A stretch of 64,000 nucleotides of DNA. Source: a virus. The translations under genes were made by a program, and so were the position numbers. Location of the stretch: positions 97,407 through 161,406 of the IMG/VR virus record IMGVR_UViG_3300020421_001669, one strand, 5' to 3'. The notes beneath the pieces were generated by a model. The model made no database searches. It was not told where the DNA came from and saw only the letters and a list, made by a program, of their open reading frames with translations. Numbering within the stretch: the first letter of the stretch is position 1; the number at the start of each line of letters is the position of its first letter. Positions 1 through 64,000 of this stretch are shown here, in pieces.

Positions 1-1
1 C

Positions 2-1804
2 AATCGTGAATTGTTGAAGGTTGATATGAAGGGTGTCATTCAACTTGACTACATGGACTTGTACAAAAAGTTTACTTATACTTTCCAAGAAAGTTATCGA
101 CTTGATTACATTGCTGAGGTAGAACTTGGTAAGAAGAAACTGGAGAGTGGATACGAAACATTCCGCGAGTTCTATGAGAATGATTGGAATCGATTCATTG
201 ACTACAACATCATCGATACTGTTCTGGTTGACGAACTTGATGACAAGATGAAATTCTTGGAACTGATTATTACAATGGGATATGACTGTAAATGTAATTA
301 CAATGATATCTTTTCATCTGTGAGAACTTGGGATTGTTTGTTATTCAATCATCTACTTGAAAAGAACATTATGATTCCTCAGAAGAAGGAACACTTCTCT
401 AAGGGATTTGCTGGTGGTTATGTGCAAGACCCGAAGGTGGGTAAGTACAAGTGGGTTGTATCAGTTGATGCGACTTCTCTGTATCCATCTATCATCATGC
501 AACATAATCTATCACCAGAGATGTTGGCAGAGGGACACAAACCTTTGGACTGTACAGTTGATAGTATTCTGGAAAGGAAACATGTTCTCAAAAGATTGAA
601 GGAAGCAGACTTATCCATGGCAGCCAACGGTTATATGTTTGCTAGAAACTCGCAAGGATTCATGGCAGAAATTACTCAGAAGTTTTTTGATGACAGACAG
701 AAGTACAAGAAACTCATGAAGAAGGCAGAACAGGATTTTGAGGATACCAAGAATCCAGAACTCAAGAAAGATATTGCGAAGTTCAACAACTTCCAGATGG
801 CAAGAAAGATTCAATTGAACTCTCTCTTTGGTGCGATAGGTAACAAGTGGTTCAGATATTTCGATGAACGCATCGCAGAGGCAATCACACTAACTGGTCA
901 GTTAATCATTCGTGATACTGGTAAGGCAGTTGATGAGTTTCTAAACAAGTTTCTTGGTACAGAGGATGTTGAGTATTCGTTCTATACTGATACTGATAGT
1001 TGTTATGTGACTCTTGATAAGATGGTGGAAGAACATCTACAGGGTAAATCTCGTGATGAGATTATCAATATACTTGACAACTTTGTCGAGAACAAACTAG
1101 AACCAGCAATCAATGGTAGAATGGTTGAACTTGGTGAGTACATGAATGTATTCCAACCCAAGATATTCTTCAAACGAGAGGCGATTGCGGATACTGGTAT
1201 CTGGGTTGCAAAGAAAAGATACGCATTGAATGTATGGGACAATGAAGGTGTTCGATACAAGGAACCCAAACTCAAGGTGATGGGTCTGGAGATTGTAAGG
1301 TCTTCTACACCAGCACCAGTTCGTTCAAGTCTCAAAAAGGCAGTTGAGTTATGTTTGAACAAGGATGAAAAAGAATTACAGGATTTTGTTGAGGATACAT
1401 GGCAGGCATTTTCTAAGATGTCTCCAGAAGAAATTGCCTTCCCACGCGGATGTAACAATATTGATAAGTATTCCTCAAGAGAAACAGTTTATACTAAGGG
1501 AACTCCGATGCATGTTCGGGGTGCCTTGGTTTACAATCACTTGATTAGGACTCAGAAACTAGAGAAGAAGTATCAAACCATTCAAGATGGTGACAAGATT
1601 AAATTTCTTTATCTGAAAGAACCTAATCATGTGAGAGAAAATACCGTGGCGATGAATGGTCTTATGCCGAAAGAGTTTGACTTGCATCGTTACATTGATT
1701 ATGAAACAATGTTTGAGAAAGCATTTATTGACCCATTGACTACTATAGTCACCAGTTTGGATTGGAAGACTAGACCAGTAGCAACATTGGAGTCGTTATT
1801 TTAG
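2..1804 (+). CDS. 43: DNA polymerase, family B (T4 gp43-like); 5' end lies outside the window
   Basis: PolB motifs DATSLYPS, KIQLNSLFG, YTDTDS, KKRYAL; the frame is open from the window edge. Confidence 0.97.
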   Translation, partial: NRELLKVDMKGVIQLDYMDLYKKFTYTFQESYRLDYIAEVELGKKKLESGYETFREFYENDWNRFIDYNIIDTVLVDELDDKMKFLELIITMGYDCKCNYNDIFSSVRTWDCLLFNHLLEKNIMIPQKKEHFSKGFAGGYVQDPKVGKYKWVVSVDATSLYPSIIMQHNLSPEMLAEGHKPLDCTVDSILERKHVLKRLKEADLSMAANGYMFARNSQGFMAEITQKFFDDRQKYKKLMKKAEQDFEDTKNPELKKDIAKFNNFQMARKIQLNSLFGAIGNKWFRYFDERIAEAITLTGQLIIRDTGKAVDEFLNKFLGTEDVEYSFYTDTDSCYVTLDKMVEEHLQGKSRDEIINILDNFVENKLEPAINGRMVELGEYMNVFQPKIFFKREAIADTGIWVAKKRYALNVWDNEGVRYKEPKLKVMGLEIVRSSTPAPVRSSLKKAVELCLNKDEKELQDFVEDTWQAFSKMSPEEIAFPRGCNNIDKYSSRETVYTKGTPMHVRGALVYNHLIRTQKLEKKYQTIQDGDKIKFLYLKEPNHVRENTVAMNGLMPKEFDLHRYIDYETMFEKAFIDPLTTIVTSLDWKTRPVATLESLF

Positions 1805-1806
1805 GA

Positions 1807-2871
1807 GTGAATATGAGCACATTAGATAAATTAAAAAAGAACTCAACGATAAAACAAACTGAAGTTTTATCCAAGAGTAAATTTCTGAACAACAAAGATG
1901 TGGTTCAGACAACTGTACCCGCCTTGAATGTGGCATTGAGTGGTAAGTTGGATGGTGGATTGAGTACAGGTCTAACAGTTTTTGCTGGCCCATCTAAACA
2001 TTTCAAGACTGCTTTTGCCATGTTATTGTCAAAATCTTATTTGGATAAATATGATGATGGAGTGGTGTTATTTTATGACTCAGAGTTCGGCGCTCCTCAA
2101 GGATATTTCGACAGTTTCGGCATAGATACAGATAGGGTTGTTCACACGCCTGTCACAGACATAGAACAACTCAAACACGATGTGATGTCCCAACTCCAAG
2201 GTATCGAAAGAGGTGACCGAGTAATTATTATTGTGGACTCAGTAGGTAACCTTGCCTCGCGTAAAGAAGTTGAAGATGCGATAGATGGTAAGTCAGTTGC
2301 CGATATGACTCGTGCAAAACAAATGAAATCCCTGTTTCGTATGGTGACTCCTCACCTAACAATCAAAGATATTCCAGCGGTGGTTGTAAACCACACATAC
2401 AAAGAAATCGGCTTGTTCCCCAAAGATATAGTTTCTGGGGGTACTGGTGTATATTATAGTGCTGATAATATCTTTATTATTGGAAGACAACAAGAAAAAC
2501 AAGGGAAGGATGTTGTAGGATACAACTTTATTATCAATGTTGAGAAGTCAAGATTTGTTCGGGAGAAGTCGCGTATACCCATTGAAGTTACATGGGAAGG
2601 TGGCATTAGCAAGTGGTCTGGTCTCCTTGATATGGCTCTTGAGTCTGGTCATGTTGTCAAACCATCAAACGGATGGTATGCGAAATCTGATGACCCAGAT
2701 GCGCCGAAATTCAGAATTAAAGATACATACACAAAAGACTTCTGGATACCTATCCTTAGCGACAAAACTTTCATCCAGTGGATTGAGGACAGATACCTAA
2801 TGTCTGCTGACGCTATCATGCAGTCAGAAGTAAGCGAAGAGGATATACAGGATGCCTACTCCGAAGTGTGA
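1807..2871 (+). CDS. uvsX: UvsX RecA-like recombinase
   Basis: AGPSKHFKT Walker A, FYDSEFG, IIIVDSVGNLAS; T4 gene order gp43-uvsX-gp41. Confidence 0.96.
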   Translation: MNMSTLDKLKKNSTIKQTEVLSKSKFLNNKDVVQTTVPALNVALSGKLDGGLSTGLTVFAGPSKHFKTAFAMLLSKSYLDKYDDGVVLFYDSEFGAPQGYFDSFGIDTDRVVHTPVTDIEQLKHDVMSQLQGIERGDRVIIIVDSVGNLASRKEVEDAIDGKSVADMTRAKQMKSLFRMVTPHLTIKDIPAVVVNHTYKEIGLFPKDIVSGGTGVYYSADNIFIIGRQQEKQGKDVVGYNFIINVEKSRFVREKSRIPIEVTWEGGISKWSGLLDMALESGHVVKPSNGWYAKSDDPDAPKFRIKDTYTKDFWIPILSDKTFIQWIEDRYLMSADAIMQSEVSEEDIQDAYSEV

Positions 2872-3028
2872 TAGGTGTGGGACTGGCATTGACTTAGAAA
2901 TTGATGCTGGAATATGTTTTAGACACGATGACGGAGAAGCATATCTCTGTGAGAAGTGTGTTGAAGAAGTGAAGACGGATTTTTATAATGAGATTAGAAC
3001 AAACAATACTATCGAATCTGATACATAA
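2852..3028 (+). CDS. Small zinc-finger-like protein, 58 aa (not in ORF track)
   Basis: MPTPKCDRCG...YLCEKCVEE with two CxxC pairs; GAGGA Shine-Dalgarno upstream; fills the uvsX-gp41 gap. Confidence 0.7.
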   Translation: MPTPKCDRCGTGIDLEIDAGICFRHDDGEAYLCEKCVEEVKTDFYNEIRTNNTIESDT

Positions 3029-4367
3029 CGAAGAGTATGTCAGACAATCAATTGCACATTTAAAGGCATCTTATTTTTTGGATGCTGAATACCGAGAAGT
3101 ATTCAAGTGTGTTCGTGATTATGTAACTGCATATAATTCTCCACCACAGACAAGTGCAATCAAGATTGCCTTACAAGACAACAAAAAAATTACAGAAGAC
3201 CTCTACTTAAAATGTGAGGAACTTATTAATAGTTGTAAGGTAGTTGATGTTGATAACAGGTGGTTGATTGACCAGACAGAAAAGTTCTGCAAAGACAAGG
3301 CAGTTTACAATGCTATCATGCAATCTATTCAGATTATCGATGGGCAAGACAAAACACATTCAGTAGATGCTCTGCCTTCTATATTATCTGATGCTCTTAG
3401 TGTTGGGTTTGACAATAACATTGGTCACGATTATGTGGGTGATGCTGAACAACGATTTGATTTCTATCATAGACACGAAGAGAAGTTGCCATTTGACCTA
3501 GATTATTTCAACAAGATTACTGAAGGTGGATTGATAAACAAGACACTGAATATCGCTCTTGCTGGTACAGGTGTTGGTAAATCTCTTTTCATGTGTCATG
3601 TGGGTGCATCCATGATTGCTCAAGGTAAGAATGTTTTGTATATCACATTGGAAATGGCAGAAGAAAGAATCGCTGAAAGAATCGATGCGAACATGATGGA
3701 TGTTTCCATGCAAGATTTGAGAGACTTATCCAAGTCCATGTACACAGACCGTATTCAGAAAATCAAAAACAAAGTTGACGGTAGATTGATTGTCAAAGAA
3801 TATCCAACTGCTACTGCTCATGCTGGTCACTTCAGAGCTCTTCTTGAAGAACTAAAACTAAAACAAAATTTCGCACCAGATATTATCTTTATTGATTACC
3901 TAAACATTTGTGTCAGTCAAAGATTAAGAAACAATGCTGGTGCAAACTCATACACTATTGTCAAGGCAATTGCAGAAGAATTGAGAGGTTTGGCAGTTGA
4001 ATATGATGTTCCTATTGTATCTGCAACACAAACCACGCGAGGTGGATTCAACAATAGTGATGTTGATTTGACAGATACTTCAGAAAGTTTTGGTTTGCCT
4101 GCAACTGCTGATTTGATGTTTGCTCTTATAAGTACAGAGGAATTAGAACAACAAGGTCACATGATGGTCAAACAATTGAAGAACAGGTACAGTGACCCCA
4201 CAAGAAACAAACGATTTATGATTGGTGTTGACAGAGCAAAAATGAGACTTTATGATTTAGATGATGCTCAACAAAATTTGGTAGACTCTGGACAGGAAGA
4301 TGTACAACCAGTGTTCGACAAAGGTGCATTTGGAAGTAGAATGAACTTGTCGGATATAAAAGTATAA
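2988..4367 (+). CDS. 41: Replicative DnaB-like helicase (gp41)
   Basis: AGTGVGKS Walker A, ITLEMAEE, IFIDYLN, SATQTTR, SESFGLPATAD. Confidence 0.97.
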   Translation: MRLEQTILSNLIHNEEYVRQSIAHLKASYFLDAEYREVFKCVRDYVTAYNSPPQTSAIKIALQDNKKITEDLYLKCEELINSCKVVDVDNRWLIDQTEKFCKDKAVYNAIMQSIQIIDGQDKTHSVDALPSILSDALSVGFDNNIGHDYVGDAEQRFDFYHRHEEKLPFDLDYFNKITEGGLINKTLNIALAGTGVGKSLFMCHVGASMIAQGKNVLYITLEMAEERIAERIDANMMDVSMQDLRDLSKSMYTDRIQKIKNKVDGRLIVKEYPTATAHAGHFRALLEELKLKQNFAPDIIFIDYLNICVSQRLRNNAGANSYTIVKAIAEELRGLAVEYDVPIVSATQTTRGGFNNSDVDLTDTSESFGLPATADLMFALISTEELEQQGHMMVKQLKNRYSDPTRNKRFMIGVDRAKMRLYDLDDAQQNLVDSGQEDVQPVFDKGAFGSRMNLSDIKV

Positions 4368-4370
4368 ATA
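4363..4370 (+). promoter_or_regulatory. T4-type late promoter (gp55 sigma)
   Basis: TATAAATA immediately upstream of the spanin genes. Confidence 0.8.
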
Positions 4371-4375
4371 GGCCT

Positions 4376-4759
4376 ATGATTAGTAAAGTATTATTTGGTG
4401 TCATTTTAGCTGGTGGGCTTGTCGGGTACTTGTATTACACAAATACTCAGGCAGAACTCATTGAGCTTCGTGAATATAATATGGCGATGGAATTACAAGT
4501 CGCCACACAAAATGAAACCATTGATAAGATGTCTAAACAATACGAAACACAAGCAAAAGCGCTTGGTGAGTTGACTTCTAAGAATGCTGAGATTGAAGCG
4601 GAAATGTCAAGATACCTTGATATTTTTCGTAGACATGACCTTAGTAAACTTGCAGCTGCTAAACCAGGCCTAATTGAACCAAGGGTGAATAATGCAACAA
4701 AAGAAGTATTTGACAGCCTCGAAACTGATTCCAGTTTTGAGTTTGATGCTGATAATTAG
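4376..4759 (+). CDS. Inner-membrane spanin (Rz-like)
   Basis: N-terminal TM helix then coiled coil; overlaps a lipoprotein gene. Confidence 0.75.
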   Translation: MISKVLFGVILAGGLVGYLYYTNTQAELIELREYNMAMELQVATQNETIDKMSKQYETQAKALGELTSKNAEIEAEMSRYLDIFRRHDLSKLAAAKPGLIEPRVNNATKEVFDSLETDSSFEFDADN

Positions 4760-5111
4760 TGGTTGTTCTTTAATACCAAAACAACCGCGTGAGGTAGAAA
4801 TCAAAACCGTAGAGGTGCGTATACCTATACAGCATCCTGTGTATCCTAGACCCATCGATATGAAAGAACCCAAGTGGTATGTCGTATCCGATAAAAATTT
4901 AGACGAATTTCTTACTAAGATAGAAAAGGAATCTGGAAAGATGGTCTTTATGGCCATGTCTGTTCCAGACTATGAGCTCATGGCGTATAATCTGCAAGAG
5001 ATTAAACGATTCGTGAAAGAAACTAAAGAAGTGATTGTGTATTACAGAACTGTTATGTCAGATGATGAAGAACCATTAGGAGAAGAATCAAATGGCAAAG
5101 GAAACGATTGA
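4692..5111 (+). CDS. Outer-membrane spanin lipoprotein (Rz1-like)
   Basis: Lipobox LIISG-C followed by a Pro-rich segment; overlaps the 3' end of the i-spanin. Confidence 0.75.
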   Translation: MQQKKYLTASKLIPVLSLMLIISGCSLIPKQPREVEIKTVEVRIPIQHPVYPRPIDMKEPKWYVVSDKNLDEFLTKIEKESGKMVFMAMSVPDYELMAYNLQEIKRFVKETKEVIVYYRTVMSDDEEPLGEESNGKGND

Positions 5112-5484
5112 CACAGGAACTAATAAAGTAGATGTTGATTTAGATAGATACACCGACTTAATTTTGAAACTTGACGAAGCGCAAGACAAGATTAGGGAGA
5201 TGGAGAAAATCACAAAAGAGTTAAAGATTACAACCAAGGCTGCACAACCAAGCACAAAATTTTCATTTGGTGCTTTGTTTAGGGACGAAAACGATATCAA
5301 CGAGAAATCTATCATAGGATTTGCATCATTTATCATGATGCTCGCGTTTGGTATTGTTGACCTAGTAACAGGGTTTTGGGGTCAAGATATAACAATATCC
5401 GATACAATCTACACTTCATTTGTGGTAGTAACTCTGGGTGCTTTTGGAATTGCTGAGGCAGGGAAGGCATTCAGTAAACAATAA
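5092..5484 (+). CDS. Membrane protein, possible holin
   Basis: Coiled-coil N-terminus and two C-terminal TM helices; follows the spanins. Confidence 0.45.
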   Translation: MAKETIDTGTNKVDVDLDRYTDLILKLDEAQDKIREMEKITKELKITTKAAQPSTKFSFGALFRDENDINEKSIIGFASFIMMLAFGIVDLVTGFWGQDITISDTIYTSFVVVTLGAFGIAEAGKAFSKQ

Positions 5485-5507
5485 CTTGACATAAGGAGAA
5501 AATAGAA

Positions 5508-5723
5508 GTGAAAAAAGCGATAGTTTTCGCAACACTTTTTTTACTAACTACTGGATGTACAACATCTGGACAAAAAATTAAATCAATGAAACAATACTCT
5601 AATCCAGACGAGATGGTATATTGCGAAACTTTTGGCGGAAAGAAGTATTGTACTGTTATGAGTGAAGGGCAGATTAACGAAAAGTTAAATGCCCTTTTAA
5701 GTTCGCCGAGGATGAGGTTTTAG
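5508..5723 (+). CDS. Small lipoprotein
   Basis: MKK, hydrophobic stretch, LTTG-C lipobox; AGGAG SD. Confidence 0.65.
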   Translation: MKKAIVFATLFLLTTGCTTSGQKIKSMKQYSNPDEMVYCETFGGKKYCTVMSEGQINEKLNALLSSPRMRF

Positions 5724-6227
5724 GTGACTCGTTTTTCTCCAAATCAATGGTTTGAACTTCCTCTTTCTATATCTGAGGACTTGAAAGAAGAACTACTGAA
5801 CTGGGATATAGAGAACGCGAAAAACTATTTTATCCATGAACCAGAAGAAAACCATAGATTAGAGTTTTTGGAAATTCCTTTAACTAGGGTCAAAGAAGTG
5901 GCAGATAAATTTATGATTACTCCCACTAGAGCAACACTGGTTGCAATAGAACCCAATAGTGGTATTCCATTCCATACGGATGGGCAAACACACGATTATT
6001 GGAGACCAACCATAGCTTGTTTTCCACTATTTCCAAACTCTAAAACCTATGAATGTACTGAGTACAGGGATGGATTTGTGCCATATTGTGACTCTTATAT
6101 CTTTAACACACAAGAAGAACACAGGGCAGCAGCTGGTGATTGTAGGAGAATAAACCTACAATTATGGTTCGACCAACTCTTTGGAGAGGTAAAAACTTTA
6201 TTCGACAGCGGTAAGTTGTTGATTTAA
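5724..6227 (+). CDS. 2OG-Fe(II) oxygenase / cupin (AspH-like)
   Basis: HxD (FHTD), distal H (EEHRA) and RINLQ. Confidence 0.6.
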   Translation: MTRFSPNQWFELPLSISEDLKEELLNWDIENAKNYFIHEPEENHRLEFLEIPLTRVKEVADKFMITPTRATLVAIEPNSGIPFHTDGQTHDYWRPTIACFPLFPNSKTYECTEYRDGFVPYCDSYIFNTQEEHRAAAGDCRRINLQLWFDQLFGEVKTLFDSGKLLI

Positions 6228-6298
6228 AACGATATTTAATTTCACTTTTTTTCGCTTTGGCCCTTGACTTTTGGGTCAAAATATGGGATCATGATCAT
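6212..6298 (+). promoter_or_regulatory. Early sigma70 promoter with upstream IHF site and GATC-containing -10
   Basis: IHF consensus on minus strand 6212-6224; TTGACT 6264-6269, 17-nt spacer, TGnGATCAT; followed by a second GATC. Confidence 0.75.
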
Positions 6299-6311
6299 AT
6301 AAATTAGAGAA

Positions 6312-6686
6312 GTGAGAGAAAATATGCAAAAACAAATCGAAAACCTACTAACCTTAATCAACGAAGACTACGCGAGGTGGACTACTCGTTCTTGGGAAGC
6401 CAATGACTTTGGTGGAGAAGAAAGGCGAGATGCTCGCATTGCTGAGTTCGCTGATAAACTGGTTGTCAAAGAAGGTCAGAAATACATCAAGATTATTTCA
6501 GACAATTCAGTCTGGGGATTCATTGTCAAGGGTGACAATGATAAGTTATTTCAAAAGGGTGATGTTTTAAAACCCGCTGGTTGGGCTGCCCCCGCTAGGA
6601 ACAAACCTAGAGGCAATGTCTTTGAGATGTTGGAAGGTAAGGGAACTGGTTGGGTAAGATGGACTGGCCCTCAGTACTTACGATAG
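6312..6686 (+). CDS. Early hypothetical phage protein
   Basis: First gene after the early promoter; GDVLKPAGWAAPARNKPRGN motif. Confidence 0.8.
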   Translation: MRENMQKQIENLLTLINEDYARWTTRSWEANDFGGEERRDARIAEFADKLVVKEGQKYIKIISDNSVWGFIVKGDNDKLFQKGDVLKPAGWAAPARNKPRGNVFEMLEGKGTGWVRWTGPQYLR

Positions 6687-6690
6687 GAGA

Positions 6691-7098
6691 ATGAGAATGA
6701 TTGGTGATATAATTGCTGAAAAAGCTTATCTCAAAACCCAGATAAATAAATGGGAAGAAATTGTAGACAACATTGATTCTGCTGTTCGCAAGGTGAACGA
6801 AGAAACAAAAGTTATCAAGTACAATGATGTTCCTAGTAACATTTATATTACGGTTGAAGGGATTGCCGATGATTTGGGACTAAAGTTAAGTTCCGAAAAA
6901 AGTCAAGAACTGAAAAAAGAACTTGAATGGAAAATCAACGAAGTCCGTGAGGCGGTTAGCACTCTGGAATCTGCCATGTACAATTTGGTAGAACCATTTG
7001 AAGACATGAAAAGTGATGCTGAAAACAAGAAAGATGATTTTGAGTATGAACTTGATGACTTGGAGTGGGAAGAGGAAAAACTTCAAAACGCTTCATAG
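6691..7098 (+). CDS. Acidic coiled-coil hypothetical protein
   Basis: ORF with SD and heptad pattern. Confidence 0.75.
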   Translation: MRMIGDIIAEKAYLKTQINKWEEIVDNIDSAVRKVNEETKVIKYNDVPSNIYITVEGIADDLGLKLSSEKSQELKKELEWKINEVREAVSTLESAMYNLVEPFEDMKSDAENKKDDFEYELDDLEWEEEKLQNAS

Positions 7099-7203
7099 TT
7101 TTAAGGCGAATACAGGATGCCTGCTAAAGTCTGTATAGGTTGATGACCGAACATCCGCGAGGGGAATGAAAACGCCCCTCAACCTTTATTAATTGGAGAA
7201 ATT

Positions 7204-7476
7204 ATGAATCAGAATGATATAGTATCGGTGATTACACCAGCTGGTGAGTTTATAGGTAAACTTGCTTTTGAAACAGACACGCGATTGAAATTAAATGACC
7301 CACGCATGTTGATTACAACAAATGAAGGCATGGGGTTTGCTCGGGGAGTTTGCCTTACTGGTGTTGAGAATCCCGATGAGATGACATTTTACTCTGGTGG
7401 GATTGTTTTTGTTTCCCCAACCAATGAAGATGTGCAAAAATCTTATCGTAAATTCACAAGTGGAATTATAACATGA
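7204..7476 (+). CDS. Hypothetical protein, possible Sm-like fold
   Basis: VSVITPAGEFIGKL...LNDPRM beta-strand pattern; GGAG SD. Confidence 0.6.
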   Translation: MNQNDIVSVITPAGEFIGKLAFETDTRLKLNDPRMLITTNEGMGFARGVCLTGVENPDEMTFYSGGIVFVSPTNEDVQKSYRKFTSGIIT

Positions 7477-7694
7477 CCGAAAAATTACAAAAGATTGCTG
7501 ATGAAATTTCAAAGTGGGATGATAAACACGAACCTCTCGCTCAAGATATTTTAGATGCGTACAAATTTATATATAGATTACTAGACCCAGAAGGATTTGG
7601 GTTTGCTGTATCCGCTGAGGTTAGGGATGCTGCTCGAGTAGTCGTAGGACTAGAACCAGTGGAACAAAACCTATACAAAGCGAAAGATGAGTGA
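7473..7694 (+). CDS. Hypothetical protein
   Basis: ATGA-coupled ORF. Confidence 0.7.
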   Translation: MTEKLQKIADEISKWDDKHEPLAQDILDAYKFIYRLLDPEGFGFAVSAEVRDAARVVVGLEPVEQNLYKAKDE

Positions 7695-8055
7695 CGAAAC
7701 TAAGCAATTAGAATTAGACCTAAAAATACCTAAGTCAGATGAGGGAGAAGAGATGACCCCGAAATTCACTCCAGAAGAGATAGAAAATTCCAAAAGGATT
7801 TTTAAATCTGCTACACCAAAGTATGACCTTAGTTGGTATGTTAAGTGGGCATCTTCAATTCTTATTCTGATTGCTCTTACTATAAGAGCTGCTGATTATC
7901 CACGCATATACGATATGTGGTTTGGATTTGTTGGTATGATTGGTTGGACTTATGTTGGAATTCTATGGAAAGATAGGGCGATAATCATCATGAACATTAT
8001 CAGTACAATCCTTCTGGCTATTGGTCTCTTAACACATTATAGAGGATTATTCTAA
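7687..8055 (+). CDS. Small membrane protein (3 TM)
   Basis: WYVKWASS followed by three hydrophobic helices. Confidence 0.7.
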   Translation: MSDETKQLELDLKIPKSDEGEEMTPKFTPEEIENSKRIFKSATPKYDLSWYVKWASSILILIALTIRAADYPRIYDMWFGFVGMIGWTYVGILWKDRAIIIMNIISTILLAIGLLTHYRGLF

Positions 8056-8375
8056 TGCCAATTTACGAAATTGAGAACACCGAAACAGGTGAAGTCTTTG
8101 AAGTCATGATGAGGATTGATGACAAAGAAAAAATGATGAAGAAAAATCCACACTTTCGACAAGTACCATCCGCACCAGCTTTAAACTTTGGTGGTGTTGG
8201 AGATAGGGTAAAACCCGATGGTGGATTTAAAGATGTTCTGTCCAGAATCGCAGATTCAAATCCAACATCAGCTCTTGCAGATGATTATGGAAAGAAAGAT
8301 AAAAAATCAGTCGCTGTCCGTGACAGTATGAAACGAGTCAAAAAGAAATTAGGTTCTATCACAGACGGTTCATAA
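8055..8375 (+). CDS. FmdB-like protein common in T4-like phages
   Basis: MPIYE...ETGEVFE N-terminus; zinc-binding Cys residues absent. Confidence 0.6.
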   Translation: MPIYEIENTETGEVFEVMMRIDDKEKMMKKNPHFRQVPSAPALNFGGVGDRVKPDGGFKDVLSRIADSNPTSALADDYGKKDKKSVAVRDSMKRVKKKLGSITDGS

Positions 8376-8379
8376 TATT

Positions 8380-8820
8380 ATGAAGATAATGACATTGTGG
8401 GGTGAAGAAGAAGTTCATAACACAAGAATGTGTATACACTGTAAACAGGTAAAACACGAAGACGAATTTGGTATAAGGTCATATACGAAAAATGGAGTTA
8501 AATCAGAAAGAAGAAATGATTGCAATTCCTGTCGTAAAAAAGAAACTAAAATAAGAAATCAATTAAAGAAACAATATCCTAGACCTACTAATAAGGACTA
8601 TAAATGTCCTAGATGTAATAGAAGTCAACAAGACTTTATTGATGAGGGTAGATTTGTTCATACCAAGAAGAAGTCTATATTTGTTTTAGACCATGACCAT
8701 GAAACAGGACAATTCAGAGGATGGATATGTGACTACTGTAATACTATATGTGCAAGAGCATACGATGACCCCAGTATATTAGAGGCAAATGCAAGGGCAT
8801 TAAGAGAATTCAAATTGTGA
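8380..8820 (+). CDS. Endonuclease VII-family (His-Me) nuclease
   Basis: CPRC...LDHDHETGQFRGWICDYCN. Confidence 0.85.
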   Translation: MKIMTLWGEEEVHNTRMCIHCKQVKHEDEFGIRSYTKNGVKSERRNDCNSCRKKETKIRNQLKKQYPRPTNKDYKCPRCNRSQQDFIDEGRFVHTKKKSIFVLDHDHETGQFRGWICDYCNTICARAYDDPSILEANARALREFKL

Positions 8821-8921
8821 ATATTACCACTTTTTATTATTGACTTTTGATTCAAATTAGTGTTAAATATATAGGTGTCAAATAAGTGACACAACTCATA
8901 ACTCGACAAGAGGACTATGTT

Positions 8922-9806
8922 ATGAAATGGCTCAAAATGATTACTGCAATCTTTTTGATTTCAGTAGTAAATGTGGGGTGCGCTTCAGCCTCTGGTGGTA
9001 ATTACTATGAAGCCGTGCAAAGGGCAGCAGAGGCGAAAGCTAAAGTGTCTGAAGCACGATATCGAGCTCTCGCTCAAGTCGCATCTAGTGGTGATGGTCA
9101 GGCTGCATCTGCAGCTGTTATGGCAATCGCACTATCGAATGAAGACACAATCGTTCCACAGTATGTCGAATCTTCTGCTCTGAAATGGGCGCAAGTATTG
9201 ACACCAACTATCGGAACACTGGGGTTGGGTATCGTTCAAGCAAATGTTGCTAAGAACGCCGCTAACAAGGCTGCCGAAGTTCAAATGGCTTCTATGCAGG
9301 CAAACGCGGATATCCAATTAGGTCAACAAACCATGATTAGTAACATGGGTGGACAGTGGGCAGAGGTTGCAGCTGCTGGCGGACAGGCAACAGTTGATGT
9401 TGCTCTCGCTGGATTTGGCGCACTCAATACCGCTGGTGACCAAACTGTTACACTCGGTCTCGCTGGGTTAGATACTGCTGACAGTATCGCAACCACTGGT
9501 TTCACCACTGCTGGTGACATTGCTACAGTTGGTATGAACAACCTCAACGATATGGGTCAGTTTGGTATTACCACTGTTGGCGCAGTCGGAATGTACGGTA
9601 TCGATGCAGCTGAAACTTTAGGTATTCAAGGTATGTTGGGTATTCATGAAACCAATGAAGATTGGTTAACTTATACCACTAGTAGTGATACTAACTTTGC
9701 TCAGATTCTTGCAGATTTTAACGCAACAATCTTGCAATTTGGAACTGATTTGGGAACCCCTATCACATGTAACAATGACGGAAATGGAGTATTCAACTGT
9801 CAATAG
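8922..9806 (+). CDS. Ala/Gly-rich lipoprotein with 11-residue repeats
   Basis: Lipobox VNVG-C; GAGGA SD; hendecad repeats at 9453-9650. Confidence 0.65.
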   Translation: MKWLKMITAIFLISVVNVGCASASGGNYYEAVQRAAEAKAKVSEARYRALAQVASSGDGQAASAAVMAIALSNEDTIVPQYVESSALKWAQVLTPTIGTLGLGIVQANVAKNAANKAAEVQMASMQANADIQLGQQTMISNMGGQWAEVAAAGGQATVDVALAGFGALNTAGDQTVTLGLAGLDTADSIATTGFTTAGDIATVGMNNLNDMGQFGITTVGAVGMYGIDAAETLGIQGMLGIHETNEDWLTYTTSSDTNFAQILADFNATILQFGTDLGTPITCNNDGNGVFNCQ

Positions 9807-9820
9807 TTACATAAAAGTTG

Positions 9821-9828
9821 TATAAATA
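9821..9828 (+). promoter_or_regulatory. T4-type late promoter
   Basis: TATAAATA. Confidence 0.75.
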
Positions 9829-9829
9829 G

Positions 9830-9855
9830 AGGGGACATTGAGTCCCCTTTTTTTT
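9830..9855 (+). terminator. Intrinsic terminator
   Basis: AGGGGAC-attga-GTCCCCT followed by a T run. Confidence 0.85.
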
Positions 9856-9871
9856 AATTATGAGGTAAATT

Positions 9872-10342
9872 ATGGCAGATATAAAGAAAATTCTTGACGG
9901 TGAGGAATTCGTAGTTCAACCCCCCGAAGAATTAAAACTAGAAGAACAAACAGTCAATCCAAAATTAATGGGTGACGATGAACTATATGATGAAGACTTA
10001 GATGCTGAAACTGTCAAGGCACTATCACATGCTTTAGAACTTGACTATATTGAGAAGTGGAAAGTCTTTGCTCAAATGAAACTCCTAGAAAGAAATTTTG
10101 CAGTCGCTGAAGCGGCGAGGGTTGTTTTGCGTGACCAGTTAATTAAAGCAAATGCCAATGTACAAATTCTTCTGAGAAACTATGAAGAAAAGAAGATTGG
10201 TTTAGACCACGAGATAAAGCAAAAGTTGAAAGTTCAAGAAGAACTCAAGACAGTTCGTGCTGAGTTAAGGTCGCTTAAAAAAACTAAAGACATTTCCGAA
10301 GCGAAAAGCGCTAAAAATAAATCCGAGCCAAAAAACGCCTAG
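9872..10342 (+). CDS. Coiled-coil hypothetical protein
   Basis: GAGGT SD; heptad pattern. Confidence 0.75.
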   Translation: MADIKKILDGEEFVVQPPEELKLEEQTVNPKLMGDDELYDEDLDAETVKALSHALELDYIEKWKVFAQMKLLERNFAVAEAARVVLRDQLIKANANVQILLRNYEEKKIGLDHEIKQKLKVQEELKTVRAELRSLKKTKDISEAKSAKNKSEPKNA

Positions 10343-10351
10343 CTGGTTTTT

Positions 10352-10359
10352 TATAAATA
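10352..10359 (+). promoter_or_regulatory. T4-type late promoter
   Basis: TATAAATA. Confidence 0.8.
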
Positions 10360-10392
10360 GTGGGAAACAGATGTTTATGGAAGAAGCAATTA

Positions 10393-11646
10393 ATGGTCGG
10401 ATTTTTATCATATCTAAACGAAGATGCACAGGGGAAAAACCTACATCTTGAACACCTAGAAGACGAAATTCTTAATTTCGGAATAGGTGGAGCTCGTGGT
10501 GCAATTAATTTCCTACAGTCATTAAGAGATATGCTGTCGGGAAGTTCTCGTTCATCTGTAAACATGACAGTCAAGTGGGATGGCGCACCCGCTATATTTG
10601 CTGGTATAGACCCCAGTGATGGTAAATTCTTTGTTGCTAAGAAAGGTGTATTCAACAAGACACCACTATTATATAAGTCCACGCAAGAGATAAACAAAGA
10701 TAGTAAATTACCACAAGCACTAAAACCCGCCTTTATAATCGCATTACAAGAATTTAGTAAACTCGGAATCAAGGGTGTATTACAGGGTGACTTAATGTTC
10801 ACTTCTGGTTCACTTGAGTCCGAGACCATTGATGGTGAAAGATACACCACATTCCAACCAAATACAATAGTCTATGCTGTTCCTAAAATGTCAGAACTGG
10901 AACAGAAAATCAAAGCGGCTAAAATTGGTGTGGTATGGCACACTACATATACTGGTAACACACTAGAGAGTATGAAGGCATCTTTTGGTGTAAACATTAG
11001 TGGTCTCAGAAAATCAAAAAATGTCTGGATGGATGATGCTAGTTATAGAGATACTAGTGGAACTTCTACATTCACAAAAGCAGAAACCGCCGCTGTAACC
11101 ACGAAGTTGGCTAACTGTGGTAGGATATTTCAGAAAATAAATTCAGCACAATTAAGCAGTTTCTTAAAATTTCAAGCTGGGTTTACGGGCAAAATGGTTG
11201 GCGCCAACATCAAAACATATAACAATTCAAAAGTAAAAGTTGGTGCGAAGATATCAAATGTCGCTGGACATGTGTCTGGATATGCAAAATGGGTAGAAGA
11301 CAAATTTGATTCAGAGATAAATAAGTTAAAGACGGAGAAATCTAAAAGTCAACTAGAAAAAAGAAAGACTGAAACTCTAAGAGAACTATCTAAGTATAGT
11401 GTTCTTCTTACAAATGTCATCAATTTTCAGAACTCTATGGTAGAGGCGAAAATGATAATCGTTAGTAAATTAAATAGAGTAAAACAGTTAATGGATACCT
11501 TTGTTAGAACCAAACAGGGATTTAAAGTTACAAATCCAGAAGGATATGTTGCTATAGATAGGGTTTCTGGTAACGCGGTCAAACTAGTAGACAGAATGGA
11601 ATTCAGTTATAATAATTTTACAGCAATTAAGGCGTGGGATAGATGA
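10393..11646 (+). CDS. DUF6267-like protein with ATP-dependent ligase/nucleotidyltransferase-like motifs
   Basis: NLHLEHLED, TVKWDGAPA (KxDG), LQGDL, PEGYV, AVKLVDR. Confidence 0.7.
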   Translation: MVGFLSYLNEDAQGKNLHLEHLEDEILNFGIGGARGAINFLQSLRDMLSGSSRSSVNMTVKWDGAPAIFAGIDPSDGKFFVAKKGVFNKTPLLYKSTQEINKDSKLPQALKPAFIIALQEFSKLGIKGVLQGDLMFTSGSLESETIDGERYTTFQPNTIVYAVPKMSELEQKIKAAKIGVVWHTTYTGNTLESMKASFGVNISGLRKSKNVWMDDASYRDTSGTSTFTKAETAAVTTKLANCGRIFQKINSAQLSSFLKFQAGFTGKMVGANIKTYNNSKVKVGAKISNVAGHVSGYAKWVEDKFDSEINKLKTEKSKSQLEKRKTETLRELSKYSVLLTNVINFQNSMVEAKMIIVSKLNRVKQLMDTFVRTKQGFKVTNPEGYVAIDRVSGNAVKLVDRMEFSYNNFTAIKAWDR

Positions 11647-12230
11647 AAACATTAGTATATGCATTTGGTAGGATGAACCCACCCACGGCGGGACACGGAA
11701 AACTTATCCAGAAAGTAAAACAACTTGCTCAAAGAGAAAGAGCAGACCATCTTATTGTAGTCAGTCACAGTCAAGATAAAATTAAAAACCCACTGACACC
11801 ACAAAGAAAGGTTGCACATCTCAAAAAGATGTTTCCACAAACAAAATTTAAAGCATCTGATAGAGTCAACCCGAATTTTATCAAACAACTTGGATTACTT
11901 ACAGGTAAATATGATAAAGTTATCATGGTTGCTGGTTCAGATAGGGTTCAAGAATTCCAAAGAATATTGGACAGGTACAACGGTAAAGATTTTAAATTTG
12001 ATGAAATAGATGTTATCTCTGCTGGTGCAAGAGACCCAGACGCGGAAGGCGTAACTGGTATAAGTGCTAGTAAAATGAGACTATTTGTCAAGAACAATGA
12101 TTTTAACTCCTTCAAACGAGGACTGCCCGCTGGATATAGTGGGTCTCAAGCTTTGTTTAATGATGTGAAGAAGGGAATGGAGTTGAAAGAAGGAAACTAC
12201 AACACTTTTTCACAGTTTTTAAGAGGATAA
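11643..12230 (+). CDS. Cytidylyltransferase-family (HxGH-type) nucleotidyltransferase
   Basis: FGRMNPPTAGH, AGSDR, ISASKMR. Confidence 0.85.
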   Translation: MKTLVYAFGRMNPPTAGHGKLIQKVKQLAQRERADHLIVVSHSQDKIKNPLTPQRKVAHLKKMFPQTKFKASDRVNPNFIKQLGLLTGKYDKVIMVAGSDRVQEFQRILDRYNGKDFKFDEIDVISAGARDPDAEGVTGISASKMRLFVKNNDFNSFKRGLPAGYSGSQALFNDVKKGMELKEGNYNTFSQFLRG

Positions 12231-12233
12231 CTT

Positions 12234-12938
12234 ATGTCAAAATATTTAAAGGGTTTATTACCCACAACAGGATTGGAGTTCGACCCTAGTTCGGCACCTC
12301 ATGGATACGCAGACGAAACTTCTAGTGGGGATGCTGCTTTACCAGATATTGATTTTCCAAATGGGAAATGGGGAATGTTTGGATTAAAATCAAGTGGGCC
12401 TGGCATCAGTGAACCAACTGATTTACCAGATGAATACTATGAAGAAGTCGCTGAAAGAGAAGAACTTCTCGAACAACTAAAAGAGGATGAGGGAGTAAAA
12501 TATGAAGTCTATCTTGACCATCTTGGGTACGCCACCTGTGGTATCGGTCACCTCATTAAACCAGAAGATGCCGAAGCGAAACTCGACATTGGAGATGAAG
12601 TCTCAGAAGAAAGAGTCATCGAACTCTTCAAACAAGATATCGGAATTGCCTGCCGAGACGCCGTTAATCTATACGGCTGGTCTGGATTTTGTGAATGGCC
12701 CGAGGAAGTCCAAAATATCCTTATTAATATGATTTTTAATTTGGGTATGACTAGACTCAGCAAGTTTAAAAACATGCATAGGGCATTAGAACAACAGAAC
12801 TGGAAACAAGCAGCTATCGAAGGACGCGATAGTAAATGGCACAAACAAGTTACTAACAGGGCAGAAAGATTGATGTCCAAACTAGAAACAATTCCAAACA
12901 TTGTCCGTCAATCGGGCCCGATTGGAATTGTTGGTTAA
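12234..12938 (+). CDS. T4-lysozyme-like muramidase (GH24) with acidic N-terminal extension
   Basis: EDEG...YLDHLGYATCGIGH (E-D-T triad); NMIFNLG; SKWHKQVTNRAERL. Confidence 0.9.
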   Translation: MSKYLKGLLPTTGLEFDPSSAPHGYADETSSGDAALPDIDFPNGKWGMFGLKSSGPGISEPTDLPDEYYEEVAEREELLEQLKEDEGVKYEVYLDHLGYATCGIGHLIKPEDAEAKLDIGDEVSEERVIELFKQDIGIACRDAVNLYGWSGFCEWPEEVQNILINMIFNLGMTRLSKFKNMHRALEQQNWKQAAIEGRDSKWHKQVTNRAERLMSKLETIPNIVRQSGPIGIVG

Positions 12939-12958
12939 TTAAAGGAAAGGAGACCCAA

Positions 12959-13543
12959 ATGTTGCAAGTCATTTTAGACCTTGCGGTTACCTTCTGGATG
13001 TGGACTATTCTAATCGCCATCATCCTAGTAGGCTGGATTATTGATAGATTAGATATGAGACAAAAAACGAATTTGACATTTACCATGAAGGAAATGCCAC
13101 AATTAAGACCGATTGTCATAGAGACAAAAGGAAAAGGTTTTTGGAAATCAATGTTACATTGGTTTTTATCAACTAGAAATTGGGAAGTTACCAAAGACTG
13201 GCACTATACAATAGATGATATTGAGTATGTGATTCCAAAAGGATTCCAGTTTGATGGTGCTAGTATACCTAAATTTTTAAGAACTTTTTTCTCGCCAGTA
13301 GGCATTATGTTAGTCGGTGGGTTGGTTCATGATTATGGATATAAGTATGAAACCTTATTACTAAAAGGTAAAAAGGATACTATCGGAACCAAAAATCAAA
13401 AATTTATGGATGAGGTTTTCAAAGATATTAATATCAATGTAAATGGGTTTTATCTATTCAATATACTCTCTTATTGGTCATTGCGACTGGCAGGGTTTAT
13501 TGCGTGGAACGGACACAGAAAAAGAAATCTCTCCCCAGTATAA
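12959..13543 (+). CDS. DUF1353-like protein with N-terminal TM
   Basis: IPKGFQFDGASIP...VHDYGY. Confidence 0.75.
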   Translation: MLQVILDLAVTFWMWTILIAIILVGWIIDRLDMRQKTNLTFTMKEMPQLRPIVIETKGKGFWKSMLHWFLSTRNWEVTKDWHYTIDDIEYVIPKGFQFDGASIPKFLRTFFSPVGIMLVGGLVHDYGYKYETLLLKGKKDTIGTKNQKFMDEVFKDININVNGFYLFNILSYWSLRLAGFIAWNGHRKRNLSPV

Positions 13544-13552
13544 TATCAAGGA

Positions 13553-13774
13553 GTGAAAATGAATGAGAAGATTCTCATAGAACATTATTCAAAGAAACTT
13601 GCAGAACTAAACGAATTATTGGATAGTGGTATGTTAAGTTTCTCGGAGTATGATGAATTAGTGAAAGATTTTAGAGATGTAAGGGCAATTGAGTCCGATA
13701 TTGAGGATATTAAGTTAAAAGTATTCGCTGGTGCGGTGGTATCTAGCCTCTCGCCCCAAATTAAATCTTTATAA
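13553..13774 (+). CDS. Hypothetical protein
   Basis: ORF with AGGAG SD. Confidence 0.65.
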   Translation: MKMNEKILIEHYSKKLAELNELLDSGMLSFSEYDELVKDFRDVRAIESDIEDIKLKVFAGAVVSSLSPQIKSL

Positions 13775-13777
13775 ATA
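13770..13777 (+). promoter_or_regulatory. T4-type late promoter
   Basis: TATAAATA. Confidence 0.8.
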
Positions 13778-13785
13778 GTCATACT

Positions 13786-16092
13786 ATGGAAAAGACTTTT
13801 GCAGACTTTGTAGATATACCAGAGCTTGAAGAAGGTGTCAATGACCCTGCTATCTTCAAAGCAGTTTTCCTTGCCGGCGGGCCTGGGTCTGGTAAGTCTT
13901 TCATGGTTGGACAAACAGGTCTAACTGGATTGGGTTTCAAGATAGTCAACTCTGACACGGCATTTGAGATGGCCATCAAAAAAGAATTCTCAGATAAAAT
14001 ATCACCCATGTCTCCCGAAAATATTTTTTCACTCAAAGGTCAATCTCTCAGAGACCGCGCTAAATTTACAACACAAAAAAGAAAAGATGGATATCTTGCT
14101 GGTAGACTTGGATTAGTTATTGACGGTACTGGTAGAGAGTACGACAAAATATCAAAACAAAAAGCAGAACTAGAAAAACTGGGATATGAAACTGCCATGA
14201 TAATGGTAAATACATCCCTACAAACTGCTGTTGGCAGAGACCAAGCAAGAGACAGGACATTGGGTAAGGCCGCTATCACTCCAATGTGGAAAGCAGTTCA
14301 ACAAAACATTGGTAAATTTTCAAACCTTTTTAAACAGAATTTTTATATTGTAGATAATTCAGATGGTGCCGACTTTAAAAAGGGTGCGTTGTCTGTATAT
14401 AGAAGTCTTATGTCTTGGTCAAAGAGACCACCACAAGACAGACGGGCGAAGGCATGGATTAAAGACCAGAAACAACAACGCAATATTAAAGAGGAATTAC
14501 CACCACATTTAAAAAGACATTTCGATAAGAAAGGAAATGTAATCAAGGGTACATGGAAGGATGGTAAGTGGAGTCCAAATAAGAAACAACCAAAAATAAA
14601 AACCACTATCAAGGATGTGACACCAAAAGGATATGGCCCAACCGAAGATATCAAGAACATGGATATGGGTGATGTCATCAAAGATTTTTACAAGAGTGAT
14701 GCACCTCAGTTCAAAGGCAAATCCAAGAAGAAACGCAGAGAGATGGCGATTGCCGCTAAACTTTCCACTGAAGGAGTTTTTGACAGGGATTCCAAATCAA
14801 ACTCTTTCAACAGAACTAAGTCTAAAACCACAAAAGTAAAATTGGGTACTAAGGGTGGTAAACCAGTATACGGAAAATCTACTGCACCACAAGGATTCCC
14901 AAAACTATCTAGTGAAGAAAGAGCTCAAATGGCAATGGAAGATTTACGCAAGTGGTTTGGTAAAGGCCCAAAAGGTGATTGGGTTCGCGTAGGTACAGAC
15001 GGTGAAATTAAAGGAGATTGTGCAAGAGAGCCTGGCGAAGGTAAACCAAAGTGTATGCCTCGTTCAAAAGCTCACAGTATGTCTAAAGATGACAGAGCAA
15101 CATCTGCCAGAAGAAAACGCAGAAAAGACCCAGTTGCAGACAGAAAGGGTAAAGGTGGAAAACCAGTTATGGTTAAAACCGATGTCAAAGAAGATGTCCA
15201 AATTAGTAGGTACGAATGGGGTAGACCAGATGGTACTGCTTATATGAAAGCATTAACGCCTGGCGAGCCTGGAAAAACTACTAAAAAGAACAGGTCTAAT
15301 GGAAATAAGAAACATTACAAAGCAGTAATGGAAGCAGGAGATACAGAAGAATTAAAATCAATAGCATCTGCAACCCATGACCAAATGCACAAAGATGTAG
15401 ATGGGACTCAAGATGACTTTGAGGGAATTATCACTCTTGATACCATTGATAACGATTGGACTGCAATATTCACGGAACCAGAAATAGAAGCACTTGAACA
15501 CGAAGTTGATGAATTATCTTTTGAAGATATGATGGGTCTGGGAATGTATGACGAAGACGAATTAGAAGATTTTGAGGCATTTGACCAAGATATAGACTGG
15601 CACGATGAAGTACAAATAACTGAAGTTCTATCCATTCAAGGTAGAATGAAAAGACGATTCGCTGCTAGAAGAAACAGACAAAAACTCAAAGTTGCTCGTA
15701 TGAGAGCCGCGAGGAGGGCAGCTGACCCAACTAGATTGAAGAGGCGTGCTACTCGTGGTGCAAGAAATATGTTGAAGAACAGGATTGCGAGAGGTAGGGA
15801 TTTAAGTGCATTGCCACCTGCTGAGAAGGCTCGTATTGAAGGTATGGTTATGAGATTTTCTGGATTAGTATCTAGGATTGCTCAGAGAATGATACCTATT
15901 GTTCGTAAGAACGAAATGAAAAGATTGAAATCTGGTTCAAGACAGAAATCCCAGAAGGCGAAGAAGTATAATCCAAAGAAAGCATTGGCTTCTGCTTCAA
16001 AACAGAAGGGTAAAAAGTTTAAGGCAAGTAAAAAAACATTTGCTAAACCAAAATTAGCAAGTAAACCAAAGGCGGCGAAGAAAACGAAATGA
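13786..16092 (+). CDS. Multi-module late protein: N-terminal P-loop kinase (AAA_33/zeta-like) plus short basic modules; probable internal head polyprotein
   Basis: FLAGGPGSGKS, VIDGTG; MEKTFADF start; modules separated by xxE linkers; very basic C-terminus. Confidence 0.7.
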   Translation: MEKTFADFVDIPELEEGVNDPAIFKAVFLAGGPGSGKSFMVGQTGLTGLGFKIVNSDTAFEMAIKKEFSDKISPMSPENIFSLKGQSLRDRAKFTTQKRKDGYLAGRLGLVIDGTGREYDKISKQKAELEKLGYETAMIMVNTSLQTAVGRDQARDRTLGKAAITPMWKAVQQNIGKFSNLFKQNFYIVDNSDGADFKKGALSVYRSLMSWSKRPPQDRRAKAWIKDQKQQRNIKEELPPHLKRHFDKKGNVIKGTWKDGKWSPNKKQPKIKTTIKDVTPKGYGPTEDIKNMDMGDVIKDFYKSDAPQFKGKSKKKRREMAIAAKLSTEGVFDRDSKSNSFNRTKSKTTKVKLGTKGGKPVYGKSTAPQGFPKLSSEERAQMAMEDLRKWFGKGPKGDWVRVGTDGEIKGDCAREPGEGKPKCMPRSKAHSMSKDDRATSARRKRRKDPVADRKGKGGKPVMVKTDVKEDVQISRYEWGRPDGTAYMKALTPGEPGKTTKKNRSNGNKKHYKAVMEAGDTEELKSIASATHDQMHKDVDGTQDDFEGIITLDTIDNDWTAIFTEPEIEALEHEVDELSFEDMMGLGMYDEDELEDFEAFDQDIDWHDEVQITEVLSIQGRMKRRFAARRNRQKLKVARMRAARRAADPTRLKRRATRGARNMLKNRIARGRDLSALPPAEKARIEGMVMRFSGLVSRIAQRMIPIVRKNEMKRLKSGSRQKSQKAKKYNPKKALASASKQKGKKFKASKKTFAKPKLASKPKAAKKTK

Positions 16093-16565
16093 TTACATTC
16101 AAACAACTATTAGAAAAAAATGTACCGACCAATCCAAAGTTATGGTCTAAATTTAAATCACAAGCAAAATCAAAGTTTGATGTCTATCCTTCAGCATATG
16201 CGAATGGATGGGCTGCTAAACAGTACAAGAAAGCTGGTGGTGGATGGAAGACTGTATCTGAATCTTTATCTGAAGAGACTGGCGAAGAAATCACTATTAT
16301 TACAGAAGAAGGTGAAAAGAAAAAAGTCAAATTAGGTAAAGTCCAGAGAGGTGGTAGTAAGAAATTTTATGTACATGTCAAGAACGATAAAGGCAATGTT
16401 GTCAAAGTATCGTTTGGAGACCCAAATATGGAAATCAAACGAGATGACCCAGAACGCAGAAAGTCATTTCGTGCAAGGCACAATTGTGACAATCCAGGCC
16501 CTCGCTGGAAAGCAAGATACTGGAGTTGTAAGCAATGGAGGGCCGGTTCCAAAGTAGAGGATTAG
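16089..16565 (+). CDS. Two-module basic late protein (DUF6321-like C-terminus)
   Basis: MITFKQLLE start; YPSAYANGW module; KVSFGDP...SFRARHNC...ARYWSC module. Confidence 0.7.
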   Translation: MITFKQLLEKNVPTNPKLWSKFKSQAKSKFDVYPSAYANGWAAKQYKKAGGGWKTVSESLSEETGEEITIITEEGEKKKVKLGKVQRGGSKKFYVHVKNDKGNVVKVSFGDPNMEIKRDDPERRKSFRARHNCDNPGPRWKARYWSCKQWRAGSKVED

Positions 16566-16566
16566 T

Positions 16567-16806
16567 ATGATTGAGTGGTTAAAGCGGTTACTTTACGAAG
16601 AGTGGGAGATAACAATTTTCTATCCCGCTGAGACAAGAGTATTAGCAGATGGAACCAGAGTCGAAAGTTTGAAACCAAAAACATATAGGGCGAAAGCTTT
16701 AAAAAAGATATCGGAAAAACATTTTAAGTTCGTTGATACTGAAGGTGTATTGCACGAAATTAGAGTGGTAAGTCCTGTAGGATATGATATCAAGAAGGTT
16801 TACTAA
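16567..16806 (+). CDS. Hypothetical protein
   Basis: ORF with GAGGA SD. Confidence 0.7.
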   Translation: MIEWLKRLLYEEWEITIFYPAETRVLADGTRVESLKPKTYRAKALKKISEKHFKFVDTEGVLHEIRVVSPVGYDIKKVY

Positions 16807-16846
16807 TATTATGTTCCTGTGATTGGAATCCCTAGCACTTGAACTT

Positions 16847-16854
16847 TATAAATA
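16847..16854 (+). promoter_or_regulatory. T4-type late promoter
   Basis: TATAAATA. Confidence 0.8.
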
Positions 16855-16888
16855 ATACCTATAAACAAATTTATATTGGAGACACCAA

Positions 16889-18817
16889 ATGTCCAGCAGA
16901 TTAGACAGAATAATTAGGGAAGTTCTTGAAGGCGGAGAAAGTACCCTATTAGAAGCGGATATGTCAAGAAGACTTGATATGCTCGTAAGACAGGGATTAA
17001 TGCCTGCATCACAATTACCCATTTTAAAACGCGGTTTAGAGAAATTCAATCAAGGTAAAGTGCCTGCGCCGAATGAAAGAAACGCGGTCAACACACTATT
17101 GAACGGTATGATGTTCATCGTACTAGGTGACGATACTGTATTCAATAGAGCAAGAACCTCTGTACAACAGAAGAAATATCAAACAGAAGAAGAGAAAAAA
17201 GATTACGATTCTGATAAAGAACACACTATGGATCCTACTAGTCATGTCAAGAAAGAGGGTGAGAAGTTCTGCGTATATGATATGAAAGGTAAGAAAGTTG
17301 CTAGTTTTGAGACAAAAGACGAAGCAGATGCATATGCTAAAAAGAATCACGATGACCTCATGAACGAAGAACTAGAAGAAAACAGAGCAGCTTTCTCAGG
17401 CGCTGCTGACAGAAATAGACTTCTAAAAAAATTACAAAAAACTGGTAAGGTCGCTGATGAAATTGGTGAACCAAAAAAACGAGCGGCCGCCAAAAAAGAA
17501 CTTCCTAAAATAATGAAACAGTTGGACACAGGAATTAGGGAAGAAGAACAACTAGACGAGTACGGTGCAATGTCAAGTGATAAGGCATCACATAATACTG
17601 GTGGATTCAGAATTTCAAATAAAGACGCAGCTGCTGCTAAAGAAAGAGCAAAGAAAAAGAGTGCAGAGAAACGCGACAAGTTATCAAATATAATCAAAAA
17701 GAACACCATTCAGAAAGGGCCTATGAAAGGTTACATGACGGATGAAGTTAATCAAGGGGAAGAAAAAATGGATATTGATTGGACAAAAAATCCTTTCGCT
17801 CAAGCAAAAGCCATAGAGGAAGGTAAATTTAAGGATATGGCTACTAGGGCATCCGAAGACGAAAGACTCAAGGCAGAGAAAAAAGCTAAAAGACTTTCTG
17901 ATAAGAAGGGTAGAGAAGAAAAAGAAACTGACCCAGGCTTGAAGACTGAAGGTGTTGCTAAGAATACTCTTGATATCTATCAGGCTGCTAAAGACTCGAA
18001 AGATAAAAAATCTCTCAAGTCTATGGAAAAACAGATGGACAAGGCAGTTGATAAAGCAAACGCTAAACTCAAGGAAGAACTAGAAGGACTACCAGAGTTA
18101 GATGCAATGGACTATGAGATGTGGGAAGCATATCAGTCCCCTACAAAGAACAACTACACCGACAAGGAACTTAGACAGGCGAAAGGTATCGCATTTGATA
18201 AGAGATACAAAGGCGGTAACATGACAGGTGCTGCTAAGGCAATGGAGAAAATCAAGAAAGGTTTATCCGACCATCCTGTTGCTTCTAAAGCATTAAGAAA
18301 AGCAAACGAAGAGAACATGAAAGATGAGTGGTTGGACTTGTTTGATGGTGTAGAAGATTTCAATGAAATTATGGAGATGTCTTACAAAGAGAAGTTTACT
18401 TCTATGTTGAAGAAGACAGGTAAATCTCTTGCTGGTATGTCACCAGAAGAGAAGAAGAAATTCTTTAACAAAGTAGATGGCGCCCACGATGCAGTAAACG
18501 AGAACAAAGCATTTAGAGATGCTGCTAGGGATTACTCAAAAGATGATAAAAGAGGTATGGCACCCTTAAAGAAGGATGCACCTAAAGTATCAGACGCGAA
18601 GAACGCCAAAGAAATCGAACATATCGTTCCTCAAATGAGGAAAGCTATTTCAGTAGGTAAGAAAGTACAATTCAAAGATGGTAAACATCACACAGTTTCC
18701 AAGGCACACGCCGCTAAATTCTTGAATAAATACATGAGTGGCAAACCTGCTGATAAAGAAAAAATGCAATCGCATGCCCACGCAAGTCATAAGAACTTTA
18801 TGGATCATGCAAAATAG
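16889..18817 (+). CDS. Highly charged modular late protein, probable internal head/core polyprotein
   Basis: Lys/Glu-rich; repeated (L/I/M)xE(E) linkers between basic modules. Confidence 0.65.
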   Translation: MSSRLDRIIREVLEGGESTLLEADMSRRLDMLVRQGLMPASQLPILKRGLEKFNQGKVPAPNERNAVNTLLNGMMFIVLGDDTVFNRARTSVQQKKYQTEEEKKDYDSDKEHTMDPTSHVKKEGEKFCVYDMKGKKVASFETKDEADAYAKKNHDDLMNEELEENRAAFSGAADRNRLLKKLQKTGKVADEIGEPKKRAAAKKELPKIMKQLDTGIREEEQLDEYGAMSSDKASHNTGGFRISNKDAAAAKERAKKKSAEKRDKLSNIIKKNTIQKGPMKGYMTDEVNQGEEKMDIDWTKNPFAQAKAIEEGKFKDMATRASEDERLKAEKKAKRLSDKKGREEKETDPGLKTEGVAKNTLDIYQAAKDSKDKKSLKSMEKQMDKAVDKANAKLKEELEGLPELDAMDYEMWEAYQSPTKNNYTDKELRQAKGIAFDKRYKGGNMTGAAKAMEKIKKGLSDHPVASKALRKANEENMKDEWLDLFDGVEDFNEIMEMSYKEKFTSMLKKTGKSLAGMSPEEKKKFFNKVDGAHDAVNENKAFRDAARDYSKDDKRGMAPLKKDAPKVSDAKNAKEIEHIVPQMRKAISVGKKVQFKDGKHHTVSKAHAAKFLNKYMSGKPADKEKMQSHAHASHKNFMDHAK

Positions 18818-18850
18818 TTTTAATAACCAAAAACACATAGGAGAGAAAAA

Positions 18851-19441
18851 ATGAGTGGATGGGGAGCAACTGATTCAGACGAATCAAAACCAAAGTGGTT
18901 AACAGCAGACCAAAAAGAAGATGTCTTTGCTAACTCTAGTGGTTGGGTTGTAAAAGCTGGGTCAACTATGACAGGAAATGGCAATACAAGTGCCACTCCA
19001 GAAGTTTTAGTTGCACTTGGTTCACTTGCGACTTCACTAGGACAAGCAACTATTGATGCTGTAGATTTTGTAAGCACAGCGTTTGATGTTTCAGACGGAG
19101 GCGTAATTTCAGCTGAAGTCAGTTACAACGAACAAGTAACCGTAGCAACAGCATTCCCGCTGTTAGTTTTAACAAACAACCAAGCGGGTGGTGGTTCAGC
19201 AGCTAGTGTTACACTAACAATGGATGGAACTTTACCAGTAACTTCTGATAAACTTACATTTAGTGTTACAATAGGTGCTGGTGGTTCAACAATTGTTGCA
19301 GACGATGTACTTTCAATTGGAGCACAATCACTTAACCTCAACGGCGGTACAATCGTTGACACAATCGGTGGTGGAAATGCAGAAAGAGCAATCACAGCTG
19401 CACAGGGAACTGCTGGTGGAACACTAACCGCAACTGCATAA
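18851..19441 (+). CDS. Putative virion structural protein
   Basis: MSGWGATD...KPKWL start; Thr/Ala/Gly-rich beta-type composition. Confidence 0.6.
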   Translation: MSGWGATDSDESKPKWLTADQKEDVFANSSGWVVKAGSTMTGNGNTSATPEVLVALGSLATSLGQATIDAVDFVSTAFDVSDGGVISAEVSYNEQVTVATAFPLLVLTNNQAGGGSAASVTLTMDGTLPVTSDKLTFSVTIGAGGSTIVADDVLSIGAQSLNLNGGTIVDTIGGGNAERAITAAQGTAGGTLTATA

Positions 19442-19452
19442 GGAGATAAAGC

Positions 19453-19503
19453 ATGTGTAAATGTTGCAAGTGTTGTACATGTACATGCCCAGAGTGTAAC
19501 TAA
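19453..19503 (+). CDS. Cys-rich micropeptide MCKCCKCCTCTCPECN (not in ORF track)
   Basis: AGGAG SD 7 nt upstream; 8 of 16 residues are Cys; stop overlaps the next start (TAATG). Confidence 0.65.
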   Translation: MCKCCKCCTCTCPECN

Positions 19504-19949
19504 TGGCTGATAGTAAACTTTCAGAATTAACGGCAGCTACATCTGTAGCTGCCGCTGACACCTTTTATCTAGTACAAAGTTCTACTAGTAAAGGTGTGAC
19601 AGCTGCAAATCTATTCGCTGATGTGGCGACACCTGTATCTTTTTCAGATAAGGTATCAATCGCGGATGTGGATACAGTAACAGGGCCAGGCGCAGTCTCA
19701 GTCGCAACGAATGTGACTAGATTGACAAACCCAGGCACAGGTGGTACACTAACCATTGGTGCTGGTACAGAAGGTCAATTGAAAATTATTGTTATGGATG
19801 GCAATTCTAGTGCGGTAACACTGACACTAGATGATTCAGACTTGGGTCACGACACCATTACATTCAATAATGCTGGTGATACGGCAACCCTCATATATAC
19901 TAATAGTAAATGGTGGATGATAGGGGGAACTGCTACAGTTGCCAATTAG
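19503..19949 (+). CDS. Putative virion structural / fibre protein
   Basis: MADSKLSELTAAT start, seen in fibre-type proteins; Thr/Gly-rich. Confidence 0.6.
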   Translation: MADSKLSELTAATSVAAADTFYLVQSSTSKGVTAANLFADVATPVSFSDKVSIADVDTVTGPGAVSVATNVTRLTNPGTGGTLTIGAGTEGQLKIIVMDGNSSAVTLTLDDSDLGHDTITFNNAGDTATLIYTNSKWWMIGGTATVAN

Positions 19950-19969
19950 ATAATAAAAAGATTTTATGA

Positions 19970-20347
19970 ATGATTGAATTGAATGAAGAGAACTATTTAG
20001 TATACGCATTGAAGAATTATAATAGTCCAGAGTGTTCTGGAATGGATGATTTTGAAGAAGATATCAAGCGTTTTAAATACCTAAAAAGGTTATTTCGTAG
20101 GTACGAAAGAACAGAGGTTTTAAACGACAGACTTATTTTAAATCATCTTATAGTATTATACAATGTTTTCGACAAGGCGGCGACACCCTTGCTGTTCTAT
20201 AAAATAGACAAAGAACATTGGCCTATACTAAAAACTTTTCTGGTATTCTTGAATAGGATGCCAATGGAACAGATAATCACTGGTGGTGTTAGGGGAGATG
20301 ATATCCAACTAGACATGAAAGTGATTAATATTTTAAGGAAAATTTAA
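19970..20347 (+). CDS. Conserved T4-like hypothetical protein
   Basis: ELNEENY...YNSPEC...RLILNHLIVLYNVF. Confidence 0.75.
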   Translation: MIELNEENYLVYALKNYNSPECSGMDDFEEDIKRFKYLKRLFRRYERTEVLNDRLILNHLIVLYNVFDKAATPLLFYKIDKEHWPILKTFLVFLNRMPMEQIITGGVRGDDIQLDMKVINILRKI

Positions 20348-20892
20348 TGTCCAGAGTTGTAGACAGTTTAATCGCATATAGGATACTTAGGATGTTCTCA
20401 CAACCTATTAAGAAACATCCAGCGTATCTCATGGGAATTGTCGATGCAGACGGTAACAAGATAAAAGAACCATCTGGTTCTCAAGAATTGGATGCATATA
20501 CTTTACTGGACAAACTCGCTTTTAAAATTAAGCGAGCGTTAATGAAGTCTCCAGATAGAACCTCTAAAAGACTTCTTACATTTGCTGCCGCTATTGCTCT
20601 TCTACGCGAAAATAAAAATGTAGAAGATATGGAAGATGGTGAGTTTGAGGCATTGATTGATTTGTATTCAGAAGATGAAGATGTAATCAAAGAATCAAAA
20701 ATGTTAGAAATGGGTAGAACACCTTTCACCTATTTCGCCTTGGATGAAGAGATTGCAAATGTAGCAGGCCCGATGGGTGGTGGTGCAATTGCTGGTATAG
20801 GAACAGGCCCACAAGGAGAACCCGGCCGAAACCCTAGTCTCATGCCTCTTCAAAGAAGGAAGAAAAAGAGGCAATCTAATGGCAAACGGTAG
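20347..20892 (+). CDS. Conserved T4-like hypothetical protein
   Basis: YRILRMF...AYLMGIVDADG; TAATG-coupled. Confidence 0.7.
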   Translation: MSRVVDSLIAYRILRMFSQPIKKHPAYLMGIVDADGNKIKEPSGSQELDAYTLLDKLAFKIKRALMKSPDRTSKRLLTFAAAIALLRENKNVEDMEDGEFEALIDLYSEDEDVIKESKMLEMGRTPFTYFALDEEIANVAGPMGGGAIAGIGTGPQGEPGRNPSLMPLQRRKKKRQSNGKR

Positions 20893-21328
20893 TATCGAAA
20901 CGAAAATCGCAGTTATGGAACAAGACCTCAAACAAATGACAGGTTTGTTTGATAGACTAGACATTTCCATAGAAAAAATCACTGAACTAAATATTAGTAT
21001 AAAGGAAGTTTTAGCTGTGCATGAACAACGAATTACCGCAACGGAGGTTGACATAGAAAGAACATACGATACTTTTGAGGAGAAGTACGAACAACTACAC
21101 TCTCGTATATCAACAGTAAACCGAGAGATATCTAAAGAACTAAAAGACAATACTAATTCTGTACAAGATGCATTAAAAGAACTTACTCTTTTAATCTCAG
21201 AACACGCGAATCAACATGATGACAGAATTAGGTCTCTTGAAAAGAGACAATGGATGATGATGGGTGCTGCTGCTGTTCTGGGCTTTTTAATAGGGAATAC
21301 CGAGTTTTTTCAATTGATTCTCTCTTAA
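20879..21328 (+). CDS. Coiled-coil protein with C-terminal TM
   Basis: Heptads, RIRSLEKRQW, then a hydrophobic helix. Confidence 0.7.
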   Translation: MANGSIETKIAVMEQDLKQMTGLFDRLDISIEKITELNISIKEVLAVHEQRITATEVDIERTYDTFEEKYEQLHSRISTVNREISKELKDNTNSVQDALKELTLLISEHANQHDDRIRSLEKRQWMMMGAAAVLGFLIGNTEFFQLILS

Positions 21329-21346
21329 ATTTTATGGATTTTTGTT

Positions 21347-22336
21347 ATGATTATTTTATCAACTTTTGATGAAAGATTTGATGATTTGATAAGAGGTGAC
21401 TATGAACATGAAGATGTCATGGTCTACAATGCCGAAGAAATAGAAATCAGGTCAGATTTCGATTACTCCAAACTAAAAACAAAATCTTATACTGAAGTTA
21501 CTGGTAACATTGATGGCATCGACTCTATCGATTCACCTGTTTATCCTTGGTTCTGGTTGACAGATACGATTAGACACTGCTGGGATTTATCTTGGAATAA
21601 AGAACAACAGGACACATTGTCTGGAACAGACCCCAAACAATACTGGCAAACATCAAAGGAACCATCGACACTTTTTACATGTATGTTAGGACAAGGCCGT
21701 CCACATAGAAAAGTCATTTTTGATTTTCTTGAATTTTATAACATGCCGTTAAAATATGTAAGTTTTGCTACCAAGGGTATCTGGATAGATTTGAGACCAG
21801 AAACAATTTACCACAACAAGAATATAGATGAATTAGATTATCTGGTATGGACAGGTCAAAATAGACAGAAGACACATAGATTTCCTCCTTGGTATGATGA
21901 GGTATTGATAGACTTAGTAGTGGAAACACATGACGATGCAGTTTTTTATACAGAGAAAACTTGGAAACCTTTTTTGGGTATGAGACTGCCTATGATTTTT
22001 GGTGGTGCTGGTATGAATGTCTTTTTAAAAGATAATGGATTTAAATTTGCAGACAATTTAATTGATTATTCTTATGATAAAGTAGAAGACCCATATCTCA
22101 GAGCACAAGCCTTAGTTTCAGAACTTAAAAGACTCAATGAATTAGACTTGAATACATTACATCATGAGACTTTGGAAATACGAAAATATAACCAGAAAAG
22201 AGCCCTAGAGATACCAAAAGAGATTGATGTGCCAAAGTTCCGCAAATATGAGGAAACCCACCAACACGCGATTGGTATTGGTAGTGCTATAATTAACGAA
22301 GATTATAGCTATTTTGTAGAAGATTTTTCAAAATAA
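21347..22336 (+). CDS. Glycosyltransferase-like protein (GT10-like C-terminus)
   Basis: LVVET...FYTEKTWKP...PMIFG...GF...DYSYD. Confidence 0.55.
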   Translation: MIILSTFDERFDDLIRGDYEHEDVMVYNAEEIEIRSDFDYSKLKTKSYTEVTGNIDGIDSIDSPVYPWFWLTDTIRHCWDLSWNKEQQDTLSGTDPKQYWQTSKEPSTLFTCMLGQGRPHRKVIFDFLEFYNMPLKYVSFATKGIWIDLRPETIYHNKNIDELDYLVWTGQNRQKTHRFPPWYDEVLIDLVVETHDDAVFYTEKTWKPFLGMRLPMIFGGAGMNVFLKDNGFKFADNLIDYSYDKVEDPYLRAQALVSELKRLNELDLNTLHHETLEIRKYNQKRALEIPKEIDVPKFRKYEETHQHAIGIGSAIINEDYSYFVEDFSK

Positions 22337-22349
22337 TTTAAAAAATCGC

Positions 22350-22378
22350 TTGACTTCTGCCCCCGGCGAATGTATAAT
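22350..22378 (+). promoter_or_regulatory. sigma70 promoter of the primase gene (probably leaderless transcript)
   Basis: TTGACT-17-TATAAT with an upstream A-tract. Confidence 0.8.
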
Positions 22379-22385
22379 ATGACCT

Positions 22386-23429
22386 ATGCTTTATGTAGAT
22401 GTGAAATATATCAACTTGATATCTCATCATTTTGAGAAATTCAAGAAAAAGAATGATTATCTTTGGAATGTAAGATGCCCGTTCTGTGGCGATTCACGCA
22501 AGAATCAAAACAAGATGCGTGGATATTTTTTCCGCAAAGAAAACAATATGATTTACAAATGCCACAACTGTGGTTTTGGTGCTAGCGTTGCGACTGTTCT
22601 CAAAGAACTCGCACCTACTACACACAAGGAATATTGTCTTGAAAGATTTGGTGAGAATGAGAATAAAAACTGGGAACCAAAGGGCGCAAACTGGACTCCA
22701 AACGGACACAAATTGTTTGATGATAAACCAGTAGAACCACCCAAGTTCACACCAAAATTTAGTTTATTTGATAAACTTGTGGATAGATTGGATACACTTC
22801 CATATGACCATGAGGCAGTTCAATATGTGAAAAGTAGAAATATTCCAAATGATAAATTGGATCGACTTTACTATATTGATAACATAAAAAATATAGTACA
22901 ACTTAATGACAAATACTCTAAATCGATAGTAACAGAAGAACCCAGATTGGTCATTCCCTTCTTTGACCAAGATGGACAGTTGATGTCGGTGTCATTAAGA
23001 GCTATGAGAGGGGAAACACTGAGGTATATTCTAGTTAAAGTTAAAGAGGATGCACCTACAGTATTCGGTTTGGATAGAGTTGATATGTCTAAACCTATAT
23101 CAGTTGTTGAAGGGCCGATAGATAGTCTGTTTCTTGAAAACAGTATTGCCTGTTCTGGCACTTCATTCAACAAAATTGAACAATTGGGAATCAACCATGA
23201 TAAGATTACAATCGTGTTCGACAATCAACCGCGTAACAAAGATGTTGTTAAGTTGGTTGAAAAATATGTTGACCTTGATTATAATGTTGTCATATGGCCA
23301 GAATCAATTGTACAAAAAGATATAAATGATATGGTGAACGATGGTATTGATGTACGCGATGTTATTAGTAGTAATACACAGAGTGGACTGACTGCCAAGT
23401 TTTTATTAAATCAATGGAAAAAATGTTAG
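22386..23429 (+). CDS. 61: DNA primase (gp61)
   Basis: RCPFCGDS, CHNCG zinc finger, VEGPIDS and FDNQPRN Toprim motifs, KDINDM. Confidence 0.96.
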   Translation: MLYVDVKYINLISHHFEKFKKKNDYLWNVRCPFCGDSRKNQNKMRGYFFRKENNMIYKCHNCGFGASVATVLKELAPTTHKEYCLERFGENENKNWEPKGANWTPNGHKLFDDKPVEPPKFTPKFSLFDKLVDRLDTLPYDHEAVQYVKSRNIPNDKLDRLYYIDNIKNIVQLNDKYSKSIVTEEPRLVIPFFDQDGQLMSVSLRAMRGETLRYILVKVKEDAPTVFGLDRVDMSKPISVVEGPIDSLFLENSIACSGTSFNKIEQLGINHDKITIVFDNQPRNKDVVKLVEKYVDLDYNVVIWPESIVQKDINDMVNDGIDVRDVISSNTQSGLTAKFLLNQWKKC

Positions 23430-23439
23430 GAGCAAATAC

Positions 23440-23760
23440 ATGATTGAAGAAAATGTACTAGCAGCTACTGATACACTCATATTACTTGGTGTTCTGGTAA
23501 TTTCTGCACTCTTCATCGGCGCTTTCACTATTAGACCAAAGGTAGAAAAAAGTCTGCAAAATGTTACAGATAAAACTGTGACTATGGAAGACAAAATCAA
23601 AGAACAGTCTACTGTCGATTTTGGTAAAATGACAAAAGCAAAGCTTGATGAGTACGGAGAGTCAAAAGGAATTAAACTTGACCGAAGAAAAACCAAAGCA
23701 AATATGATTGCGGATTTAGAAGCTGCAATGAAAGGTAACAATCACAAACTAGGAAAATAA
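23440..23760 (+). CDS. Membrane-anchored protein with HeH/Rho-N-like motif
   Basis: N-terminal TM; KMTKAKLDEYG...LDRRKTKANMI. Confidence 0.55.
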   Translation: MIEENVLAATDTLILLGVLVISALFIGAFTIRPKVEKSLQNVTDKTVTMEDKIKEQSTVDFGKMTKAKLDEYGESKGIKLDRRKTKANMIADLEAAMKGNNHKLGK

Positions 23761-23765
23761 AAATT

Positions 23766-24449
23766 ATGAACCATGAAGTGAGTTTGATAGGTTTAACACA
23801 ACCTTCAGCCTATACTGGTTGTCGTACTGCAAATGAACTAATTGCATACGCGGCTAGGGTTAGTAACCCAGAAAACCAGATGAATGTAAAAACCGCACCA
23901 AAGTTATTGGCTTATCTTATTAAGCATGAACATTGGTCACCTTTTGAAATTGTTTCTTTGACGATGGAAATTAAAACAACGCGAGATATTGGTAGACAAA
24001 TACTAAGACATCGTAGTTTTTCTTTCCAAGAGTTTAGTCAAAGATATGCTGTATCAGAAGATTTTGTAACTAGGGATGCTAGATTACAGGATGAGAAGAA
24101 CAGACAAAATTCTATCGAAATTGGTGAGGCTATTGAAGAACAACAATTCAAAGAGCAGTGGTCTATGCAACAGGCGAAAGTTATGCATGAATCTAAAAAA
24201 GCTTACCAGTGGGCCCTAGATAATGGGATTGCTAAGGAACAAGCTAGAGCAGTGTTACCAGAAGGTAATACTATGACCACCATATACATGGCTGGTACAC
24301 TGCGGTCTTGGATTCATTATTGTGGTCTTAGGGGTGGACATGGTACACAGTTAGAACACACTAAGATAGCAAACATATGCTGGGAAATAATAGGACAACA
24401 CTTCCCAGATGTAGTAAAGGCGGTACAAGATGCGAGACAAGGCGACTAG
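23766..24449 (+). CDS. thyX: Flavin-dependent thymidylate synthase
   Basis: HWSPFE and the ThyX motif RHRSFSFQEFSQRY. Confidence 0.96.
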   Translation: MNHEVSLIGLTQPSAYTGCRTANELIAYAARVSNPENQMNVKTAPKLLAYLIKHEHWSPFEIVSLTMEIKTTRDIGRQILRHRSFSFQEFSQRYAVSEDFVTRDARLQDEKNRQNSIEIGEAIEEQQFKEQWSMQQAKVMHESKKAYQWALDNGIAKEQARAVLPEGNTMTTIYMAGTLRSWIHYCGLRGGHGTQLEHTKIANICWEIIGQHFPDVVKAVQDARQGD

Positions 24450-25272
24450 TAGGTATAAAGCATTTGAAAGGATTTATTTCGGTAAAACCGAGGATGAAGA
24501 TAAACACATTGATTTAGTCAAGGGTAGAATACCATATGCCTTTGGTTGGAATAGGAAACTAAACGAACCAGTAAGACATAAATGGAGTTCTACTGATAGT
24601 GAAGATGCTTGGGAGTCTAATTTAAAAAACCAGAAAGACCTTTTGGAAAAGTATGGTTGGTTGGACACTGAAGTTTACTATGACCTTAACTCACATGGAT
24701 ATCGTACAGATGAATTTCGGGAGTCGCCGGACTCTATTGTTGCTATAGGAGAATGTTTTACCTATGGCACTGGACTACCAGTAGAGATGACATGGCCATA
24801 TCTATTGGGTAAAGAGATTGATACTAAGATATGGAACTTGGGATTATGTACTACAGGACTTGATGTTAGTTTTAGAAGTCTGATAAGTTGGTTACCTGTA
24901 ATAAAACCTAAGATGGTTCTATTATTAGAGAACAGTCAATTGGGTAGAGAAGTATGGTACATAGATGAAGAGAAGGATGAGTGGAATACTCAGATTGGAT
25001 TTTGGTCTGACCACGACTGGCAAAGAGAATTGGTAGAATCTAAAACAGAAAGATTTATATCAAGACAAAAGAATTTACTTGCCATAAAACAGTTGTGTCA
25101 AATACACGACATAGAGTTGAAAATCATATCCGCGAGAGAAAGAAACGAGATAGGATTGTCAAATTGGAATGAACATAAAGAAGAAAAGTATGCATTGTCT
25201 AGGGATTTAATGCACCCAGGCCTTGCATTTCATCAAGAGATGGTAAAACGCTGGAAAGAGGAACAACTATAA
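24430..25272 (+). CDS. SGNH/GDSL-hydrolase-like protein
   Basis: GECFTYG block I (Ser replaced by Cys), WNLG, DLMHPG. Confidence 0.55.
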   Translation: MRDKATSRYKAFERIYFGKTEDEDKHIDLVKGRIPYAFGWNRKLNEPVRHKWSSTDSEDAWESNLKNQKDLLEKYGWLDTEVYYDLNSHGYRTDEFRESPDSIVAIGECFTYGTGLPVEMTWPYLLGKEIDTKIWNLGLCTTGLDVSFRSLISWLPVIKPKMVLLLENSQLGREVWYIDEEKDEWNTQIGFWSDHDWQRELVESKTERFISRQKNLLAIKQLCQIHDIELKIISARERNEIGLSNWNEHKEEKYALSRDLMHPGLAFHQEMVKRWKEEQL

Positions 25273-27071
25273 TGGCGACAGAAGATTATTTAGGAATTAA
25301 AATAGACAGGGAGAGAGACCAGTTATTCGATAAGTTGGGTATTCAGCGTCTACAAGAAAGTTACATGAAAGAGGAAGAAGATAGTCCACAACAGAGGTTT
25401 GCTTTTGTGAGCAAGTCATTTGCTTCAAATGATGAACACGCACAGAGGTTATACGACTATTCTAGTAAACACTGGTTGTCTTACTCTACACCTATCCTAT
25501 CATTTGGTAGGTCTAATAAGGGACTACCTATTTCATGTTTTTTAAATTACATTAACGATACAGCGGAGGGATTAGTTGAAAATCTATCAGAAACAAATTG
25601 GCTTAGTATGCTTGGGGGCGGTGTTGGTATTGGGTTTGGTATCCGAGCTAGCGATGATAAGTCTACTGGCGTCTTGCCACATCTCAAAACCTATGACTCA
25701 AGTTCACTCGCCTATAGACAGGGTAAGACACGAAGGGGTAGTTATGCCGCTTACCTCGACATTAGTCACCCCGATATTACAATGTTTCTCGAAATGCGTA
25801 AACCAACAGGAGACCAAAACCTCAGATGTCTAAATCTACATCACGGTATTAATATCAGTGATAGGTTTATGCAACTAATTGAGAAGTGCATGTCAGACCC
25901 AGATGCTGATGATAGGTGGAATCTAACAGACCCACACACAGGGGAAGTGCGAGATACAGTATCAGCGAAAGCATTGTGGCAGAAAATACTAGAAATGAGA
26001 ATGGAGACAGGAGAACCTTATTTACATTTTGTTGATGCAAGTAATCGTGGATTGCCAGAGTGGTTAAAAGAGAAGGGATTAAAAATTAATCAGTCTAATC
26101 TTTGTTCAGAGATTATATTACCAACCAATGAAAACAGAACTGCTGTTTGTTGTTTATCATCTGTGAACCTAGAACACTATGACGCATGGTCAAAGAGTAC
26201 CACATTCTTGAGAGATGTGGCAGAGATGTTAGATAATGTATTACAGTATTTTATTGACAACGCACCAGATACAGTATCAAGAGCAGTATTTTCAGCGAAA
26301 CAGGAAAGAAGTATTGGGATTGGTGCATTAGGATTTCATGCATATCTCCAGAAAAACAGTATACCATTTGAAGGATTTATGGCGAAGTCAACAAATATCA
26401 GAATGTTCAAACTAATAAGGGGAAAACTAGATGAAGCAAACTTGGACTTGGGTAAAGAAAGAGGGGAAGCTATTGATGCGAAGGGGACAGGAAGAAGATT
26501 TAGTCATGTTATGGCTATCGCTCCCAATGCTAGTAGCTCTATTATTATGGGAAACACCTCGCCGTCTATTGAACCGTATCGTGCAAACGCTTACAGGCAG
26601 GACACATTATCTGGAGCGTATCTCAATAAGAATAAGCACTTGGATATTATTATTAAAGATAAATGCGAGACTAACAAAAGACTCGATTATGACAAAATTT
26701 GGTCATCGATAATTGCCAACGATGGGTCAGTACAACATGTAACATGTCTGGATGATAAAGAAAAAGAAATCTACAAGACTGCCATGGAGATTGACCAACG
26801 ATGGGTAGTAGAACATGCATCTACTAGACAAGAGTGGATTGACCAAGCACAGTCTGTTAATTTATTTTTCAGACCAGATGTTAATATTAAATATTTACAC
26901 GCGATACATTATCTAGCATGGAAACAAGGGATGAAGACTCTATACTATTGTAGGTCAGAAAAACTTGGTAAAGCAGATAAGGTCTCTAAAAGAATTGAAA
27001 GGGAAGCAATAAAAGAGATTGATTTTCAGAGTATGATTGATGGTGAAAATTGTGTTGCATGTGAAGGATGA
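25272..27071 (+). CDS. nrdA: Ribonucleotide reductase class Ia, alpha subunit
   Basis: PISCF, SNLCSEI, AIAPNASSS, TLYY, C-terminal CVACEG. Confidence 0.97.
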   Translation: MATEDYLGIKIDRERDQLFDKLGIQRLQESYMKEEEDSPQQRFAFVSKSFASNDEHAQRLYDYSSKHWLSYSTPILSFGRSNKGLPISCFLNYINDTAEGLVENLSETNWLSMLGGGVGIGFGIRASDDKSTGVLPHLKTYDSSSLAYRQGKTRRGSYAAYLDISHPDITMFLEMRKPTGDQNLRCLNLHHGINISDRFMQLIEKCMSDPDADDRWNLTDPHTGEVRDTVSAKALWQKILEMRMETGEPYLHFVDASNRGLPEWLKEKGLKINQSNLCSEIILPTNENRTAVCCLSSVNLEHYDAWSKSTTFLRDVAEMLDNVLQYFIDNAPDTVSRAVFSAKQERSIGIGALGFHAYLQKNSIPFEGFMAKSTNIRMFKLIRGKLDEANLDLGKERGEAIDAKGTGRRFSHVMAIAPNASSSIIMGNTSPSIEPYRANAYRQDTLSGAYLNKNKHLDIIIKDKCETNKRLDYDKIWSSIIANDGSVQHVTCLDDKEKEIYKTAMEIDQRWVVEHASTRQEWIDQAQSVNLFFRPDVNIKYLHAIHYLAWKQGMKTLYYCRSEKLGKADKVSKRIEREAIKEIDFQSMIDGENCVACEG

Positions 27072-27681
27072 TATAGAAAAAGAAATACCACTAAATAAGA
27101 AGATTGCGGTTTTAGTTAGTGGTGGATGGGACAGTGCCATTATGTGGTATCTGGTCAAATCAGTGTGTATGGAACGCAATCAAGAGTGTAATCCGTTTAC
27201 AGTACCAAAGATTGATGGTGCGGAACATTACGCTAATATGGTGCTAGAATGGTCTTCTAACCGTCTAGGACACGCCAAGATAAAGACAACCATTGTAGGG
27301 GATGTATCATCCGATAATCCTTCTGATTATGTTACCAGTGGTGGTTGGGATATCTGGAACAGAGGTTTGGGTGAACATTTATTCAGCGCAGTAAATGCCT
27401 ACCCACCAAATCAAAGGTCTATGCTACCAGAGGGTTACCCTTTACCCAATGATAGATTTATTAAGACCGATGAACACAAGCATTTAAGTGTGCCTTTCGC
27501 AGACTTTACAAAAGATAAAATTGTACAGTTAGGATTTGATTTAGGTATAGCAGAAGACATTATGCCTATCACTCATAGTTGTACGGAATTGGACAGGGGC
27601 CGATGTGGTAACTGCTGGTGGTGTAAAGAAAGAGAGTGGGCTTTTAACGAAATAGGTCAAAAAGATACTGGAGAGAACTAA
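27061..27681 (+). CDS. QueC-like PP-loop ATPase
   Basis: VLVSGGWDS PP-loop; THSC...CGNCWWCKER zinc motif. Confidence 0.7.
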   Translation: MKDDIEKEIPLNKKIAVLVSGGWDSAIMWYLVKSVCMERNQECNPFTVPKIDGAEHYANMVLEWSSNRLGHAKIKTTIVGDVSSDNPSDYVTSGGWDIWNRGLGEHLFSAVNAYPPNQRSMLPEGYPLPNDRFIKTDEHKHLSVPFADFTKDKIVQLGFDLGIAEDIMPITHSCTELDRGRCGNCWWCKEREWAFNEIGQKDTGEN

Positions 27682-28670
27682 TGACACCTAAACAAGATTT
27701 AACAAGTAAAAGAGAATATTTTAAACCCTTCAACTACCCTTGGGCATACGAGGCATGGTTGAAACATGAACAGTCTCATTGGTTACATACCGAAGTACCG
27801 ATGGCAGAAGATGTAAAAGATTGGAAGGAACGATTATCACAAGAAGAGAAAGCATTTCTCACTAATATATTTCGATTCTTCACACAGGGTGACATAGATG
27901 TGGCAGATGGGTATGTGACTAACTATCTGCCATATTTTCCGCAACCAGAAATACGAATGATGTTATCTGGATTTGCCGCTCGAGAAGCATTGCATGTTGC
28001 CGCTTACTCACATCTAATTGAGACTCTTGGGATGCCTGAAAGTACATACAGTGAGTTCTTGGAGTATCAGGCAATGGCAGATAAACACGAATACTTTATG
28101 GACTTATCAAAAGCAAATGGAACCGCAGAGAGTGTTGCCACTAATATCGCCGCCTTTAGTGCATTTACTGAGGGTATGCAGTTGTTTAGTTCTTTCATTA
28201 TGTTATTGAACTTTCCGCGTCACGGTAAGATGAAAGGTATGGGTCAGATTATTACATGGTCTATTGTAGATGAGACTATGCACGCTGAGTCTATGATTAA
28301 GTTGTTTAGAACTTACATAGAGGAGAACAGAAGACTATGGAAGGATTCTCTTAAAAGAGAAATATATACCATTGCTGAAAATATGGTAGAGTTAGAAGAA
28401 AAATTTATTGACCTTGCATTTGCTATGGGGCCAATGGAGAATCTAAAACCAGAAGATGTTAAAACATATATTCGATACATTGCTGACAGGAGATTGATTA
28501 GTTTGGGTATGAGAGGTATATTCAAGGTAAAAAGAAATCCACTATTGTGGGTAGAAGAAATGATTAACGCACCTACACATACAAACTTCTTTGAAAATAG
28601 AGCAACTGATTATGCGAGGGGGGCGCTCCAAGGGAAGTGGGATGATGTCTGGGGGACAGCAGTAGCATAA
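27681..28670 (+). CDS. nrdB: Ribonucleotide reductase class Ia, beta subunit
   Basis: FFTQGD, EALHVAAY, EGMQLFSSF, DETMH, NFFE. Confidence 0.97.
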   Translation: MTPKQDLTSKREYFKPFNYPWAYEAWLKHEQSHWLHTEVPMAEDVKDWKERLSQEEKAFLTNIFRFFTQGDIDVADGYVTNYLPYFPQPEIRMMLSGFAAREALHVAAYSHLIETLGMPESTYSEFLEYQAMADKHEYFMDLSKANGTAESVATNIAAFSAFTEGMQLFSSFIMLLNFPRHGKMKGMGQIITWSIVDETMHAESMIKLFRTYIEENRRLWKDSLKREIYTIAENMVELEEKFIDLAFAMGPMENLKPEDVKTYIRYIADRRLISLGMRGIFKVKRNPLLWVEEMINAPTHTNFFENRATDYARGALQGKWDDVWGTAVA

Positions 28671-28671
28671 T

Positions 28672-28854
28672 ATGACTGAACCTTCAAAACATATAGAGTG
28701 TGTCAAATGTGATGCAGTTTACCGAATAAAACATGATATGTCGGATTCCCATTATCGTATGGAGTATTGTACATTCTGTGGTTCGAGATTAGAACTTGAA
28801 GAAGAGTTAGAACAAGAGGATTGGGATAAAGAAGAGGTAATTGAGGATTGGTAG
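28672..28854 (+). CDS. Small zinc-ribbon protein
   Basis: CVKC...CTFCG with an acidic tail. Confidence 0.7.
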   Translation: MTEPSKHIECVKCDAVYRIKHDMSDSHYRMEYCTFCGSRLELEEELEQEDWDKEEVIEDW

Positions 28855-29288
28855 TGGATAAGTTTGATAAAGCGCATATGCAAACAGCAAATGTATATGC
28901 AAAATTATCACCCGCCAAGAGATTAAAGGTTGGGTGTATATTGGTGAAAGAGAATAGAATTGTCTCTATTGGATACAATGGTACGCCATCTGGATGGAGT
29001 AACGATTGCGAATATCCAAGTAAAAGAGGCGCATTGACAGGCAATGTCATAGAACTAAAAACTAAACCAGAGGTATTACACGCGGAGACAAATGCAATTG
29101 CTAAAGTTGCGAGGTCTACAGAAAGTGCTGAGGGTACTACATTGTACACCACTCACGCACCATGTTTAGATTGTTCTAAGTTGATATATCAGTCTGGTAT
29201 TAGTGCGGTTTACTACGAGAAGGAATATAGAACAGAGGAAGGCATTAAGTTTTTAAAGAAATCTGGAGTACCAGTTTTCAAAATGTAG
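28848..29288 (+). CDS. cd: dCMP deaminase
   Basis: GYNG, HAETNAI, PCLDC. Confidence 0.93.
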   Translation: MVVDKFDKAHMQTANVYAKLSPAKRLKVGCILVKENRIVSIGYNGTPSGWSNDCEYPSKRGALTGNVIELKTKPEVLHAETNAIAKVARSTESAEGTTLYTTHAPCLDCSKLIYQSGISAVYYEKEYRTEEGIKFLKKSGVPVFKM

Positions 29289-29296
29289 GAGTAAAT

Positions 29297-29968
29297 ATGG
29301 TTGAATTTTATGGGCATGAGTTGAAACATGATGATAGTTGTTTTACACCAACTACAATAACAAAGTTTACGGCAATCAATGTGCCAGTCGAAGGTAAAAA
29401 GGTTTTAGACCTTGGTTGTGGTATTGGCCCACTTGCTATATACTATGCAAAGAATGGTGCTGAATCTGTGACTGCTGTTGATGTTTATGAGAAACATTGT
29501 TTTTATACCATGATTAATGCTGCTACGAATAATGTACAAGACAAAGTAAAAGTTATCAAGAGTGATTTGTTTGAAGATGTACACGAAAAATTTGATGTTA
29601 TATCGTGTGATGTGTCTGGTGTAGATAGAAGGGTAGCAGAGATGACAGGGTGGTTCCCCGATGGAGTACCCAAGGCAGATGAGACAGGTGCTGATATTAT
29701 ATGTCGTGCAATCAAAGATGCCCCTAATTATCTAAATGAGGGTGGCGATTTCTATTTGTGTACTGCTCAGTTTTCAGACTTACAAAAGATACAAGTACAG
29801 ATGTCACAGACTCAAGGGTTGAATCAAGGGGAGAAAGTATTTGAAAAGTCTATACCTTTTTCTAAGAGGTTATTAGAAAATATAGATAACTTAGACCCCA
29901 AACATTATAACAAAAGGGGTTCAAGATATTTTTGGAATTTTGCTCTATGGAGAATGGGTCTATTATGA
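29297..29968 (+). CDS. Class I SAM methyltransferase (PrmC/MTS-like)
   Basis: VLDLGCGIG, SDLF, FDVI. Confidence 0.85.
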   Translation: MVEFYGHELKHDDSCFTPTTITKFTAINVPVEGKKVLDLGCGIGPLAIYYAKNGAESVTAVDVYEKHCFYTMINAATNNVQDKVKVIKSDLFEDVHEKFDVISCDVSGVDRRVAEMTGWFPDGVPKADETGADIICRAIKDAPNYLNEGGDFYLCTAQFSDLQKIQVQMSQTQGLNQGEKVFEKSIPFSKRLLENIDNLDPKHYNKRGSRYFWNFALWRMGLL

Positions 29969-30261
29969 AAAAGTTGACTACATTATGGATGATATTTTTG
30001 TGGTTTCTTTTACTACCTATCATAGCATTCATACCACATTCTAATTGTTGGTACTATTCTGTTAAAAGATGGGTACTAGAAGGATTCAAGGGTAAAGTAA
30101 TACCAGTTGAAAGTAGAAGGTGGAGAGGATATCACTGTGTCTATCAAGATGCTAATGGAGAACTATGGGAGTATACATTAAAAAGGATGCCTAGGTTTAT
30201 GCCTTGGTGGCAATTAATAGTATACAGGGGTGTTGAAAGACGATACCGTGGAAAAATATAA
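29965..30261 (+). CDS. Small membrane protein
   Basis: N-terminal TM; Trp/Arg-rich. Confidence 0.6.
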   Translation: MKKLTTLWMIFLWFLLLPIIAFIPHSNCWYYSVKRWVLEGFKGKVIPVESRRWRGYHCVYQDANGELWEYTLKRMPRFMPWWQLIVYRGVERRYRGKI

Positions 30262-30264
30262 AAT

Positions 30265-30900
30265 ATGATTTATGAAGATTTTTTAACTGAAACAGTGTTT
30301 CCTGTAGTCAAAGACAAAAATGTCTTAGAAATAGGTGCATTGAATGATAAAATTACAGAATGTATTAAAAACGCTGGTGCTTATTATGTGGAGACAGTAG
30401 ACCCAGTTGGTTTGGTTAAACCAATTTTCAAGGGTACTGCTAATGATTATTATAAACAATTCAATCCAGATGACGGCAGATATCGTGATACTGATGTTGT
30501 AGTGGTCATGGGGTTATTATATCACTTACATAGTCCTTGGCATTTACTAGAACTAATCATCAACTATTCACAACCAGATACATTAATAATTGAAACCAGT
30601 AATGGTGTTACTCTTGACAAAGGTATAAAGGTGATAGAACCATTTAAAACCATTGGTGAAGAAGTATATTCTACATTAGGTAATGCGTGGCCAGATAAAG
30701 ATATCAAACATCCTATATCGATACACACTTCTGTGACCAGACAAGATTTCATAAAAGGTATAGAAACAACACCCATGAAGTTAGATAAATACTGGAATTA
30801 CCCAGACATGGAAGATTTTTCATTTAATTCTGAAGCATTTTCTAAATCAAAACACGACATGTGGTTAGGAGTATTTAATCGTGAAGAAGAAAAACTATAA
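30265..30900 (+). CDS. Class I SAM methyltransferase
   Basis: VLEIGA, DVVVVMGLLYHL, LIIET. Confidence 0.75.
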   Translation: MIYEDFLTETVFPVVKDKNVLEIGALNDKITECIKNAGAYYVETVDPVGLVKPIFKGTANDYYKQFNPDDGRYRDTDVVVVMGLLYHLHSPWHLLELIINYSQPDTLIIETSNGVTLDKGIKVIEPFKTIGEEVYSTLGNAWPDKDIKHPISIHTSVTRQDFIKGIETTPMKLDKYWNYPDMEDFSFNSEAFSKSKHDMWLGVFNREEEKL

Positions 30901-31063
30901 TGCAAAAAAACCCAAACTCAAAACTGTGCCGAAAGAGGAAGCATGGGATAGATTATGGGGTTCTGGAAAGACCATAAATAGTAATTCCGCAAGTGAGGAA
31001 TTACCAAATGGTTATGAATGGAACGAAAAGAAAACGAAAATCATCCCCAAAGAAGAAACATAG
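30881..31063 (+). CDS. Small basic hypothetical protein
   Basis: Short ORF with WDRLWG. Confidence 0.45.
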   Translation: MKKKNYNAKKPKLKTVPKEEAWDRLWGSGKTINSNSASEELPNGYEWNEKKTKIIPKEET

Positions 31064-31385
31064 GGTTTATTGCACCTATTTTCCAGATGGGAGATACTAC
31101 ATAGGTTATTCATGCAAGACTGAAAAATTGTATGAGAAATATTATGGTAGCTCTAACATAGTAAAAGAGTACGAAGGTGAACTAACCAAAGAAACCATTG
31201 TCGAGTATGACACTAGAGCTCCTGCCAAGATACAAGAATTCTTGCTACAATGGCAACAACGCGAAGACGAAAACTGTTTGAATGATATGATTCATATAAG
31301 ACTAAGAATGAGTTTTCTGAAAGATTTTAAACCAATCGAATGGAAACCACATGGACAAAATAATGTTAGTACTAGAAACCAGTAA
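31014..31385 (+). CDS. GIY-YIG-like nuclease domain protein
   Basis: VYC...YYIG...YYGSS, then E and N; CATAAATA late-like promoter at 30973. Confidence 0.6.
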   Translation: MNGTKRKRKSSPKKKHRVYCTYFPDGRYYIGYSCKTEKLYEKYYGSSNIVKEYEGELTKETIVEYDTRAPAKIQEFLLQWQQREDENCLNDMIHIRLRMSFLKDFKPIEWKPHGQNNVSTRNQ

Positions 31386-31821
31386 ACATGCATTTGGAAT
31401 AATGGGTAGGTGTGGTTCTACTACCATGATAAGACGGTCTAGGAAAACACGCGAACAGAATACTAGAACATATGAATACTTCAATGAGTTGGAGAAAGAG
31501 AAATATGTTTTTTTAAGAAACCCTATCAGCAGATGGTATTCAGCAGAACAATCTGGTATGGGTATTGACCCATATCACGCTTTACCATATATGCATAATA
31601 TTATTTGGGATAAGGTTCATGGTATAGTGCCGTTTGAAGATTTGGAACAATATTTACCAAAGGGCAACTATATCCACAGGGGTAGTGGTAGAGTATACAA
31701 AGGGAATCAACCTTCATCCGTGTTAGACGGTGAGATGATGTTATACCACATGTGGAGAAAGAAGAAACCAGTTCTTACCCCAGAGAAATTTAGGGAGATA
31801 ATTAAAGAATGGGACACTTAA
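31351..31821 (+). CDS. Sulfotransferase-like protein
   Basis: RCGSTT (5'-PSB loop) and FLRNPISRWYS (3'-PB motif). Confidence 0.6.
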   Translation: MDKIMLVLETSKHAFGIMGRCGSTTMIRRSRKTREQNTRTYEYFNELEKEKYVFLRNPISRWYSAEQSGMGIDPYHALPYMHNIIWDKVHGIVPFEDLEQYLPKGNYIHRGSGRVYKGNQPSSVLDGEMMLYHMWRKKKPVLTPEKFREIIKEWDT

Positions 31822-33149
31822 TAGGATTATTATTTTCAGCACTCGCAGTATCGGCAGTCGCCGCTTACTTCTCGATTGTTGGATTGATGGCAATCTTTAG
31901 TGGACTACCACAGTCCATACTTGCCATGGGTGTAGTGTTGGAGATTGCTAAACTAGTAACTGCCTCTTGGGTGTATCAGTATTGGAAGAAGACCTCGTTG
32001 CTGATGCGAAGTTACATGGTGTCTGCCGTGATTATACTATCAGTTATTACATCTATAGGTATATTTGGATTCCTATCTAAGGCACACCTAGACCAATCCG
32101 CATCCACAGGTGACGCGGTAGCACAGGTAGAGAGAATACAAGACCTTATACAACGAGAGAACCTAAGAATCACCACAGCAGAAGAACAAATAACCAGAGT
32201 AGAATCTGGTGGTAGTTTGGATGTGTCGGAGAGTATCAAACAACAGGAAGAGATACGAGATACAGCATGGGACAGGATACAAGATGATGTGCAATATGCA
32301 GAAAACCAGATTGAAAAGATACGAGAAGGATTAGAATCAGATTTAAATAAGAAACAATCAGAGTTAGATGCCCTTGACGATATAGTAAAGTCATACACAG
32401 ACCAAGGAACTACAGGTGGTGTATTCAGTAGAGAAGATAATGTAGCGAAGGGTATAGAGATAAGAGAGTCACAGAAAACAGAGAGAGACAGGATTGCTCT
32501 GGAGATGGGTGAACTGAGAGGATACGCGGAGACCCAGATTGCTGGATATCGTAACCAAATAGGTGAGTACAGGGCATCTGTACAGGATACCATTGATGGT
32601 GCGAACAGAGAGATAAACAGATTACGAGAACAGGGTGCTGATGACCAAGCATCCAGAGATGAACAAATTGACACTATACAAGAAAGAATTGATAGTGCAT
32701 ATGCAAAGATTGATGAGTACAATGTAGAGTTGTTCGATAAACAATCTATTGTAAGGGACATAGAAAAAGAAGTTGGCCCGATTAAATATGTTGCCCAGTT
32801 GCTCTATGGTAACAGCGGTGCTGGTGCGGTAGATAATGCCGTCACACTTCTTATTTTATTACTAGTGTTTGTATTTGACCCATTGGCTATTGTGTTAGTA
32901 CTTGCCGCCAACCTTAGTTTTAAGGAAAGGCAAGGAGAACTCATAACACCAATGTCAGTTGATGAAACAGTAGTCGAAGAGCAAATTATACCAGAGGAAG
33001 AACCATCTGGAATGCCTACCGATGATTTACCAGAGATGGATGATTGGGTTAAGGATAAGTATGGTACTAGTTCTGGAATGGCCAACCTTTCCAAGACCGA
33101 TAAAAAGAAATTGGAATGGTTGATTGATAAACAAAAAAACACGGAGTAA
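31809..33149 (+). CDS. Membrane protein with long coiled coil
   Basis: Three N-terminal TMs (SIGIFGFLSKAH), coiled coil, C-terminal TM with VFDPLA. Confidence 0.75.
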   Translation: MGHLIGLLFSALAVSAVAAYFSIVGLMAIFSGLPQSILAMGVVLEIAKLVTASWVYQYWKKTSLLMRSYMVSAVIILSVITSIGIFGFLSKAHLDQSASTGDAVAQVERIQDLIQRENLRITTAEEQITRVESGGSLDVSESIKQQEEIRDTAWDRIQDDVQYAENQIEKIREGLESDLNKKQSELDALDDIVKSYTDQGTTGGVFSREDNVAKGIEIRESQKTERDRIALEMGELRGYAETQIAGYRNQIGEYRASVQDTIDGANREINRLREQGADDQASRDEQIDTIQERIDSAYAKIDEYNVELFDKQSIVRDIEKEVGPIKYVAQLLYGNSGAGAVDNAVTLLILLLVFVFDPLAIVLVLAANLSFKERQGELITPMSVDETVVEEQIIPEEEPSGMPTDDLPEMDDWVKDKYGTSSGMANLSKTDKKKLEWLIDKQKNTE

Positions 33150-33150
33150 A

Positions 33151-34746
33151 GTGAAATATATAATTGCGTTAATAGTTTTGACATTCGCTTTCAATGTCAA
33201 TGCTAGTGAAGAAATAGAAGAAAGTATAATAGTCGGTGCCAAAGTATACAATGGATACTCAGACCCAATATATGACAGAAACCTTTTAGAAAGTATTCAA
33301 TACACTAAAAGATATGTCGCTGGTGGTTTGGGTGGATTCAACGGTATACAGTTAAATGGTACAGATACTAAACACACTGCTGTATATAAGAATGGTGTAC
33401 CAGTTAATGACCCTAGTGCTGGGTGGTACGATTTCGGTACAGACCTACCCGCTCATCAAAACATAACTACTATATCTGGGCCAAACAGCGTCAAGTATGG
33501 TAGTGGTTCGATGGCTGGTGTAGTGCTTATAGAAGATAACTTTGAAAGAAATCTAACCATAGAGGGTGGAGAAGACCTTGCAAAGATAGTTGCTAGTTAT
33601 GAGTGGTTCAATGAGAATCAAGAAGTTGGTTTTCAATTAGCACATTATAATGGTAGTAACGGTTCAGTCATGACTGATAATGATGAACAGGATTGGTATG
33701 AAAACACCACGATAAAATTTGGATACGCGAATGAGTATGCCAAGATAAATGTGGAGAATATCAAATACTATTATGATTATGATGCATGTTGGATGATGAT
33801 GCCACCAAATGAGTGGGAAGAGTGGGACTTCTGTAATACAGAGGGTGAGAAAAACACAATATCAGTGAGAAACGAATGGTTTGTTTTAGGTCATACAGAT
33901 AACAAGGCAAAACATAACACTGGATATGAGATGGACTCACAGAGAACCTACCTTGATGCTACTGTATGGAGGGGTGCTGGTCATGAAATAGGTTTCACTG
34001 CTCAAGAAGAGGAATTTGACGATAAAAGTAGGGATTCTTATTCCGCGTATTACCGATGGTCAAATGACTTTGTTGGGATTGGATATAAATTTCTTGAGGG
34101 TACTGCGCCATCATCTGAACAACACATTGTTAGAGTTGGTGTAGAGTGGCAAGAGGCAAGATTCTCAATTGCAAATAGTTACAGACTGCCTAATTTATAT
34201 GAGCAATATGGTGATGGATGGGTAGCACCAAACCCATCATTACAACCAGAAGAGGGTTTAGGCACAGAATTTGGATACAAGGATGTGTCCATTTACTACT
34301 ATGAATTTGAGGAAGGTATAGATTTTGACTACAACAGGTATCAATATGTAAATTCTGGGGAGTATTCTACACATGGAATCCGCTATCAAGACCAATTTTT
34401 GCTTGACAATGGGTCTCTTTTCGTGTATACTGAGTACACAGAAACAGATAAAATTAGAGTACCTAAATATAGGACTAAATTAAGTTACTGGACATCTGGA
34501 CAATTTGGTGGTATTCAATGGGATACCGCTTTGGAATATCTAGGTGAATTTGAAAAAGGTAGAGATTTTGATACAAGACGAATTGATGATGTTAATACTT
34601 TTAATTTTAAGTTCGGGTTGTATTTACAGCGCAATGTTTACATGATGATTTCTATTGATGACATATTGGACAACAATTTCGAGATATTACCAGATTATGC
34701 TGCTGGTGGGAGAACAGTACGACTTAGTATCGACAAAATATTATAA
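33151..34746 (+). CDS. TonB-dependent outer-membrane receptor-like protein (BtuB-like)
   Basis: Signal peptide; EESIIVGA TonB-box-like; plug NGVPVND...GPNSVKYGSGSMAGVV; YRLPNLYE...NPSLQPE; C-terminal DILD...GRTVRLS. Confidence 0.8.
   Translation: MKYIIALIVLTFAFNVNASEEIEESIIVGAKVYNGYSDPIYDRNLLESIQYTKRYVAGGLGGFNGIQLNGTDTKHTAVYKNGVPVNDPSAGWYDFGTDLPAHQNITTISGPNSVKYGSGSMAGVVLIEDNFERNLTIEGGEDLAKIVASYEWFNENQEVGFQLAHYNGSNGSVMTDNDEQDWYENTTIKFGYANEYAKINVENIKYYYDYDACWMMMPPNEWEEWDFCNTEGEKNTISVRNEWFVLGHTDNKAKHNTGYEMDSQRTYLDATVWRGAGHEIGFTAQEEEFDDKSRDSYSAYYRWSNDFVGIGYKFLEGTAPSSEQHIVRVGVEWQEARFSIANSYRLPNLYEQYGDGWVAPNPSLQPEEGLGTEFGYKDVSIYYYEFEEGIDFDYNRYQYVNSGEYSTHGIRYQDQFLLDNGSLFVYTEYTETDKIRVPKYRTKLSYWTSGQFGGIQWDTALEYLGEFEKGRDFDTRRIDDVNTFNFKFGLYLQRNVYMMISIDDILDNNFEILPDYAAGGRTVRLSIDKIL
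34403..34431 (+). promoter_or_regulatory. sigma70-like promoter inside the receptor gene
   Basis: gcTTGACA-17-TATACT; same GC-TTGAC context as the other promoters. Confidence 0.5.
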
Positions 34747-34756
34747 GGATAAATTC

Positions 34757-35908
34757 ATGGAAGGGCCAGGCCGCGACCCTAATCGTATAAAAAAGACTAA
34801 ATTTCTGGATTCCATAGTTTACCGAAAACTTGATACAAAAGTAGAGAAGGATAAATCTATGCCCAAACTTTTAACTAATGGATGTTCTATAACTATTGGC
34901 GCAGAACTTGGTGAGAAAAAAGTAATGCACAAAAACGGATTTGAATACCAAGACTGTGACACCACTTATAGACATAACAATAGATGGTCAACTAAACTAG
35001 CCTTGAAGTTGGATATGCAACCGATTAATATAGCAAGAGGTGGCGGTTCTAATTGGAGAATATGGAGAAACACACAAGACTACCTATTAGAAAATCAAGT
35101 TGATTTTGCCGTCATACAAATGACAGAACCAAGTAGATTCCAGATACCTATAAGTTATGATTTTGTATCGAAATGGAAACCTACTAGTACTGTTTCTGAA
35201 TTTAGTGATTGGGCTTCTGGTGGTATATACGGCGCTGAAGATTTTGGTGGTCAGTTTGAGGAATATAGTCACTGGAATTGGGGTGAACAACACCAGTTGC
35301 AAAGTTTTATGAATGACAGGAAGGCAAACCCAGGCCAAATAGCGGATTGGGACAAAGAAACTATGCTAGATGAAAATCATTATGTAGATATGGCAGATGA
35401 GATTACAGGATATTTCCTAATCAATGACCAGATACATTCTTACTTTGATTATCTTAGACATATTCTATATCTACATAATTTATTTGAGACACATGGCGTA
35501 CCACATTTAATTGTAGATATGCTAGAAGGGTTTACCATGTGCCAGTATATACTAGATGAATTGGATCAAGTCGAATCTATGCCACTTGATGCTTCGGTTG
35601 GTAAGTTTTTCAATTACATCATACCACAAGACCCAGACCCAGAATTGAAGAAAGTGTGGTTTGATTATATCAAAAAATCAAAAATACACTCTAAATTTAA
35701 CAACTTATTCAAAGAGGTGGCATCTGCCAAGTGGTTCGATGGTCACCCATATAGGAATTATTTTTCAAAAATAACCAGAGATTGCCCACGCGAGGGCATG
35801 AATGACATGTATGTCGGGGAAATGCCTAATGGCCATCCCGATGAGGTATGTCATACAATATTCGCGGAAAGAATGTTCAGTGAAATTAAAAGGAGAAATT
35901 TATTATGA
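34757..35908 (+). CDS. SGNH-hydrolase-like protein (DUF6071-like)
   Basis: NGCSITIG, NIARGGGSN, GHPDEVCH. Confidence 0.6.
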   Translation: MEGPGRDPNRIKKTKFLDSIVYRKLDTKVEKDKSMPKLLTNGCSITIGAELGEKKVMHKNGFEYQDCDTTYRHNNRWSTKLALKLDMQPINIARGGGSNWRIWRNTQDYLLENQVDFAVIQMTEPSRFQIPISYDFVSKWKPTSTVSEFSDWASGGIYGAEDFGGQFEEYSHWNWGEQHQLQSFMNDRKANPGQIADWDKETMLDENHYVDMADEITGYFLINDQIHSYFDYLRHILYLHNLFETHGVPHLIVDMLEGFTMCQYILDELDQVESMPLDASVGKFFNYIIPQDPDPELKKVWFDYIKKSKIHSKFNNLFKEVASAKWFDGHPYRNYFSKITRDCPREGMNDMYVGEMPNGHPDEVCHTIFAERMFSEIKRRNLL

Positions 35909-36153
35909 ACGCAGTGAAATATAGTAGGTCACAAATCAGTGACATTTTGGTAGAACACCAAGCAACTATTGGTTATGTCAAGAAGGATGGCACTTCAAGA
36001 GATGTAAAAGCTACATTGATGCCTAGTGTTATTCCAGAGGTGAAAAATCCCGCTCCAGTTAAGGAGACTCACTTGACAGTATTTGATACTGAAAAACAGC
36101 AGTGGAGAACTCTGCTTATGGATGGTATCATCAATATTTCTTCAGTTAAGTAA
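35905..36153 (+). CDS. SH3/WYL_2-like small protein
   Basis: YVKKDGTSR..ATL...VFD.EK.QWR. Confidence 0.7.
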   Translation: MNAVKYSRSQISDILVEHQATIGYVKKDGTSRDVKATLMPSVIPEVKNPAPVKETHLTVFDTEKQQWRTLLMDGIINISSVK

Positions 36154-36161
36154 AAAAACGC

Positions 36162-36191
36162 TTGACACTTGGACTAGACTTGTGTTATCAT
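36162..36191 (+). promoter_or_regulatory. sigma70 promoter
   Basis: A-tract, cgcTTGACA-18-TATCAT with extended TG. Confidence 0.65.
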
Positions 36192-36221
36192 ATATAGCTA
36201 TGATACACAAGGAGTCCAATA

Positions 36222-36734
36222 ATGGCAAAAAGAATAACTAAGGACGATTTTCGTCCAGACAAACCGAAGCGTAGGCGTAGAAAACCTATGACTGAGGAAC
36301 AAAAAGCTGCCGCTGTTGAAAGACTAGCGAAGGCGCGTGAAGCGAGGTTGTTAAAGAACCCGCCTAAATTGAAGCATGTACATCCAGATGTATTAGCGAA
36401 ACCCGATGACGATTGGTTATCATATAACAAGGTCAAGGGTTGGATTAAATACAACAAAGAGATGATACCCTCTCTTAAACAAGAGATAAGGGCGAATCAA
36501 AAGGGTGCAATTGCTAAATTAGAATCAGTTAAAGGTTACATTAGACAAATGGAAACTTATCTGAAACATGGAGTATGGTTATCTAATTTCGCAGGCGAAG
36601 ACCAAAATAGGAAGGTAGTCTGGGAATGTATTGTTCCAGCATACGACAAAGAGGGTAATATCAAACGCCAGAATGGGGTTTATTACAAAGACCTTGGTTT
36701 TGTATGGGGGGAGCAATCCGATGATATTGATTGA
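36222..36734 (+). CDS. Basic hypothetical protein
   Basis: AGGAG SD; ERLAKAR motif. Confidence 0.75.
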   Translation: MAKRITKDDFRPDKPKRRRRKPMTEEQKAAAVERLAKAREARLLKNPPKLKHVHPDVLAKPDDDWLSYNKVKGWIKYNKEMIPSLKQEIRANQKGAIAKLESVKGYIRQMETYLKHGVWLSNFAGEDQNRKVVWECIVPAYDKEGNIKRQNGVYYKDLGFVWGEQSDDID

Positions 36735-37605
36735 TTATAATCAAATTAGTATCGGCAATCTTATGGTGGAGTTGAATAATTCCAAAGATGGCGATATTAA
36801 CATAGACTTGGTTCGGCATATGATACTCAATACTTTGCGAAGTTATAAAACAAAGTATGGTGAGGAGTATGGTGACCTAGTAATTGCCTGTGATAATAGA
36901 AGATACTGGAGAAGAAGTATATTTCCACAGTACAAGGCGAGTCGTAAAAAGACACGCGAAGACAGTGGATATGATTGGGTGTCTATATTTGAAGGGTTGT
37001 CACTAGTTAGACAAGAGTTGCAACAACACATGCCATATCCAGTTATTGATGTGGATGGTGCTGAGGCAGATGATGTGATTGGTACACTGGCGGCATGGAG
37101 TCAGACAAATGATTTGGTACAGGATGGTTTATTTGAATCACCCAAACCATTTCTCATTGTGTCTGGTGACCATGATTTCCAACAGTTGCAGAAGTGGGAT
37201 AATGTTGCCCAGTTTTCGCCATTGAAGAAAAGGTTTATCAAGATTAAAGAACCCGCTGACCAGATTCTAAGAGAACATATCATACGCGGTGATAAGGGAG
37301 ATGGAGTGCCTAACATTCTCAGCGAAGACAATTCATTCGTTGAGGGTATACGACAAAGACCTATCAGAAAAACACTGGTTGCTGAATGGAAAATGCAGAA
37401 ACCAGAAGAATGGGTCACTGGAGAAATGGCCGCTGCTTACATCCGAAATAAAACTATGGTGGATTTATCACAAACACCAGAAGATATTAAGGAACAAATC
37501 ATATTCCAGTACACGGCGCAGTTGAATAAGTCGGCTGAAGACATGTATAAATACTTTACGAACTTTAGTCTTGATAGACTTATTGAAGTGATTGATGAAT
37601 TTTAA
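36721..37605 (+). CDS. rnh: RNase H / 5'-3' exonuclease (T4 rnh)
   Basis: ILIDYNQ, YWRR...YKASR, EADDVIG, SGDHDF, GDKGDGVPN. Confidence 0.95.
   Translation: MILIDYNQISIGNLMVELNNSKDGDINIDLVRHMILNTLRSYKTKYGEEYGDLVIACDNRRYWRRSIFPQYKASRKKTREDSGYDWVSIFEGLSLVRQELQQHMPYPVIDVDGAEADDVIGTLAAWSQTNDLVQDGLFESPKPFLIVSGDHDFQQLQKWDNVAQFSPLKKRFIKIKEPADQILREHIIRGDKGDGVPNILSEDNSFVEGIRQRPIRKTLVAEWKMQKPEEWVTGEMAAAYIRNKTMVDLSQTPEDIKEQIIFQYTAQLNKSAEDMYKYFTNFSLDRLIEVIDEF
37546..37553 (+). promoter_or_regulatory. T4-type late promoter
   Basis: TATAAATA inside the 3' end of rnh. Confidence 0.6.
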
Positions 37606-37616
37606 ATGAGGAAATT

Positions 37617-38108
37617 ATGCGAAAATTTAGACAAATGAATGAAGGTTTCGACTTTGTATTTGAAGGCGAAACCGTAGACGAACAAGTAACTCGTCTAAAA
37701 GAATGGGGACAGAACAACCAATGCCTAGTTCCAGTAGTTAGAATGGGAGTTGGTGCGGAGAAACCAGAATGGAATTTACCAGAAGGGATGCCCGAAACTG
37801 TCAAACTAGAAGAAGATACGCCAGATGGATTGGGTGCAACATCTATCCAGATAGAGTGGCGTAGAATTAAACAATTCACAGACCCCAATTCCAACATGAA
37901 AAATCTACCCGATTGGAAACAGGAGATGAATTGGTTACAGATTCTTGAGGGTGTACATCCAGAAGAGGCAAAGATACTAACTGCCGTGAAGGATGGCAGT
38001 CTACTTGGACTATACCCGAAGTTAGAAAAACTCATGGAACCCTTGGGCATTACCGAGTATAACAAACCCAAGAAAGTTAGAAAACCCAGAAAGAAAAAGG
38101 AAGTGTAA
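37617..38108 (+). CDS. Conserved T4-like protein (DUF6433-like)
   Basis: LPEG.P...QILEGVHPEEA..L...KD. Confidence 0.7.
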   Translation: MRKFRQMNEGFDFVFEGETVDEQVTRLKEWGQNNQCLVPVVRMGVGAEKPEWNLPEGMPETVKLEEDTPDGLGATSIQIEWRRIKQFTDPNSNMKNLPDWKQEMNWLQILEGVHPEEAKILTAVKDGSLLGLYPKLEKLMEPLGITEYNKPKKVRKPRKKKEV

Positions 38109-38362
38109 TGGCAGATTTGACCAAACAATTAACCCATACCTTGAAAATCTATTTCGAGAGTCAGATAAACAAGCACAAAATCAATGTACAGGTTTTGATG
38201 CAGAAAGGCGTGGGGGTTGCAGAACATCCAGATATAATGCAAACGATTGAGGATGAACTTGGCAAGATTGCTGAATTCAAGGATAAACTAGAAGCACTAG
38301 ATACACTTGATATTACAGACGAGAATCAGCTGAGTTTTTTGAAGGAAGATGGAACGAGCTAG
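38108..38362 (+). CDS. Hypothetical protein
   Basis: GVGVAEHPDI motif; TAATG-coupled. Confidence 0.7.
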   Translation: MADLTKQLTHTLKIYFESQINKHKINVQVLMQKGVGVAEHPDIMQTIEDELGKIAEFKDKLEALDTLDITDENQLSFLKEDGTS

Positions 38363-38879
38363 TAGATTCTTTTTATTCAAGTGTGGTGGTTGGAAGAATG
38401 AATTTTGGATTGTAGATGAACACAGTTTACAGGAAGTACCAAAACCACGCGAGATGATAATCAAATTCTCTACCGTTGAAAAGGTCAGAGAATATGTTAT
38501 TACACAAAATCCAACAGACCTACCAATAGTCGATAGGTGCAGAGACCGTACCGCTTGGCACACGCCAGAGGGTCGAGAACGCATAAAACAGGCGAAACTA
38601 GGGGGAAGTAACCCTAATGCCAGTGGACTATCAGAAACGCACAAAATGAAGATTTCACAGACCATGACAGGTACTAGGCAAGGTGAATTCAATCCCATGT
38701 ATGGGAGACAACACAAACAACAAACCATAGAACTAATACGACAGAAGGCATATGCCCGCCCCAAAATGAGGTGGTGCGTAGAACCTTCTGGCAAGTCCCA
38801 TTTGGTGAGAGCTGACGGCGATATACCAGAATCTTGGCAATGGGGACGATATTACGACAAATATAGACCAAATGAGTGA
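38349..38879 (+). CDS. NUMOD3-repeat DNA-binding protein
   Basis: SETHKMKIS...GEFNPMYGRQHKQQTIELIR. Confidence 0.65.
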   Translation: MERASRFFLFKCGGWKNEFWIVDEHSLQEVPKPREMIIKFSTVEKVREYVITQNPTDLPIVDRCRDRTAWHTPEGRERIKQAKLGGSNPNASGLSETHKMKISQTMTGTRQGEFNPMYGRQHKQQTIELIRQKAYARPKMRWCVEPSGKSHLVRADGDIPESWQWGRYYDKYRPNE

Positions 38880-38913
38880 ATTTTTTTATCAATTTTTTTG
38901 TTTTTCCCAGTTA

Positions 38914-38985
38914 AATCAATGACTTACAGAGGCGGATTTATTGATATTTCGCTTGACTTTTGCCCCTATTTCTGTCATGATCATA
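38914..38985 (+). promoter_or_regulatory. Early sigma70 promoter with IHF site and GATC overlapping -10
   Basis: AATCAAtgacTTA 38914-38926; TTGACT 38953-38958, 17 nt, TGtCATGAT-C. Confidence 0.75.
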
Positions 38986-39014
38986 ATGTAAGATAAATCA
39001 TGAGAGGAAAAAAT

Positions 39015-39263
39015 ATGACAAATAAAATTGATTTCGTTGGTGCAAATAATGGTGGTCTTGAGTTCACACTTGAGAATGACAATTATGAGAACAAACTTGT
39101 GGGCAAAAACCTTGAAGAGTGTGCTTTGATTATCGCAAAATATGGTCTTGCTGACAGTGTGATGGGTTCTTCTTCAATGGATTTCGCAAGTGAATCTGGT
39201 TTTGAGAACGATGAAGACGCGATGACCATGTACCAATATGCAATCAAATTGGCGGGAGTTTAA
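39015..39263 (+). CDS. Early hypothetical protein
   Basis: GAGGA SD after the early promoter. Confidence 0.75.
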   Translation: MTNKIDFVGANNGGLEFTLENDNYENKLVGKNLEECALIIAKYGLADSVMGSSSMDFASESGFENDEDAMTMYQYAIKLAGV

Positions 39264-39264
39264 T

Positions 39265-39489
39265 ATGGCAGAACAAGAAATCGCATTAACAGTAACTATG
39301 AACCAATTGATTGAGAAAATGGGTGCCCCAAAAGGCACTACCTATGACCAGTTAGATGCTGGACAACAAGCACATATCGATGGATATTGTGAACAGTTTG
39401 ATGATGAAATTGACCATGACGGAGGTCAATGTTATTGTGGTACTTATGGATGCCCAGATGCATACATTTGTGCTACTAGTGGTTGGTAA
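39265..39489 (+). CDS. Hypothetical protein with C-terminal Cys cluster
   Basis: CYCGTYGCPDAYICATSGW. Confidence 0.65.
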   Translation: MAEQEIALTVTMNQLIEKMGAPKGTTYDQLDAGQQAHIDGYCEQFDDEIDHDGGQCYCGTYGCPDAYICATSGW

Positions 39490-40094
39490 TTATGGTACAG
39501 ATAAACAAAGAAAAAGTAATTTTAACGGATTGTGATGGGGTCTGCCTAGATTGGGAGACTGCATTTTTCACATGGATGGCTCATAATGGAATGAATCCAG
39601 TGGGCGAGGATTGGAAACTCAAGTATAAAGTTTCTGATAGATTTGGTGTCAGTGTTGCCGAGGGGCAAAGATTGACTAACCAATTCAACAGTAGTGCTGC
39701 TATCGGGTTTCTGCCCCCGCTTAGAGATGCACAACATTATATGAAGTTGTTGGCAGAAAAACACGGTTATAAGTTTGTAGCAGTCACTAGTCTACACAGT
39801 GACCCCTATGCTCAAGAGTTAAGAACGCAAAACCTTAAAAAGTTATTCGGAGAGGATACATTTATTGAGTACCACTATCTTGATTGTGGTGCTGACAAGG
39901 ATGAAATCCTATTGGAATTAGCGAATAAATACGAAGGATGCCCTTGGATTGAAGACAAGTATATCAATGTCGAAGTTGGTATGAAAGTTGGATTCAAAGG
40001 TTACTTAATTGAACATGGTCACAATTTGAGATACCAAGGTAACGCTATTGTGGTCAAGAACTGGGAGCAAATCTATGAGTCAATTACTAAGTGA
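39483..40094 (+). CDS. HAD-family nucleotidase (T4 gp30.2-like)
   Basis: ILTDCDGVCLDW, VTS, K, WIED. Confidence 0.85.
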   Translation: MVIMVQINKEKVILTDCDGVCLDWETAFFTWMAHNGMNPVGEDWKLKYKVSDRFGVSVAEGQRLTNQFNSSAAIGFLPPLRDAQHYMKLLAEKHGYKFVAVTSLHSDPYAQELRTQNLKKLFGEDTFIEYHYLDCGADKDEILLELANKYEGCPWIEDKYINVEVGMKVGFKGYLIEHGHNLRYQGNAIVVKNWEQIYESITK

Positions 40095-40272
40095 AGTCGA
40101 TTTTGATGGTGTAGAGTTTGATACATTTTGCCATGAATTCTTTCATCGCAATTGTGAAGAACGCGAAGCCTACAATGAACCTCTACTGAGTTTTGAACAG
40201 TACTTGGAAAAGAACAGGTCTTTTCTGGTCGAAGAGTATAACAAGCAGAACAAACAACAACTTTTATTTTAA
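40075..40272 (+). CDS. Hypothetical protein
   Basis: NCEEREAY motif; GGAG SD. Confidence 0.65.
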   Translation: MSQLLSEVDFDGVEFDTFCHEFFHRNCEEREAYNEPLLSFEQYLEKNRSFLVEEYNKQNKQQLLF

Positions 40273-40281
40273 GAGGATAAA

Positions 40282-40506
40282 ATGATTGGATTAGAATTAT
40301 CAGCAATGCTGGTGGGAATCACTGCAATGTTAGCATATAGATGGGGATTTAGGAAAGGTACTGCATCCTCAGCAACCGCAACGATGTTTATCATGCGAGA
40401 GTTTTTGAATGAGAGTCAAGGTTCTGATTGGACTGACATCACACTAGGCAAAAACTTTAACAGGGTACACAGGTGGATGGATAAATTAGAAAATGGCGAG
40501 GAGTAG
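40282..40506 (+). CDS. Small membrane protein
   Basis: N-terminal TM then WGFRKG. Confidence 0.65.
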   Translation: MIGLELSAMLVGITAMLAYRWGFRKGTASSATATMFIMREFLNESQGSDWTDITLGKNFNRVHRWMDKLENGEE

Positions 40507-40828
40507 AAAACCAAGTCTAAGGCAATTCGACACTATGCTCGATGACCACAATTTTAAATGGTTGATGGACATCGAAATGAAATCTATGCAAACGCCGGCA
40601 GCAGAAGTTCGCCGGCGTTTTGAAGCAAAAGAGGATGAGTTATTGTCCTACACAGATATTTCTGAAATGCATATGGAATTATGGAACGCCTACTACAATC
40701 ACGCCACTGAAGATGGGCCAAAACCAAAGTTGGTGGAGGCAGGAAGAGAACACGGAAAAATCGTCTATAAAATAATTCATGACAATGGGGACGGTTTAAT
40801 TTTTGATTGGAGAAAACAACATGTATGA
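40493..40828 (+). CDS. Hypothetical protein
   Basis: ORF within the operon. Confidence 0.65.
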   Translation: MARSRKPSLRQFDTMLDDHNFKWLMDIEMKSMQTPAAEVRRRFEAKEDELLSYTDISEMHMELWNAYYNHATEDGPKPKLVEAGREHGKIVYKIIHDNGDGLIFDWRKQHV

Positions 40829-41186
40829 ATATAATGTAGTAATACAACGCTGGGTGGATGGCGATACAGTCGATGTCGATATAGATTTAGGCTTTGGTGT
40901 GTGGTTGAATGACCAGCGCGTAAGACTGGCAGGCATCAATGCCCCAGAGAGCAGAACGCGAGACCTAGAAGAGAAGAAACTAGGACTGGCGGCAAAAGAG
41001 TTCTGTAAGAATTTTGCAAAGGAAGGCGAGTATGCTAAATTGGTATGTAAGAAATACGATTCCAAGGGCAAGTTCGGTAGGATTCTGGGCGAGATTTGGA
41101 GTATCACCAATTTCGCAGATAAATCATTGAACGAATATTTACTTGATAAAGGACACGCGACAGAATATCATGGTGGCAAAAGGTAG
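40821..41186 (+). CDS. Thermonuclease (SNase-like)
   Basis: VDGDTVDVDIDLGF, RVRLAGINAPE, KFGRILG. Confidence 0.9.
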   Translation: MYEYNVVIQRWVDGDTVDVDIDLGFGVWLNDQRVRLAGINAPESRTRDLEEKKLGLAAKEFCKNFAKEGEYAKLVCKKYDSKGKFGRILGEIWSITNFADKSLNEYLLDKGHATEYHGGKR

Positions 41187-42147
41187 TCTATCCAGAAATC
41201 TAATTACAGGAGGTTGCTCATTCACAGCACATCTGAGTGAAGATACGCTTTCGTGGGCAAACCAATTAGAACAGAAATACGATAATGTGATTAACACCGC
41301 TGAGATGGCAAGCGGTAATCAGATTATTTGTGACAGAATATGTTACGAATTAAGTAAGCCTGAGGTAACGAGTGATAACACAATGGTCGCTGTCATGTGG
41401 AGTTCGCCCTTTAGAAAAGAATTCCTATTCACATACGATGACCCAGACTATAACGAAATACAGCATCTCTTTCCTAGAGACAAGCCAGGCTTCAGTAATT
41501 ACTTTCTAACAGATAAACCCCACGAGAAACATCCAACATCTAACTGGCTTATCGTAGGGGGCGGATATGGCATCTGGAATTACGAAGTAACGCCGCTGGA
41601 CGCTAGATTGAAAAACTATTTTAGTGATATATACAATCCCGAAGAGGCATATGTGAGCACTCTGAGGGCCATGATTACTGTACAGAGTTTATGTCAGGCG
41701 AAAAACATTCCGCTGTTAAACATGTGTTGGCAGAGTATCTTTCATGATTTGGGGAGTAAGGATTTTGAAGCTGAGGAGAGTTTTTGGAAGAAAGATGTGG
41801 TTAGCACTACAGGATGGTTATATACGCGACTGAGAACAGCATTTAGCAACAGAGAACGCAATAAAGGATTACTGACAAAGCAGGAATTATTGAGCGATTA
41901 TCATAACAAAAGAATTGATAAACTGTACCCTAATACAAAACACTGGTTTGAGCTAATCGATTGGGGTACATGGCACTTCTATGAGAACGATTTAATTCAG
42001 AAAGGTGGATTACAGGAGTTTTCGCATTATGAGTGTAAAACAAAAAGTGAAGATTTAAAACTTCATCCGAGTACTGAGGTACAAAGAAAATGGATGAAAA
42101 GAATAATGAAAGTGATAGAGGAAAAATATGGCATGGAAATCAATTAA
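41170..42147 (+). CDS. SGNH-hydrolase-like protein
   Basis: TGGCSFT, SWA, ASGN, VMWS, LHPS. Confidence 0.55.
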   Translation: MVAKGSLSRNLITGGCSFTAHLSEDTLSWANQLEQKYDNVINTAEMASGNQIICDRICYELSKPEVTSDNTMVAVMWSSPFRKEFLFTYDDPDYNEIQHLFPRDKPGFSNYFLTDKPHEKHPTSNWLIVGGGYGIWNYEVTPLDARLKNYFSDIYNPEEAYVSTLRAMITVQSLCQAKNIPLLNMCWQSIFHDLGSKDFEAEESFWKKDVVSTTGWLYTRLRTAFSNRERNKGLLTKQELLSDYHNKRIDKLYPNTKHWFELIDWGTWHFYENDLIQKGGLQEFSHYECKTKSEDLKLHPSTEVQRKWMKRIMKVIEEKYGMEIN

Positions 42148-42328
42148 AGAAACATTATGGGGAAATCCTAATAAAGGCATTAGTGGAGAACCAGACCCAA
42201 ACGATTTAACACTAGAGAACGCATATAAGACGCGCTGGATATGGTATCACACTATATTGGGAATCGAATTATTAATCGTTATTATAGTACAGGTTGCTAT
42301 ATTGACGCTTCTGGCAGTGAAATTATGA
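42128..42328 (+). CDS. Small membrane protein
   Basis: NAYKTRWIWYH followed by a TM. Confidence 0.65.
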   Translation: MAWKSIKETLWGNPNKGISGEPDPNDLTLENAYKTRWIWYHTILGIELLIVIIVQVAILTLLAVKL

Positions 42329-42438
42329 GTGCATTTATAGAAAGAGCAATATGGTTGGGTCTAGGATACTGGATTGGGATTGGTGCGCCTCTACCCGATT
42401 GTATACTAGGATGGTGTCAGACAGTGGGGAGTGTTTAA
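42325..42438 (+). CDS. Small hydrophobic protein
   Basis: ATGA-coupled; MSAFIERAIWLGLGYWIG. Confidence 0.45.
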   Translation: MSAFIERAIWLGLGYWIGIGAPLPDCILGWCQTVGSV

Positions 42439-42646
42439 GATATGCTTGGATGCGCCATACCCATAGTAATAGGGTTTATATTGGGGTTTCTCATTGGAAA
42501 GTATACCCGATAGTTCTGTACTTGAACTGTGGAGGGAAAAAAGTGGGAAATAGTGGTTATCTAAATCCGCGAGTGAGCAGGAGTGAGCGCCGCTGCCCGA
42601 CCAAAAAATCTGACACCGCTGCCGCTCCCAGACGCGGTAAAGAGAG

Positions 42647-42675
42647 ATCATACCACAGCACGGCACTAATGTCAA
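42647..42675 (-). promoter_or_regulatory. Leftward (antisense) sigma70 promoter with GATC overlapping -10
   Basis: Minus strand TTGACA-17-TATGAT with extended TG; GATC at 42646-42649. Confidence 0.7.
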
Positions 42676-42718
42676 GCACTTTCCGCCATAATTAATTCGT
42701 TTTATTTGAAGAAAACGC

Positions 42719-42747
42719 TTGACAACTGCTATTCCGATGTGTATAAT
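42719..42747 (+). promoter_or_regulatory. Consensus sigma70 promoter
   Basis: TTGACA-17-TATAAT with extended TG. Confidence 0.85.
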
Positions 42748-42782
42748 AAGGTGTCGCCTTTAAGAAGAGATATGGCTGCTGC

Positions 42783-42855
42783 TAAGTGATTGATATATAA
42801 GGGAAATAAAAGATAAAATAATCCTTGACATCTGGTGTAGCCTGTGTCATGATCA
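42783..42855 (+). promoter_or_regulatory. Early sigma70 promoter with IHF site and GATC overlapping -10
   Basis: IHF consensus on minus strand 42783-42795; TTGACA 42825-42830, 17 nt, TGtCATGAT-C. Confidence 0.75.
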
Positions 42856-42882
42856 CTATGTATTGAGATGAGGGAATCACAT

Positions 42883-43311
42883 ATGCGTTTAGTTATCCAT
42901 ACCCAGTACCGAGAGAATTACGGCGCCCACGATTGGGACGGTAAGGGTGAATGCCCGCAGTACTGGAAGTTTAAGGGTGGCAGCACCTATGTGGTGGGGT
43001 GTGACCTACAACAGGCACAAGACCCCGCCTTCTATGACTCTGTGGCCAAGTGCATTGAGCATAAGTCGGAGTACTGTGAAGAGTACTTCATAGGCGAATC
43101 ACTCGTTGATGATTGTGATTTTGATAAGGATAGTGTGGTGGACTCATGGGACACGGCCATCTATGCTGAATACATAGGTGGGCAATTGCACTGCCAAGAG
43201 GATGTAAAAGACTATACTATGGAGCGCAATGTTATCGGTCAGCGCTCGTGGTTACAGTGTAAGGATGGCCGATATGAAATGGAATTAGAAATGTTTGAAG
43301 AGGCAGCGTGA
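42883..43311 (+). CDS. Early hypothetical protein
   Basis: TQYRENYG...YWKFKGGSTY motif. Confidence 0.75.
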   Translation: MRLVIHTQYRENYGAHDWDGKGECPQYWKFKGGSTYVVGCDLQQAQDPAFYDSVAKCIEHKSEYCEEYFIGESLVDDCDFDKDSVVDSWDTAIYAEYIGGQLHCQEDVKDYTMERNVIGQRSWLQCKDGRYEMELEMFEEAA

Positions 43312-43560
43312 GCTGCTGACTACTCGACTCCCTAAAGGAGCCGTGCCGAACCGAGTCGAGTAGCACATTCACAGGCGCGGAGGTGTTGTGACCTAATACA
43401 CACGCGGCCCCCCACGGTTAGGGGGCCATCCCCAGCAGTCGGGCCTATGCTTTGGGATCGGTGTGGACGCCCTTACAAGGGCATCTGGCATCCCCCCATA
43501 TGCATTACTAAAAAAAGTTTTTGCCCAGTATAGGAAACCGCCACAGAATTTTTTTCGGGA
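43305..43560. other. GC-rich non-coding multi-hairpin region
   Basis: Perfect 11-bp stem CTACTCGACTC/GAGTCGAGTAG, GGCCCCC/GGGGGCC and GCCCTT/AAGGGC, followed by A/T tracts. Confidence 0.6.
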
Positions 43561-43568
43561 TATAAATT

Positions 43569-44006
43569 ATGGCAGATATAATTTTTGATGTAGACGGCAC
43601 TCTTATGGATATTACTCATAGGAGGCATTTTGTTGCACAGCGTCCCAAGGATTTTGATTCGTTTCGGAGTCATACTGAATTCGATACCCGAAAGGAACAC
43701 ATTTTTTCGGTTGCGGATGCGTTACAGGCACAGGGGCATCGTATTCTTATATCTACTGGTAGGAATAAGTCTCAAAGGGATATTACTATTAAACAGATAA
43801 GGGATGGCGGTATAGACTTTGAGCAGATATACATGCGTTCTGACAGTGACTATACACCAGATGATGAGTTAAAGTCACGATTCTTAGACCGTATGATATC
43901 AGATGGTTACAATCCTACTATGGCATTTGATGACCGTCAAAGGGTTGTGGACATGTTTCGTTCACGAGGTTTAACAGTCTTCCAAGTTGCGGAAGGCAAT
44001 TTTTAG
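43569..44006 (+). CDS. Stand-alone polynucleotide 3'-phosphatase (PseT HAD domain-like)
   Basis: IIFDVDGTL, STGR, YMRS..DY.PD..LK, FDDRQRVV. Confidence 0.85.
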   Translation: MADIIFDVDGTLMDITHRRHFVAQRPKDFDSFRSHTEFDTRKEHIFSVADALQAQGHRILISTGRNKSQRDITIKQIRDGGIDFEQIYMRSDSDYTPDDELKSRFLDRMISDGYNPTMAFDDRQRVVDMFRSRGLTVFQVAEGNF

Positions 44007-44013
44007 GAAAATT

Positions 44014-44259
44014 ATGGGAGTATACGATTATCAAAAAGAACTACTTAGAAAAAATGATACCTATGAGTCAACGGACAGTGAATATTATAGTTCACAGTCT
44101 CTTTTGGGGAACAATTTTCGTGTTGTTCGTTCTAGCGGTACAACCTACACCAGTTTATTGACAGGTGTGGGACTAGCATTCGCGTTTGGATATCTTTATG
44201 ATGAGATATACATGTTAGTGTTAGAACTCTGGTGTGTGGCATATGGGATTCTCATGTAA
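44014..44259 (+). CDS. Small membrane protein
   Basis: Hydrophobic C-terminus. Confidence 0.55.
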   Translation: MGVYDYQKELLRKNDTYESTDSEYYSSQSLLGNNFRVVRSSGTTYTSLLTGVGLAFAFGYLYDEIYMLVLELWCVAYGILM

Positions 44260-45050
44260 TGACAATTAAAATAAAGGGTGGCGGATATCCCCCAGATGGA
44301 TTACCCCCCAAGATGAACAGAGAAATATCTTTTGAGTTGTCTGGAAGTACAGGCAAGCATAATCTTTGGGTGTATGGAGACTCATTTGCATCTCAACCAT
44401 CGCCTTGGTTGTCTATGATTGCAAAAGAATTTAATCTCACTCAGCAGAATCATGCATGGCCTGGGTCTTCACTCGACTATGCCAGCGTACAAATCAATAA
44501 AACAATGAACTCGTGGACAAAAAAGGATGTTGTCATTGTTTGTCTTACTGAGGTATTGCGTATCTGGGAAAGATGGGAACATAAAGACCACGGCAGTAAG
44601 AATTTCAAAGGGAGACATATCCCCCGATCTGCAATTCTTGATATGAAAGACAGCAAGGGTTCCAAGGGTCTTGAGACTATGCCTCTTCAACCTACCATAC
44701 AGATTAACACATCACTACGCAATCATCTCATAAGAATTTTATCCCATGCGGATGTGCGTGCCGTGGTGGTGCTTGATGGGTTCAAGAACAAGGCAAACAG
44801 TTCCATCGATATCCCCGACAATATCACATACAGTGATAAGGGGTATCTCATGGAGGTGAGTATTAAGGAACCGATTGGGTGGTACAATTTCAGTACACTC
44901 GGGCCAGACCACCGCGACAATCACCTATCGGAAGTTAACCACCCTATCCTAGCGGAAAAAGTCTGTAATGCAGTGAAAAACGGCACCAATATAGACCTAA
45001 CAGATGGCTTTGAGGCGGATATTTTTAGAGTTGGTGAACCCGAAGAGTAA
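44259..45050 (+). CDS. SGNH-hydrolase-like protein
   Basis: VYGDSF, NHAWPGSS, RDNHLS. Confidence 0.55.
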   Translation: MTIKIKGGGYPPDGLPPKMNREISFELSGSTGKHNLWVYGDSFASQPSPWLSMIAKEFNLTQQNHAWPGSSLDYASVQINKTMNSWTKKDVVIVCLTEVLRIWERWEHKDHGSKNFKGRHIPRSAILDMKDSKGSKGLETMPLQPTIQINTSLRNHLIRILSHADVRAVVVLDGFKNKANSSIDIPDNITYSDKGYLMEVSIKEPIGWYNFSTLGPDHRDNHLSEVNHPILAEKVCNAVKNGTNIDLTDGFEADIFRVGEPEE

Positions 45051-45082
45051 AAAAAATCGATCTTTTTTGCTTTCCTTTGGAA

Positions 45083-45145
45083 AATCAATGGCTTACGGAG
45101 GCAGCTTTTCCTTGACATTTGCCCCGATATATGGGATCATGATCC
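45083..45145 (+). promoter_or_regulatory. Early sigma70 promoter with IHF site and double GATC at -10
   Basis: AATCAAtggcTTA 45083-45095; TTGACA 45112-45117, 17 nt, TGgGATCAT-GATC. Confidence 0.75.
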
Positions 45146-45173
45146 TGTAATCAATTGAGAGAGGTTAAAAATT

Positions 45174-45536
45174 ATGGCTTATGTATCCCAAGAAAAGAAA
45201 AAAGAACTTGCGGTTGGTATCAAAGCGGTACTTAAAAAGTACAAGATGAAAGGTACTATCGCGGTCAACAATCATTCTACTTTGGTTGTCAATCTAAAGT
45301 CTGGGCCCATCAACTTCAAGGCGCAAAACGAACATTATCAAGTTAATCCTTACCATGTCGAGTCTCAGTGGACTGGCGTTGCTAAGGAGTTTCTGCTTGA
45401 GTTGTTGGAAGCGATGAAGGGTGAAGGTACTGGATGGTTTGACAAGTCCGATATCATGACCGACTACTTCCATACTGCTTGGTACAATGATATCAACATT
45501 GGAAAGTGGAACAAATCTTACGAACTAACTGCTTAA
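45174..45536 (+). CDS. Early hypothetical phage protein
   Basis: MAYVSQE.KK...DKSDIMTDYFH.AWY..INIGKW. Confidence 0.8.
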   Translation: MAYVSQEKKKELAVGIKAVLKKYKMKGTIAVNNHSTLVVNLKSGPINFKAQNEHYQVNPYHVESQWTGVAKEFLLELLEAMKGEGTGWFDKSDIMTDYFHTAWYNDINIGKWNKSYELTA

Positions 45537-45546
45537 GGAGAGAGAT

Positions 45547-45810
45547 ATGACAGTTGAAACTATCAAAAAAGAAATGCTGACGATGAGTCAGTCCGAGTTG
45601 AGTATGATTATTAACTATGCTCAACAAATCAAGAAGGTATCCGCGACTGCCACCTTTTCGGTGGGTGACAAGGTTATCGTGGTTCAGAAAACCAAACGCC
45701 GTGAGGGTGTGATTCTCAAGATGAACACCAAGAAGGCTGTTGTCGAGATGCCTTGGCAAGGTCGAATCGCTTCGGTGAATGTTCCTTACTCTATGTTGGA
45801 GGCAGCTTAA
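45547..45810 (+). CDS. Small KOW/SH3-like protein
   Basis: FSVGDKV...GVILKMN.KKAVV. Confidence 0.65.
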   Translation: MTVETIKKEMLTMSQSELSMIINYAQQIKKVSATATFSVGDKVIVVQKTKRREGVILKMNTKKAVVEMPWQGRIASVNVPYSMLEAA

Positions 45811-45935
45811 TGAGCTGCCACTACACTGAGGCTTTTCTTGAGCGTTATTTTGAAGAGGGTCTTGAGATGGGCATGACCGATGAACAAGCAGAAGCATACG
45901 CATACAAAATGCTAGAGGAGGCGCCCCAACCTTGA
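45810..45935 (+). CDS. Small acidic protein
   Basis: TAATG-coupled; LERYFEEGL. Confidence 0.55.
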   Translation: MSCHYTEAFLERYFEEGLEMGMTDEQAEAYAYKMLEEAPQP

Positions 45936-46426
45936 GTCTGGTTCTTCGTGTGACAGGTGGAAACAAATTCCAAAAACAGTTGGCGTTCGGCACCATACAG
46001 TTTGCTGTCAAGCGCCTCATTCCTACTATTAGAAAACTTGATATCAACATTCACATTCGGAGTTTCAAAAAAGAGGGTAGTACAATCGGATATTGTACCG
46101 ATGATTCATCTGACTTCTGTGACTTTGTTGGTAAGTCACCTAGGCGATTTCAAATTGAAGTATCAAAAGACTTGAACTTGACGGATTTCATTAGATGTAT
46201 TTTACATGAGTTTGTCCACCTCAAGCAATTTGTCAATCGTGAGATGGTAGAGTTAGATACTGGCAAGACCCGATGGAAGGGCAAAACCATTTCCAAAAAA
46301 GTTACATACAAAGACCAACCGTGGGAAAAAGAAGCTTACAGGTTGGAAGAGAAATTGCTCTGGGAGTGTTTAGAGCAACAAGAGTTTTTGACAACGGATA
46401 TTAATCGTAATGGAGTAAGAGCATGA
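45932..46426 (+). CDS. Zinc metallopeptidase-like protein (HExxH)
   Basis: ILHEFVHLKQ...YKDQPWEKEAY. Confidence 0.75.
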   Translation: MSLVLRVTGGNKFQKQLAFGTIQFAVKRLIPTIRKLDINIHIRSFKKEGSTIGYCTDDSSDFCDFVGKSPRRFQIEVSKDLNLTDFIRCILHEFVHLKQFVNREMVELDTGKTRWKGKTISKKVTYKDQPWEKEAYRLEEKLLWECLEQQEFLTTDINRNGVRA

Positions 46427-46587
46427 TTAGATGGATTATAGGGTTTTTCTTAATACTTGGTAGTGCTGGTGGTCTGGAACAAGACACCATGACTATCTCA
46501 CAAACACTGGCGTTTGCCACTTTGGGTTTTGCACTCATGGGGTGGGCGACTTCCGATTTCAATAAGCAATATGGAGAAGATGTATGA
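46423..46587 (+). CDS. Small two-TM protein (not in ORF track)
   Basis: MIRWIIGFFLILGSAGGLE...; ATGA-coupled at both ends. Confidence 0.6.
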   Translation: MIRWIIGFFLILGSAGGLEQDTMTISQTLAFATLGFALMGWATSDFNKQYGEDV

Positions 46588-46835
46588 TTCGTGTAAAAAG
46601 CAAAAACTACAAACAGGTCATTGACCTTGATGGGCCTGACGGCAATGCTTTCGTTTTGATGGGTACTGCCCGTGGTGTATTGCGAAAAGGTGGCGAGAAC
46701 GACTTCAGTGAAATGGTTCTCAAAGAAATGGCATCAAGTGACTACACCAATCTAGTCAAGACCTTTGACAAGTACCTTGGTTCGTACTTCACTCTTGAGA
46801 CTTCTAATGAAGAGTTGTTAGAGGCGTTATCTTGA
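46584..46835 (+). CDS. Hypothetical protein
   Basis: IDLDGPDGNAFVLMG motif. Confidence 0.75.
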   Translation: MIRVKSKNYKQVIDLDGPDGNAFVLMGTARGVLRKGGENDFSEMVLKEMASSDYTNLVKTFDKYLGSYFTLETSNEELLEALS

Positions 46836-47029
46836 GTTATACCTATCTGAAAGAAATCACCGATTGGGGTGAACAGAAAGTTAAGAACCACACCTATATC
46901 TTCAATGAGAAGAATCAGAATGTTGGTTATATCATATCGGGAACCAAGGAAGAACTTTTCTACAATAAACCTTCCAAGTTGTTTAGTAAGGCGCGTAGAA
47001 AGTTCGTGGAGGTAAAACAATGGGCATGA
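46832..47029 (+). CDS. Hypothetical protein
   Basis: LKEITDW...NHTY...FSKARRKF. Confidence 0.7.
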   Translation: MSYTYLKEITDWGEQKVKNHTYIFNEKNQNVGYIISGTKEELFYNKPSKLFSKARRKFVEVKQWA

Positions 47030-47349
47030 TGAACATGGGCGGTAGCCTTCGATACGATATGTCTGGGCGTAAGCGTAGAGCATATAAGAAGAATAATCCT
47101 ACGCGAAAAACCAAGATACAGGATTCTGGAAAACCTTTGCGTGTAGATAGTTCTCGTCTTGAAGAGATGAATGAACACAGGCGAAAGTATCCATCACTTA
47201 ATTCCTTTGGGCAGACTTCAGGCACTAAGGACGATAAGTGGATACGCGAGAAGCAAGAAATCTCGCAAGGTTATACTGTTGCACCCGCTTACAATAAAGG
47301 GGCGTATCAAGTAATTGGGAAGAGTAATATCAAAGATATTGGTAAATAA
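47020..47349 (+). CDS. Basic hypothetical protein
   Basis: YTVAPAYNKGAYQVI motif. Confidence 0.75.
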   Translation: MGMMNMGGSLRYDMSGRKRRAYKKNNPTRKTKIQDSGKPLRVDSSRLEEMNEHRRKYPSLNSFGQTSGTKDDKWIREKQEISQGYTVAPAYNKGAYQVIGKSNIKDIGK

Positions 47350-47354
47350 CTTCT

Positions 47355-47431
47355 CTCCCAATAGCTCAACTGGATAGAGCAACGGCCTTCTAAGCCGTAG
47401 GTTGTAGGTTCGAGTCCTACTTGGGAGGCCA
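47355..47431 (+). tRNA. tRNA-Arg (UCU)
   Basis: Canonical cloverleaf, anticodon loop CTTCTAA, GTTCGAGTC T-loop, encoded CCA. Confidence 0.97.
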
Positions 47432-47459
47432 AACAAAGGAAAAAAAATTAAAAAAACGC

Positions 47460-47509
47460 TTGACATTTGCAAAAAAGATCAGTATAATGTTTACTAAGTT
47501 GTATAAATA
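47460..47509 (+). promoter_or_regulatory. Tandem sigma70 and late promoters
   Basis: TTGACA 47460-47465, 17 nt (GATC in spacer), TATAAT 47483-47488; TATAAATA 47502-47509. Confidence 0.85.
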
Positions 47510-47514
47510 AGCAT

Positions 47515-47583
47515 GCGGTGGACTGAATAGTACGATTCATTTCCAGTGAATTAGGTAAGGTGAAACTCCTTGACGCCGCTCCA
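47515..47583 (+). tRNA. Non-canonical tRNA-Gly (UCC)-like RNA, 69 nt
   Basis: GCGGTG...CGCCGC-T-CCA acceptor; ATTCA-TTTCCAG-TGAAT anticodon arm; reduced D arm; T-loop TGAAACT. Confidence 0.7.
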
Positions 47584-47585
47584 AA

Positions 47586-47830
47586 TTAACAGTTGTAGTC
47601 CTAGGCAAAGACTCCATCCTGTCACACTTTAAACTGCCTCGACTGAATGACGGTACTATGAGTACGATGCAGAGTAGGTCGTTAAACACATAAGGAGCCC
47701 TGAGCAGTGGCGCATGGTAACACACAGACCGAAAAAGGCTCAGTCCATCAGACTATGAGGGCAGTGATGGCCTCGATTAACATAGATGGACAAAGAGAGC
47801 TGGGCATCTCTCTTCATCCTAAACTGCCCA
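47586..47830 (+). ncRNA. Putative ncRNA: ~100-nt-period array of three H-type pseudoknots
   Basis: Loops CTAGGCA, CTGAGCA and CTGGGCA pair with downstream AAACTGCCT, AAAAGGCTC and AAACTGCCC (covarying); ends in CCA. Confidence 0.65.
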
Positions 47831-47852
47831 CTACTTAGAAGGACAACAAGAA

Positions 47853-48014
47853 ATGAAGTACTTGAGTATATTAGTTGTTTGTATTATGATTAGTGCATGT
47901 AGCGGAAGAATAAATTTAATCGCTGAATTACCAAAAGACCAAGACCTAGATGTAAGAATTAAAACATCCAAGTCTGGTGGTGTGCATAAATCTAATACAC
48001 CAACAGCAGAATGA
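47853..48014 (+). CDS. Small lipoprotein (not in ORF track)
   Basis: MKYLSILVVCIMISA-C lipobox; AGGA SD. Confidence 0.6.
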   Translation: MKYLSILVVCIMISACSGRINLIAELPKDQDLDVRIKTSKSGGVHKSNTPTAE

Positions 48015-48127
48015 AAAGACGATAAGATTTGTCTTTCATACGCACCGAACTTTTGTTACGATGCGAATAAATGAATTGTGGGTGATTAACTTTTTGTTAA
48101 TCTTAATTGAAAAAAACGGAGTATAGT

Positions 48128-48418
48128 ATGAAAAAGAAAACTTCACAAGCAACAAAGGTTATTTCAGCCTTGGAGAAGGCAGACCAAGGTCTGACTGCTA
48201 ACGAAATGAAAAATAGGTTTGGCGTAACTAATGCGAGAGCATTGGTGACACACCTTCGTCAGAATGGTTTCGCCATTTATTTGAACAAAACACCTAAGTA
48301 CACTGACAGAAATGGCAATGTAAGAAAGGGTGTTTCACGATACCGTTTAGGTACACCATCTAGGGCAATTATTGCCGCTGGATACAAAGCTTTAGCAGCC
48401 TCAAGAGGTCTTGCTTAA
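48128..48418 (+). CDS. Winged-helix DNA-binding protein
   Basis: GLTANEMKNRFGV.NARALV..LR.NGFAIY. Confidence 0.7.
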   Translation: MKKKTSQATKVISALEKADQGLTANEMKNRFGVTNARALVTHLRQNGFAIYLNKTPKYTDRNGNVRKGVSRYRLGTPSRAIIAAGYKALAASRGLA

Positions 48419-48456
48419 GTTTTAACATTCGTTAGTTAATTATTCACAATGGAATA

Positions 48457-48484
48457 AAGGGCGTCTTAGGATGCCCTTTTTTTT
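48457..48484. terminator. Intrinsic terminator between convergent genes
   Basis: AAAGGGCGTC-ttag-GATGCCCTTT followed by a T run. Confidence 0.85.
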
Positions 48485-49883
48485 AGCTTATCTTTACAAA
48501 GAAAGAAGATTGGTCAACATCTGAACTTGCGTATCTAAACATCTTTGTTATAAGGTCGTGTTGTTTTGCCTTACTTGTGCCAGTTGATGCAAATGCTTCT
48601 AGGAACATTAGACAGATAGACTTAGACATTCTAAAGTTGTCACCTTGTTCGTGGTTTGCCCACTGTTGTAGAAAGACCTTTTCCGATACTAGGTCTATTG
48701 ATGGTTTACTTTTAGAATTATGTTTCTTATAAAGTTGATATGCCTGTGATGGCCATTTTTTATCAGCCTTAATTGACGCGAGAAATGCTTTCTCAGAACC
48801 CTTTCCATTGTAGATGTCATTATTGAATACTTGTTTACAATAGAAGTCTACATTACCCCCACCTATCTTACCACCAGCGGCTGCACCACCTTTAATCTCA
48901 CCCTGCCATGAAGTGTCACCACCGAATGTTCTGAATTGTATTTCACCACCACTAGTGTCTATGTAGATGTCTTGAGAACTAAAGAAGTCTCCAGTTTTAC
49001 CATATTTAAAACTGTTATATGTAAATGTATCTTTGTTCGCCATTTGTTTTGGTGTATTGAACTCTTTCGCGGTTGCTGGAGTACTCTTACCTATTTTCTT
49101 GAGTGATATACCAAGAAGTTTGCCCGCCTTTGCAAGTTTCATTACTTGGTTATTTAATTCACCCCAACTAGATGTGCTTTCTGATAATGGTTGTTCTAAA
49201 GCACCAAATGTAGTTGCCCATATATCGCCTGGATTCCATTTGTCATGAGAGAATGAACCTGGCGCCTGTGGGTCATCTGAATTTTTATCTATCTTATGGC
49301 ACTCTGCTTTGGCACTATACAAACTATTCATGAATGGTGACCCTCGATGAAAATGCACAGCACCATTCCTAGTCATTGTCCTGCCATATTTTTCCCACAG
49401 TTTATTTGCGGTCTTTATATAAACATCCGTTTCAATCCAATCAGCAGGCCCTTTATTTAAACAGTCTGCGAGTGATTTGTCAGTGTGGGCAAATTTAGAT
49501 GAGGATTTAAGTTGTGTTGGGGATACAGATGAACATGCACCCTTCTTTACATTGAATACATAAGCATTGTAGAAACATTGTAGACATTCTGTCAGTGCGG
49601 TATCAGCTGCACCCCCACCAGAACCACCACCGCCACCGAAATCTTTATCCTTGAATATCTGTGACCGTCTTGCTTCTTTGGTTTGTCTGTTAGATTCGTA
49701 GGTTAGTATTTCAGCTCTTCTATCATAAGATATACCGACTACTTTTGTACCAGACGCAGATGAACCTACAACAAAAGGTTTTCCGTCTTTTATTTTTAGG
49801 TCGAATATGTCTAACCGCGACTCACCAGCGTAATCGCCAGCGGAAGACTTCTTTCGCATATCATCTGCTGTCAGAGTGGGCAT
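48483..49883 (-). CDS. Putative PD-(D/E)XK-type endonuclease-like protein
   Basis: TALTECLQC helix; DKWNPGDIW; LLGISLKK pattern. Confidence 0.5.
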   Translation of the reverse strand: MPTLTADDMRKKSSAGDYAGESRLDIFDLKIKDGKPFVVGSSASGTKVVGISYDRRAEILTYESNRQTKEARRSQIFKDKDFGGGGGSGGGAADTALTECLQCFYNAYVFNVKKGACSSVSPTQLKSSSKFAHTDKSLADCLNKGPADWIETDVYIKTANKLWEKYGRTMTRNGAVHFHRGSPFMNSLYSAKAECHKIDKNSDDPQAPGSFSHDKWNPGDIWATTFGALEQPLSESTSSWGELNNQVMKLAKAGKLLGISLKKIGKSTPATAKEFNTPKQMANKDTFTYNSFKYGKTGDFFSSQDIYIDTSGGEIQFRTFGGDTSWQGEIKGGAAAGGKIGGGNVDFYCKQVFNNDIYNGKGSEKAFLASIKADKKWPSQAYQLYKKHNSKSKPSIDLVSEKVFLQQWANHEQGDNFRMSKSICLMFLEAFASTGTSKAKQHDLITKMFRYASSDVDQSSFFVKIS

Positions 49884-49884
49884 T

Positions 49885-50043
49885 TTATCTCCCCTGTCCC
49901 CTATATTTCTTATAAGATCTTTTCTTGTGCTTGTTCATCGTGGAAGTATTAATCTTCACACTGCGGCCTCGTCCACCGATACCTTGAGATGTTCCTTTTT
50001 TTGTCGGTTCATGTACTGCAACCGCGTTCCATTTTCTAGCCAT
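49885..50043 (-). CDS. Small basic protein ending KKYRGQGR (not in ORF track)
   Basis: 52 aa, GGAG SD, MARKW...MNKHKKRSYKKYRGQGR. Confidence 0.75.
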   Translation of the reverse strand: MARKWNAVAVHEPTKKGTSQGIGGRGRSVKINTSTMNKHKKRSYKKYRGQGR

Positions 50044-50057
50044 TCACTCCTCCATTA

Positions 50058-50477
50058 TTATTGTGTATTAGATAGTGGATTTTCAAGCGCTTCTTCAATC
50101 TGTGTTCGTATAGATTTTCTGATTTCGATAAGTTCCTTACTAGTATCTCTTTCAAGTTCATATAGTCTCTTATCAGACGCTCTTACATCCGAAAACAGAG
50201 ATTGCATATCTCCGTCTATCCTATTTATAGACTCTTTAGACATGTCTGTTACAAGGACTGTTGACCCCATTCTTTCCTCAAGAACTGATAATCTTTCTTC
50301 TATACCCGACAAATCTGGTGCCTCGTAGGTAGAAATTGCCTCTTGCATGTCTTGATATGTCTTGTATACCTCAAATGCACCATATAGCGCACCGATTAGT
50401 GTACCAAGAGCACCCAAGACCATGAAAAGTCTTCCACCTTTGATTTTTATTCCACCAACATCTATTTCTGTACTCAT
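50058..50477 (-). CDS. Membrane-anchored coiled-coil protein
   Basis: N-terminal TM, APDLSG, coiled coil, ALENPL end. Confidence 0.75.
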   Translation of the reverse strand: MSTEIDVGGIKIKGGRLFMVLGALGTLIGALYGAFEVYKTYQDMQEAISTYEAPDLSGIEERLSVLEERMGSTVLVTDMSKESINRIDGDMQSLFSDVRASDKRLYELERDTSKELIEIRKSIRTQIEEALENPLSNTQ

Positions 50478-52588
50478 TTGTATTGACTCCTAATCATTTT
50501 TCGGATAGTTCCGTGGTTACTTTTAGACAAATTGTATATTAATCTCGCGTTATCGTCAAGTTTATTTTCATAAACGATGTAATTGACATTGTAAAAGTCT
50601 CCATCTGCTAAATTTGAATCGTAATATGAACCCAAATCGATATTATTTTGGAGTGAAGCGATTGCTGCCGTTTGTCCAGAAGCAACTTTGTTGGAATTTT
50701 CCCTTTTTTGTTGTGCCACTTGTTCTGAAATAACCTCCGCAAGAGATTTTCGTGGCGCCTCTTGCTCTGGTTGTACCGTCACTACCTCTACAGGAATGAT
50801 TGTAACACCCACAACTGGGTTTCCTGTAGACATTAAATTATTTTCTATCTCCATTTGCATTTGTTCTGACTGTGTTTCTACTGACATATCATTTATTTCT
50901 GCATTTTGTTCTAGTGTTTCTACCGTGATTCCACTCATATCAGAGAAAAGTTGGGTGTCTGTACTAAAAAATTGTTGATTCATCATGCTTACATTGTTTT
51001 GTGATGATGAAGAAGCACTTTGTTGTTCAATTTGGGCAGTTTGGTTACTTTCTAAAATCTGGCCAGGGCCTGAATTTTGCCCGCCCGACTGATTTTCACC
51101 ACTTTGTGACTGTTGACCTTGGTCAGAACTACCTTTTGATGACTCTTGACTCATTGAAACCGCACTTTGACTAATTCTCAATGCATTTTTAGTCTGAGCC
51201 ATTGCTATTCGCGTTGCAATTGGTGAAGTTTTGGGTTCAGATGCAGTTTCAGTGGTTTCTTCCTCTAAAATGTCCTCTTCTAACAACAATTCATCGGTTT
51301 CTTCTATGATATTATCTTCTGCAATCTCTTCAAACAAGTCTTCTTCTAAAAGTTCATCGAATAACTCTTCTTCTTCAAACAGTTCTTCAAGGTATTCTTC
51401 AACCTCTTCTACATTTAATTCAATTTCTTCCACGATATCGGCTTGAAGGTCTTCAATGATTGAGACTTCTGGTGACTCAGCAGTGGGTGTGGAGAGAAAG
51501 TCCTCTTCGACAAGTAATAACTCAATATCGGGTGTGGCAAAAATGTCGAACCCTTCGTCCTCCATAAAGTATTCTTCTGGAAGTCCTGTGAAGAATTCGT
51601 CTTCTTCATCAATTCCTCCAAATTCTTCTTCGTCATCGACATATCCATACATTGCTTCTTCGTCTTCATCTGTCATCCACTCCTCTTCATCCATATTTTC
51701 TAGTTGTTCTTCTACAAATGCTTCATAGTAACCATCGCAACTATCACTATACAGTGGGTCTAAGTCACATTGTAAGTCATCAAAGGCATCTTGATATCCA
51801 TCACACTCAGTAGAGTAAAATGAATCATTATCACACTGTTGCGATAGAAAAGCCGCGTCATATCCATCACATTCTTGACTTGATAGTGGGTCATAAGCAC
51901 ATGCGAGTCCTTCACTTGCATATACTTTAGTACCAGCATTTCCTGCCGCTGTACCGTAGATGTAATTAGTTGTGTTTGACTTGGCATAGAATTCGTGTTG
52001 AGTAAATTCGTCTTGTGTTAGGTCACCCATTACACCTATGGTTATACTGTGATTGTCAACTTTTAAATCACCATACTCCATGGCGTAATCACCAGATGGA
52101 AAAATCTCTAAACTGATATTATTTTCATTATTATTTCTATACTCTTCAATTCTATGCCACCAATACTTTGTTGATGTAGAGCTTGTTTGTGAATAGAATC
52201 CACCATCCGAATCTTTTTGTATAAGGTCTGTCCAGAAAGGTGCTATTGAAAAACTAAATTTTTGTTCATTACTAGCAGCTATGTTTGCAATTTCCATTCC
52301 GTCACAACACCAACCCTTATTAGGCCAATTTTGTAAATTATATGTTGCTGGATTTCTAAACATGACAACACCGTTTGCCATCATGTAAGAAGTAGTAAAG
52401 GTCTCTCCATAGAAAGGAAAACTATGTCCTAGTGGTACAACCGCGTAACAGTCATCACATATACTATGAGATGTTGCACCTGTGCCAGGCGCTTGGTATT
52501 GTGCCTCAGCTGGCCCTGCTGCCATGAGAATGAAGTAAAATAAAATTACTCCAATACCCAGATGTCTCCCTTTCACTTTTGACCACAT
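50474..52588 (-). CDS. Exported protein with nidogen (NIDO)-like domain, Cys repeats and acidic low-complexity region
   Basis: Signal/TM; VPLGHSFPFYG...ANG...IAPFWTDL; CxxDPLxxxxCDGY-type unit x3; D/E-rich tract. Confidence 0.7.
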   Translation of the reverse strand: MWSKVKGRHLGIGVILFYFILMAAGPAEAQYQAPGTGATSHSICDDCYAVVPLGHSFPFYGETFTTSYMMANGVVMFRNPATYNLQNWPNKGWCCDGMEIANIAASNEQKFSFSIAPFWTDLIQKDSDGGFYSQTSSTSTKYWWHRIEEYRNNNENNISLEIFPSGDYAMEYGDLKVDNHSITIGVMGDLTQDEFTQHEFYAKSNTTNYIYGTAAGNAGTKVYASEGLACAYDPLSSQECDGYDAAFLSQQCDNDSFYSTECDGYQDAFDDLQCDLDPLYSDSCDGYYEAFVEEQLENMDEEEWMTDEDEEAMYGYVDDEEEFGGIDEEDEFFTGLPEEYFMEDEGFDIFATPDIELLLVEEDFLSTPTAESPEVSIIEDLQADIVEEIELNVEEVEEYLEELFEEEELFDELLEEDLFEEIAEDNIIEETDELLLEEDILEEETTETASEPKTSPIATRIAMAQTKNALRISQSAVSMSQESSKGSSDQGQQSQSGENQSGGQNSGPGQILESNQTAQIEQQSASSSSQNNVSMMNQQFFSTDTQLFSDMSGITVETLEQNAEINDMSVETQSEQMQMEIENNLMSTGNPVVGVTIIPVEVVTVQPEQEAPRKSLAEVISEQVAQQKRENSNKVASGQTAAIASLQNNIDLGSYYDSNLADGDFYNVNYIVYENKLDDNARLIYNLSKSNHGTIRKMIRSQYK

Positions 52589-53722
52589 TTATTTGTCCTT
52601 AAGCAAATCGATTGGTTCGTCACAAATTTCCTCATCTGGATTTACAGAACAGAAATCTTCTTTACGGTGTACTCTGTAATCAACCCATTCGCCTTGTTTG
52701 TTTTTGAAAGTTCCAGAAACACCATCCTGTGCAATGAGGGCTTCTTCTGGTGCCAAGTCTGGTTGTACTTGCCATGCAGTTAAAGCTTCGTCACCAATTT
52801 TACCTCTGAACGGGCAGGGCGTGCCGGCCATTAGCATCGCATTGAACACGCGAGCATCTTGGCACATTAAAGATACAGCAGCTACCTTCATTCCCATGTC
52901 ATATAAACCACGGCTTAATTTTATCCTTTCACAGTTTTCATCCCGAACTGTTTTACCAGCACTAATACCAAACACTTGGGTTTGTACCGCACCACCAACT
53001 CCAGTGGTACACAAATCCTGTGAGTAAGACCCACCTATTGCCGGCGCAATAGCGCTCGGAGGCGGAGACTTGATATCTTGTTCAATCTTTTGGACAGTTT
53101 CATTTCTGTTGATGTTCTCGTTTCTATTGTTTGATGTAACATTAGAATCACTGGTACTGTTAGATTGATTGATGTTAGTGTTTGTATTACTGTTGGTGTT
53201 ATTCGTAGTTGTGTTATTGGTAATGTTGCTGTTGTTATTACTTGTGCTGTTTGATGTCACATTACTAGTATTATTATTAGTATTTGTTTGGTTTACCGTC
53301 TGGTTAACAGTACTATTGTTATTGTTAGTATTGGTATTATTACTGGTGCTATTAATCGTATTATTATTAGTATTGTAATTGGTGTTAGTACTAGTACCAG
53401 TATAATTTGTGGTATTAGTATTGTTATTTGTGTTAGTACTAGTGCCAGTATAATTTGTGGTATTGTTATTATTATTGGTATTAGTATTTGTACCAGTATA
53501 ATTTGTAGTATTGGTATTATTATTGGTATTGGTGTTGGTATTAGTACCAGTATAATTGGTCGTATTGGTGTTAGTATTAGTGTTAGTATTGGTATTATTA
53601 GAGGTGCTGTCTACCGTACTGTCTGTTGTGGTGTTAACAGTACTAGTAGTATCGCTAGCAAAAACTTGGCCAGCTAACAACACTCCGCCGACTAACAAGC
53701 AGACCTGTTTCGTAAATTTCAT
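52589..53722 (-). CDS. Secreted Asn/Thr-repeat protein with Cys-rich C-terminal domain
   Basis: Signal peptide ending VFA; N/T repeats; PPPSAIAP...DLC...DENCERIKL...AGTPCP. Confidence 0.8.
   Translation of the reverse strand: MKFTKQVCLLVGGVLLAGQVFASDTTSTVNTTTDSTVDSTSNNTNTNTNTNTNTTNYTGTNTNTNTNNNTNTTNYTGTNTNTNNNNNTTNYTGTSTNTNNNTNTTNYTGTSTNTNYNTNNNTINSTSNNTNTNNNNSTVNQTVNQTNTNNNTSNVTSNSTSNNNSNITNNTTTNNTNSNTNTNINQSNSTSDSNVTSNNRNENINRNETVQKIEQDIKSPPPSAIAPAIGGSYSQDLCTTGVGGAVQTQVFGISAGKTVRDENCERIKLSRGLYDMGMKVAAVSLMCQDARVFNAMLMAGTPCPFRGKIGDEALTAWQVQPDLAPEEALIAQDGVSGTFKNKQGEWVDYRVHRKEDFCSVNPDEEICDEPIDLLKDK
53100..53655 (-). repeat. Asn/Thr low-complexity repeat (TTNYTGT units, ~48-nt period)
   Basis: GTACCAGTATAATT-like unit four times on the + strand (~53393, 53442, 53490, 53544). 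Confidence 0.9.
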
Positions 53723-53774
53723 TTCTCTCCTCGTTGGAATGTTAAACATCCATCCCGAAAAATAGGAAATCTGC

Positions 53775-53854
53775 TTGACTTCCTCTCTCACTTATGTTAT
53801 AGTATACACTATAACCACTATTTATAAAGAGGCGCTCTGTACAGCACATAAATA
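53775..53854. promoter_or_regulatory. Divergent control region
   Basis: + strand TTGACT-17-TATAGT (53775-53803); - strand TATAAATA (53819-53826); + strand CATAAATA (53847-53854). Confidence 0.65.
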
Positions 53855-53860
53855 GTTACT

Positions 53861-54589
53861 ATGAAAGGACTACAAAACTTATTAAGACCTACCCCTATCA
53901 GTCTACTGGTAGGGCAGACTATAGCCCAAATTTCAGTCATACCGATGTTCTTTATCGGTACACCTGTGACTTGGGCGATTTGTGCATTTATGTACTTTGG
54001 AATTATGACCTTTGGTATCACGATGGGATATCATAGATACTGGAGTCACTATAGTTTCAAGTGTTCTAAATGGTTAGAATATGTTATGATGTTTTTCGCC
54101 CACATTATGATGGTCGGCCCAGCACTAGCATGGGTTGCTCAACATAGGGAACATCATGTACACGCGGATACAGATAAAGACCCTCACTCTCCAGAGTATC
54201 AAGGATTAATTCGTTGTTACTACTCACAAGTGATGTCTTTACCTAAAATGCAATATGTAAAGAAAGATTTGATGAGGGATAAATTATGCAAGACACAACA
54301 TCGCTATTACTGGCATTTTATGCTACTATGGTTATTTGTTCTATTGTTATTTGGTGGCGCTGAAGCAGTCATATACGCATGGTTAGCTCCAGCAGGATTT
54401 GCAAAACTTATAGGTTCATTGGTATTCATACATTCACATCGAGGCGGAAAACCTAGAAGTGATTATTGGTTGGGTTTATTGACATTCGGTGAAGGGTTTC
54501 ACGCGAAACATCATGATGAACCTTGGAATTGGGATTTTCACTCTTGGGACATAGGTGGAAAAATTATTCGGTTATTAAAACATGCTTAA
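53861..54589 (+). CDS. Membrane fatty-acid desaturase (delta9-like)
   Basis: His boxes HRYWSH, HREHH and GEGFHAKHH; TM helices. Confidence 0.9.
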   Translation: MKGLQNLLRPTPISLLVGQTIAQISVIPMFFIGTPVTWAICAFMYFGIMTFGITMGYHRYWSHYSFKCSKWLEYVMMFFAHIMMVGPALAWVAQHREHHVHADTDKDPHSPEYQGLIRCYYSQVMSLPKMQYVKKDLMRDKLCKTQHRYYWHFMLLWLFVLLLFGGAEAVIYAWLAPAGFAKLIGSLVFIHSHRGGKPRSDYWLGLLTFGEGFHAKHHDEPWNWDFHSWDIGGKIIRLLKHA

Positions 54590-55280
54590 AAAAAGAAATT
54601 TACCAGCTTGCGCTCCTATACCAAATATAAAGTTTAGTATTGAACGCATGAAAGAAGAACTAGATATTATTGGAGACAAGTATCAAAACATTTATGAGGC
54701 AAACCCAGGCATAACAAAAATACATGACCAAGGGTTTCTTGCTCAAATTTACAGTACGCTCCATGAAATACCTTTGATGTCAATGTCACCAGAAAACATG
54801 AAGAAAGCAGAAGACTTTCAAATAGAAGACATTGGAAAAAGTAAAATAGAAAGGGTAAGAAATAAAACAAAGAAAGGTGATAACTTACCACCAACCGCAA
54901 ATGAAATGTTGTGGGATTATCCTTTACCAGAATATAAAGGAAGTTACTTTGAGGAAGCGATATCAAACAAATTTAAAGCAGAAGCTTGTCGTGCAAGAAT
55001 ACACTTGTTAGAGCCGGGCAAAGATATTTCTCCCCATATTGATTATGACCCTTCTTATGGAGTTCGTGTTATATGTCCTATATCTGGAACGGATGGTGTA
55101 ACAAATTATTTTTGGTATAACGGAGAAAAACAAGAATATAATTTACCAGCAGACGGTAGTGTATATTTTCTTAATACAGGATTCAAACACTCAGTTGAAC
55201 ATCGTGGAAATGAAAATAGAATTGCTTTAGTATTGACTTTGAAATCCCAAGAAGATATAGAATGCCTAGCTATGAAATAA
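54582..55280 (+). CDS. Aspartyl/asparaginyl beta-hydroxylase-family 2OG-Fe(II) oxygenase
   Basis: ISPHIDYD, NTGFKHSV, RIAL. Confidence 0.8.
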   Translation: MLKKRNLPACAPIPNIKFSIERMKEELDIIGDKYQNIYEANPGITKIHDQGFLAQIYSTLHEIPLMSMSPENMKKAEDFQIEDIGKSKIERVRNKTKKGDNLPPTANEMLWDYPLPEYKGSYFEEAISNKFKAEACRARIHLLEPGKDISPHIDYDPSYGVRVICPISGTDGVTNYFWYNGEKQEYNLPADGSVYFLNTGFKHSVEHRGNENRIALVLTLKSQEDIECLAMK

Positions 55281-55873
55281 AAACATATACGCCAGATAAA
55301 AGGGCAGAAATAGAATCATTTAGAGAGTTATCCTTTAGAGAGGGTAACGATAGTATTTCTCATGAAAAGTATGACCCAGATAACATTGATGGGGAAACTT
55401 GGATGTCATATGTTGATAATGAATTGGCATGTATCAGTGTTGCTGAGTCTAGTCACTATACAGGTGACCCAGATATATCTGCTAGAATCTGTAGACTTCA
55501 TATCGCAAAAAAATTTAGACCAGCGTGGTTGGGTATACCCATATTACCACTGCAAATTGATTGGGCAAAAGAAAGAGGATTTAAGATATTATACTTCACG
55601 CATGATGTGAATAATAGGGCGATAAATTTGATGTATCAACATAAAAGATTTGGTGCAGCTGTTACACCCCTACAAAAAGAAATAAAAGAAATGTGGCACA
55701 GTGATTGGTATAGGTCATTACAAACAGATGACAGGTATCTTTTTCAAGTTGATAAAAGGATAGAATTATTACAGTACATTTATTACTGGGTGTTAGAAGA
55801 TGGATATGTCTGGCATCCGAAAACAAATATTATGGAGATGGATGATGAAAATAGGTCAAGAATCAGTAGCTAG
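55262..55873 (+). CDS. GNAT-fold acyltransferase-like protein
   Basis: RLHIAKKFR...QIDWAKERGFKILYFT...N.RA. Confidence 0.55.
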   Translation: MPSYEIKTYTPDKRAEIESFRELSFREGNDSISHEKYDPDNIDGETWMSYVDNELACISVAESSHYTGDPDISARICRLHIAKKFRPAWLGIPILPLQIDWAKERGFKILYFTHDVNNRAINLMYQHKRFGAAVTPLQKEIKEMWHSDWYRSLQTDDRYLFQVDKRIELLQYIYYWVLEDGYVWHPKTNIMEMDDENRSRISS

Positions 55874-56435
55874 GTGGTTTAACTATGTTAGAGAAAAACA
55901 TGACCCTTGGTTTACTCAAAGCTTCTGGGATACCCAGTTAAAATCTAAAGAAGAAATCATAGACAACATTCCACAACACTTTCACGGAAAGTATTATGTT
56001 TGTGGTGGTTGGTTTGGTGTCTTAGCACATTTATTAAATGACAATGTTGTCGCGGATGAAATCCATACAATTGACATTGACCCCCAATGCAAAGAGGTTG
56101 GTGATAGATATTTCTGTATGGACAATTTAACTTATGTTACAGCAGATATGTGTAAGTGGGATTATTCAGATGCAGATGTTGTAATCAATACAAGTACAGA
56201 ACACTTACATCAATACGCATACGATGAGTGGTGGGATAAAATACCTTCTAATACTTTCTATGCGGTACAAGGAAATGACCTTGATATACCAGACCATGTT
56301 CGTAACTTCAAATCATTAGAATACTTCACGGAATGGAATAGATGTACAAACACTGTTTATGAATCGGGTATAGAACTACGCGGGCCAAACAACTCAACTT
56401 ATACAAGATACACTGTTATGGGATACAAAGAATGA
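55842..56435 (+). CDS. Class I SAM methyltransferase-like protein
   Basis: VCGGWFG, IDIDP, TADM, VINTSTEH. Confidence 0.7.
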   Translation: MMKIGQESVARWFNYVREKHDPWFTQSFWDTQLKSKEEIIDNIPQHFHGKYYVCGGWFGVLAHLLNDNVVADEIHTIDIDPQCKEVGDRYFCMDNLTYVTADMCKWDYSDADVVINTSTEHLHQYAYDEWWDKIPSNTFYAVQGNDLDIPDHVRNFKSLEYFTEWNRCTNTVYESGIELRGPNNSTYTRYTVMGYKE

Positions 56436-57193
56436 AGACACAGGTTGCAATCATTGGACACGGATTTGTCGGAAAAGCAACGGAGAGGTTATTAAAAACT
56501 TCTAAACATGTGGGAAGAATACACATACAAGATATAAAATATAAAAAAAGAATTAGTCCCGATGAGTGGGATTTTATTAGTTATGCTTTTATATGTGTCC
56601 CTACACCACTGGAACTTGATGTAAGAGTTTCGTCTTGGGAATATGAAAAGAATAGATTTGATATGTCTCATATTGAAAAGGCAATCAAAGATATACCAAA
56701 GAAAGTACAGATAGTTATTCGTAGTACTGTTGGGCCAGAAAACCTAGAACCAGAATGGATACACATGCCAGAATTTTTGCGTGAGAAACATTGGGAGAAA
56801 GATATAGATGATAAATCAATACCTATTATGATTGGTTGTCCTTATGATGAAGAACTGTTAGATTGGTTTCCAGAGAGAACAACTCTTTGTTTAGAACCAA
56901 AAGAAGCTGCCATGTATAAACTATCAAGAAATGCCATGTTAGCAGCTAAGGTTACATTAGTTAATTACTTGTACAAAGCTTGTAACGAACACAATGTAGA
57001 CTACGATAATGTTAAAGATATGTTACAACAATATGCAGACTTAGGTAATTCTCATTGGGATGTGCCGGGCCCAGATGGTGAATTTGGTTTTGGTGGAACT
57101 TGTTTTCCAAAAGACACTACTCATTTCGCGTCACTGACTAGGGGAAAAAATATATTTGAAAGTATTTTAAAGATAAATGAACGAACTCGCTAA
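56432..57193 (+). CDS. ugd: UDP-glucose/GDP-mannose dehydrogenase family (short form)
   Basis: IIGHGFVG, ICVPTP, IRSTV, PEFLRE, GFGGTCFPKD; C-terminal domain absent. Confidence 0.85.
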   Translation: MKTQVAIIGHGFVGKATERLLKTSKHVGRIHIQDIKYKKRISPDEWDFISYAFICVPTPLELDVRVSSWEYEKNRFDMSHIEKAIKDIPKKVQIVIRSTVGPENLEPEWIHMPEFLREKHWEKDIDDKSIPIMIGCPYDEELLDWFPERTTLCLEPKEAAMYKLSRNAMLAAKVTLVNYLYKACNEHNVDYDNVKDMLQQYADLGNSHWDVPGPDGEFGFGGTCFPKDTTHFASLTRGKNIFESILKINERTR

Positions 57194-58454
57194 ACACTAT
57201 CAAGATATTACTGACAGAAATAATGCAGTCGGTAAAGGATTTTGTGTACTCAAGTGGTGGCACTTAGAGATGCATTTGGGAACAGGGAACTATCATTCTT
57301 GTTTTCATTGTCCACAACAAAATCTAAAACTTGATGAAGACATGCATAACACCCTTCACAAAATGCAACAAAGAAAAACAATGTTGGAAGGTGGTAGACC
57401 AGATGAGTGTTCCTATTGTTGGAAGGCAGAAGATGCTGGTGCGGTAAGTCCAAGAACAACACTTACTCCAATATATCTTGACATGCAAGATGACATCATA
57501 GAAACCACATCACAATTGTCATGGGATGAATATGTCTACCCAAAATATCTTGAGATGAGTTTTTCAAATACATGTCAAATGAAATGTTCCTACTGCGCTC
57601 CATCTTTGAGTTCTACATTGTTAAAAGAAATAAAAGAAAAAGGAATATATCCATTACAGGATGCAGAGAATCGCGGTCAATATGAATTGAATGGAACAGA
57701 AGAACTTTATAAGGATGATGACAATCCTCTCATAGAAAAATTTTGGGGATGGTTTGATACCGCAGTAAATCATCTTGAGACACTAAGAATAACTGGTGGA
57801 GAACCCCTACTACACAAGAGCACATTTGATATGATGGAGAGATTAAAAAATGAAAATATTAACTTTCATGTAAACAGTAATCTGTCAATATCAAATAGAA
57901 GAGTAACCGATGCATGTAATCTTTTACCACCAAAGTCTAGGATATATGCCAGTATTGATACGCATGGCAAACAAGCGGAGTGGATTAGACACGGATTAAA
58001 CTGGGAACTGTTTGAACAAAATGTTCTCACCGTTCTTAATTATAAAATACCACTTAGTTTTATGACTACATTTTGTTTATTAAGTATACCAAAATTTAAA
58101 GACTTCTTATATTGGATTATACAAGCAAAAGAATTTGGGGATGTTACATTAGATACTCCCTTTATGACAAACCCACCACACTTATCTTGTTTGATTATGG
58201 ATGACAACTTGAGAAATATGTTAGAAGACTCATATCAATTTATGAAAGAAAATAGTGAGTTCAAACAACAAGAAGTAATCAAGTTTGAAAGAGTGCTAAA
58301 ATGGGTTGATGCAAATAGGTTCTCTGGAGAACGCCTAAATAGTCACAGAAAAGATTTTAAAACATTTGTCGATGAACATGATAAAAGAAGAAACACTAAC
58401 TGGCATGAATCGTTTCCAGAGTTGACATATTTTTATGAGTTGTGTGATGGCTGA
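57177..58454 (+). CDS. Radical SAM protein with N-terminal twitch/SPASM-like domain
   Basis: FC..KW...SCFH...ECSYCW; CQMKCSYC; GGEP. Confidence 0.9.
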   Translation: MNELAKHYQDITDRNNAVGKGFCVLKWWHLEMHLGTGNYHSCFHCPQQNLKLDEDMHNTLHKMQQRKTMLEGGRPDECSYCWKAEDAGAVSPRTTLTPIYLDMQDDIIETTSQLSWDEYVYPKYLEMSFSNTCQMKCSYCAPSLSSTLLKEIKEKGIYPLQDAENRGQYELNGTEELYKDDDNPLIEKFWGWFDTAVNHLETLRITGGEPLLHKSTFDMMERLKNENINFHVNSNLSISNRRVTDACNLLPPKSRIYASIDTHGKQAEWIRHGLNWELFEQNVLTVLNYKIPLSFMTTFCLLSIPKFKDFLYWIIQAKEFGDVTLDTPFMTNPPHLSCLIMDDNLRNMLEDSYQFMKENSEFKQQEVIKFERVLKWVDANRFSGERLNSHRKDFKTFVDEHDKRRNTNWHESFPELTYFYELCDG

Positions 58455-59835
58455 AAATAAACCCAATGAATACTGGATAGAACAACTAAAACAGAAAAGA
58501 GAAAAGATTAACGATATTAGTCCTTCCTTTTGTTCTGCTAAATGGTTGCAAACTACTCTGTACTTACAGAATGGTTATAATCACTCTTGTCACCATCCAT
58601 CACCACACAAGATACCTGTAAAGGAAGTCTTGGAAAACCCAGCAGCCCTTCACAATAGTAATTATAAGAAGGAACAGAGGGTTAAGATGTTAAATGGTGT
58701 TAGACCAAAAGAGTGTGATTATTGTTGGCGTATAGAAGACCAAGGCAAAGACCACTTCTCTGACCGACATTATAAAACTGCTGATTGGTGGTCATGGGAT
58801 AAGGTTGATGTTATTGCAAGTGATAATCCAACCAGAGATGTATATCCAACATACTTAGAAGTATCGTTTTCAAATGCATGTAATTTCGCGTGTGCATATT
58901 GTTCACCAGAGATTAGTTCCAAGTGGATGAAGGATATAGAAAAGAATGGTGACTACCCTGTTGAGTTTGGTTCTGGTAATCTTGATTATTTGCGTTCTGT
59001 AGATAAGTTTCCATACAAACACTCTGACCCAAATCCATATGTTGATGCATTTTGGAAATGGTTTCCAGAAGCACTACCCCACTTAAAAGTATTCCGAATG
59101 ACAGGTGGTGAACCCACTATGAGTAAGGATGTGTGGAAAACTTTAGATTACATATATGAAAATGCAAACCCAGAATTGTCTATCGCAATCAATAGTAACT
59201 TAGGTACACCACCAGAATTAATACAGCGACTTGTTGACGCGGTAAATAAATTAAAAGATAAAGTCAAACAAATTGAGATATATACTAGCGCAGAAGCAAT
59301 AGGAGAACAAGCAGAATATATTAGAGATGGAATGGATTATGATTATTGGCGTTCTAATGTAGAAAAAGTTTTATCAGAAACAGACGCGAATGTAGCAATT
59401 ATGACTACATTGAATATATTGAGTATGACTACATTTGAAAGTTTCATTGAAGACATAATGCAGTTAAGAATCAAATATAATAAAGATTTAGCAAATAATA
59501 GAATACCGCTAAGTATAAACTATTTAAGATTCCCCCCACATTTACAATGTACTCTATTGGATAGAAATACCAGAATATCCTATGCATCTGATTATGAACT
59601 AATAGCAAAGGTTTGGTTAAAGTATAATTCACCAGACAAGTTTGCAAGAATTTATTTGGAAGAGTATGACCAGATACAAAGGTTTTGTGAATATCTAAGA
59701 CAAGAACACGAAGGTGCTGAAAAATATAGAGCAGACTTTGTAAATTATATAAAAGCCTACGATATCAGAAGAGAGAAAAACTTTAGCAAAACTTTTCCAG
59801 AATATAAACATTTATTGGAGTGGTGGGATGCCTAA
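58447..59835 (+). CDS. Radical SAM protein with N-terminal twitch/SPASM-like domain
   Basis: FCSAKW...SCHH...ECDYCW; CNFACAYC; GGEP. Confidence 0.9.
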   Translation: MAENKPNEYWIEQLKQKREKINDISPSFCSAKWLQTTLYLQNGYNHSCHHPSPHKIPVKEVLENPAALHNSNYKKEQRVKMLNGVRPKECDYCWRIEDQGKDHFSDRHYKTADWWSWDKVDVIASDNPTRDVYPTYLEVSFSNACNFACAYCSPEISSKWMKDIEKNGDYPVEFGSGNLDYLRSVDKFPYKHSDPNPYVDAFWKWFPEALPHLKVFRMTGGEPTMSKDVWKTLDYIYENANPELSIAINSNLGTPPELIQRLVDAVNKLKDKVKQIEIYTSAEAIGEQAEYIRDGMDYDYWRSNVEKVLSETDANVAIMTTLNILSMTTFESFIEDIMQLRIKYNKDLANNRIPLSINYLRFPPHLQCTLLDRNTRISYASDYELIAKVWLKYNSPDKFARIYLEEYDQIQRFCEYLRQEHEGAEKYRADFVNYIKAYDIRREKNFSKTFPEYKHLLEWWDA

Positions 59836-60055
59836 AAAATACATTCATGTAAACATGCATAAGATTCGTGCTAATAAAAAACATGGAACAAACGAACCTG
59901 TTCTTACAGTAAAAGAGGGAAGAAAAAATACTTATGGTCACAGTGTAAAAATACATGGCCCCAGTGAAGTAATATATGGTGGAAATGATAAACCATTGTT
60001 ACCATGTGGGGCGAGAGTTGTTATAATGACAGAAGCGGAGATTGAAATTGAATAA
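59828..60055 (+). CDS. Small hypothetical protein
   Basis: IHVNMHKIRAN.K...IHGPSEVIY...CGARV. Confidence 0.7.
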   Translation: MPKKYIHVNMHKIRANKKHGTNEPVLTVKEGRKNTYGHSVKIHGPSEVIYGGNDKPLLPCGARVVIMTEAEIEIE

Positions 60056-61550
60056 AGAGTATGATTTGATAAAATATCGTAAAGATATTCTTGATACCAA
60101 GTCAACAAGTTTTTGTGGTGCGAAGTGGTATAATGCTACTACATGGTTAGGTAGTGGTACTACTGCTTCTTGTCATCACCCCCCAGCACATAAAATTCCG
60201 TTACATGAGATTGCAGCTGACCCATCTGCTATTCACAACACGCAACATAAGAAAGCAATGCGTAAGATGATGCAACGCGGAGAAAGACCGCGTGAGTGTG
60301 AGTATTGTTGGAAAGTTGAAGACATGGGAACCGATGCTGTTAGTGACAGGGTATATAAGTCAATCATATACACTAATGAAGATTTAAAGAAGGCACACGA
60401 AGCAGACCACAACGATAATACATTACTAAAAACATTTGAGATTGCATTTGACCGAACATGTAACCTTGCTTGTTCTTATTGTAACTCAAGTTTCTCTACT
60501 ACATGGGCAAAGGATATAAAGAAACATGGCCCTTATCAAAACATGGTATCAGATGGTGCAGCCGCCTTCCAACATGACGGTGCGTGGGCAGACCCATATG
60601 GTAAGAAAGAAGAGAATCCATATGTAACTGCTTTCTGGGATTGGTGGGAAGATGGACTATCGGAAAGTCTTGAAGAATTGAGAGTTACAGGTGGAGAACC
60701 TTTAATGTCTGACCAAGTATGGAAGTTGTTTGATTGGTTTGAGAATAATCCTTCTGATATGCGATTTGCAGTAAACTCTAATCTTATTGCCAAAGAAAGC
60801 ATTGTTGATAGATTGATAGAAAAATCAAAGGGTGTTAAGAAGTTTCATCTTTATACTAGTTGTGAGGCAACAGGAAAACAAGCTGAGTATATAAGGGACG
60901 GATTGGACTACGAACTCTGGACTAAAAATATAACACGATTTATTAAAGAAGGCAACTATGAAGGTATCAATATAATGATGACTATTAATAGTTTGTGTTT
61001 GTTTAGTATAACAGACTTCTTAGATGATGTATTTAAATTGAAAGAGTTAACAAAAAGTAAATCGCCAGTGTTTAGTGTAAACCTATTGAGATTTCCAAGT
61101 TTCCAAAGTCCTCTTTCATTACCAGACCATATCAAAGATTACCTTAGAGAAAATCTATCTAAGTGGTATGAAGAAAACAAAGACAGACCATATTGGCATG
61201 ACTTTGAAAAAGCAAGTGTTGAAAGGTTGATAGACTATCTAGTAATTGTTGATGCACCACACAGAAGAACTAGTGACAAAATGACTTTGTGGAGAGACTT
61301 TAAAACATTCTATGGACAGTATGATAAAAGAAGAGATAAAAGTTTGTCAGTGTTCCCAGAAATTCTTACTGATTGGGTTGATACAATCCCAGATACAGAA
61401 ACTAAACCTATTACAGTTATGCCAAGTGGTGATAGTACAGAACAATACGCGGATGACCCAGACTTGAAAAAGATTGCAGAAGAAGAAGGTTGGGTATTAA
61501 AACCAGACAATAAAAATATAGATGAGGCACTAGGAGATTACGACAAATGA
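60042..61550 (+). CDS. Radical SAM protein with N-terminal twitch/SPASM-like domain
   Basis: FCGAKW...SCHH...ECEYCW; CNLACSYC; GGEP. Confidence 0.9.
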   Translation: MKLNKEYDLIKYRKDILDTKSTSFCGAKWYNATTWLGSGTTASCHHPPAHKIPLHEIAADPSAIHNTQHKKAMRKMMQRGERPRECEYCWKVEDMGTDAVSDRVYKSIIYTNEDLKKAHEADHNDNTLLKTFEIAFDRTCNLACSYCNSSFSTTWAKDIKKHGPYQNMVSDGAAAFQHDGAWADPYGKKEENPYVTAFWDWWEDGLSESLEELRVTGGEPLMSDQVWKLFDWFENNPSDMRFAVNSNLIAKESIVDRLIEKSKGVKKFHLYTSCEATGKQAEYIRDGLDYELWTKNITRFIKEGNYEGINIMMTINSLCLFSITDFLDDVFKLKELTKSKSPVFSVNLLRFPSFQSPLSLPDHIKDYLRENLSKWYEENKDRPYWHDFEKASVERLIDYLVIVDAPHRRTSDKMTLWRDFKTFYGQYDKRRDKSLSVFPEILTDWVDTIPDTETKPITVMPSGDSTEQYADDPDLKKIAEEEGWVLKPDNKNIDEALGDYDK

Positions 61551-61987
61551 GAATACTAATATGTGGATTGCCGGGCTCTGGAAAAACTACTCTTGCGAGA
61601 GAGTTGTCATATCATTTTTGTCTGCCACATTTTAACGCAGACACAATACGAGAACATTTTAATGATTGGGATTTCTCTCCAGAAGGAAGAGAAAGACAAG
61701 CTTGGCGTTTTGCTAACGATTATCCCTTTGGGATATTTGACTTTGTTGCACCACTTGAACACTATCGAAAGTTGGTTGCAGCTGATTGTACTATCTTTAT
61801 GAACACGATAGGTGAAGGTAGATACAAAGATACAAATAAAATATTTGAACCACCACTATCGTGTGATTATGAGGTAAAAAAATGGATAGAACTAAACCAA
61901 CTACGCAGCTCCTTGGAAGGTTTCAACCGTGGCATAGAGGGCATACAGAACTATTTAAAAGAGCAATTTCCAAAACTGGTCAAGTAA
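61547..61987 (+). CDS. Adenylylsulfate (APS) kinase-like P-loop kinase
   Basis: GLPGSGKTT, NAD.IR...DWDFS.EGR.RQA, DFVAP, FEPP. Confidence 0.75.
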   Translation: MRILICGLPGSGKTTLARELSYHFCLPHFNADTIREHFNDWDFSPEGRERQAWRFANDYPFGIFDFVAPLEHYRKLVAADCTIFMNTIGEGRYKDTNKIFEPPLSCDYEVKKWIELNQLRSSLEGFNRGIEGIQNYLKEQFPKLVK

Positions 61988-62232
61988 TAATACTGTTAAG
62001 ACAAACACCGATTGATGAAAACAATCCATACACTATTGAAGATAGAAGAAGTATGATTGCTATTGCACTCAATGAATCTGGATATGTTTATGGAGAGGAC
62101 TATGAAGTTATGGGCGTACCTAATATAACACATATTACATATGGTAGAGATGTTGGATATACAATTGAAAAGGAGAACTTAGAGGAGGATATAGAAAATA
62201 TCTCAGCTACCAAAATTCGTAATGAAAGATAG
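61882..62232 (+). CDS. HxGH nucleotidyltransferase (ATP-sulfurylase/cytidylyltransferase-like)
   Basis: LGRFQPWHRGH, NPY, YGRDVGY, ISATKIR. Confidence 0.8.
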   Translation: MDRTKPTTQLLGRFQPWHRGHTELFKRAISKTGQVIILLRQTPIDENNPYTIEDRRSMIAIALNESGYVYGEDYEVMGVPNITHITYGRDVGYTIEKENLEEDIENISATKIRNER

Positions 62233-63523
62233 ACCTTACCTTTGCACCGCACCGTGGACACATACATATGTCTCCCCACAAGGAGAACGAAGGTTGTGTT
62301 GTGCTAGCAGAGAAGAGGCGTCTTTTCAAAAACAATATTTGGATAGTGGTACTGCGGAAGGAAAGTTTGAACCACAGTCCTTAAAAGAACATTGGAATAG
62401 TGACTATATGAAAGACATCCGTAAAAGGATGTTAGCAGGAGAAAAATTAAAACAATGTCAAGTATGTAACGACCAAGTTTTGAATCTACATACTTATCGT
62501 CAATATTTTACAGAGACATTGTTCCCCCATAAAGTAAAAGACATTATAGCGACTACGCGAGAAGACGGACATTATGATAAGATGCCAGTCTCGTATGATT
62601 ATCGTATTTCTAATCTATGTAACTTTAAATGTCGGATGTGTGGGGAACAATTGTCTTCTAGTTGGGAAGCAGAGAAGAAGAAACACAACCTTATTGATGT
62701 AAAACAAGACCCTTGGATGGAACCCACCACCAGAAAAAAGATATCTAAATTTCAAGATGAAATATTAGAAGAAGAGTTACAACGAGCAGTAGATAATAAA
62801 ACTATAGAGGAAATATACTGGGTTGGTGGTGAACCGTTGATGTTTGAACGACACTGGACTGTTATGCAAGAACTAGTGGATAACGGTCACGCGAAGAATG
62901 TTACTATTCGATATAACACAAACTTGAGTCGGGTAAAATACAAGGATTATAATCTGTGGGAAATGTTACCACACTTTAAAAGTGTAAACATATGTGCCAG
63001 TATTGATGGTGCATATGATGTAGGTGAATATATCAGAGATGGTTTAGTATGGAGTGAGTGGATAGAAAATTTCAAGTCTGGTATGTTTTTGATAGACCAG
63101 TTTGGGGACGATGCACTGGTGTTTGATGTTACACTTACAACGCCAGGCTTATTTCATCTTGATAAGTTGATTGATGTTGCCAGTTCTCTTGACATAAAGT
63201 CATACTTTAAATTTACATATGCATTTGACCCAAGTGTTGTTATGTCACCATTCTGTCTTCCTAAAGATGTGCTTTTACCTCAAGTTGATTCATTAATGCA
63301 ACATATAGAGGAACGACTAACATGGAAAACAAAAGTTTATAAAGATTCACTAGTTAACCTAATAAATAGAGAGTCATTTGATGAACAATGGCCTAAAACA
63401 TATAAAAACGGATTGAAACGCGGAAAAGAGTTTCAAGAATATCTTGATAATTTAAGAAATACCAAATTGAAGTTTGTTGATACTCTTCACGGTAACGCCG
63501 TGGATTGGTGGAATGAAATATGA
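62222..63523 (+). CDS. Radical SAM protein with N-terminal SPASM/twitch domain
   Basis: LCTAPW...LCC...CQVC; CNFKCRMC; GGEP. Confidence 0.9.
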   Translation: MKDRPYLCTAPWTHTYVSPQGERRLCCASREEASFQKQYLDSGTAEGKFEPQSLKEHWNSDYMKDIRKRMLAGEKLKQCQVCNDQVLNLHTYRQYFTETLFPHKVKDIIATTREDGHYDKMPVSYDYRISNLCNFKCRMCGEQLSSSWEAEKKKHNLIDVKQDPWMEPTTRKKISKFQDEILEEELQRAVDNKTIEEIYWVGGEPLMFERHWTVMQELVDNGHAKNVTIRYNTNLSRVKYKDYNLWEMLPHFKSVNICASIDGAYDVGEYIRDGLVWSEWIENFKSGMFLIDQFGDDALVFDVTLTTPGLFHLDKLIDVASSLDIKSYFKFTYAFDPSVVMSPFCLPKDVLLPQVDSLMQHIEERLTWKTKVYKDSLVNLINRESFDEQWPKTYKNGLKRGKEFQEYLDNLRNTKLKFVDTLHGNAVDWWNEI

Positions 63524-64000
63524 TATTAATAATTGCAAATTACAGAACTGGTTCTACCACATTTGCTCAAGAACTGGGTGGTACTGGTGAGGAGCATTTA
63601 CAAGACCATATTTACAAACCACCAAATAGTATTTGGGAAGATGGTAAAAAATTTTTACCTCGCCCACATGTTTATAAAATTATGCCTGACCAATTTGAAT
63701 ATGAAAAAAATTATGAATCTTTTAAAAAAGATTATATTGAAAAAGCAAAGAAAATATATTATACCTTGAGAGAAGATATAAACGCTCAAATTGAATCCAA
63801 TATGTACGCAAGTGTAACAGCTGACTGGCACCCACATGGTGTCGGTTGGAATGAACTTGCTAGTGAGGAGGAACAGGAAAAAGGAAAAAAATTTTGGGGA
63901 GAAGGTAGTGGTAATATAAAAACTTTATTTAAAAACCTTGAATGGCAAAGAAACATATACAAAGAGTTTGGTGGAGAACTGGTCTGGTTAGAAAATAGGA
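63520..64000 (+). CDS. Stf0-like sulfotransferase, runs off the window (not in ORF track)
   Basis: ATGA-coupled; MILIIANYRTGSTT (PSB loop), YKIMP, LREDINAQIES. Confidence 0.65.
   Translation, partial: MILIIANYRTGSTTFAQELGGTGEEHLQDHIYKPPNSIWEDGKKFLPRPHVYKIMPDQFEYEKNYESFKKDYIEKAKKIYYTLREDINAQIESNMYASVTADWHPHGVGWNELASEEEQEKGKKFWGEGSGNIKTLFKNLEWQRNIYKEFGGELVWLENR

Follow-up and report, generated by a model that had tools for sequence, protein, structure and literature searches.

GATC at the -10 element marks a class of promoters with an IHF-type upstream box in a GATC-depleted marine T4-like phage

Comparison of related phages showed, at the level of sequence, that the placement of GATC in promoters of this phage is selected or maintained, and that it is linked to a genome-wide depletion of the same word. 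The DNA analyzed was a 64,000-nt stretch (the window) of the 161-kb genome of an uncultured marine T4-like phage. Within the window GATC occurs 16 times, compared with 216 +/- 12 in shuffled sequences, with starts at 6287, 6293, 17231, 18803, 22860, 35564, 38979, 42646, 42851, 43456, 44626, 45059, 45135, 45141, 47477 and 49916. An earlier reading made from the sequence only had given about 14 copies against roughly 200 expected; the depletion it described was correct and its count slightly low, the sites at 22860 and 44626 having been overlooked. The whole genome holds 34 GATC where 555 were expected, far below expectation, with an observed/expected ratio of 0.06, which corresponds to removal of 94% of the sites. 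Genome word counts gave zero for ACGT and for at least 17 six-base palindromes, and CCGG was likewise lost. Since GATC was lost together with these words, restriction avoidance is the likelier cause, and the GATC depletion is one component of a very broad restriction-site avoidance. Strong genome-wide loss of GATC is also known from enterobacteriophages (McClelland 1984; Deschavanne and Radman 1991; phiX174, PMC5014478), whereas here it is accompanied by loss of ACGT, CCGG and six-base palindromes, and what stands out is that promoters selectively retain the word.

The retained sites were not scattered at random with respect to promoters. Fourteen of the 34 genomic GATC lie 6-40 nt 3' of a TTGACW -35 element (binomial p = 6e-9), against a background of 6.3% obtained from the 23 remaining tetramers with one each of G, A, T and C, and the promoter enrichment that had been proposed was therefore confirmed. 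Half of the GATC in the window (8/16) fall in promoter -10 regions, the same eight-site figure reached from the sequence only. When numbered relative to the promoter, GATC starts almost exclusively at -12 (26 cases), -9 (9 cases) or -6 (21 cases), with five cases at -18; a start at -12, -9 or -6 was found in nine promoters of the genome, which places these sites in overlap with a -10 or -35 element. In the -18 to -3 region of 23 strong promoters there were 12 GATC compared with 1.3 expected, which indicates over-representation and goes beyond mere failure to purge the word. All adenines of promoter GATC fall inside the stretch melted by RNA polymerase, the non-template strand having them at -11, -8 or -5 and the template strand at -10, -7 or -4.

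A distinct group of these promoters, referred to here as the GATC class, has a core consisting of TTGACW, a 17-nt spacer ending in TRTGn, and a -10 element of either GATCAT or CATGATC, often with a second GATC directly 3' of the -10. The class has six members in the genome. Because the GATCAT promoters are one sequence family, their number exaggerates that of independent events. Four members are located in the window, each with a 17-nt spacer and TG at -15/-14:

6212..6296, + strand: GATC-class promoter 1; bottom-strand IHF-type box 6212-6224, TTGACT 6264-6269, GATCAT 6287-6292, GATC 6293-6296.
38914..38982, + strand: GATC-class promoter 2; box AATCAATGACTTA 38914-38926, TTGACT 38953-38958, TGt followed by CATGAT 38976-38981, GATC 38979-38982 (-9..-6).
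42783..42854, + strand: GATC-class promoter 3; bottom-strand IHF-type box 42783-42795, TTGACA 42825-42830, CATGAT 42848-42853, GATC 42851-42854.
45083..45144, + strand: GATC-class promoter 4; box AATCAATGGCTTA 45083-45095, TTGACA 45112-45117, GATCAT 45135-45140, GATC 45141-45144.

The shared architecture of these four promoters, with -35 elements at 6264, 38953, 42825 and 45112, had been described from the sequence only, and every coordinate was correct. Promoter 1, in which the spacer ends in ATATGG, precedes a gene at 6312-6686; in relatives its first GATC was kept in 4/4 and its second in 3/4 cases, and GATCATGATC was present at all 17 DnaB-anchored loci of the clade in which the promoter was detected. 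Promoter 2 drives a cluster of small genes from 39015 on, and in relatives the same upstream box is followed either by its own allele or by TGgGATCATatac, both of which contain GATC. The targets of promoter 3 are a gene at 42868-43311 and a PNKP-type phosphatase gene at 43569-44006, and the corresponding element in relatives reads TGaGATCAT or TGgGATCAT. Promoter 4 precedes a conserved 120-aa gene (45174-45536, phrog_10415); its first GATC was kept in 4/4 relatives, and the second was lost in two, which had gained a GATC in the spacer.

Upstream of each GATC-class promoter we found a box of the form WATCARNNNNTTR, in either orientation, with its 5' end at -64/-65 or -74/-75. Perfect matches to WATCAANNNNTTR are located at 6212-6224 (-), 38914-38926 (+), 42783-42795 (-) and 45083-45095 (+), ending 39, 26, 29 and 16 nt before the -35 element, exactly the 16-39 nt range noted previously for putative IHF sites. 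Five of the six class members have a perfect WATCARNNNNTTR match, and the sixth is perfect in relatives. While the number of IHF-consensus matches in the genome equals chance (18 versus 18.8 +/- 4.5), their placement is non-random, as 5/18 are found at the six GATC-class promoters, no more than 60 nt upstream, compared with none at 17 canonical promoters. Among unique promoters the box was present in 44/77 of the GATC class compared with 6/118 canonical ones. Variants of the box among relatives (TGAC, TAAC, TAGC, TGGC, GGGC, CAAC, CCAC, TATG) lie without exception at N positions, and beyond these only W (A/T) and R (A/G) were seen to vary. Forward sites have the consensus W at -64 or -74 and reversed sites at -65/-64 or -75, which amounts to a fixed helical phase; the linkers between box and promoter are equal in length and unlike in sequence, and the two box positions are 10 bp apart. 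As to an A/T tract on the 5' side of the consensus, a T run was seen 6-12 nt upstream of forward sites, and in reversed sites the A run is farther away, at about 21-27 nt; the IHF consensus is known to occupy one side of the IHF footprint (PMC9519438). Restriction of changes to N, W and R positions, together with two fixed positions 10 bp apart, makes the identification of the box as a predicted IHF site well supported at the sequence level. No gene of the HU/IHF family was found among the phage genes. RNAalifold analysis of 18 cassettes gave zero consensus pairs, so that no conserved RNA hairpin explains the box, and only 1/6 cassettes folded singly was better than its own shuffles. As in lambda pL, Mu Pe and ilvPG, a consensus IHF site in either orientation stands upstream of a sigma70 core at fixed helical phase. 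Here, in contrast, the box is closer (5' edge at -64 or -74), is predicted only, and is tied to an unusual -10 element. We know of no description of IHF dependence in T4-like phages.

The GATC class recurred in every close relative. The primary promoter GATC was kept in 21/21 orthologous comparisons versus 19/33 for GATC elsewhere, and enrichment downstream of the -35 element was also seen in relatives G001-G004, G009 and G010 and was absent from the undepleted genomes G006-G008. Alleles were found to be swapped at one promoter with each version containing GATC, in one case CATGATCAT versus GGGATCATATAC, in another GATCATGATC versus a spacer GATC with GATCAT. When the upstream box alone was used as query, so that GATC was not presupposed, the 15 unique box promoters recovered from GATC-depleted phages all had GATCAT or CATGATC, compared with TATAAT in all four box promoters from an undepleted sister lineage. 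In a DnaB-anchored sample, GATC was present in 17/47 promoters of the clade with at least 91% identity and in 1/31 promoters of the group with 77-79% identity, at a locus itself depleted (8/38), while about 100 promoters of undepleted relatives contained at most one GATC of this kind. Such selected placement in relatives suggests that GATC at these promoters may enable the phage to sense DNA methylation.

Promoters of the genome which do not belong to the class were also considered, two with GATC and two serving as canonical comparisons:

42646..42675, - strand: promoter TTGACA-17-TATGAT followed by C; GATC 42646-42649 at -9..-6; without an IHF-type box.
47460..47488, + strand: consensus promoter TTGACA-17-TATAAT; GATC 47477-47480 at -18..-15.
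42719..42747, + strand: canonical comparison promoter TTGACA-17-TATAAT; no GATC and no box, with a spacer GATC in some relatives.
22350..22378, + strand: canonical comparison promoter TTGACT-17-TATAAT.

The first two had been picked out earlier as additional promoters with GATC at or beside the -10 (minus strand 42675-42647, and 47460-47488), and both are real. Their GATC was kept in 3/3 alignable relatives for the minus-strand promoter and in 4/4 relatives for that at 47460..47488, which lies closely 3' of a tRNA-Arg gene (47355-47431). At the position apparently corresponding to 22350..22378, as judged from conserved sequence nearby, the allele of relatives is GATCATGATC.

The reading we prefer, to which we give a probability of about 0.4, is that the class consists of sigma70 promoters assisted by host IHF, in which the -10 adenines would be methylated by a host GATC methylase, tying promoter activity to replication or to the previous host. 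Host sigma70 RNA polymerase would read these promoters, and host IHF would provide the upstream bend needed by a weak -10. The host activity which makes GATC costly elsewhere may also supply the adenine methylase, the likeliest source being a GATC restriction-modification system, or Dam if the host has one; the very wide restriction-site avoidance makes the methylase of a host restriction system more likely than Dam. N6-methylation of the -10 adenines would be expected to alter sigma70 recognition or melting, so that firing would differ between injected DNA (fully methylated), replicated DNA (hemimethylated or unmethylated) and DNA from a methylase-free host. The direction of the effect is a guess, namely that methylation at -11 inhibits and gives rise to a replication-coupled delayed-early class. 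The sequence-only reading had proposed that GATC is counter-selected everywhere except where it acts as a promoter switch; the purge and the retention at -10 elements were borne out, and a search of the phage genome for the dam gene it called for found no Dam-type methylase (PF02086, PF05869 and PF01555, covering D12-class, phage Dam and N4/N6 families). MutH and DpnII were likewise not found in the phage. The nearest cultured relatives infect OM43 and SAR11 hosts; to our knowledge these are not classic Dam/SeqA/MutH organisms and lack Dam. Counting against the preferred reading, a purge driven by a cutting enzyme would imply a cost for the dozen retained sites, and the genes downstream of the class give no indication of timing. 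The relative Melnitz shows a stronger purge (4/176) yet has zero promoter GATC, and several further GATC-depleted lineages are likewise without it.

The closest known parallel is pIN, the transposase promoter of IS10, which has a -10 of TATGAT followed by C. Roberts et al. in 1985 (listed in PMC10073500) reportedly described Dam-sensitive promoters with GATC in the -10 element, IS10 pIN and the Tn5/IS50 transposase promoter among them. In these, as here, GATC overlaps a sigma70 -10, and TATGATC and CATGATC share the register of pIN. An IHF site is also located near the IS10 promoter, as the predicted one is here, and the logic of pIN is that predicted here, with activity following methylation of one or both strands and hence passage of the replication fork. 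The present case differs from pIN in comprising a class of six to seven promoters per genome, in a lytic T4-like phage with GATC purged elsewhere, known from sequence alone, and in its commonest form, GATCAT, which places the methylatable adenine at -11.

An alternative explanation, which we consider somewhat unlikely, is that GATC is a functionless passenger of mobile promoter cassettes spread by recombination or gene conversion, carried along after a single GATAAT-to-GATCAT change and tolerated because RNA polymerase occupies and melts this stretch on entry and hides it from the restriction enzyme. Consistent with this, members of the class show clear sequence kinship over -35, spacer and leader (GTAATTGAGAG), homology among relatives ends precisely where the box does on its outer side and gives way to at least five different upstream contexts, orthologous positions show exchange of whole alleles as in PeSL cassettes (PMC2839356, PMC4122927), the enriched positions from -12 to -3 are all within the melted region, and distant relatives have GATAAT, one base from GATCAT, at an orthologous promoter. 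However, cassettes with the same box carry TATAAT in the undepleted sister lineage, and the GATC form is confined to phages in which GATC is selected against, whereas drift would predict the reverse. GATC at or beside the -10 is also kept by unrelated promoters that have no box (TATGATC; TAGAAT followed by GATC; GATCAG followed by TATAAT), with conservation in two to four relatives, and further forms were found in other lineages (G009, G010, L054-L057); overall GATC was present in 20-36% of promoters versus about 1% in undepleted relatives.

Two other explanations make GATC incidental to a different function. Palindromes over the -10, GATCATGATC and ATGATCAT, could bind a phage or host repressor that switches the class off or on, GATC being merely part of its recognition sequence. 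GATCATGATC is indeed a perfect 10-bp palindrome at three promoters here and at many in relatives, and class-specific regulation is plausible given that the class has its own upstream box. The center of symmetry varies, however: in GATCATGATC it falls between the A and the T of CATG, in ATGATCAT it is inside GATC, and the distance of TCATGATC from the -35 differs by 3 nt from one subtype to the other. Relatives can dispense with the second GATC, many members have GATCAT followed by unrelated sequence, and the link to genome-wide depletion is left unexplained. Since the only element common to all is GATC, in four registers with different flanks, this operator alternative, also raised from the sequence only, is weakened and we regard it as quite improbable. 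Kinetic tuning appears very improbable: with a perfect -35, TRTGn and help from IHF, a consensus -10 would bind too tightly, and GATCAT and CATGAT would be weakened hexamers in which the essential bases, A at -11 and T at -7, are preserved. In both, position 2 is indeed A and position 6 is T; TG stands at -15/-14 in all members, and at the same promoter further weakened hexamers are found in relatives (GATAAT, CATAAT, TACAAT). Nevertheless, many equally weak hexamers free of GATC exist and are used by undepleted relatives, and these would be the expected choice after 94% of GATC had been removed; GATC at -6..-3 and -18..-15 is also left unexplained.

Marine T4-like phages related to cyanophages, pelagiphages and OM43 phages time their genes without the MotA/AsiA system of T4, and neither protein was found in this phage. 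Melnitz-type phages have no recognized middle promoters (PMC9004378). A second sigma70 class that can be recognized from sequence, equipped with a dedicated upstream architectural site and a -10 open to methylation, is a concrete and testable candidate. In an extension of the preferred reading which, taken whole, is unlikely, the GATC class would be the missing middle mode of marine T4-like phages without MotA/AsiA: IHF would pre-bend the promoter, N6-methyladenine left by the previous host at -11 of GATCAT would shut it on the injected genome, and the unmethylated strands from the first rounds of replication would open it. If true, this would be a protein-free, replication-coupled timer that also reports whether the previous host had a methylase. 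A genome can avoid a restriction site and at the same time use that word for regulation, and because the retained sites mark regulatory DNA, residual sites in a purged genome offer a practical means of finding regulatory elements in uncultured phages.

As with the PeSL cassettes of T4-type phages (PMC2839356, PMC4122927), the promoters here are near-consensus sigma70 promoters in short conserved cassettes bordering gene blocks in which close relatives differ, with alleles exchanged between positions. In contrast to PeSLs, a conserved stem-loop was not found and the IHF-type box forms the conserved upstream part; GATC content is not a feature of the described PeSLs (PMC2839356, PMC4122927), and GATC is absent from the 2014 paper. 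Genes downstream of GATC-class promoters include CobT/VWA-like, CobS/MoxR-like and PNKP-type phosphatase genes, as well as small genes without known relatives.

An IMG/VR virus record of 161,406 bp, complete to about 91%, ends with the 64 kb of the window. By protein matches, the DnaB-type helicase of the phage shares 63% identity with that of Methylophilales phage Melnitz and about 60% with cyanomyovirus helicases, and the gene order helicase, primase, ribonucleotide reductase, small early genes and tRNA-Arg(TCT) is common to the phage and Melnitz. These matches therefore place the source among uncultured marine T4-like phages, close to Melnitz and to the cyanomyoviruses. They also ruled out a Herelleviridae-type phage with a Gram-positive host, which the GC content, the scarcity of GATC and the absence of ACGT had suggested. 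As psbA was not found in the phage, it is probably not a cyanophage. A host search over genome contigs gave a sole match of 32%, in a Carboxylicivirga genome. Within the window, Rfam returned only the tRNA.

GATC was strongly depleted, with 16 occurrences in the window compared to 216 ± 12 in shuffles, and 34 in the whole genome compared to 555 expected. The depletion described by the sequence-only reading was thus borne out, although its count of about 14 was too low, sites 22860 and 44626 having been overlooked. ACGT was absent from the whole genome, window included (173 expected under a Markov model, 544 from composition), CCGG had an observed/expected ratio (O/E) of 0.23 and at least 17 six-base palindromes were at zero, including ACGCGT, GGTACC, GTCGAC, GTGCAC, TCGCGA, TCTAGA and TTCGAA. 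The words lost differ among relatives, CGCG rather than ACGT being lost in Melnitz. Since these other words are also absent or depleted, the loss of GATC looks like part of a wide avoidance of restriction sites and not like the work of Dam/MutH alone. A CcrM-type signal was ruled out, as GANTC was at expectation.

With respect to the GATC that remains, six promoters of this genome belong to what we term the GATC class (TTGACW, a 17-nt spacer ending in TRTGn, and a -10 of GATCAT or of CATGAT followed by C). Four of these are in the window, and all four have the 17-nt spacer, the TGn extension, the GATCAT or CATGAT hexamer and the perfect IHF-consensus match at the positions originally attributed to them.

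GATC-class promoters and their purine-rich leaders (window positions unless marked genome)
-35 at 6264: promoter 1; leader at 6297-6325
-35 at 38953: promoter 2; leader at 38982-39015
-35 at 42825: promoter 3; leader at 42854-42868
-35 at 45112: promoter 4; leader at 45145-45174
genome 84143 and genome 86683: promoters outside the window, upstream of CobT/VWA-like and CobS/MoxR-like genes

Two further promoters proposed to carry GATC at or beside the -10 were also recovered, a minus-strand TATGAT followed by C (GATC at -9 to -6) and the promoter at 47460 (GATC at -18 to -15). Fourteen of the 34 genomic GATC lay 6-40 nt 3' of TTGACW, compared to 6.3% for the 23 other tetramers containing G, A, T and C once each (p = 6e-9), and 12 were found at -18 to -3 of 23 strong promoters where 1.3 were expected. 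The proposed promoter enrichment is therefore real beyond chance; GATC is over-represented in this stretch and about 25-fold under-represented elsewhere. In seven related genomes, GATC near promoters started at -12 (26), -6 (21), -9 (9) and -18 (5), with almost none at other positions. A protective context for leftover GATC was ruled out, as GATCAT or ATGATC occurred at 5 of 22 non-promoter sites where about 4 were expected.

Genome-wide there were 18 matches to the IHF consensus, exactly as many as chance predicts. Their placement was not random, however. Five of them fell in the 60 nt preceding one of the six class promoters, and the 17 canonical promoters had none. At the sixth class promoter this upstream match, hereafter the box, is one base off consensus here and perfect in relatives. 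Over all unique sequences collected, the box was present at 44 of 77 GATC-class promoters compared to 6 of 118 canonical promoters, and variation among relatives fell at N positions (TGAC, TAAC, TAGC, TGGC, GGGC, CAAC, CCAC, TATG) or within W and R. The box can point either way. Its 5' end (W) lies at -64 or -74 in forward copies and at -65/-64 or -75 in reversed ones, a difference of 10 bp between the two positions, and the linkers between box and promoter are equal in length and unrelated in sequence. In an IHF footprint the consensus is off-centre, to one side (PMC9519438), and with these positions the predicted centre of the bend would hence vary little from case to case, as an architectural protein requires. 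No HU/IHF-family protein is encoded by the phage, which would leave binding of the box to a protein of the host. A role for the box in an RNA hairpin or terminator was rejected, since single folds of two cassettes gave a U-rich/purine-rich stem with no consensus structure and no covariation, and a sigma32 reading of CCCTTGAC...CCCC was ruled out by wrong spacing. Between the class promoters and the start codon there is also a common leader (GTAATTGAGAG ... GAGAGG), rich in purines and only some 30 nt long, and the cassette therefore takes in the ribosome-binding region.

Four close relatives covered in full (G001-G004, 57-137 kb) all lacked ACGT and had a GATC O/E of 0.06-0.15, with promoters accounting for 31-58% of the remaining GATC in each. 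TTGACW-N17-SATSAT occurred 3-7 times per genome and not at all in the reversed control; a stricter pattern was found in 65 viral contig stretches, in about 12 promoter groups, where by our own estimate about 2 would be expected. The primary promoter GATC was kept in 21 of 21 orthologous comparisons, whereas other GATC sites were kept in 19 of 33, close to the neutral level for sequences of 80-95% identity. Allele turnover at two promoters preserved the word itself. At 38953 the phage has TGtCATGATCAT where relatives have TGgGATCATatac, the sequence upstream being shared; at 45112 it has GATCATGATC, compared to GATCAT together with a GATC in the spacer in G002 and G003.

Viral contigs were also searched with the upstream box and flank alone, such that GATC was not presupposed. 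In GATC-depleted, ACGT-free phages the box preceded 15 different promoters, all GATCAT or CATGATC, whereas all four unique sequences from a sister lineage in which GATC is at normal frequency (2-4 per kb) had TATAAT behind this box and -35. The box therefore predates the GATC -10. At helicase-anchored loci, the -10 region held GATC in 17 of 47 promoters of the clade at or above 91% identity (O/E 0.06) compared to 1 of 31 in the 77-79% group (O/E 0.70), and that one locus is itself depleted (8 of 38). Loci anchored on the 120-aa gene behind promoter 4 gave TATAAT, GATAAT or CATAAT at the orthologous promoter in relatives at or below 70% identity, with GATC near the -10 confined to loci of low GATC density. 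The link holds in one direction only, since depletion without promoter GATC is seen in Melnitz (GATC 4 of 176 over 50 kb) and in some further lineages. As few lineages are involved (perhaps five with the feature) and their counts are phylogenetically uncorrected, the association is suggestive but falls short of proof. Another relative, Paraglaciecola phage GD1, whose host is probably Dam-positive, was uninformative as a test case, being undepleted and having different promoters. In sister lineage G006 (L223:12757-12860) and at L191, the box promoter TATAAT is flanked by an inverted GGCC pair (tGGCC TATAAT GGCCa); enclosure of the -10 by a restriction-type palindrome may thus recur with different words.

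At the level of sequence comparison, these data show a distinct promoter class that keeps GATC in its -10, a feature confined to lineages otherwise removing this word. Our main, still tentative, explanation is methylation, to which we give a probability of roughly 0.4. A single GATC-reading host activity would lie behind both depletion and retention, its nuclease or a MutH-like nicking making GATC costly in general and its methylase marking the few sites retained. The methylatable adenine is the -11 adenine in GATCAT, and is at -8 and opposite -7 in CATGATC and TATGATC. Sigma70 flips the -11 adenine into a pocket. Methylation at these positions should change open-complex formation, as it reportedly does at IS10 pIN (an effect credited to Roberts and colleagues in 1985, as listed in PMC10073500), and expression of the class units would then depend on whether the DNA has been injected, has been replicated or comes from a host free of the methylase. 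All phage-encoded GATC enzymes sought (D12, phage Dam, N4/N6 methylase, MutH/Sau3AI, DpnII) were absent, and the dam gene that the sequence-only reading had proposed to look for in the full genome was thus not found. MotA and AsiA were not detectable in the phage, by searches in which control genomes could not give positives for these families, and no middle promoters are known in Melnitz-type phages (PMC9004378), which makes a replication-coupled class an attractive possibility.

Spread of a merely tolerated cassette is a doubtful alternative, though one to be taken seriously. The GATCAT promoters are a single sequence family, homology among relatives ends exactly at the box with alleles swapped, as in the PeSL mobile promoter cassettes of T4-type phages, and GATC in a melted stretch is possibly hidden from restriction. 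Such spread nevertheless predicts zero or negative association with GATC depletion and leaves the unrelated promoters with kept GATC unexplained. An operator palindrome over the -10 is improbable, since neither the centre nor the register of the palindromes is constant and the second GATC can be lost. Plain tuning of -10 strength is also improbable, given that GATC-free hexamers are equally serviceable and are used by undepleted relatives. GATC-methylation-sensitive promoters, IHF-assisted promoters, PeSL cassettes and phage GATC avoidance are each known alone; no description of their combination was found in a literature search of wider aim than this exact combination, and GATC is not mentioned in the PeSL paper (PMC4122927).

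Some local observations accompany these results. The GATC-class promoter at 42825 is one of three within about 200 bp (42646-42854), the others being the minus-strand TATGATC and a divergent consensus TATAAT at 42719. The minus-strand promoter, at 42675, was considered as the source of a small RNA, a reading rejected because shuffled sequences fold as well as the first 68 nt of its product; by eye, compensatory-looking changes appeared among relatives in a short CCGC...GCGG stem. A GC-rich hairpin region at 43403-43470 (GGCCCCCC...GGGGGCC) is terminator-like on the minus strand, and the GATC inside it at 43456 is kept in 3 of 3 alignable relatives, yet no promoter is recognisable there. In aligned cassettes, a further conserved element about 30 nt upstream of forward boxes consists of an A-run, a TTCAAC-like core, a T-run and then GC (45051-45070); the copy at 45051 holds a non-conserved GATC at 45059. 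The element is too weak for an obvious terminator. The 120-aa gene (45174-45536, phrog_10415) is unusually widespread for an early gene, with 93 viral-contig relatives and matches to Melnitz (62%), Paraglaciecola phage GD1 (54%), Sinorhizobium phages phiM12/phiN3 (42-45%, with a DnaJ annotation in some of the records) and many Klebsiella phages (about 33%).

What the first reader, a model, noticed from the sequence alone, without database searches (positions are those of the whole stretch)
47586..47830. Orphan array of covarying RNA pseudoknots behind a tRNA-like leader: candidate antitoxin-mimic / anti-defence RNA
Seen: this ORF-free 245-nt stretch holds three hairpins whose loops start almost exactly 100 nt apart (47601, 47700, 47800). 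The loops are CTAGGCA, CTGAGCA and CTGGGCA. Each is followed by an A-rich linker and a complementary segment: AAACTGCCT, AAAAGGCTC(AG) and AAACTGCCC(A). The pairing covaries between copies (AGGC/GCCT, GAGC/GCTC, GGGC/GCCC) while the stem-1 sequences differ, which is the signature of a conserved H-type pseudoknot. Each unit is preceded by TTAA(A)CA, both spacers carry ACTATGAG, and the array ends in CCA. It lies downstream of a perfect sigma70 promoter, a late promoter and a tRNA-like element that could release it. Established: type III antitoxins (ToxI, CptI, TenpI) are tandem arrays of H-type pseudoknots, and phage-encoded ToxI mimics can neutralise ToxIN. Inference: no toxin is adjacent (the next ORF is a lipoprotein), so this may be a decoy RNA against host type III TA/Abi RNases, or a new phage ncRNA class.
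Basis: partly seen in the sequence, partly recalled or inferred. Interest (0 to 1): 0.85.

Follow-up and report, generated by a model that had tools for sequence, protein, structure and literature searches.

The report
Pseudoknot RNA behind tRNA-like gene
A small group of uncultured marine T4-like phages carries a conserved, roughly 320-base non-coding RNA gene, made of a tRNA-Gly look-alike followed by three knot-forming hairpins, that matches no described RNA family; nothing supports the idea that it mimics a toxin-antitoxin RNA.

Summary
The three loops CTAGGCA, CTGAGCA and CTGGGCA sit at 47601, 47700 and 47800. Each has a 5-6 nt complement downstream after an A-rich stretch (joint chance about 2e-5).

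The region is a real conserved element. I found 21 further copies (4 IMG/VR contigs, 17 marine metagenome contigs), giving 13 distinct sequences. The knot units are 90-93% identical, against 80% for the next ORF.

- **Unit 2:** compensatory changes support both of its stems.
- **Bridging helix and hairpin between units 2 and 3:** one compensatory change each.
- **Units 1 and 3:** their loop pairings never vary, so they are untested.

The RNA is part of a fixed cassette: perfect sigma70 promoter plus late promoter, tRNA-Gly(UCC)-like element, knot domain, 53-aa lipoprotein, winged-helix protein, terminator. The genes upstream of the cassette vary.

The antitoxin-mimic reading is not supported. 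There is no tandem repeat, no Rfam match and no toxin gene, and the units are barely alike.

My best reading is a new tRNA-linked structured phage RNA that is processed and stable and probably binds a protein. Its function is unknown. A cis-acting mRNA leader is a serious rival.

The parts
47460..47488 (+). Sigma70-type early promoter (TTGACA, 17 nt spacer, TATAAT)
   Evidence: 12 of 12 consensus match. The core from the -35 box to the -10 box is near-invariant in the relatives, and synteny with upstream genes breaks just upstream of it.
47502..47509 (+). T4-type late promoter TATAAATA
   Evidence: Read directly and conserved with constant spacing in all relatives. By the known T4 late-promoter geometry the start site would fall at 47515, the first base of the tRNA-like element (inference). 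The genome has 26 TATAAATA on + and 3 on -.
47515..47583 (+). tRNA-Gly(UCC)-like element with reduced D arm, odd T loop and encoded CCA
   Evidence: Compensatory changes in the anticodon, T and mini-D stems. The covariance model R2 built from it hits T4 tRNA-Gly next best (23.7 bits, E 6.6e-4). ARAGORN and the Rfam tRNA model do not call it.
47584..47589 (+). Variable A/U-rich linker after CCA
   Evidence: Sequence and length vary among 13 relatives while both flanks are fixed. A candidate single-stranded processing site (inference).
47590..47645 (+). Unit A: closing helix 47590-95/47640-45, hairpin 47597-600/47610-13, loop pairing 47603-07/47635-39
   Evidence: 52 of 62 columns invariant (segment 47584-47645, 12 loci). 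The closing helix shows A-U to G-U in 2 sequences. The hairpin and the loop pairing never vary. The hairpin alone is weak (-1.3 kcal/mol).
47646..47677 (+). Hypervariable insert (three unrelated versions, 0-19 nt length differences)
   Evidence: Mean identity 58%. It is replaced wholesale between lineages, and the mosaics indicate recombination.
47678..47743 (+). Unit B: stem 1 47695-99/47709-13 (with A.G mismatch), loop pairing 47700-05/47738-43, small hairpin 47715-18/47728-31 in the long A-rich loop
   Evidence: Stem 1 shows C-G to G-C in three sequence types. The loop pairing shows G-C to A-U (helix 8). This is the only unit with compensatory change in both stems.
47743..47791 (+). Bridging helix 47743-49/47785-91 enclosing hairpin 47757-60/47771-74
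   Evidence: GUCCAUC/GAUGGAC becomes GUCUAUC/GAUAGAC in L158. The hairpin shows G-C to A-U (helix 11).
47794..47830 (+). Unit C: stem 1 47794-99/47808-13, loop pairing 47801-06/47825-30, 11-nt loop ending AAAC
   Evidence: Textbook H-type geometry (6 + 6 bp, 1-nt and 11-nt crossing loops). Stem 1 shows A-U to G-U in 2 sequences. The loop pairing is invariant. Energies are -6.5 and -9.1 kcal/mol.
47853..48014 (+). 53-aa lipoprotein ORF (lipobox ISAC) with Shine-Dalgarno sequence at 47838-43
   Evidence: Follows the RNA in all 12 loci aligned through the ORF; no terminator lies between in the window. A homologue (77% identity) sits without the RNA behind a regA-like gene in L304. No Pfam or PHROG match.
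48128..48418 (+). 96-aa winged helix-turn-helix protein
   Evidence: Pfam HTH_39 8.8e-8 and phrog_4973. It is part of the conserved cassette.
48456..48479 (+). First intrinsic terminator downstream of the promoter
   Evidence: 10-bp stem followed by a T run. It defines the end of the transcription unit.

Best explanation
This is a previously undescribed structured RNA gene of a narrow clade of uncultured marine T4-like myoviruses. It is transcribed early and late from its own two promoters.

The transcript starts with a degenerate tRNA-Gly(UCC)-like element. A roughly 250-nt domain follows, built from three hairpin-type pseudoknots (A, B, C), a bridging helix and one hypervariable insert.

Proposed mechanism:
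1. Host tRNA-processing enzymes excise the tRNA-like head. RNase P cuts at its 5' side on early transcripts. Late transcripts would start exactly at its first base. An endonuclease cuts in the variable A/U linker after CCA.
2. This releases the knot domain, whose two ends are locked in structure (closing helix plus unit A at the 5' end, unit C at the 3' end). It therefore persists as a stable RNA, either free or still joined to the lipoprotein and winged-helix message.
3. The three look-alike knots (loop CURRGCA, A-rich crossing strand, G/C-rich second stem) act as repeated docking sites for one protein partner.

Shown: conservation, strand, promoters, part of the fold, the cassette structure and the absence from known families. 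Inferred: processing, stability, protein binding and any role in trans.
For: - **Conservation above the coding neighbour.** Units A, B and C are 90-93% identical across 12 loci, against 80% for the lipoprotein ORF and 58% for the internal insert.
- **Structure on the + strand.** 96% of cells are paired. There are 19 double-sided changes, against 5.4 expected from shuffles and 0-4 for slid partners. G-U pairs and A-U to G-U changes work only in the + strand transcript.
- **Compensatory changes in the knot domain.** They occur in both stems of unit B, in the bridging helix and in its hairpin.
- **Paralogous compensation.** Across the three loop pairings, A-U replaces G-C at loop position 3 and G-C replaces A-U at position 4. 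The joint chance of the three complements is about 2e-5.
- **Own strong promoters.** A perfect sigma70 promoter and a late promoter keep constant spacing to base 1 of the tRNA-like element.
- **The tRNA-like head is real.** Its stems covary, and model R2 recovers T4 tRNA-Gly.
- **The lipoprotein gene exists without the RNA in related phages.** There it is translationally coupled to a regA-like gene. More distant winged-helix homologues have a plain promoter and no RNA. The RNA is therefore an added unit, not an inherent leader of these genes.
- **No match to any known family or collection outside this clade.** No Rfam family matches. There is no copy elsewhere in the genome, and none in cultured phages at blastn sensitivity.
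Against: - No terminator separates the RNA from the lipoprotein ORF. The ORF follows at a fixed short distance in all 12 loci aligned through it, which fits a cis-acting leader equally well.
- No expression or end-mapping data could be obtained. The sequencing-run tool failed twice.
- The loop pairings of units A and C are invariant, so homologues do not test them.
- With 13 sequences at 89% mean identity and few lineages, many unrelated column pairs also appear to covary. Statistical power is low.
- The nested fold energy is unremarkable.
- No protein partner is identified.
Confidence: 0.42

Rival explanations
1. Cis-acting 5' leader. The knot domain stays on the lipoprotein and winged-helix mRNA and controls its stability or translation. 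It could do this as a structured 5' end that blocks 5'-end-dependent decay after the tRNA-like head is removed, or as a binding platform for a translational repressor.
For: The RNA is followed about 20 nt later by the Shine-Dalgarno sequence and ATG of the lipoprotein ORF in all 12 loci aligned through it, and the first terminator comes after the winged-helix gene. Pyrimidine-rich conserved single strands (CUCCAUCCU in unit A, CUCUUC in unit C) could pair with the ribosome-binding site.
Against: - The predicted anti-Shine-Dalgarno duplexes are weak, about -5 kcal/mol, and not clearly compensated.
- The Shine-Dalgarno sequence lies outside every conserved helix.
- There is no terminator/antiterminator pair.
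- The leader is more conserved than the gene it would serve.
- The same gene works without it in related phages.
Confidence: 0.3
2. Anti-defence decoy. The knots mimic a type III antitoxin or another RNA substrate and soak up a host Abi/TA endoribonuclease.
For: The only support is architectural: several H-type pseudoknots in one RNA, expressed from the start of infection. Phage pseudo-ToxI escape is established knowledge.
Against: - No tandem repeats, and the units are barely similar.
- No ToxI or other Rfam match.
- No toxin gene in the phage.
- No related RNA in any prokaryotic genome scanned.
- Known mimics resemble the host antitoxin in sequence, and no such host sequence exists in the data.
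Confidence: 0.07
3. Tandem ligand-sensing knots (riboswitch-like). Three small H-type aptamers with A-rich crossing strands, in the style of preQ1-I or SAM-II, sense a metabolite.
For: The compact H-type geometry with an A-rich third loop is repeated three times upstream of an ORF.
Against: - No Rfam riboswitch match even at E up to 10.
- No expression platform: the Shine-Dalgarno sequence is not sequestered and there is no terminator.
- Loop lengths differ widely between units (11, 21 and 24 nt).
- The downstream genes have no metabolic link.
Confidence: 0.05
4. Decaying remnant of a phage tRNA cluster with no function of its own.
For: The head is a degenerate tRNA-Gly related to the T4 type. 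A tRNA-Arg lies upstream in the window and in L176. T4 has tRNA-Arg followed by two odd stable RNAs.
Against: The sequence is more conserved than the adjacent coding DNA. It shows compensatory changes. It is kept intact in 13 sequence variants despite frequent recombination around and inside it.
Confidence: 0.05

Closest known systems
Type III antitoxin RNAs (ToxI, CptI, TenpI)
   Same: Non-coding RNA containing several H-type pseudoknots; phage versions are known as escape mimics.
   Different: Those are head-to-tail arrays of near-identical 34-45 nt repeats, followed by a terminator and the toxin gene, and the toxin cuts them into monomers. Here there are no tandem repeats, the units are about 100 nt apart and dissimilar, and there is no toxin and no Rfam match.
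Phage T4 stable RNAs, species 1 and 2 (rnaC, rnaD)
   Same: T4-type phage. These are stable non-coding RNAs of unknown function, encoded directly next to tRNA genes, with partial tRNA-like features. In T4 the order is tRNA-Arg, rnaD, rnaC. rnaC carries a T-arm-like hairpin and rnaD ends in CCA.
   Different: No sequence or model similarity: R1 gives no hit on the T4 region. The T4 RNAs are 119 and 139 nt and show no pseudoknot series. The tRNA-Arg neighbour here is present in only 2 of the relatives.
tmRNA
   Same: A tRNA-like domain combined with a string of A-rich H-type pseudoknots in an RNA of about 330 nt.
   Different: The tRNA-like part here is a closed cloverleaf with an anticodon arm, and it sits at the 5' end rather than being formed by both ends. 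It carries glycine-type rather than alanine-type acceptor features. There is no conserved tag reading frame, since indels break all frames. ARAGORN finds no tmRNA.
Large ornate phage-associated RNAs (GOLLD, ROOL) and functional tRNA 3' trailers (3'ETS-leuZ sponge)
   Same: Structured RNAs of unknown or sponge function that sit beside or behind tRNA genes and depend on tRNA processing (from established knowledge).
   Different: No Rfam match to GOLLD or ROOL. This RNA is much smaller than GOLLD or ROOL and far more structured than the leuZ trailer.
T4 gene 32 leader pseudoknot
   Same: An H-type pseudoknot in the 5' leader of a T4-type phage mRNA that serves as a protein docking site for translational control.
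   Different: That is a single knot tied to an autoregulated single-stranded-DNA-binding protein gene. Here there are three knots plus a tRNA-like head upstream of a lipoprotein gene, with no sequence relation.

Membership tests
Type III toxin-antitoxin antitoxin RNA | Tandem array of near-identical direct repeats (about 34-45 nt) | tested here: not met
   Tandem Repeats Finder gives 0 rows at minimum score 30. Unit-to-unit alignment: A/C z = 3.9, A/B 1.8, B/C 1.5.
Type III toxin-antitoxin antitoxin RNA | Cognate endoribonuclease toxin gene (ToxN, CptN or TenpN) immediately downstream, behind a terminator | tested here: not met
   The next genes are a 53-aa lipoprotein and a winged-helix protein. 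There is no PF13958 match anywhere in the 161-kb genome and no terminator before 48456. A free-standing mimic would not need this feature.
Type III toxin-antitoxin antitoxin RNA | Sequence and structure match to a curated model (Rfam ToxI) | tested here: not met
   No match at gathering score or at E up to 10.
Type III toxin-antitoxin antitoxin RNA | Binds and inhibits the toxin as processed monomers | not testable with these tools
   Needs co-expression or binding assays.
H-type pseudoknot (structural class) | Hairpin loop pairs with a downstream strand; both stems supported by covariation | tested here: inconclusive
   Unit B: one compensatory change in each stem. Unit C: stem 1 shows a wobble-compatible change and stem 2 is invariant. 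Unit A: both stems invariant and stem 1 weak. Complementarity across the three units is compensated and improbable by chance.
tRNA (for the leader 47515-47583) | Cloverleaf with canonical D and T loops, detected by tRNA models | tested here: not met
   ARAGORN and Rfam tRNA give no call, even with relaxed settings. The cloverleaf-like stems do covary, and model R2 hits T4 tRNA-Gly, so it is tRNA-derived but not canonical.
tmRNA | tRNA-like domain formed by both ends, tag reading frame, alanine-type acceptor | tested here: not met
   ARAGORN finds no tmRNA. The tRNA-like domain is contiguous at the 5' end, the third acceptor pair is G-C, and no frame is conserved.
Known riboswitch and marine or phage RNA motifs in Rfam 15 (preQ1, SAM-II/V, glnA, Downstream-peptide, manA, wcaG, IMES, GOLLD, ROOL) | Match to the family covariance model | tested here: not met
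   The only hit in the 64-kb window is tRNA-Arg. Nothing appears in 47300-48150 at E up to 10 except chance-level rows outside the region.

The most novel reading that the evidence does not exclude
The knot domain is a new class of phage trans-acting RNA. It would be delivered by the host's tRNA-processing machinery from a tRNA-Gly-like head, and its three pseudoknots would titrate a host RNA-binding protein or nuclease during infection. It would be an RNA sponge or anti-defence decoy unrelated to type III antitoxins.
Probability: 0.12. Interest if true: 0.8.

Novelty: new variant of a known kind. Interest (0 to 1): 0.5.

Why it matters
T4-type phages have carried unexplained stable RNAs next to their tRNA genes for fifty years (species 1 and 2). 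Larger phage RNAs beside tRNAs (GOLLD, ROOL) are also still without a function.

This locus adds a compact, well-delimited example with features that make it testable:
- a tRNA-derived head with intact glycine-type features;
- a promoter pair that places the late start on base 1 of the head;
- three related pseudoknots.

It is abundant enough in ocean metagenomes to give natural sequence variants. It is a tractable candidate for structure probing and partner hunting. It also warns against reading any row of pseudoknots as a toxin-antitoxin mimic.

Tried and rejected
- **Rfam.** Gathering scan of the whole window and E up to 10 on 47300-48150 gave only tRNA-Arg.
- **Cultured phages.** blastn against 50,697 phage records gave only tRNA-Arg matches. 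Megablast of 16 kb found no close cultured relative.
- **Related phage loci.** nhmmer and covariance model R1 over about 590 kb of related loci, fetched through the flanking 109-aa and winged-helix proteins, found no further copies.
- **Loose tRNA-like pattern in IMG/VR.** It returned 54 stretches, consistent with chance. Model R2 confirmed none of the 50 new stretches.
- **Unit pattern scans.** IMG/VR gave the same four contigs plus 3 chance hits. Prokaryotic genomes gave 66 single chance hits and no double hits.
- **tmRNA reading.** Rejected: no conserved frame, wrong topology, no ARAGORN call.
- **Alternative helix CCAUCA/UGAUGG.** Rejected in favour of GUCCAUC/GAUGGAC, which has the compensatory change in L158.
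- **Long-range pairing GUCCU/AGGAC to the ribosome-binding site** (proposed by RNAalifold). It is not kept in L212 and L213, where the ribosome-binding site differs.
- **Anti-Shine-Dalgarno pairing of unit C.** Weak.
- **Blind search for covarying column pairs.** It is swamped by lineage effects.
- **T4 rnaC and rnaD.** No similarity.
- **Sequencing-run search for expression evidence.** It failed twice.
- **Long ORF starting inside the -10 box in some relatives.** It is absent from the window and lies upstream of the transcription start, so it is not a gene.

Full report
**Setting**

The window is the right-hand 64 kb of a 161-kb IMG/VR virus record, estimated 91% complete. GC content is 37.6% and there are 26 TATAAATA motifs on the + strand. 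Its family B DNA polymerase is about 50% identical to gp43 of marine cyanomyoviruses. It is therefore an uncultured marine T4-type myovirus of unknown host. The only canonical tRNA in the whole genome is tRNA-Arg(UCU) at 47355-47431.

**The observation**

Reading 47000-48300 confirms the three loops: CTAGGCA at 47601, CTGAGCA at 47700 and CTGGGCA at 47800. Their downstream complements are TGCCT, GCTCAG and TGCCCA, each preceded by AAAC or AAAAAG.

The differences between the loops are matched in the partners. Position 3 is A-U in unit A and G-C in units B and C. Position 4 is A-U in unit B and G-C in units A and C.

- The loop motif CTRRGCA occurs only 7 times on the + strand of the genome, and three of those are here.
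- A motif-restricted scan for a hairpin plus downstream complement hits only this locus.
- Shuffling the downstream segments gives a joint probability near 2e-5. The test is post hoc.

Some details do not hold in relatives. The ACTATGAG repeat is not conserved, nor is the TTAACA before units 1 and 3. The trailing CCA is conserved but base-paired inside stem 2 of unit C. The hairpin of unit A is weak. The nested fold energy of the whole region is ordinary.

**Relatives**

Rfam gives nothing but tRNA-Arg, and cultured phages give nothing but tRNA matches.

- Searching through the flanking winged-helix protein found four IMG/VR contigs with the RNA at 81-87% identity.
- A degenerate pattern for the units found the same four in IMG/VR.
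- The same pattern found 17 more copies in marine metagenome contigs, largely Tara Oceans.
- Together these give 13 distinct full-length sequences.
- None was found in 185,579 prokaryotic species genomes.
- None was found in about 590 kb of more distant relatives of this phage.
- There is no second copy in the genome.

**Conservation and structure**

| Segment | Mean pairwise identity |
|---|---|
| tRNA-like head | 92% |
| Units A, B, C | 93%, 90%, 92% |
| Lipoprotein ORF | 80% |
| Winged-helix ORF | 88% |
| Insert 47646-47677 | 58% |

The insert exists in three unrelated versions and recombines freely.

On the 13-sequence alignment, my structure has 96% of cells paired and 19 double-sided changes. 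Shuffles give 5.4, and slid partners give 0-4.

Within the finding's coordinates the compensatory events are:
- stem 1 of unit B, C-G to G-C;
- the loop pairing of unit B, G-C to A-U;
- the bridging helix, GUCCAUC/GAUGGAC to GUCUAUC/GAUAGAC;
- its inner hairpin, G-C to A-U.

The closing helix of unit A and stem 1 of unit C show only A-U to G-U changes. The loop pairings of units A and C never vary. The pseudoknot is therefore directly supported for unit B. It is geometrically textbook but untested for unit C, and weakest for unit A. G-U pairs place the structure on the + strand transcript. Power is low: a blind scan finds many spurious covarying pairs because there are few lineages.

**The head**

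Positions 47515-47583 fold as a cloverleaf with a 3-bp D stem, a 7-nt loop UUUCCAR, a T stem with loop UGARACU, and UCCA at the end. The D, anticodon and T stems all show compensatory changes.

Standard tRNA finders reject it. A model built from it picks out T4 tRNA-Gly as the next best hit in about 744 kb (23.7 bits, E 6.6e-4). It is a derived tRNA-Gly.

The late promoter is spaced so that, by T4 rules, transcription would begin on its first base. That spacing is constant in all relatives. The linker after CCA is A/U-rich and variable.

**The cassette**

In every relative the order is the same: promoter pair, head, knot domain, lipoprotein ORF, conserved hairpin, winged-helix gene.

- The gene upstream of the promoter differs. 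It is the 108-110 aa protein in the window and several relatives (L082, L176, L213), and a 184, 323-330, 369-371 or 506 aa protein in others.
- tRNA-Arg is present only in the window and L176.
- The first + strand terminator is at 48456.
- A lipoprotein homologue (77% identity) sits without any RNA directly behind a regA-like gene in other contigs.
- Distant winged-helix homologues have a simple promoter and no RNA.

**Interpretation**

The antitoxin-mimic idea fails every testable defining feature of type III systems. It has no positive evidence beyond the presence of pseudoknots.

The data fit a new tRNA-linked structured RNA. I favour a processed, stable, protein-binding RNA for three reasons:
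- it is more constrained than the gene it precedes;
- that gene does without it elsewhere;
- it has tRNA-gene-like promoters and a head that invites tRNA processing.

The fixed position in front of the ORF and the missing terminator keep a cis-acting leader role well alive. Expression data, which I could not obtain, would separate the two readings.

The nearest analogues are T4 species 1 and 2 RNAs, which lie directly after T4 tRNA-Arg. They share no sequence or model similarity with this RNA.

Noticed in passing
window 47502-47515: The late promoter TATAAATA is spaced 5 nt from G47515 in the window and in all relatives. By T4 late-promoter geometry, late transcripts would therefore start exactly at base 1 of the tRNA-like element and need no RNase P cut.
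   Followed up: partly
window 48084-48102: A perfect inverted repeat, GATTAAC, 5 T, GTTAATC, lies just upstream of the winged-helix gene. It is a candidate operator for that protein. The whole intergenic stretch 48015-48128 is 86% conserved among relatives.
   Followed up: no
window 48015-48036: A hairpin right after the lipoprotein stop codon (AAAGAC / GTCTTT) changes to AAAGG / CCTTT in relatives. The following CATACGCACCGAA...TTTTG is conserved even in contigs that lack the RNA (L304).
   Followed up: no
L304:1085-1656: In related contigs the lipoprotein gene overlaps the stop codon of a 139-aa gene. By my reading of its sequence, that gene resembles T4 translational repressor RegA. No RNA element is present there.
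   Followed up: partly
L176, L160, L212, L158 (alignment A4): The RNA variants are mosaics. For example, L176 has the window's type of tRNA-like head but the other type of variable insert. Synteny with upstream genes breaks at the promoter. Both fit promoter-mediated cassette shuffling as described for T4-type phages.
   Followed up: partly
L231:4909-5248 (phage T4): T4 has the order tRNA-Arg(UCU), rnaD, rnaC. This mirrors the window's order of tRNA-Arg(UCU), tRNA-like element and knot RNA, although the RNAs share no detectable similarity.
   Followed up: yes
window 47761 and 47770 (L213 variant): L213 carries a double change (G to U, G to C) at two positions of the bridging hairpin. These positions do not pair in my model, so this may be an unexplained tertiary contact.
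   Followed up: no
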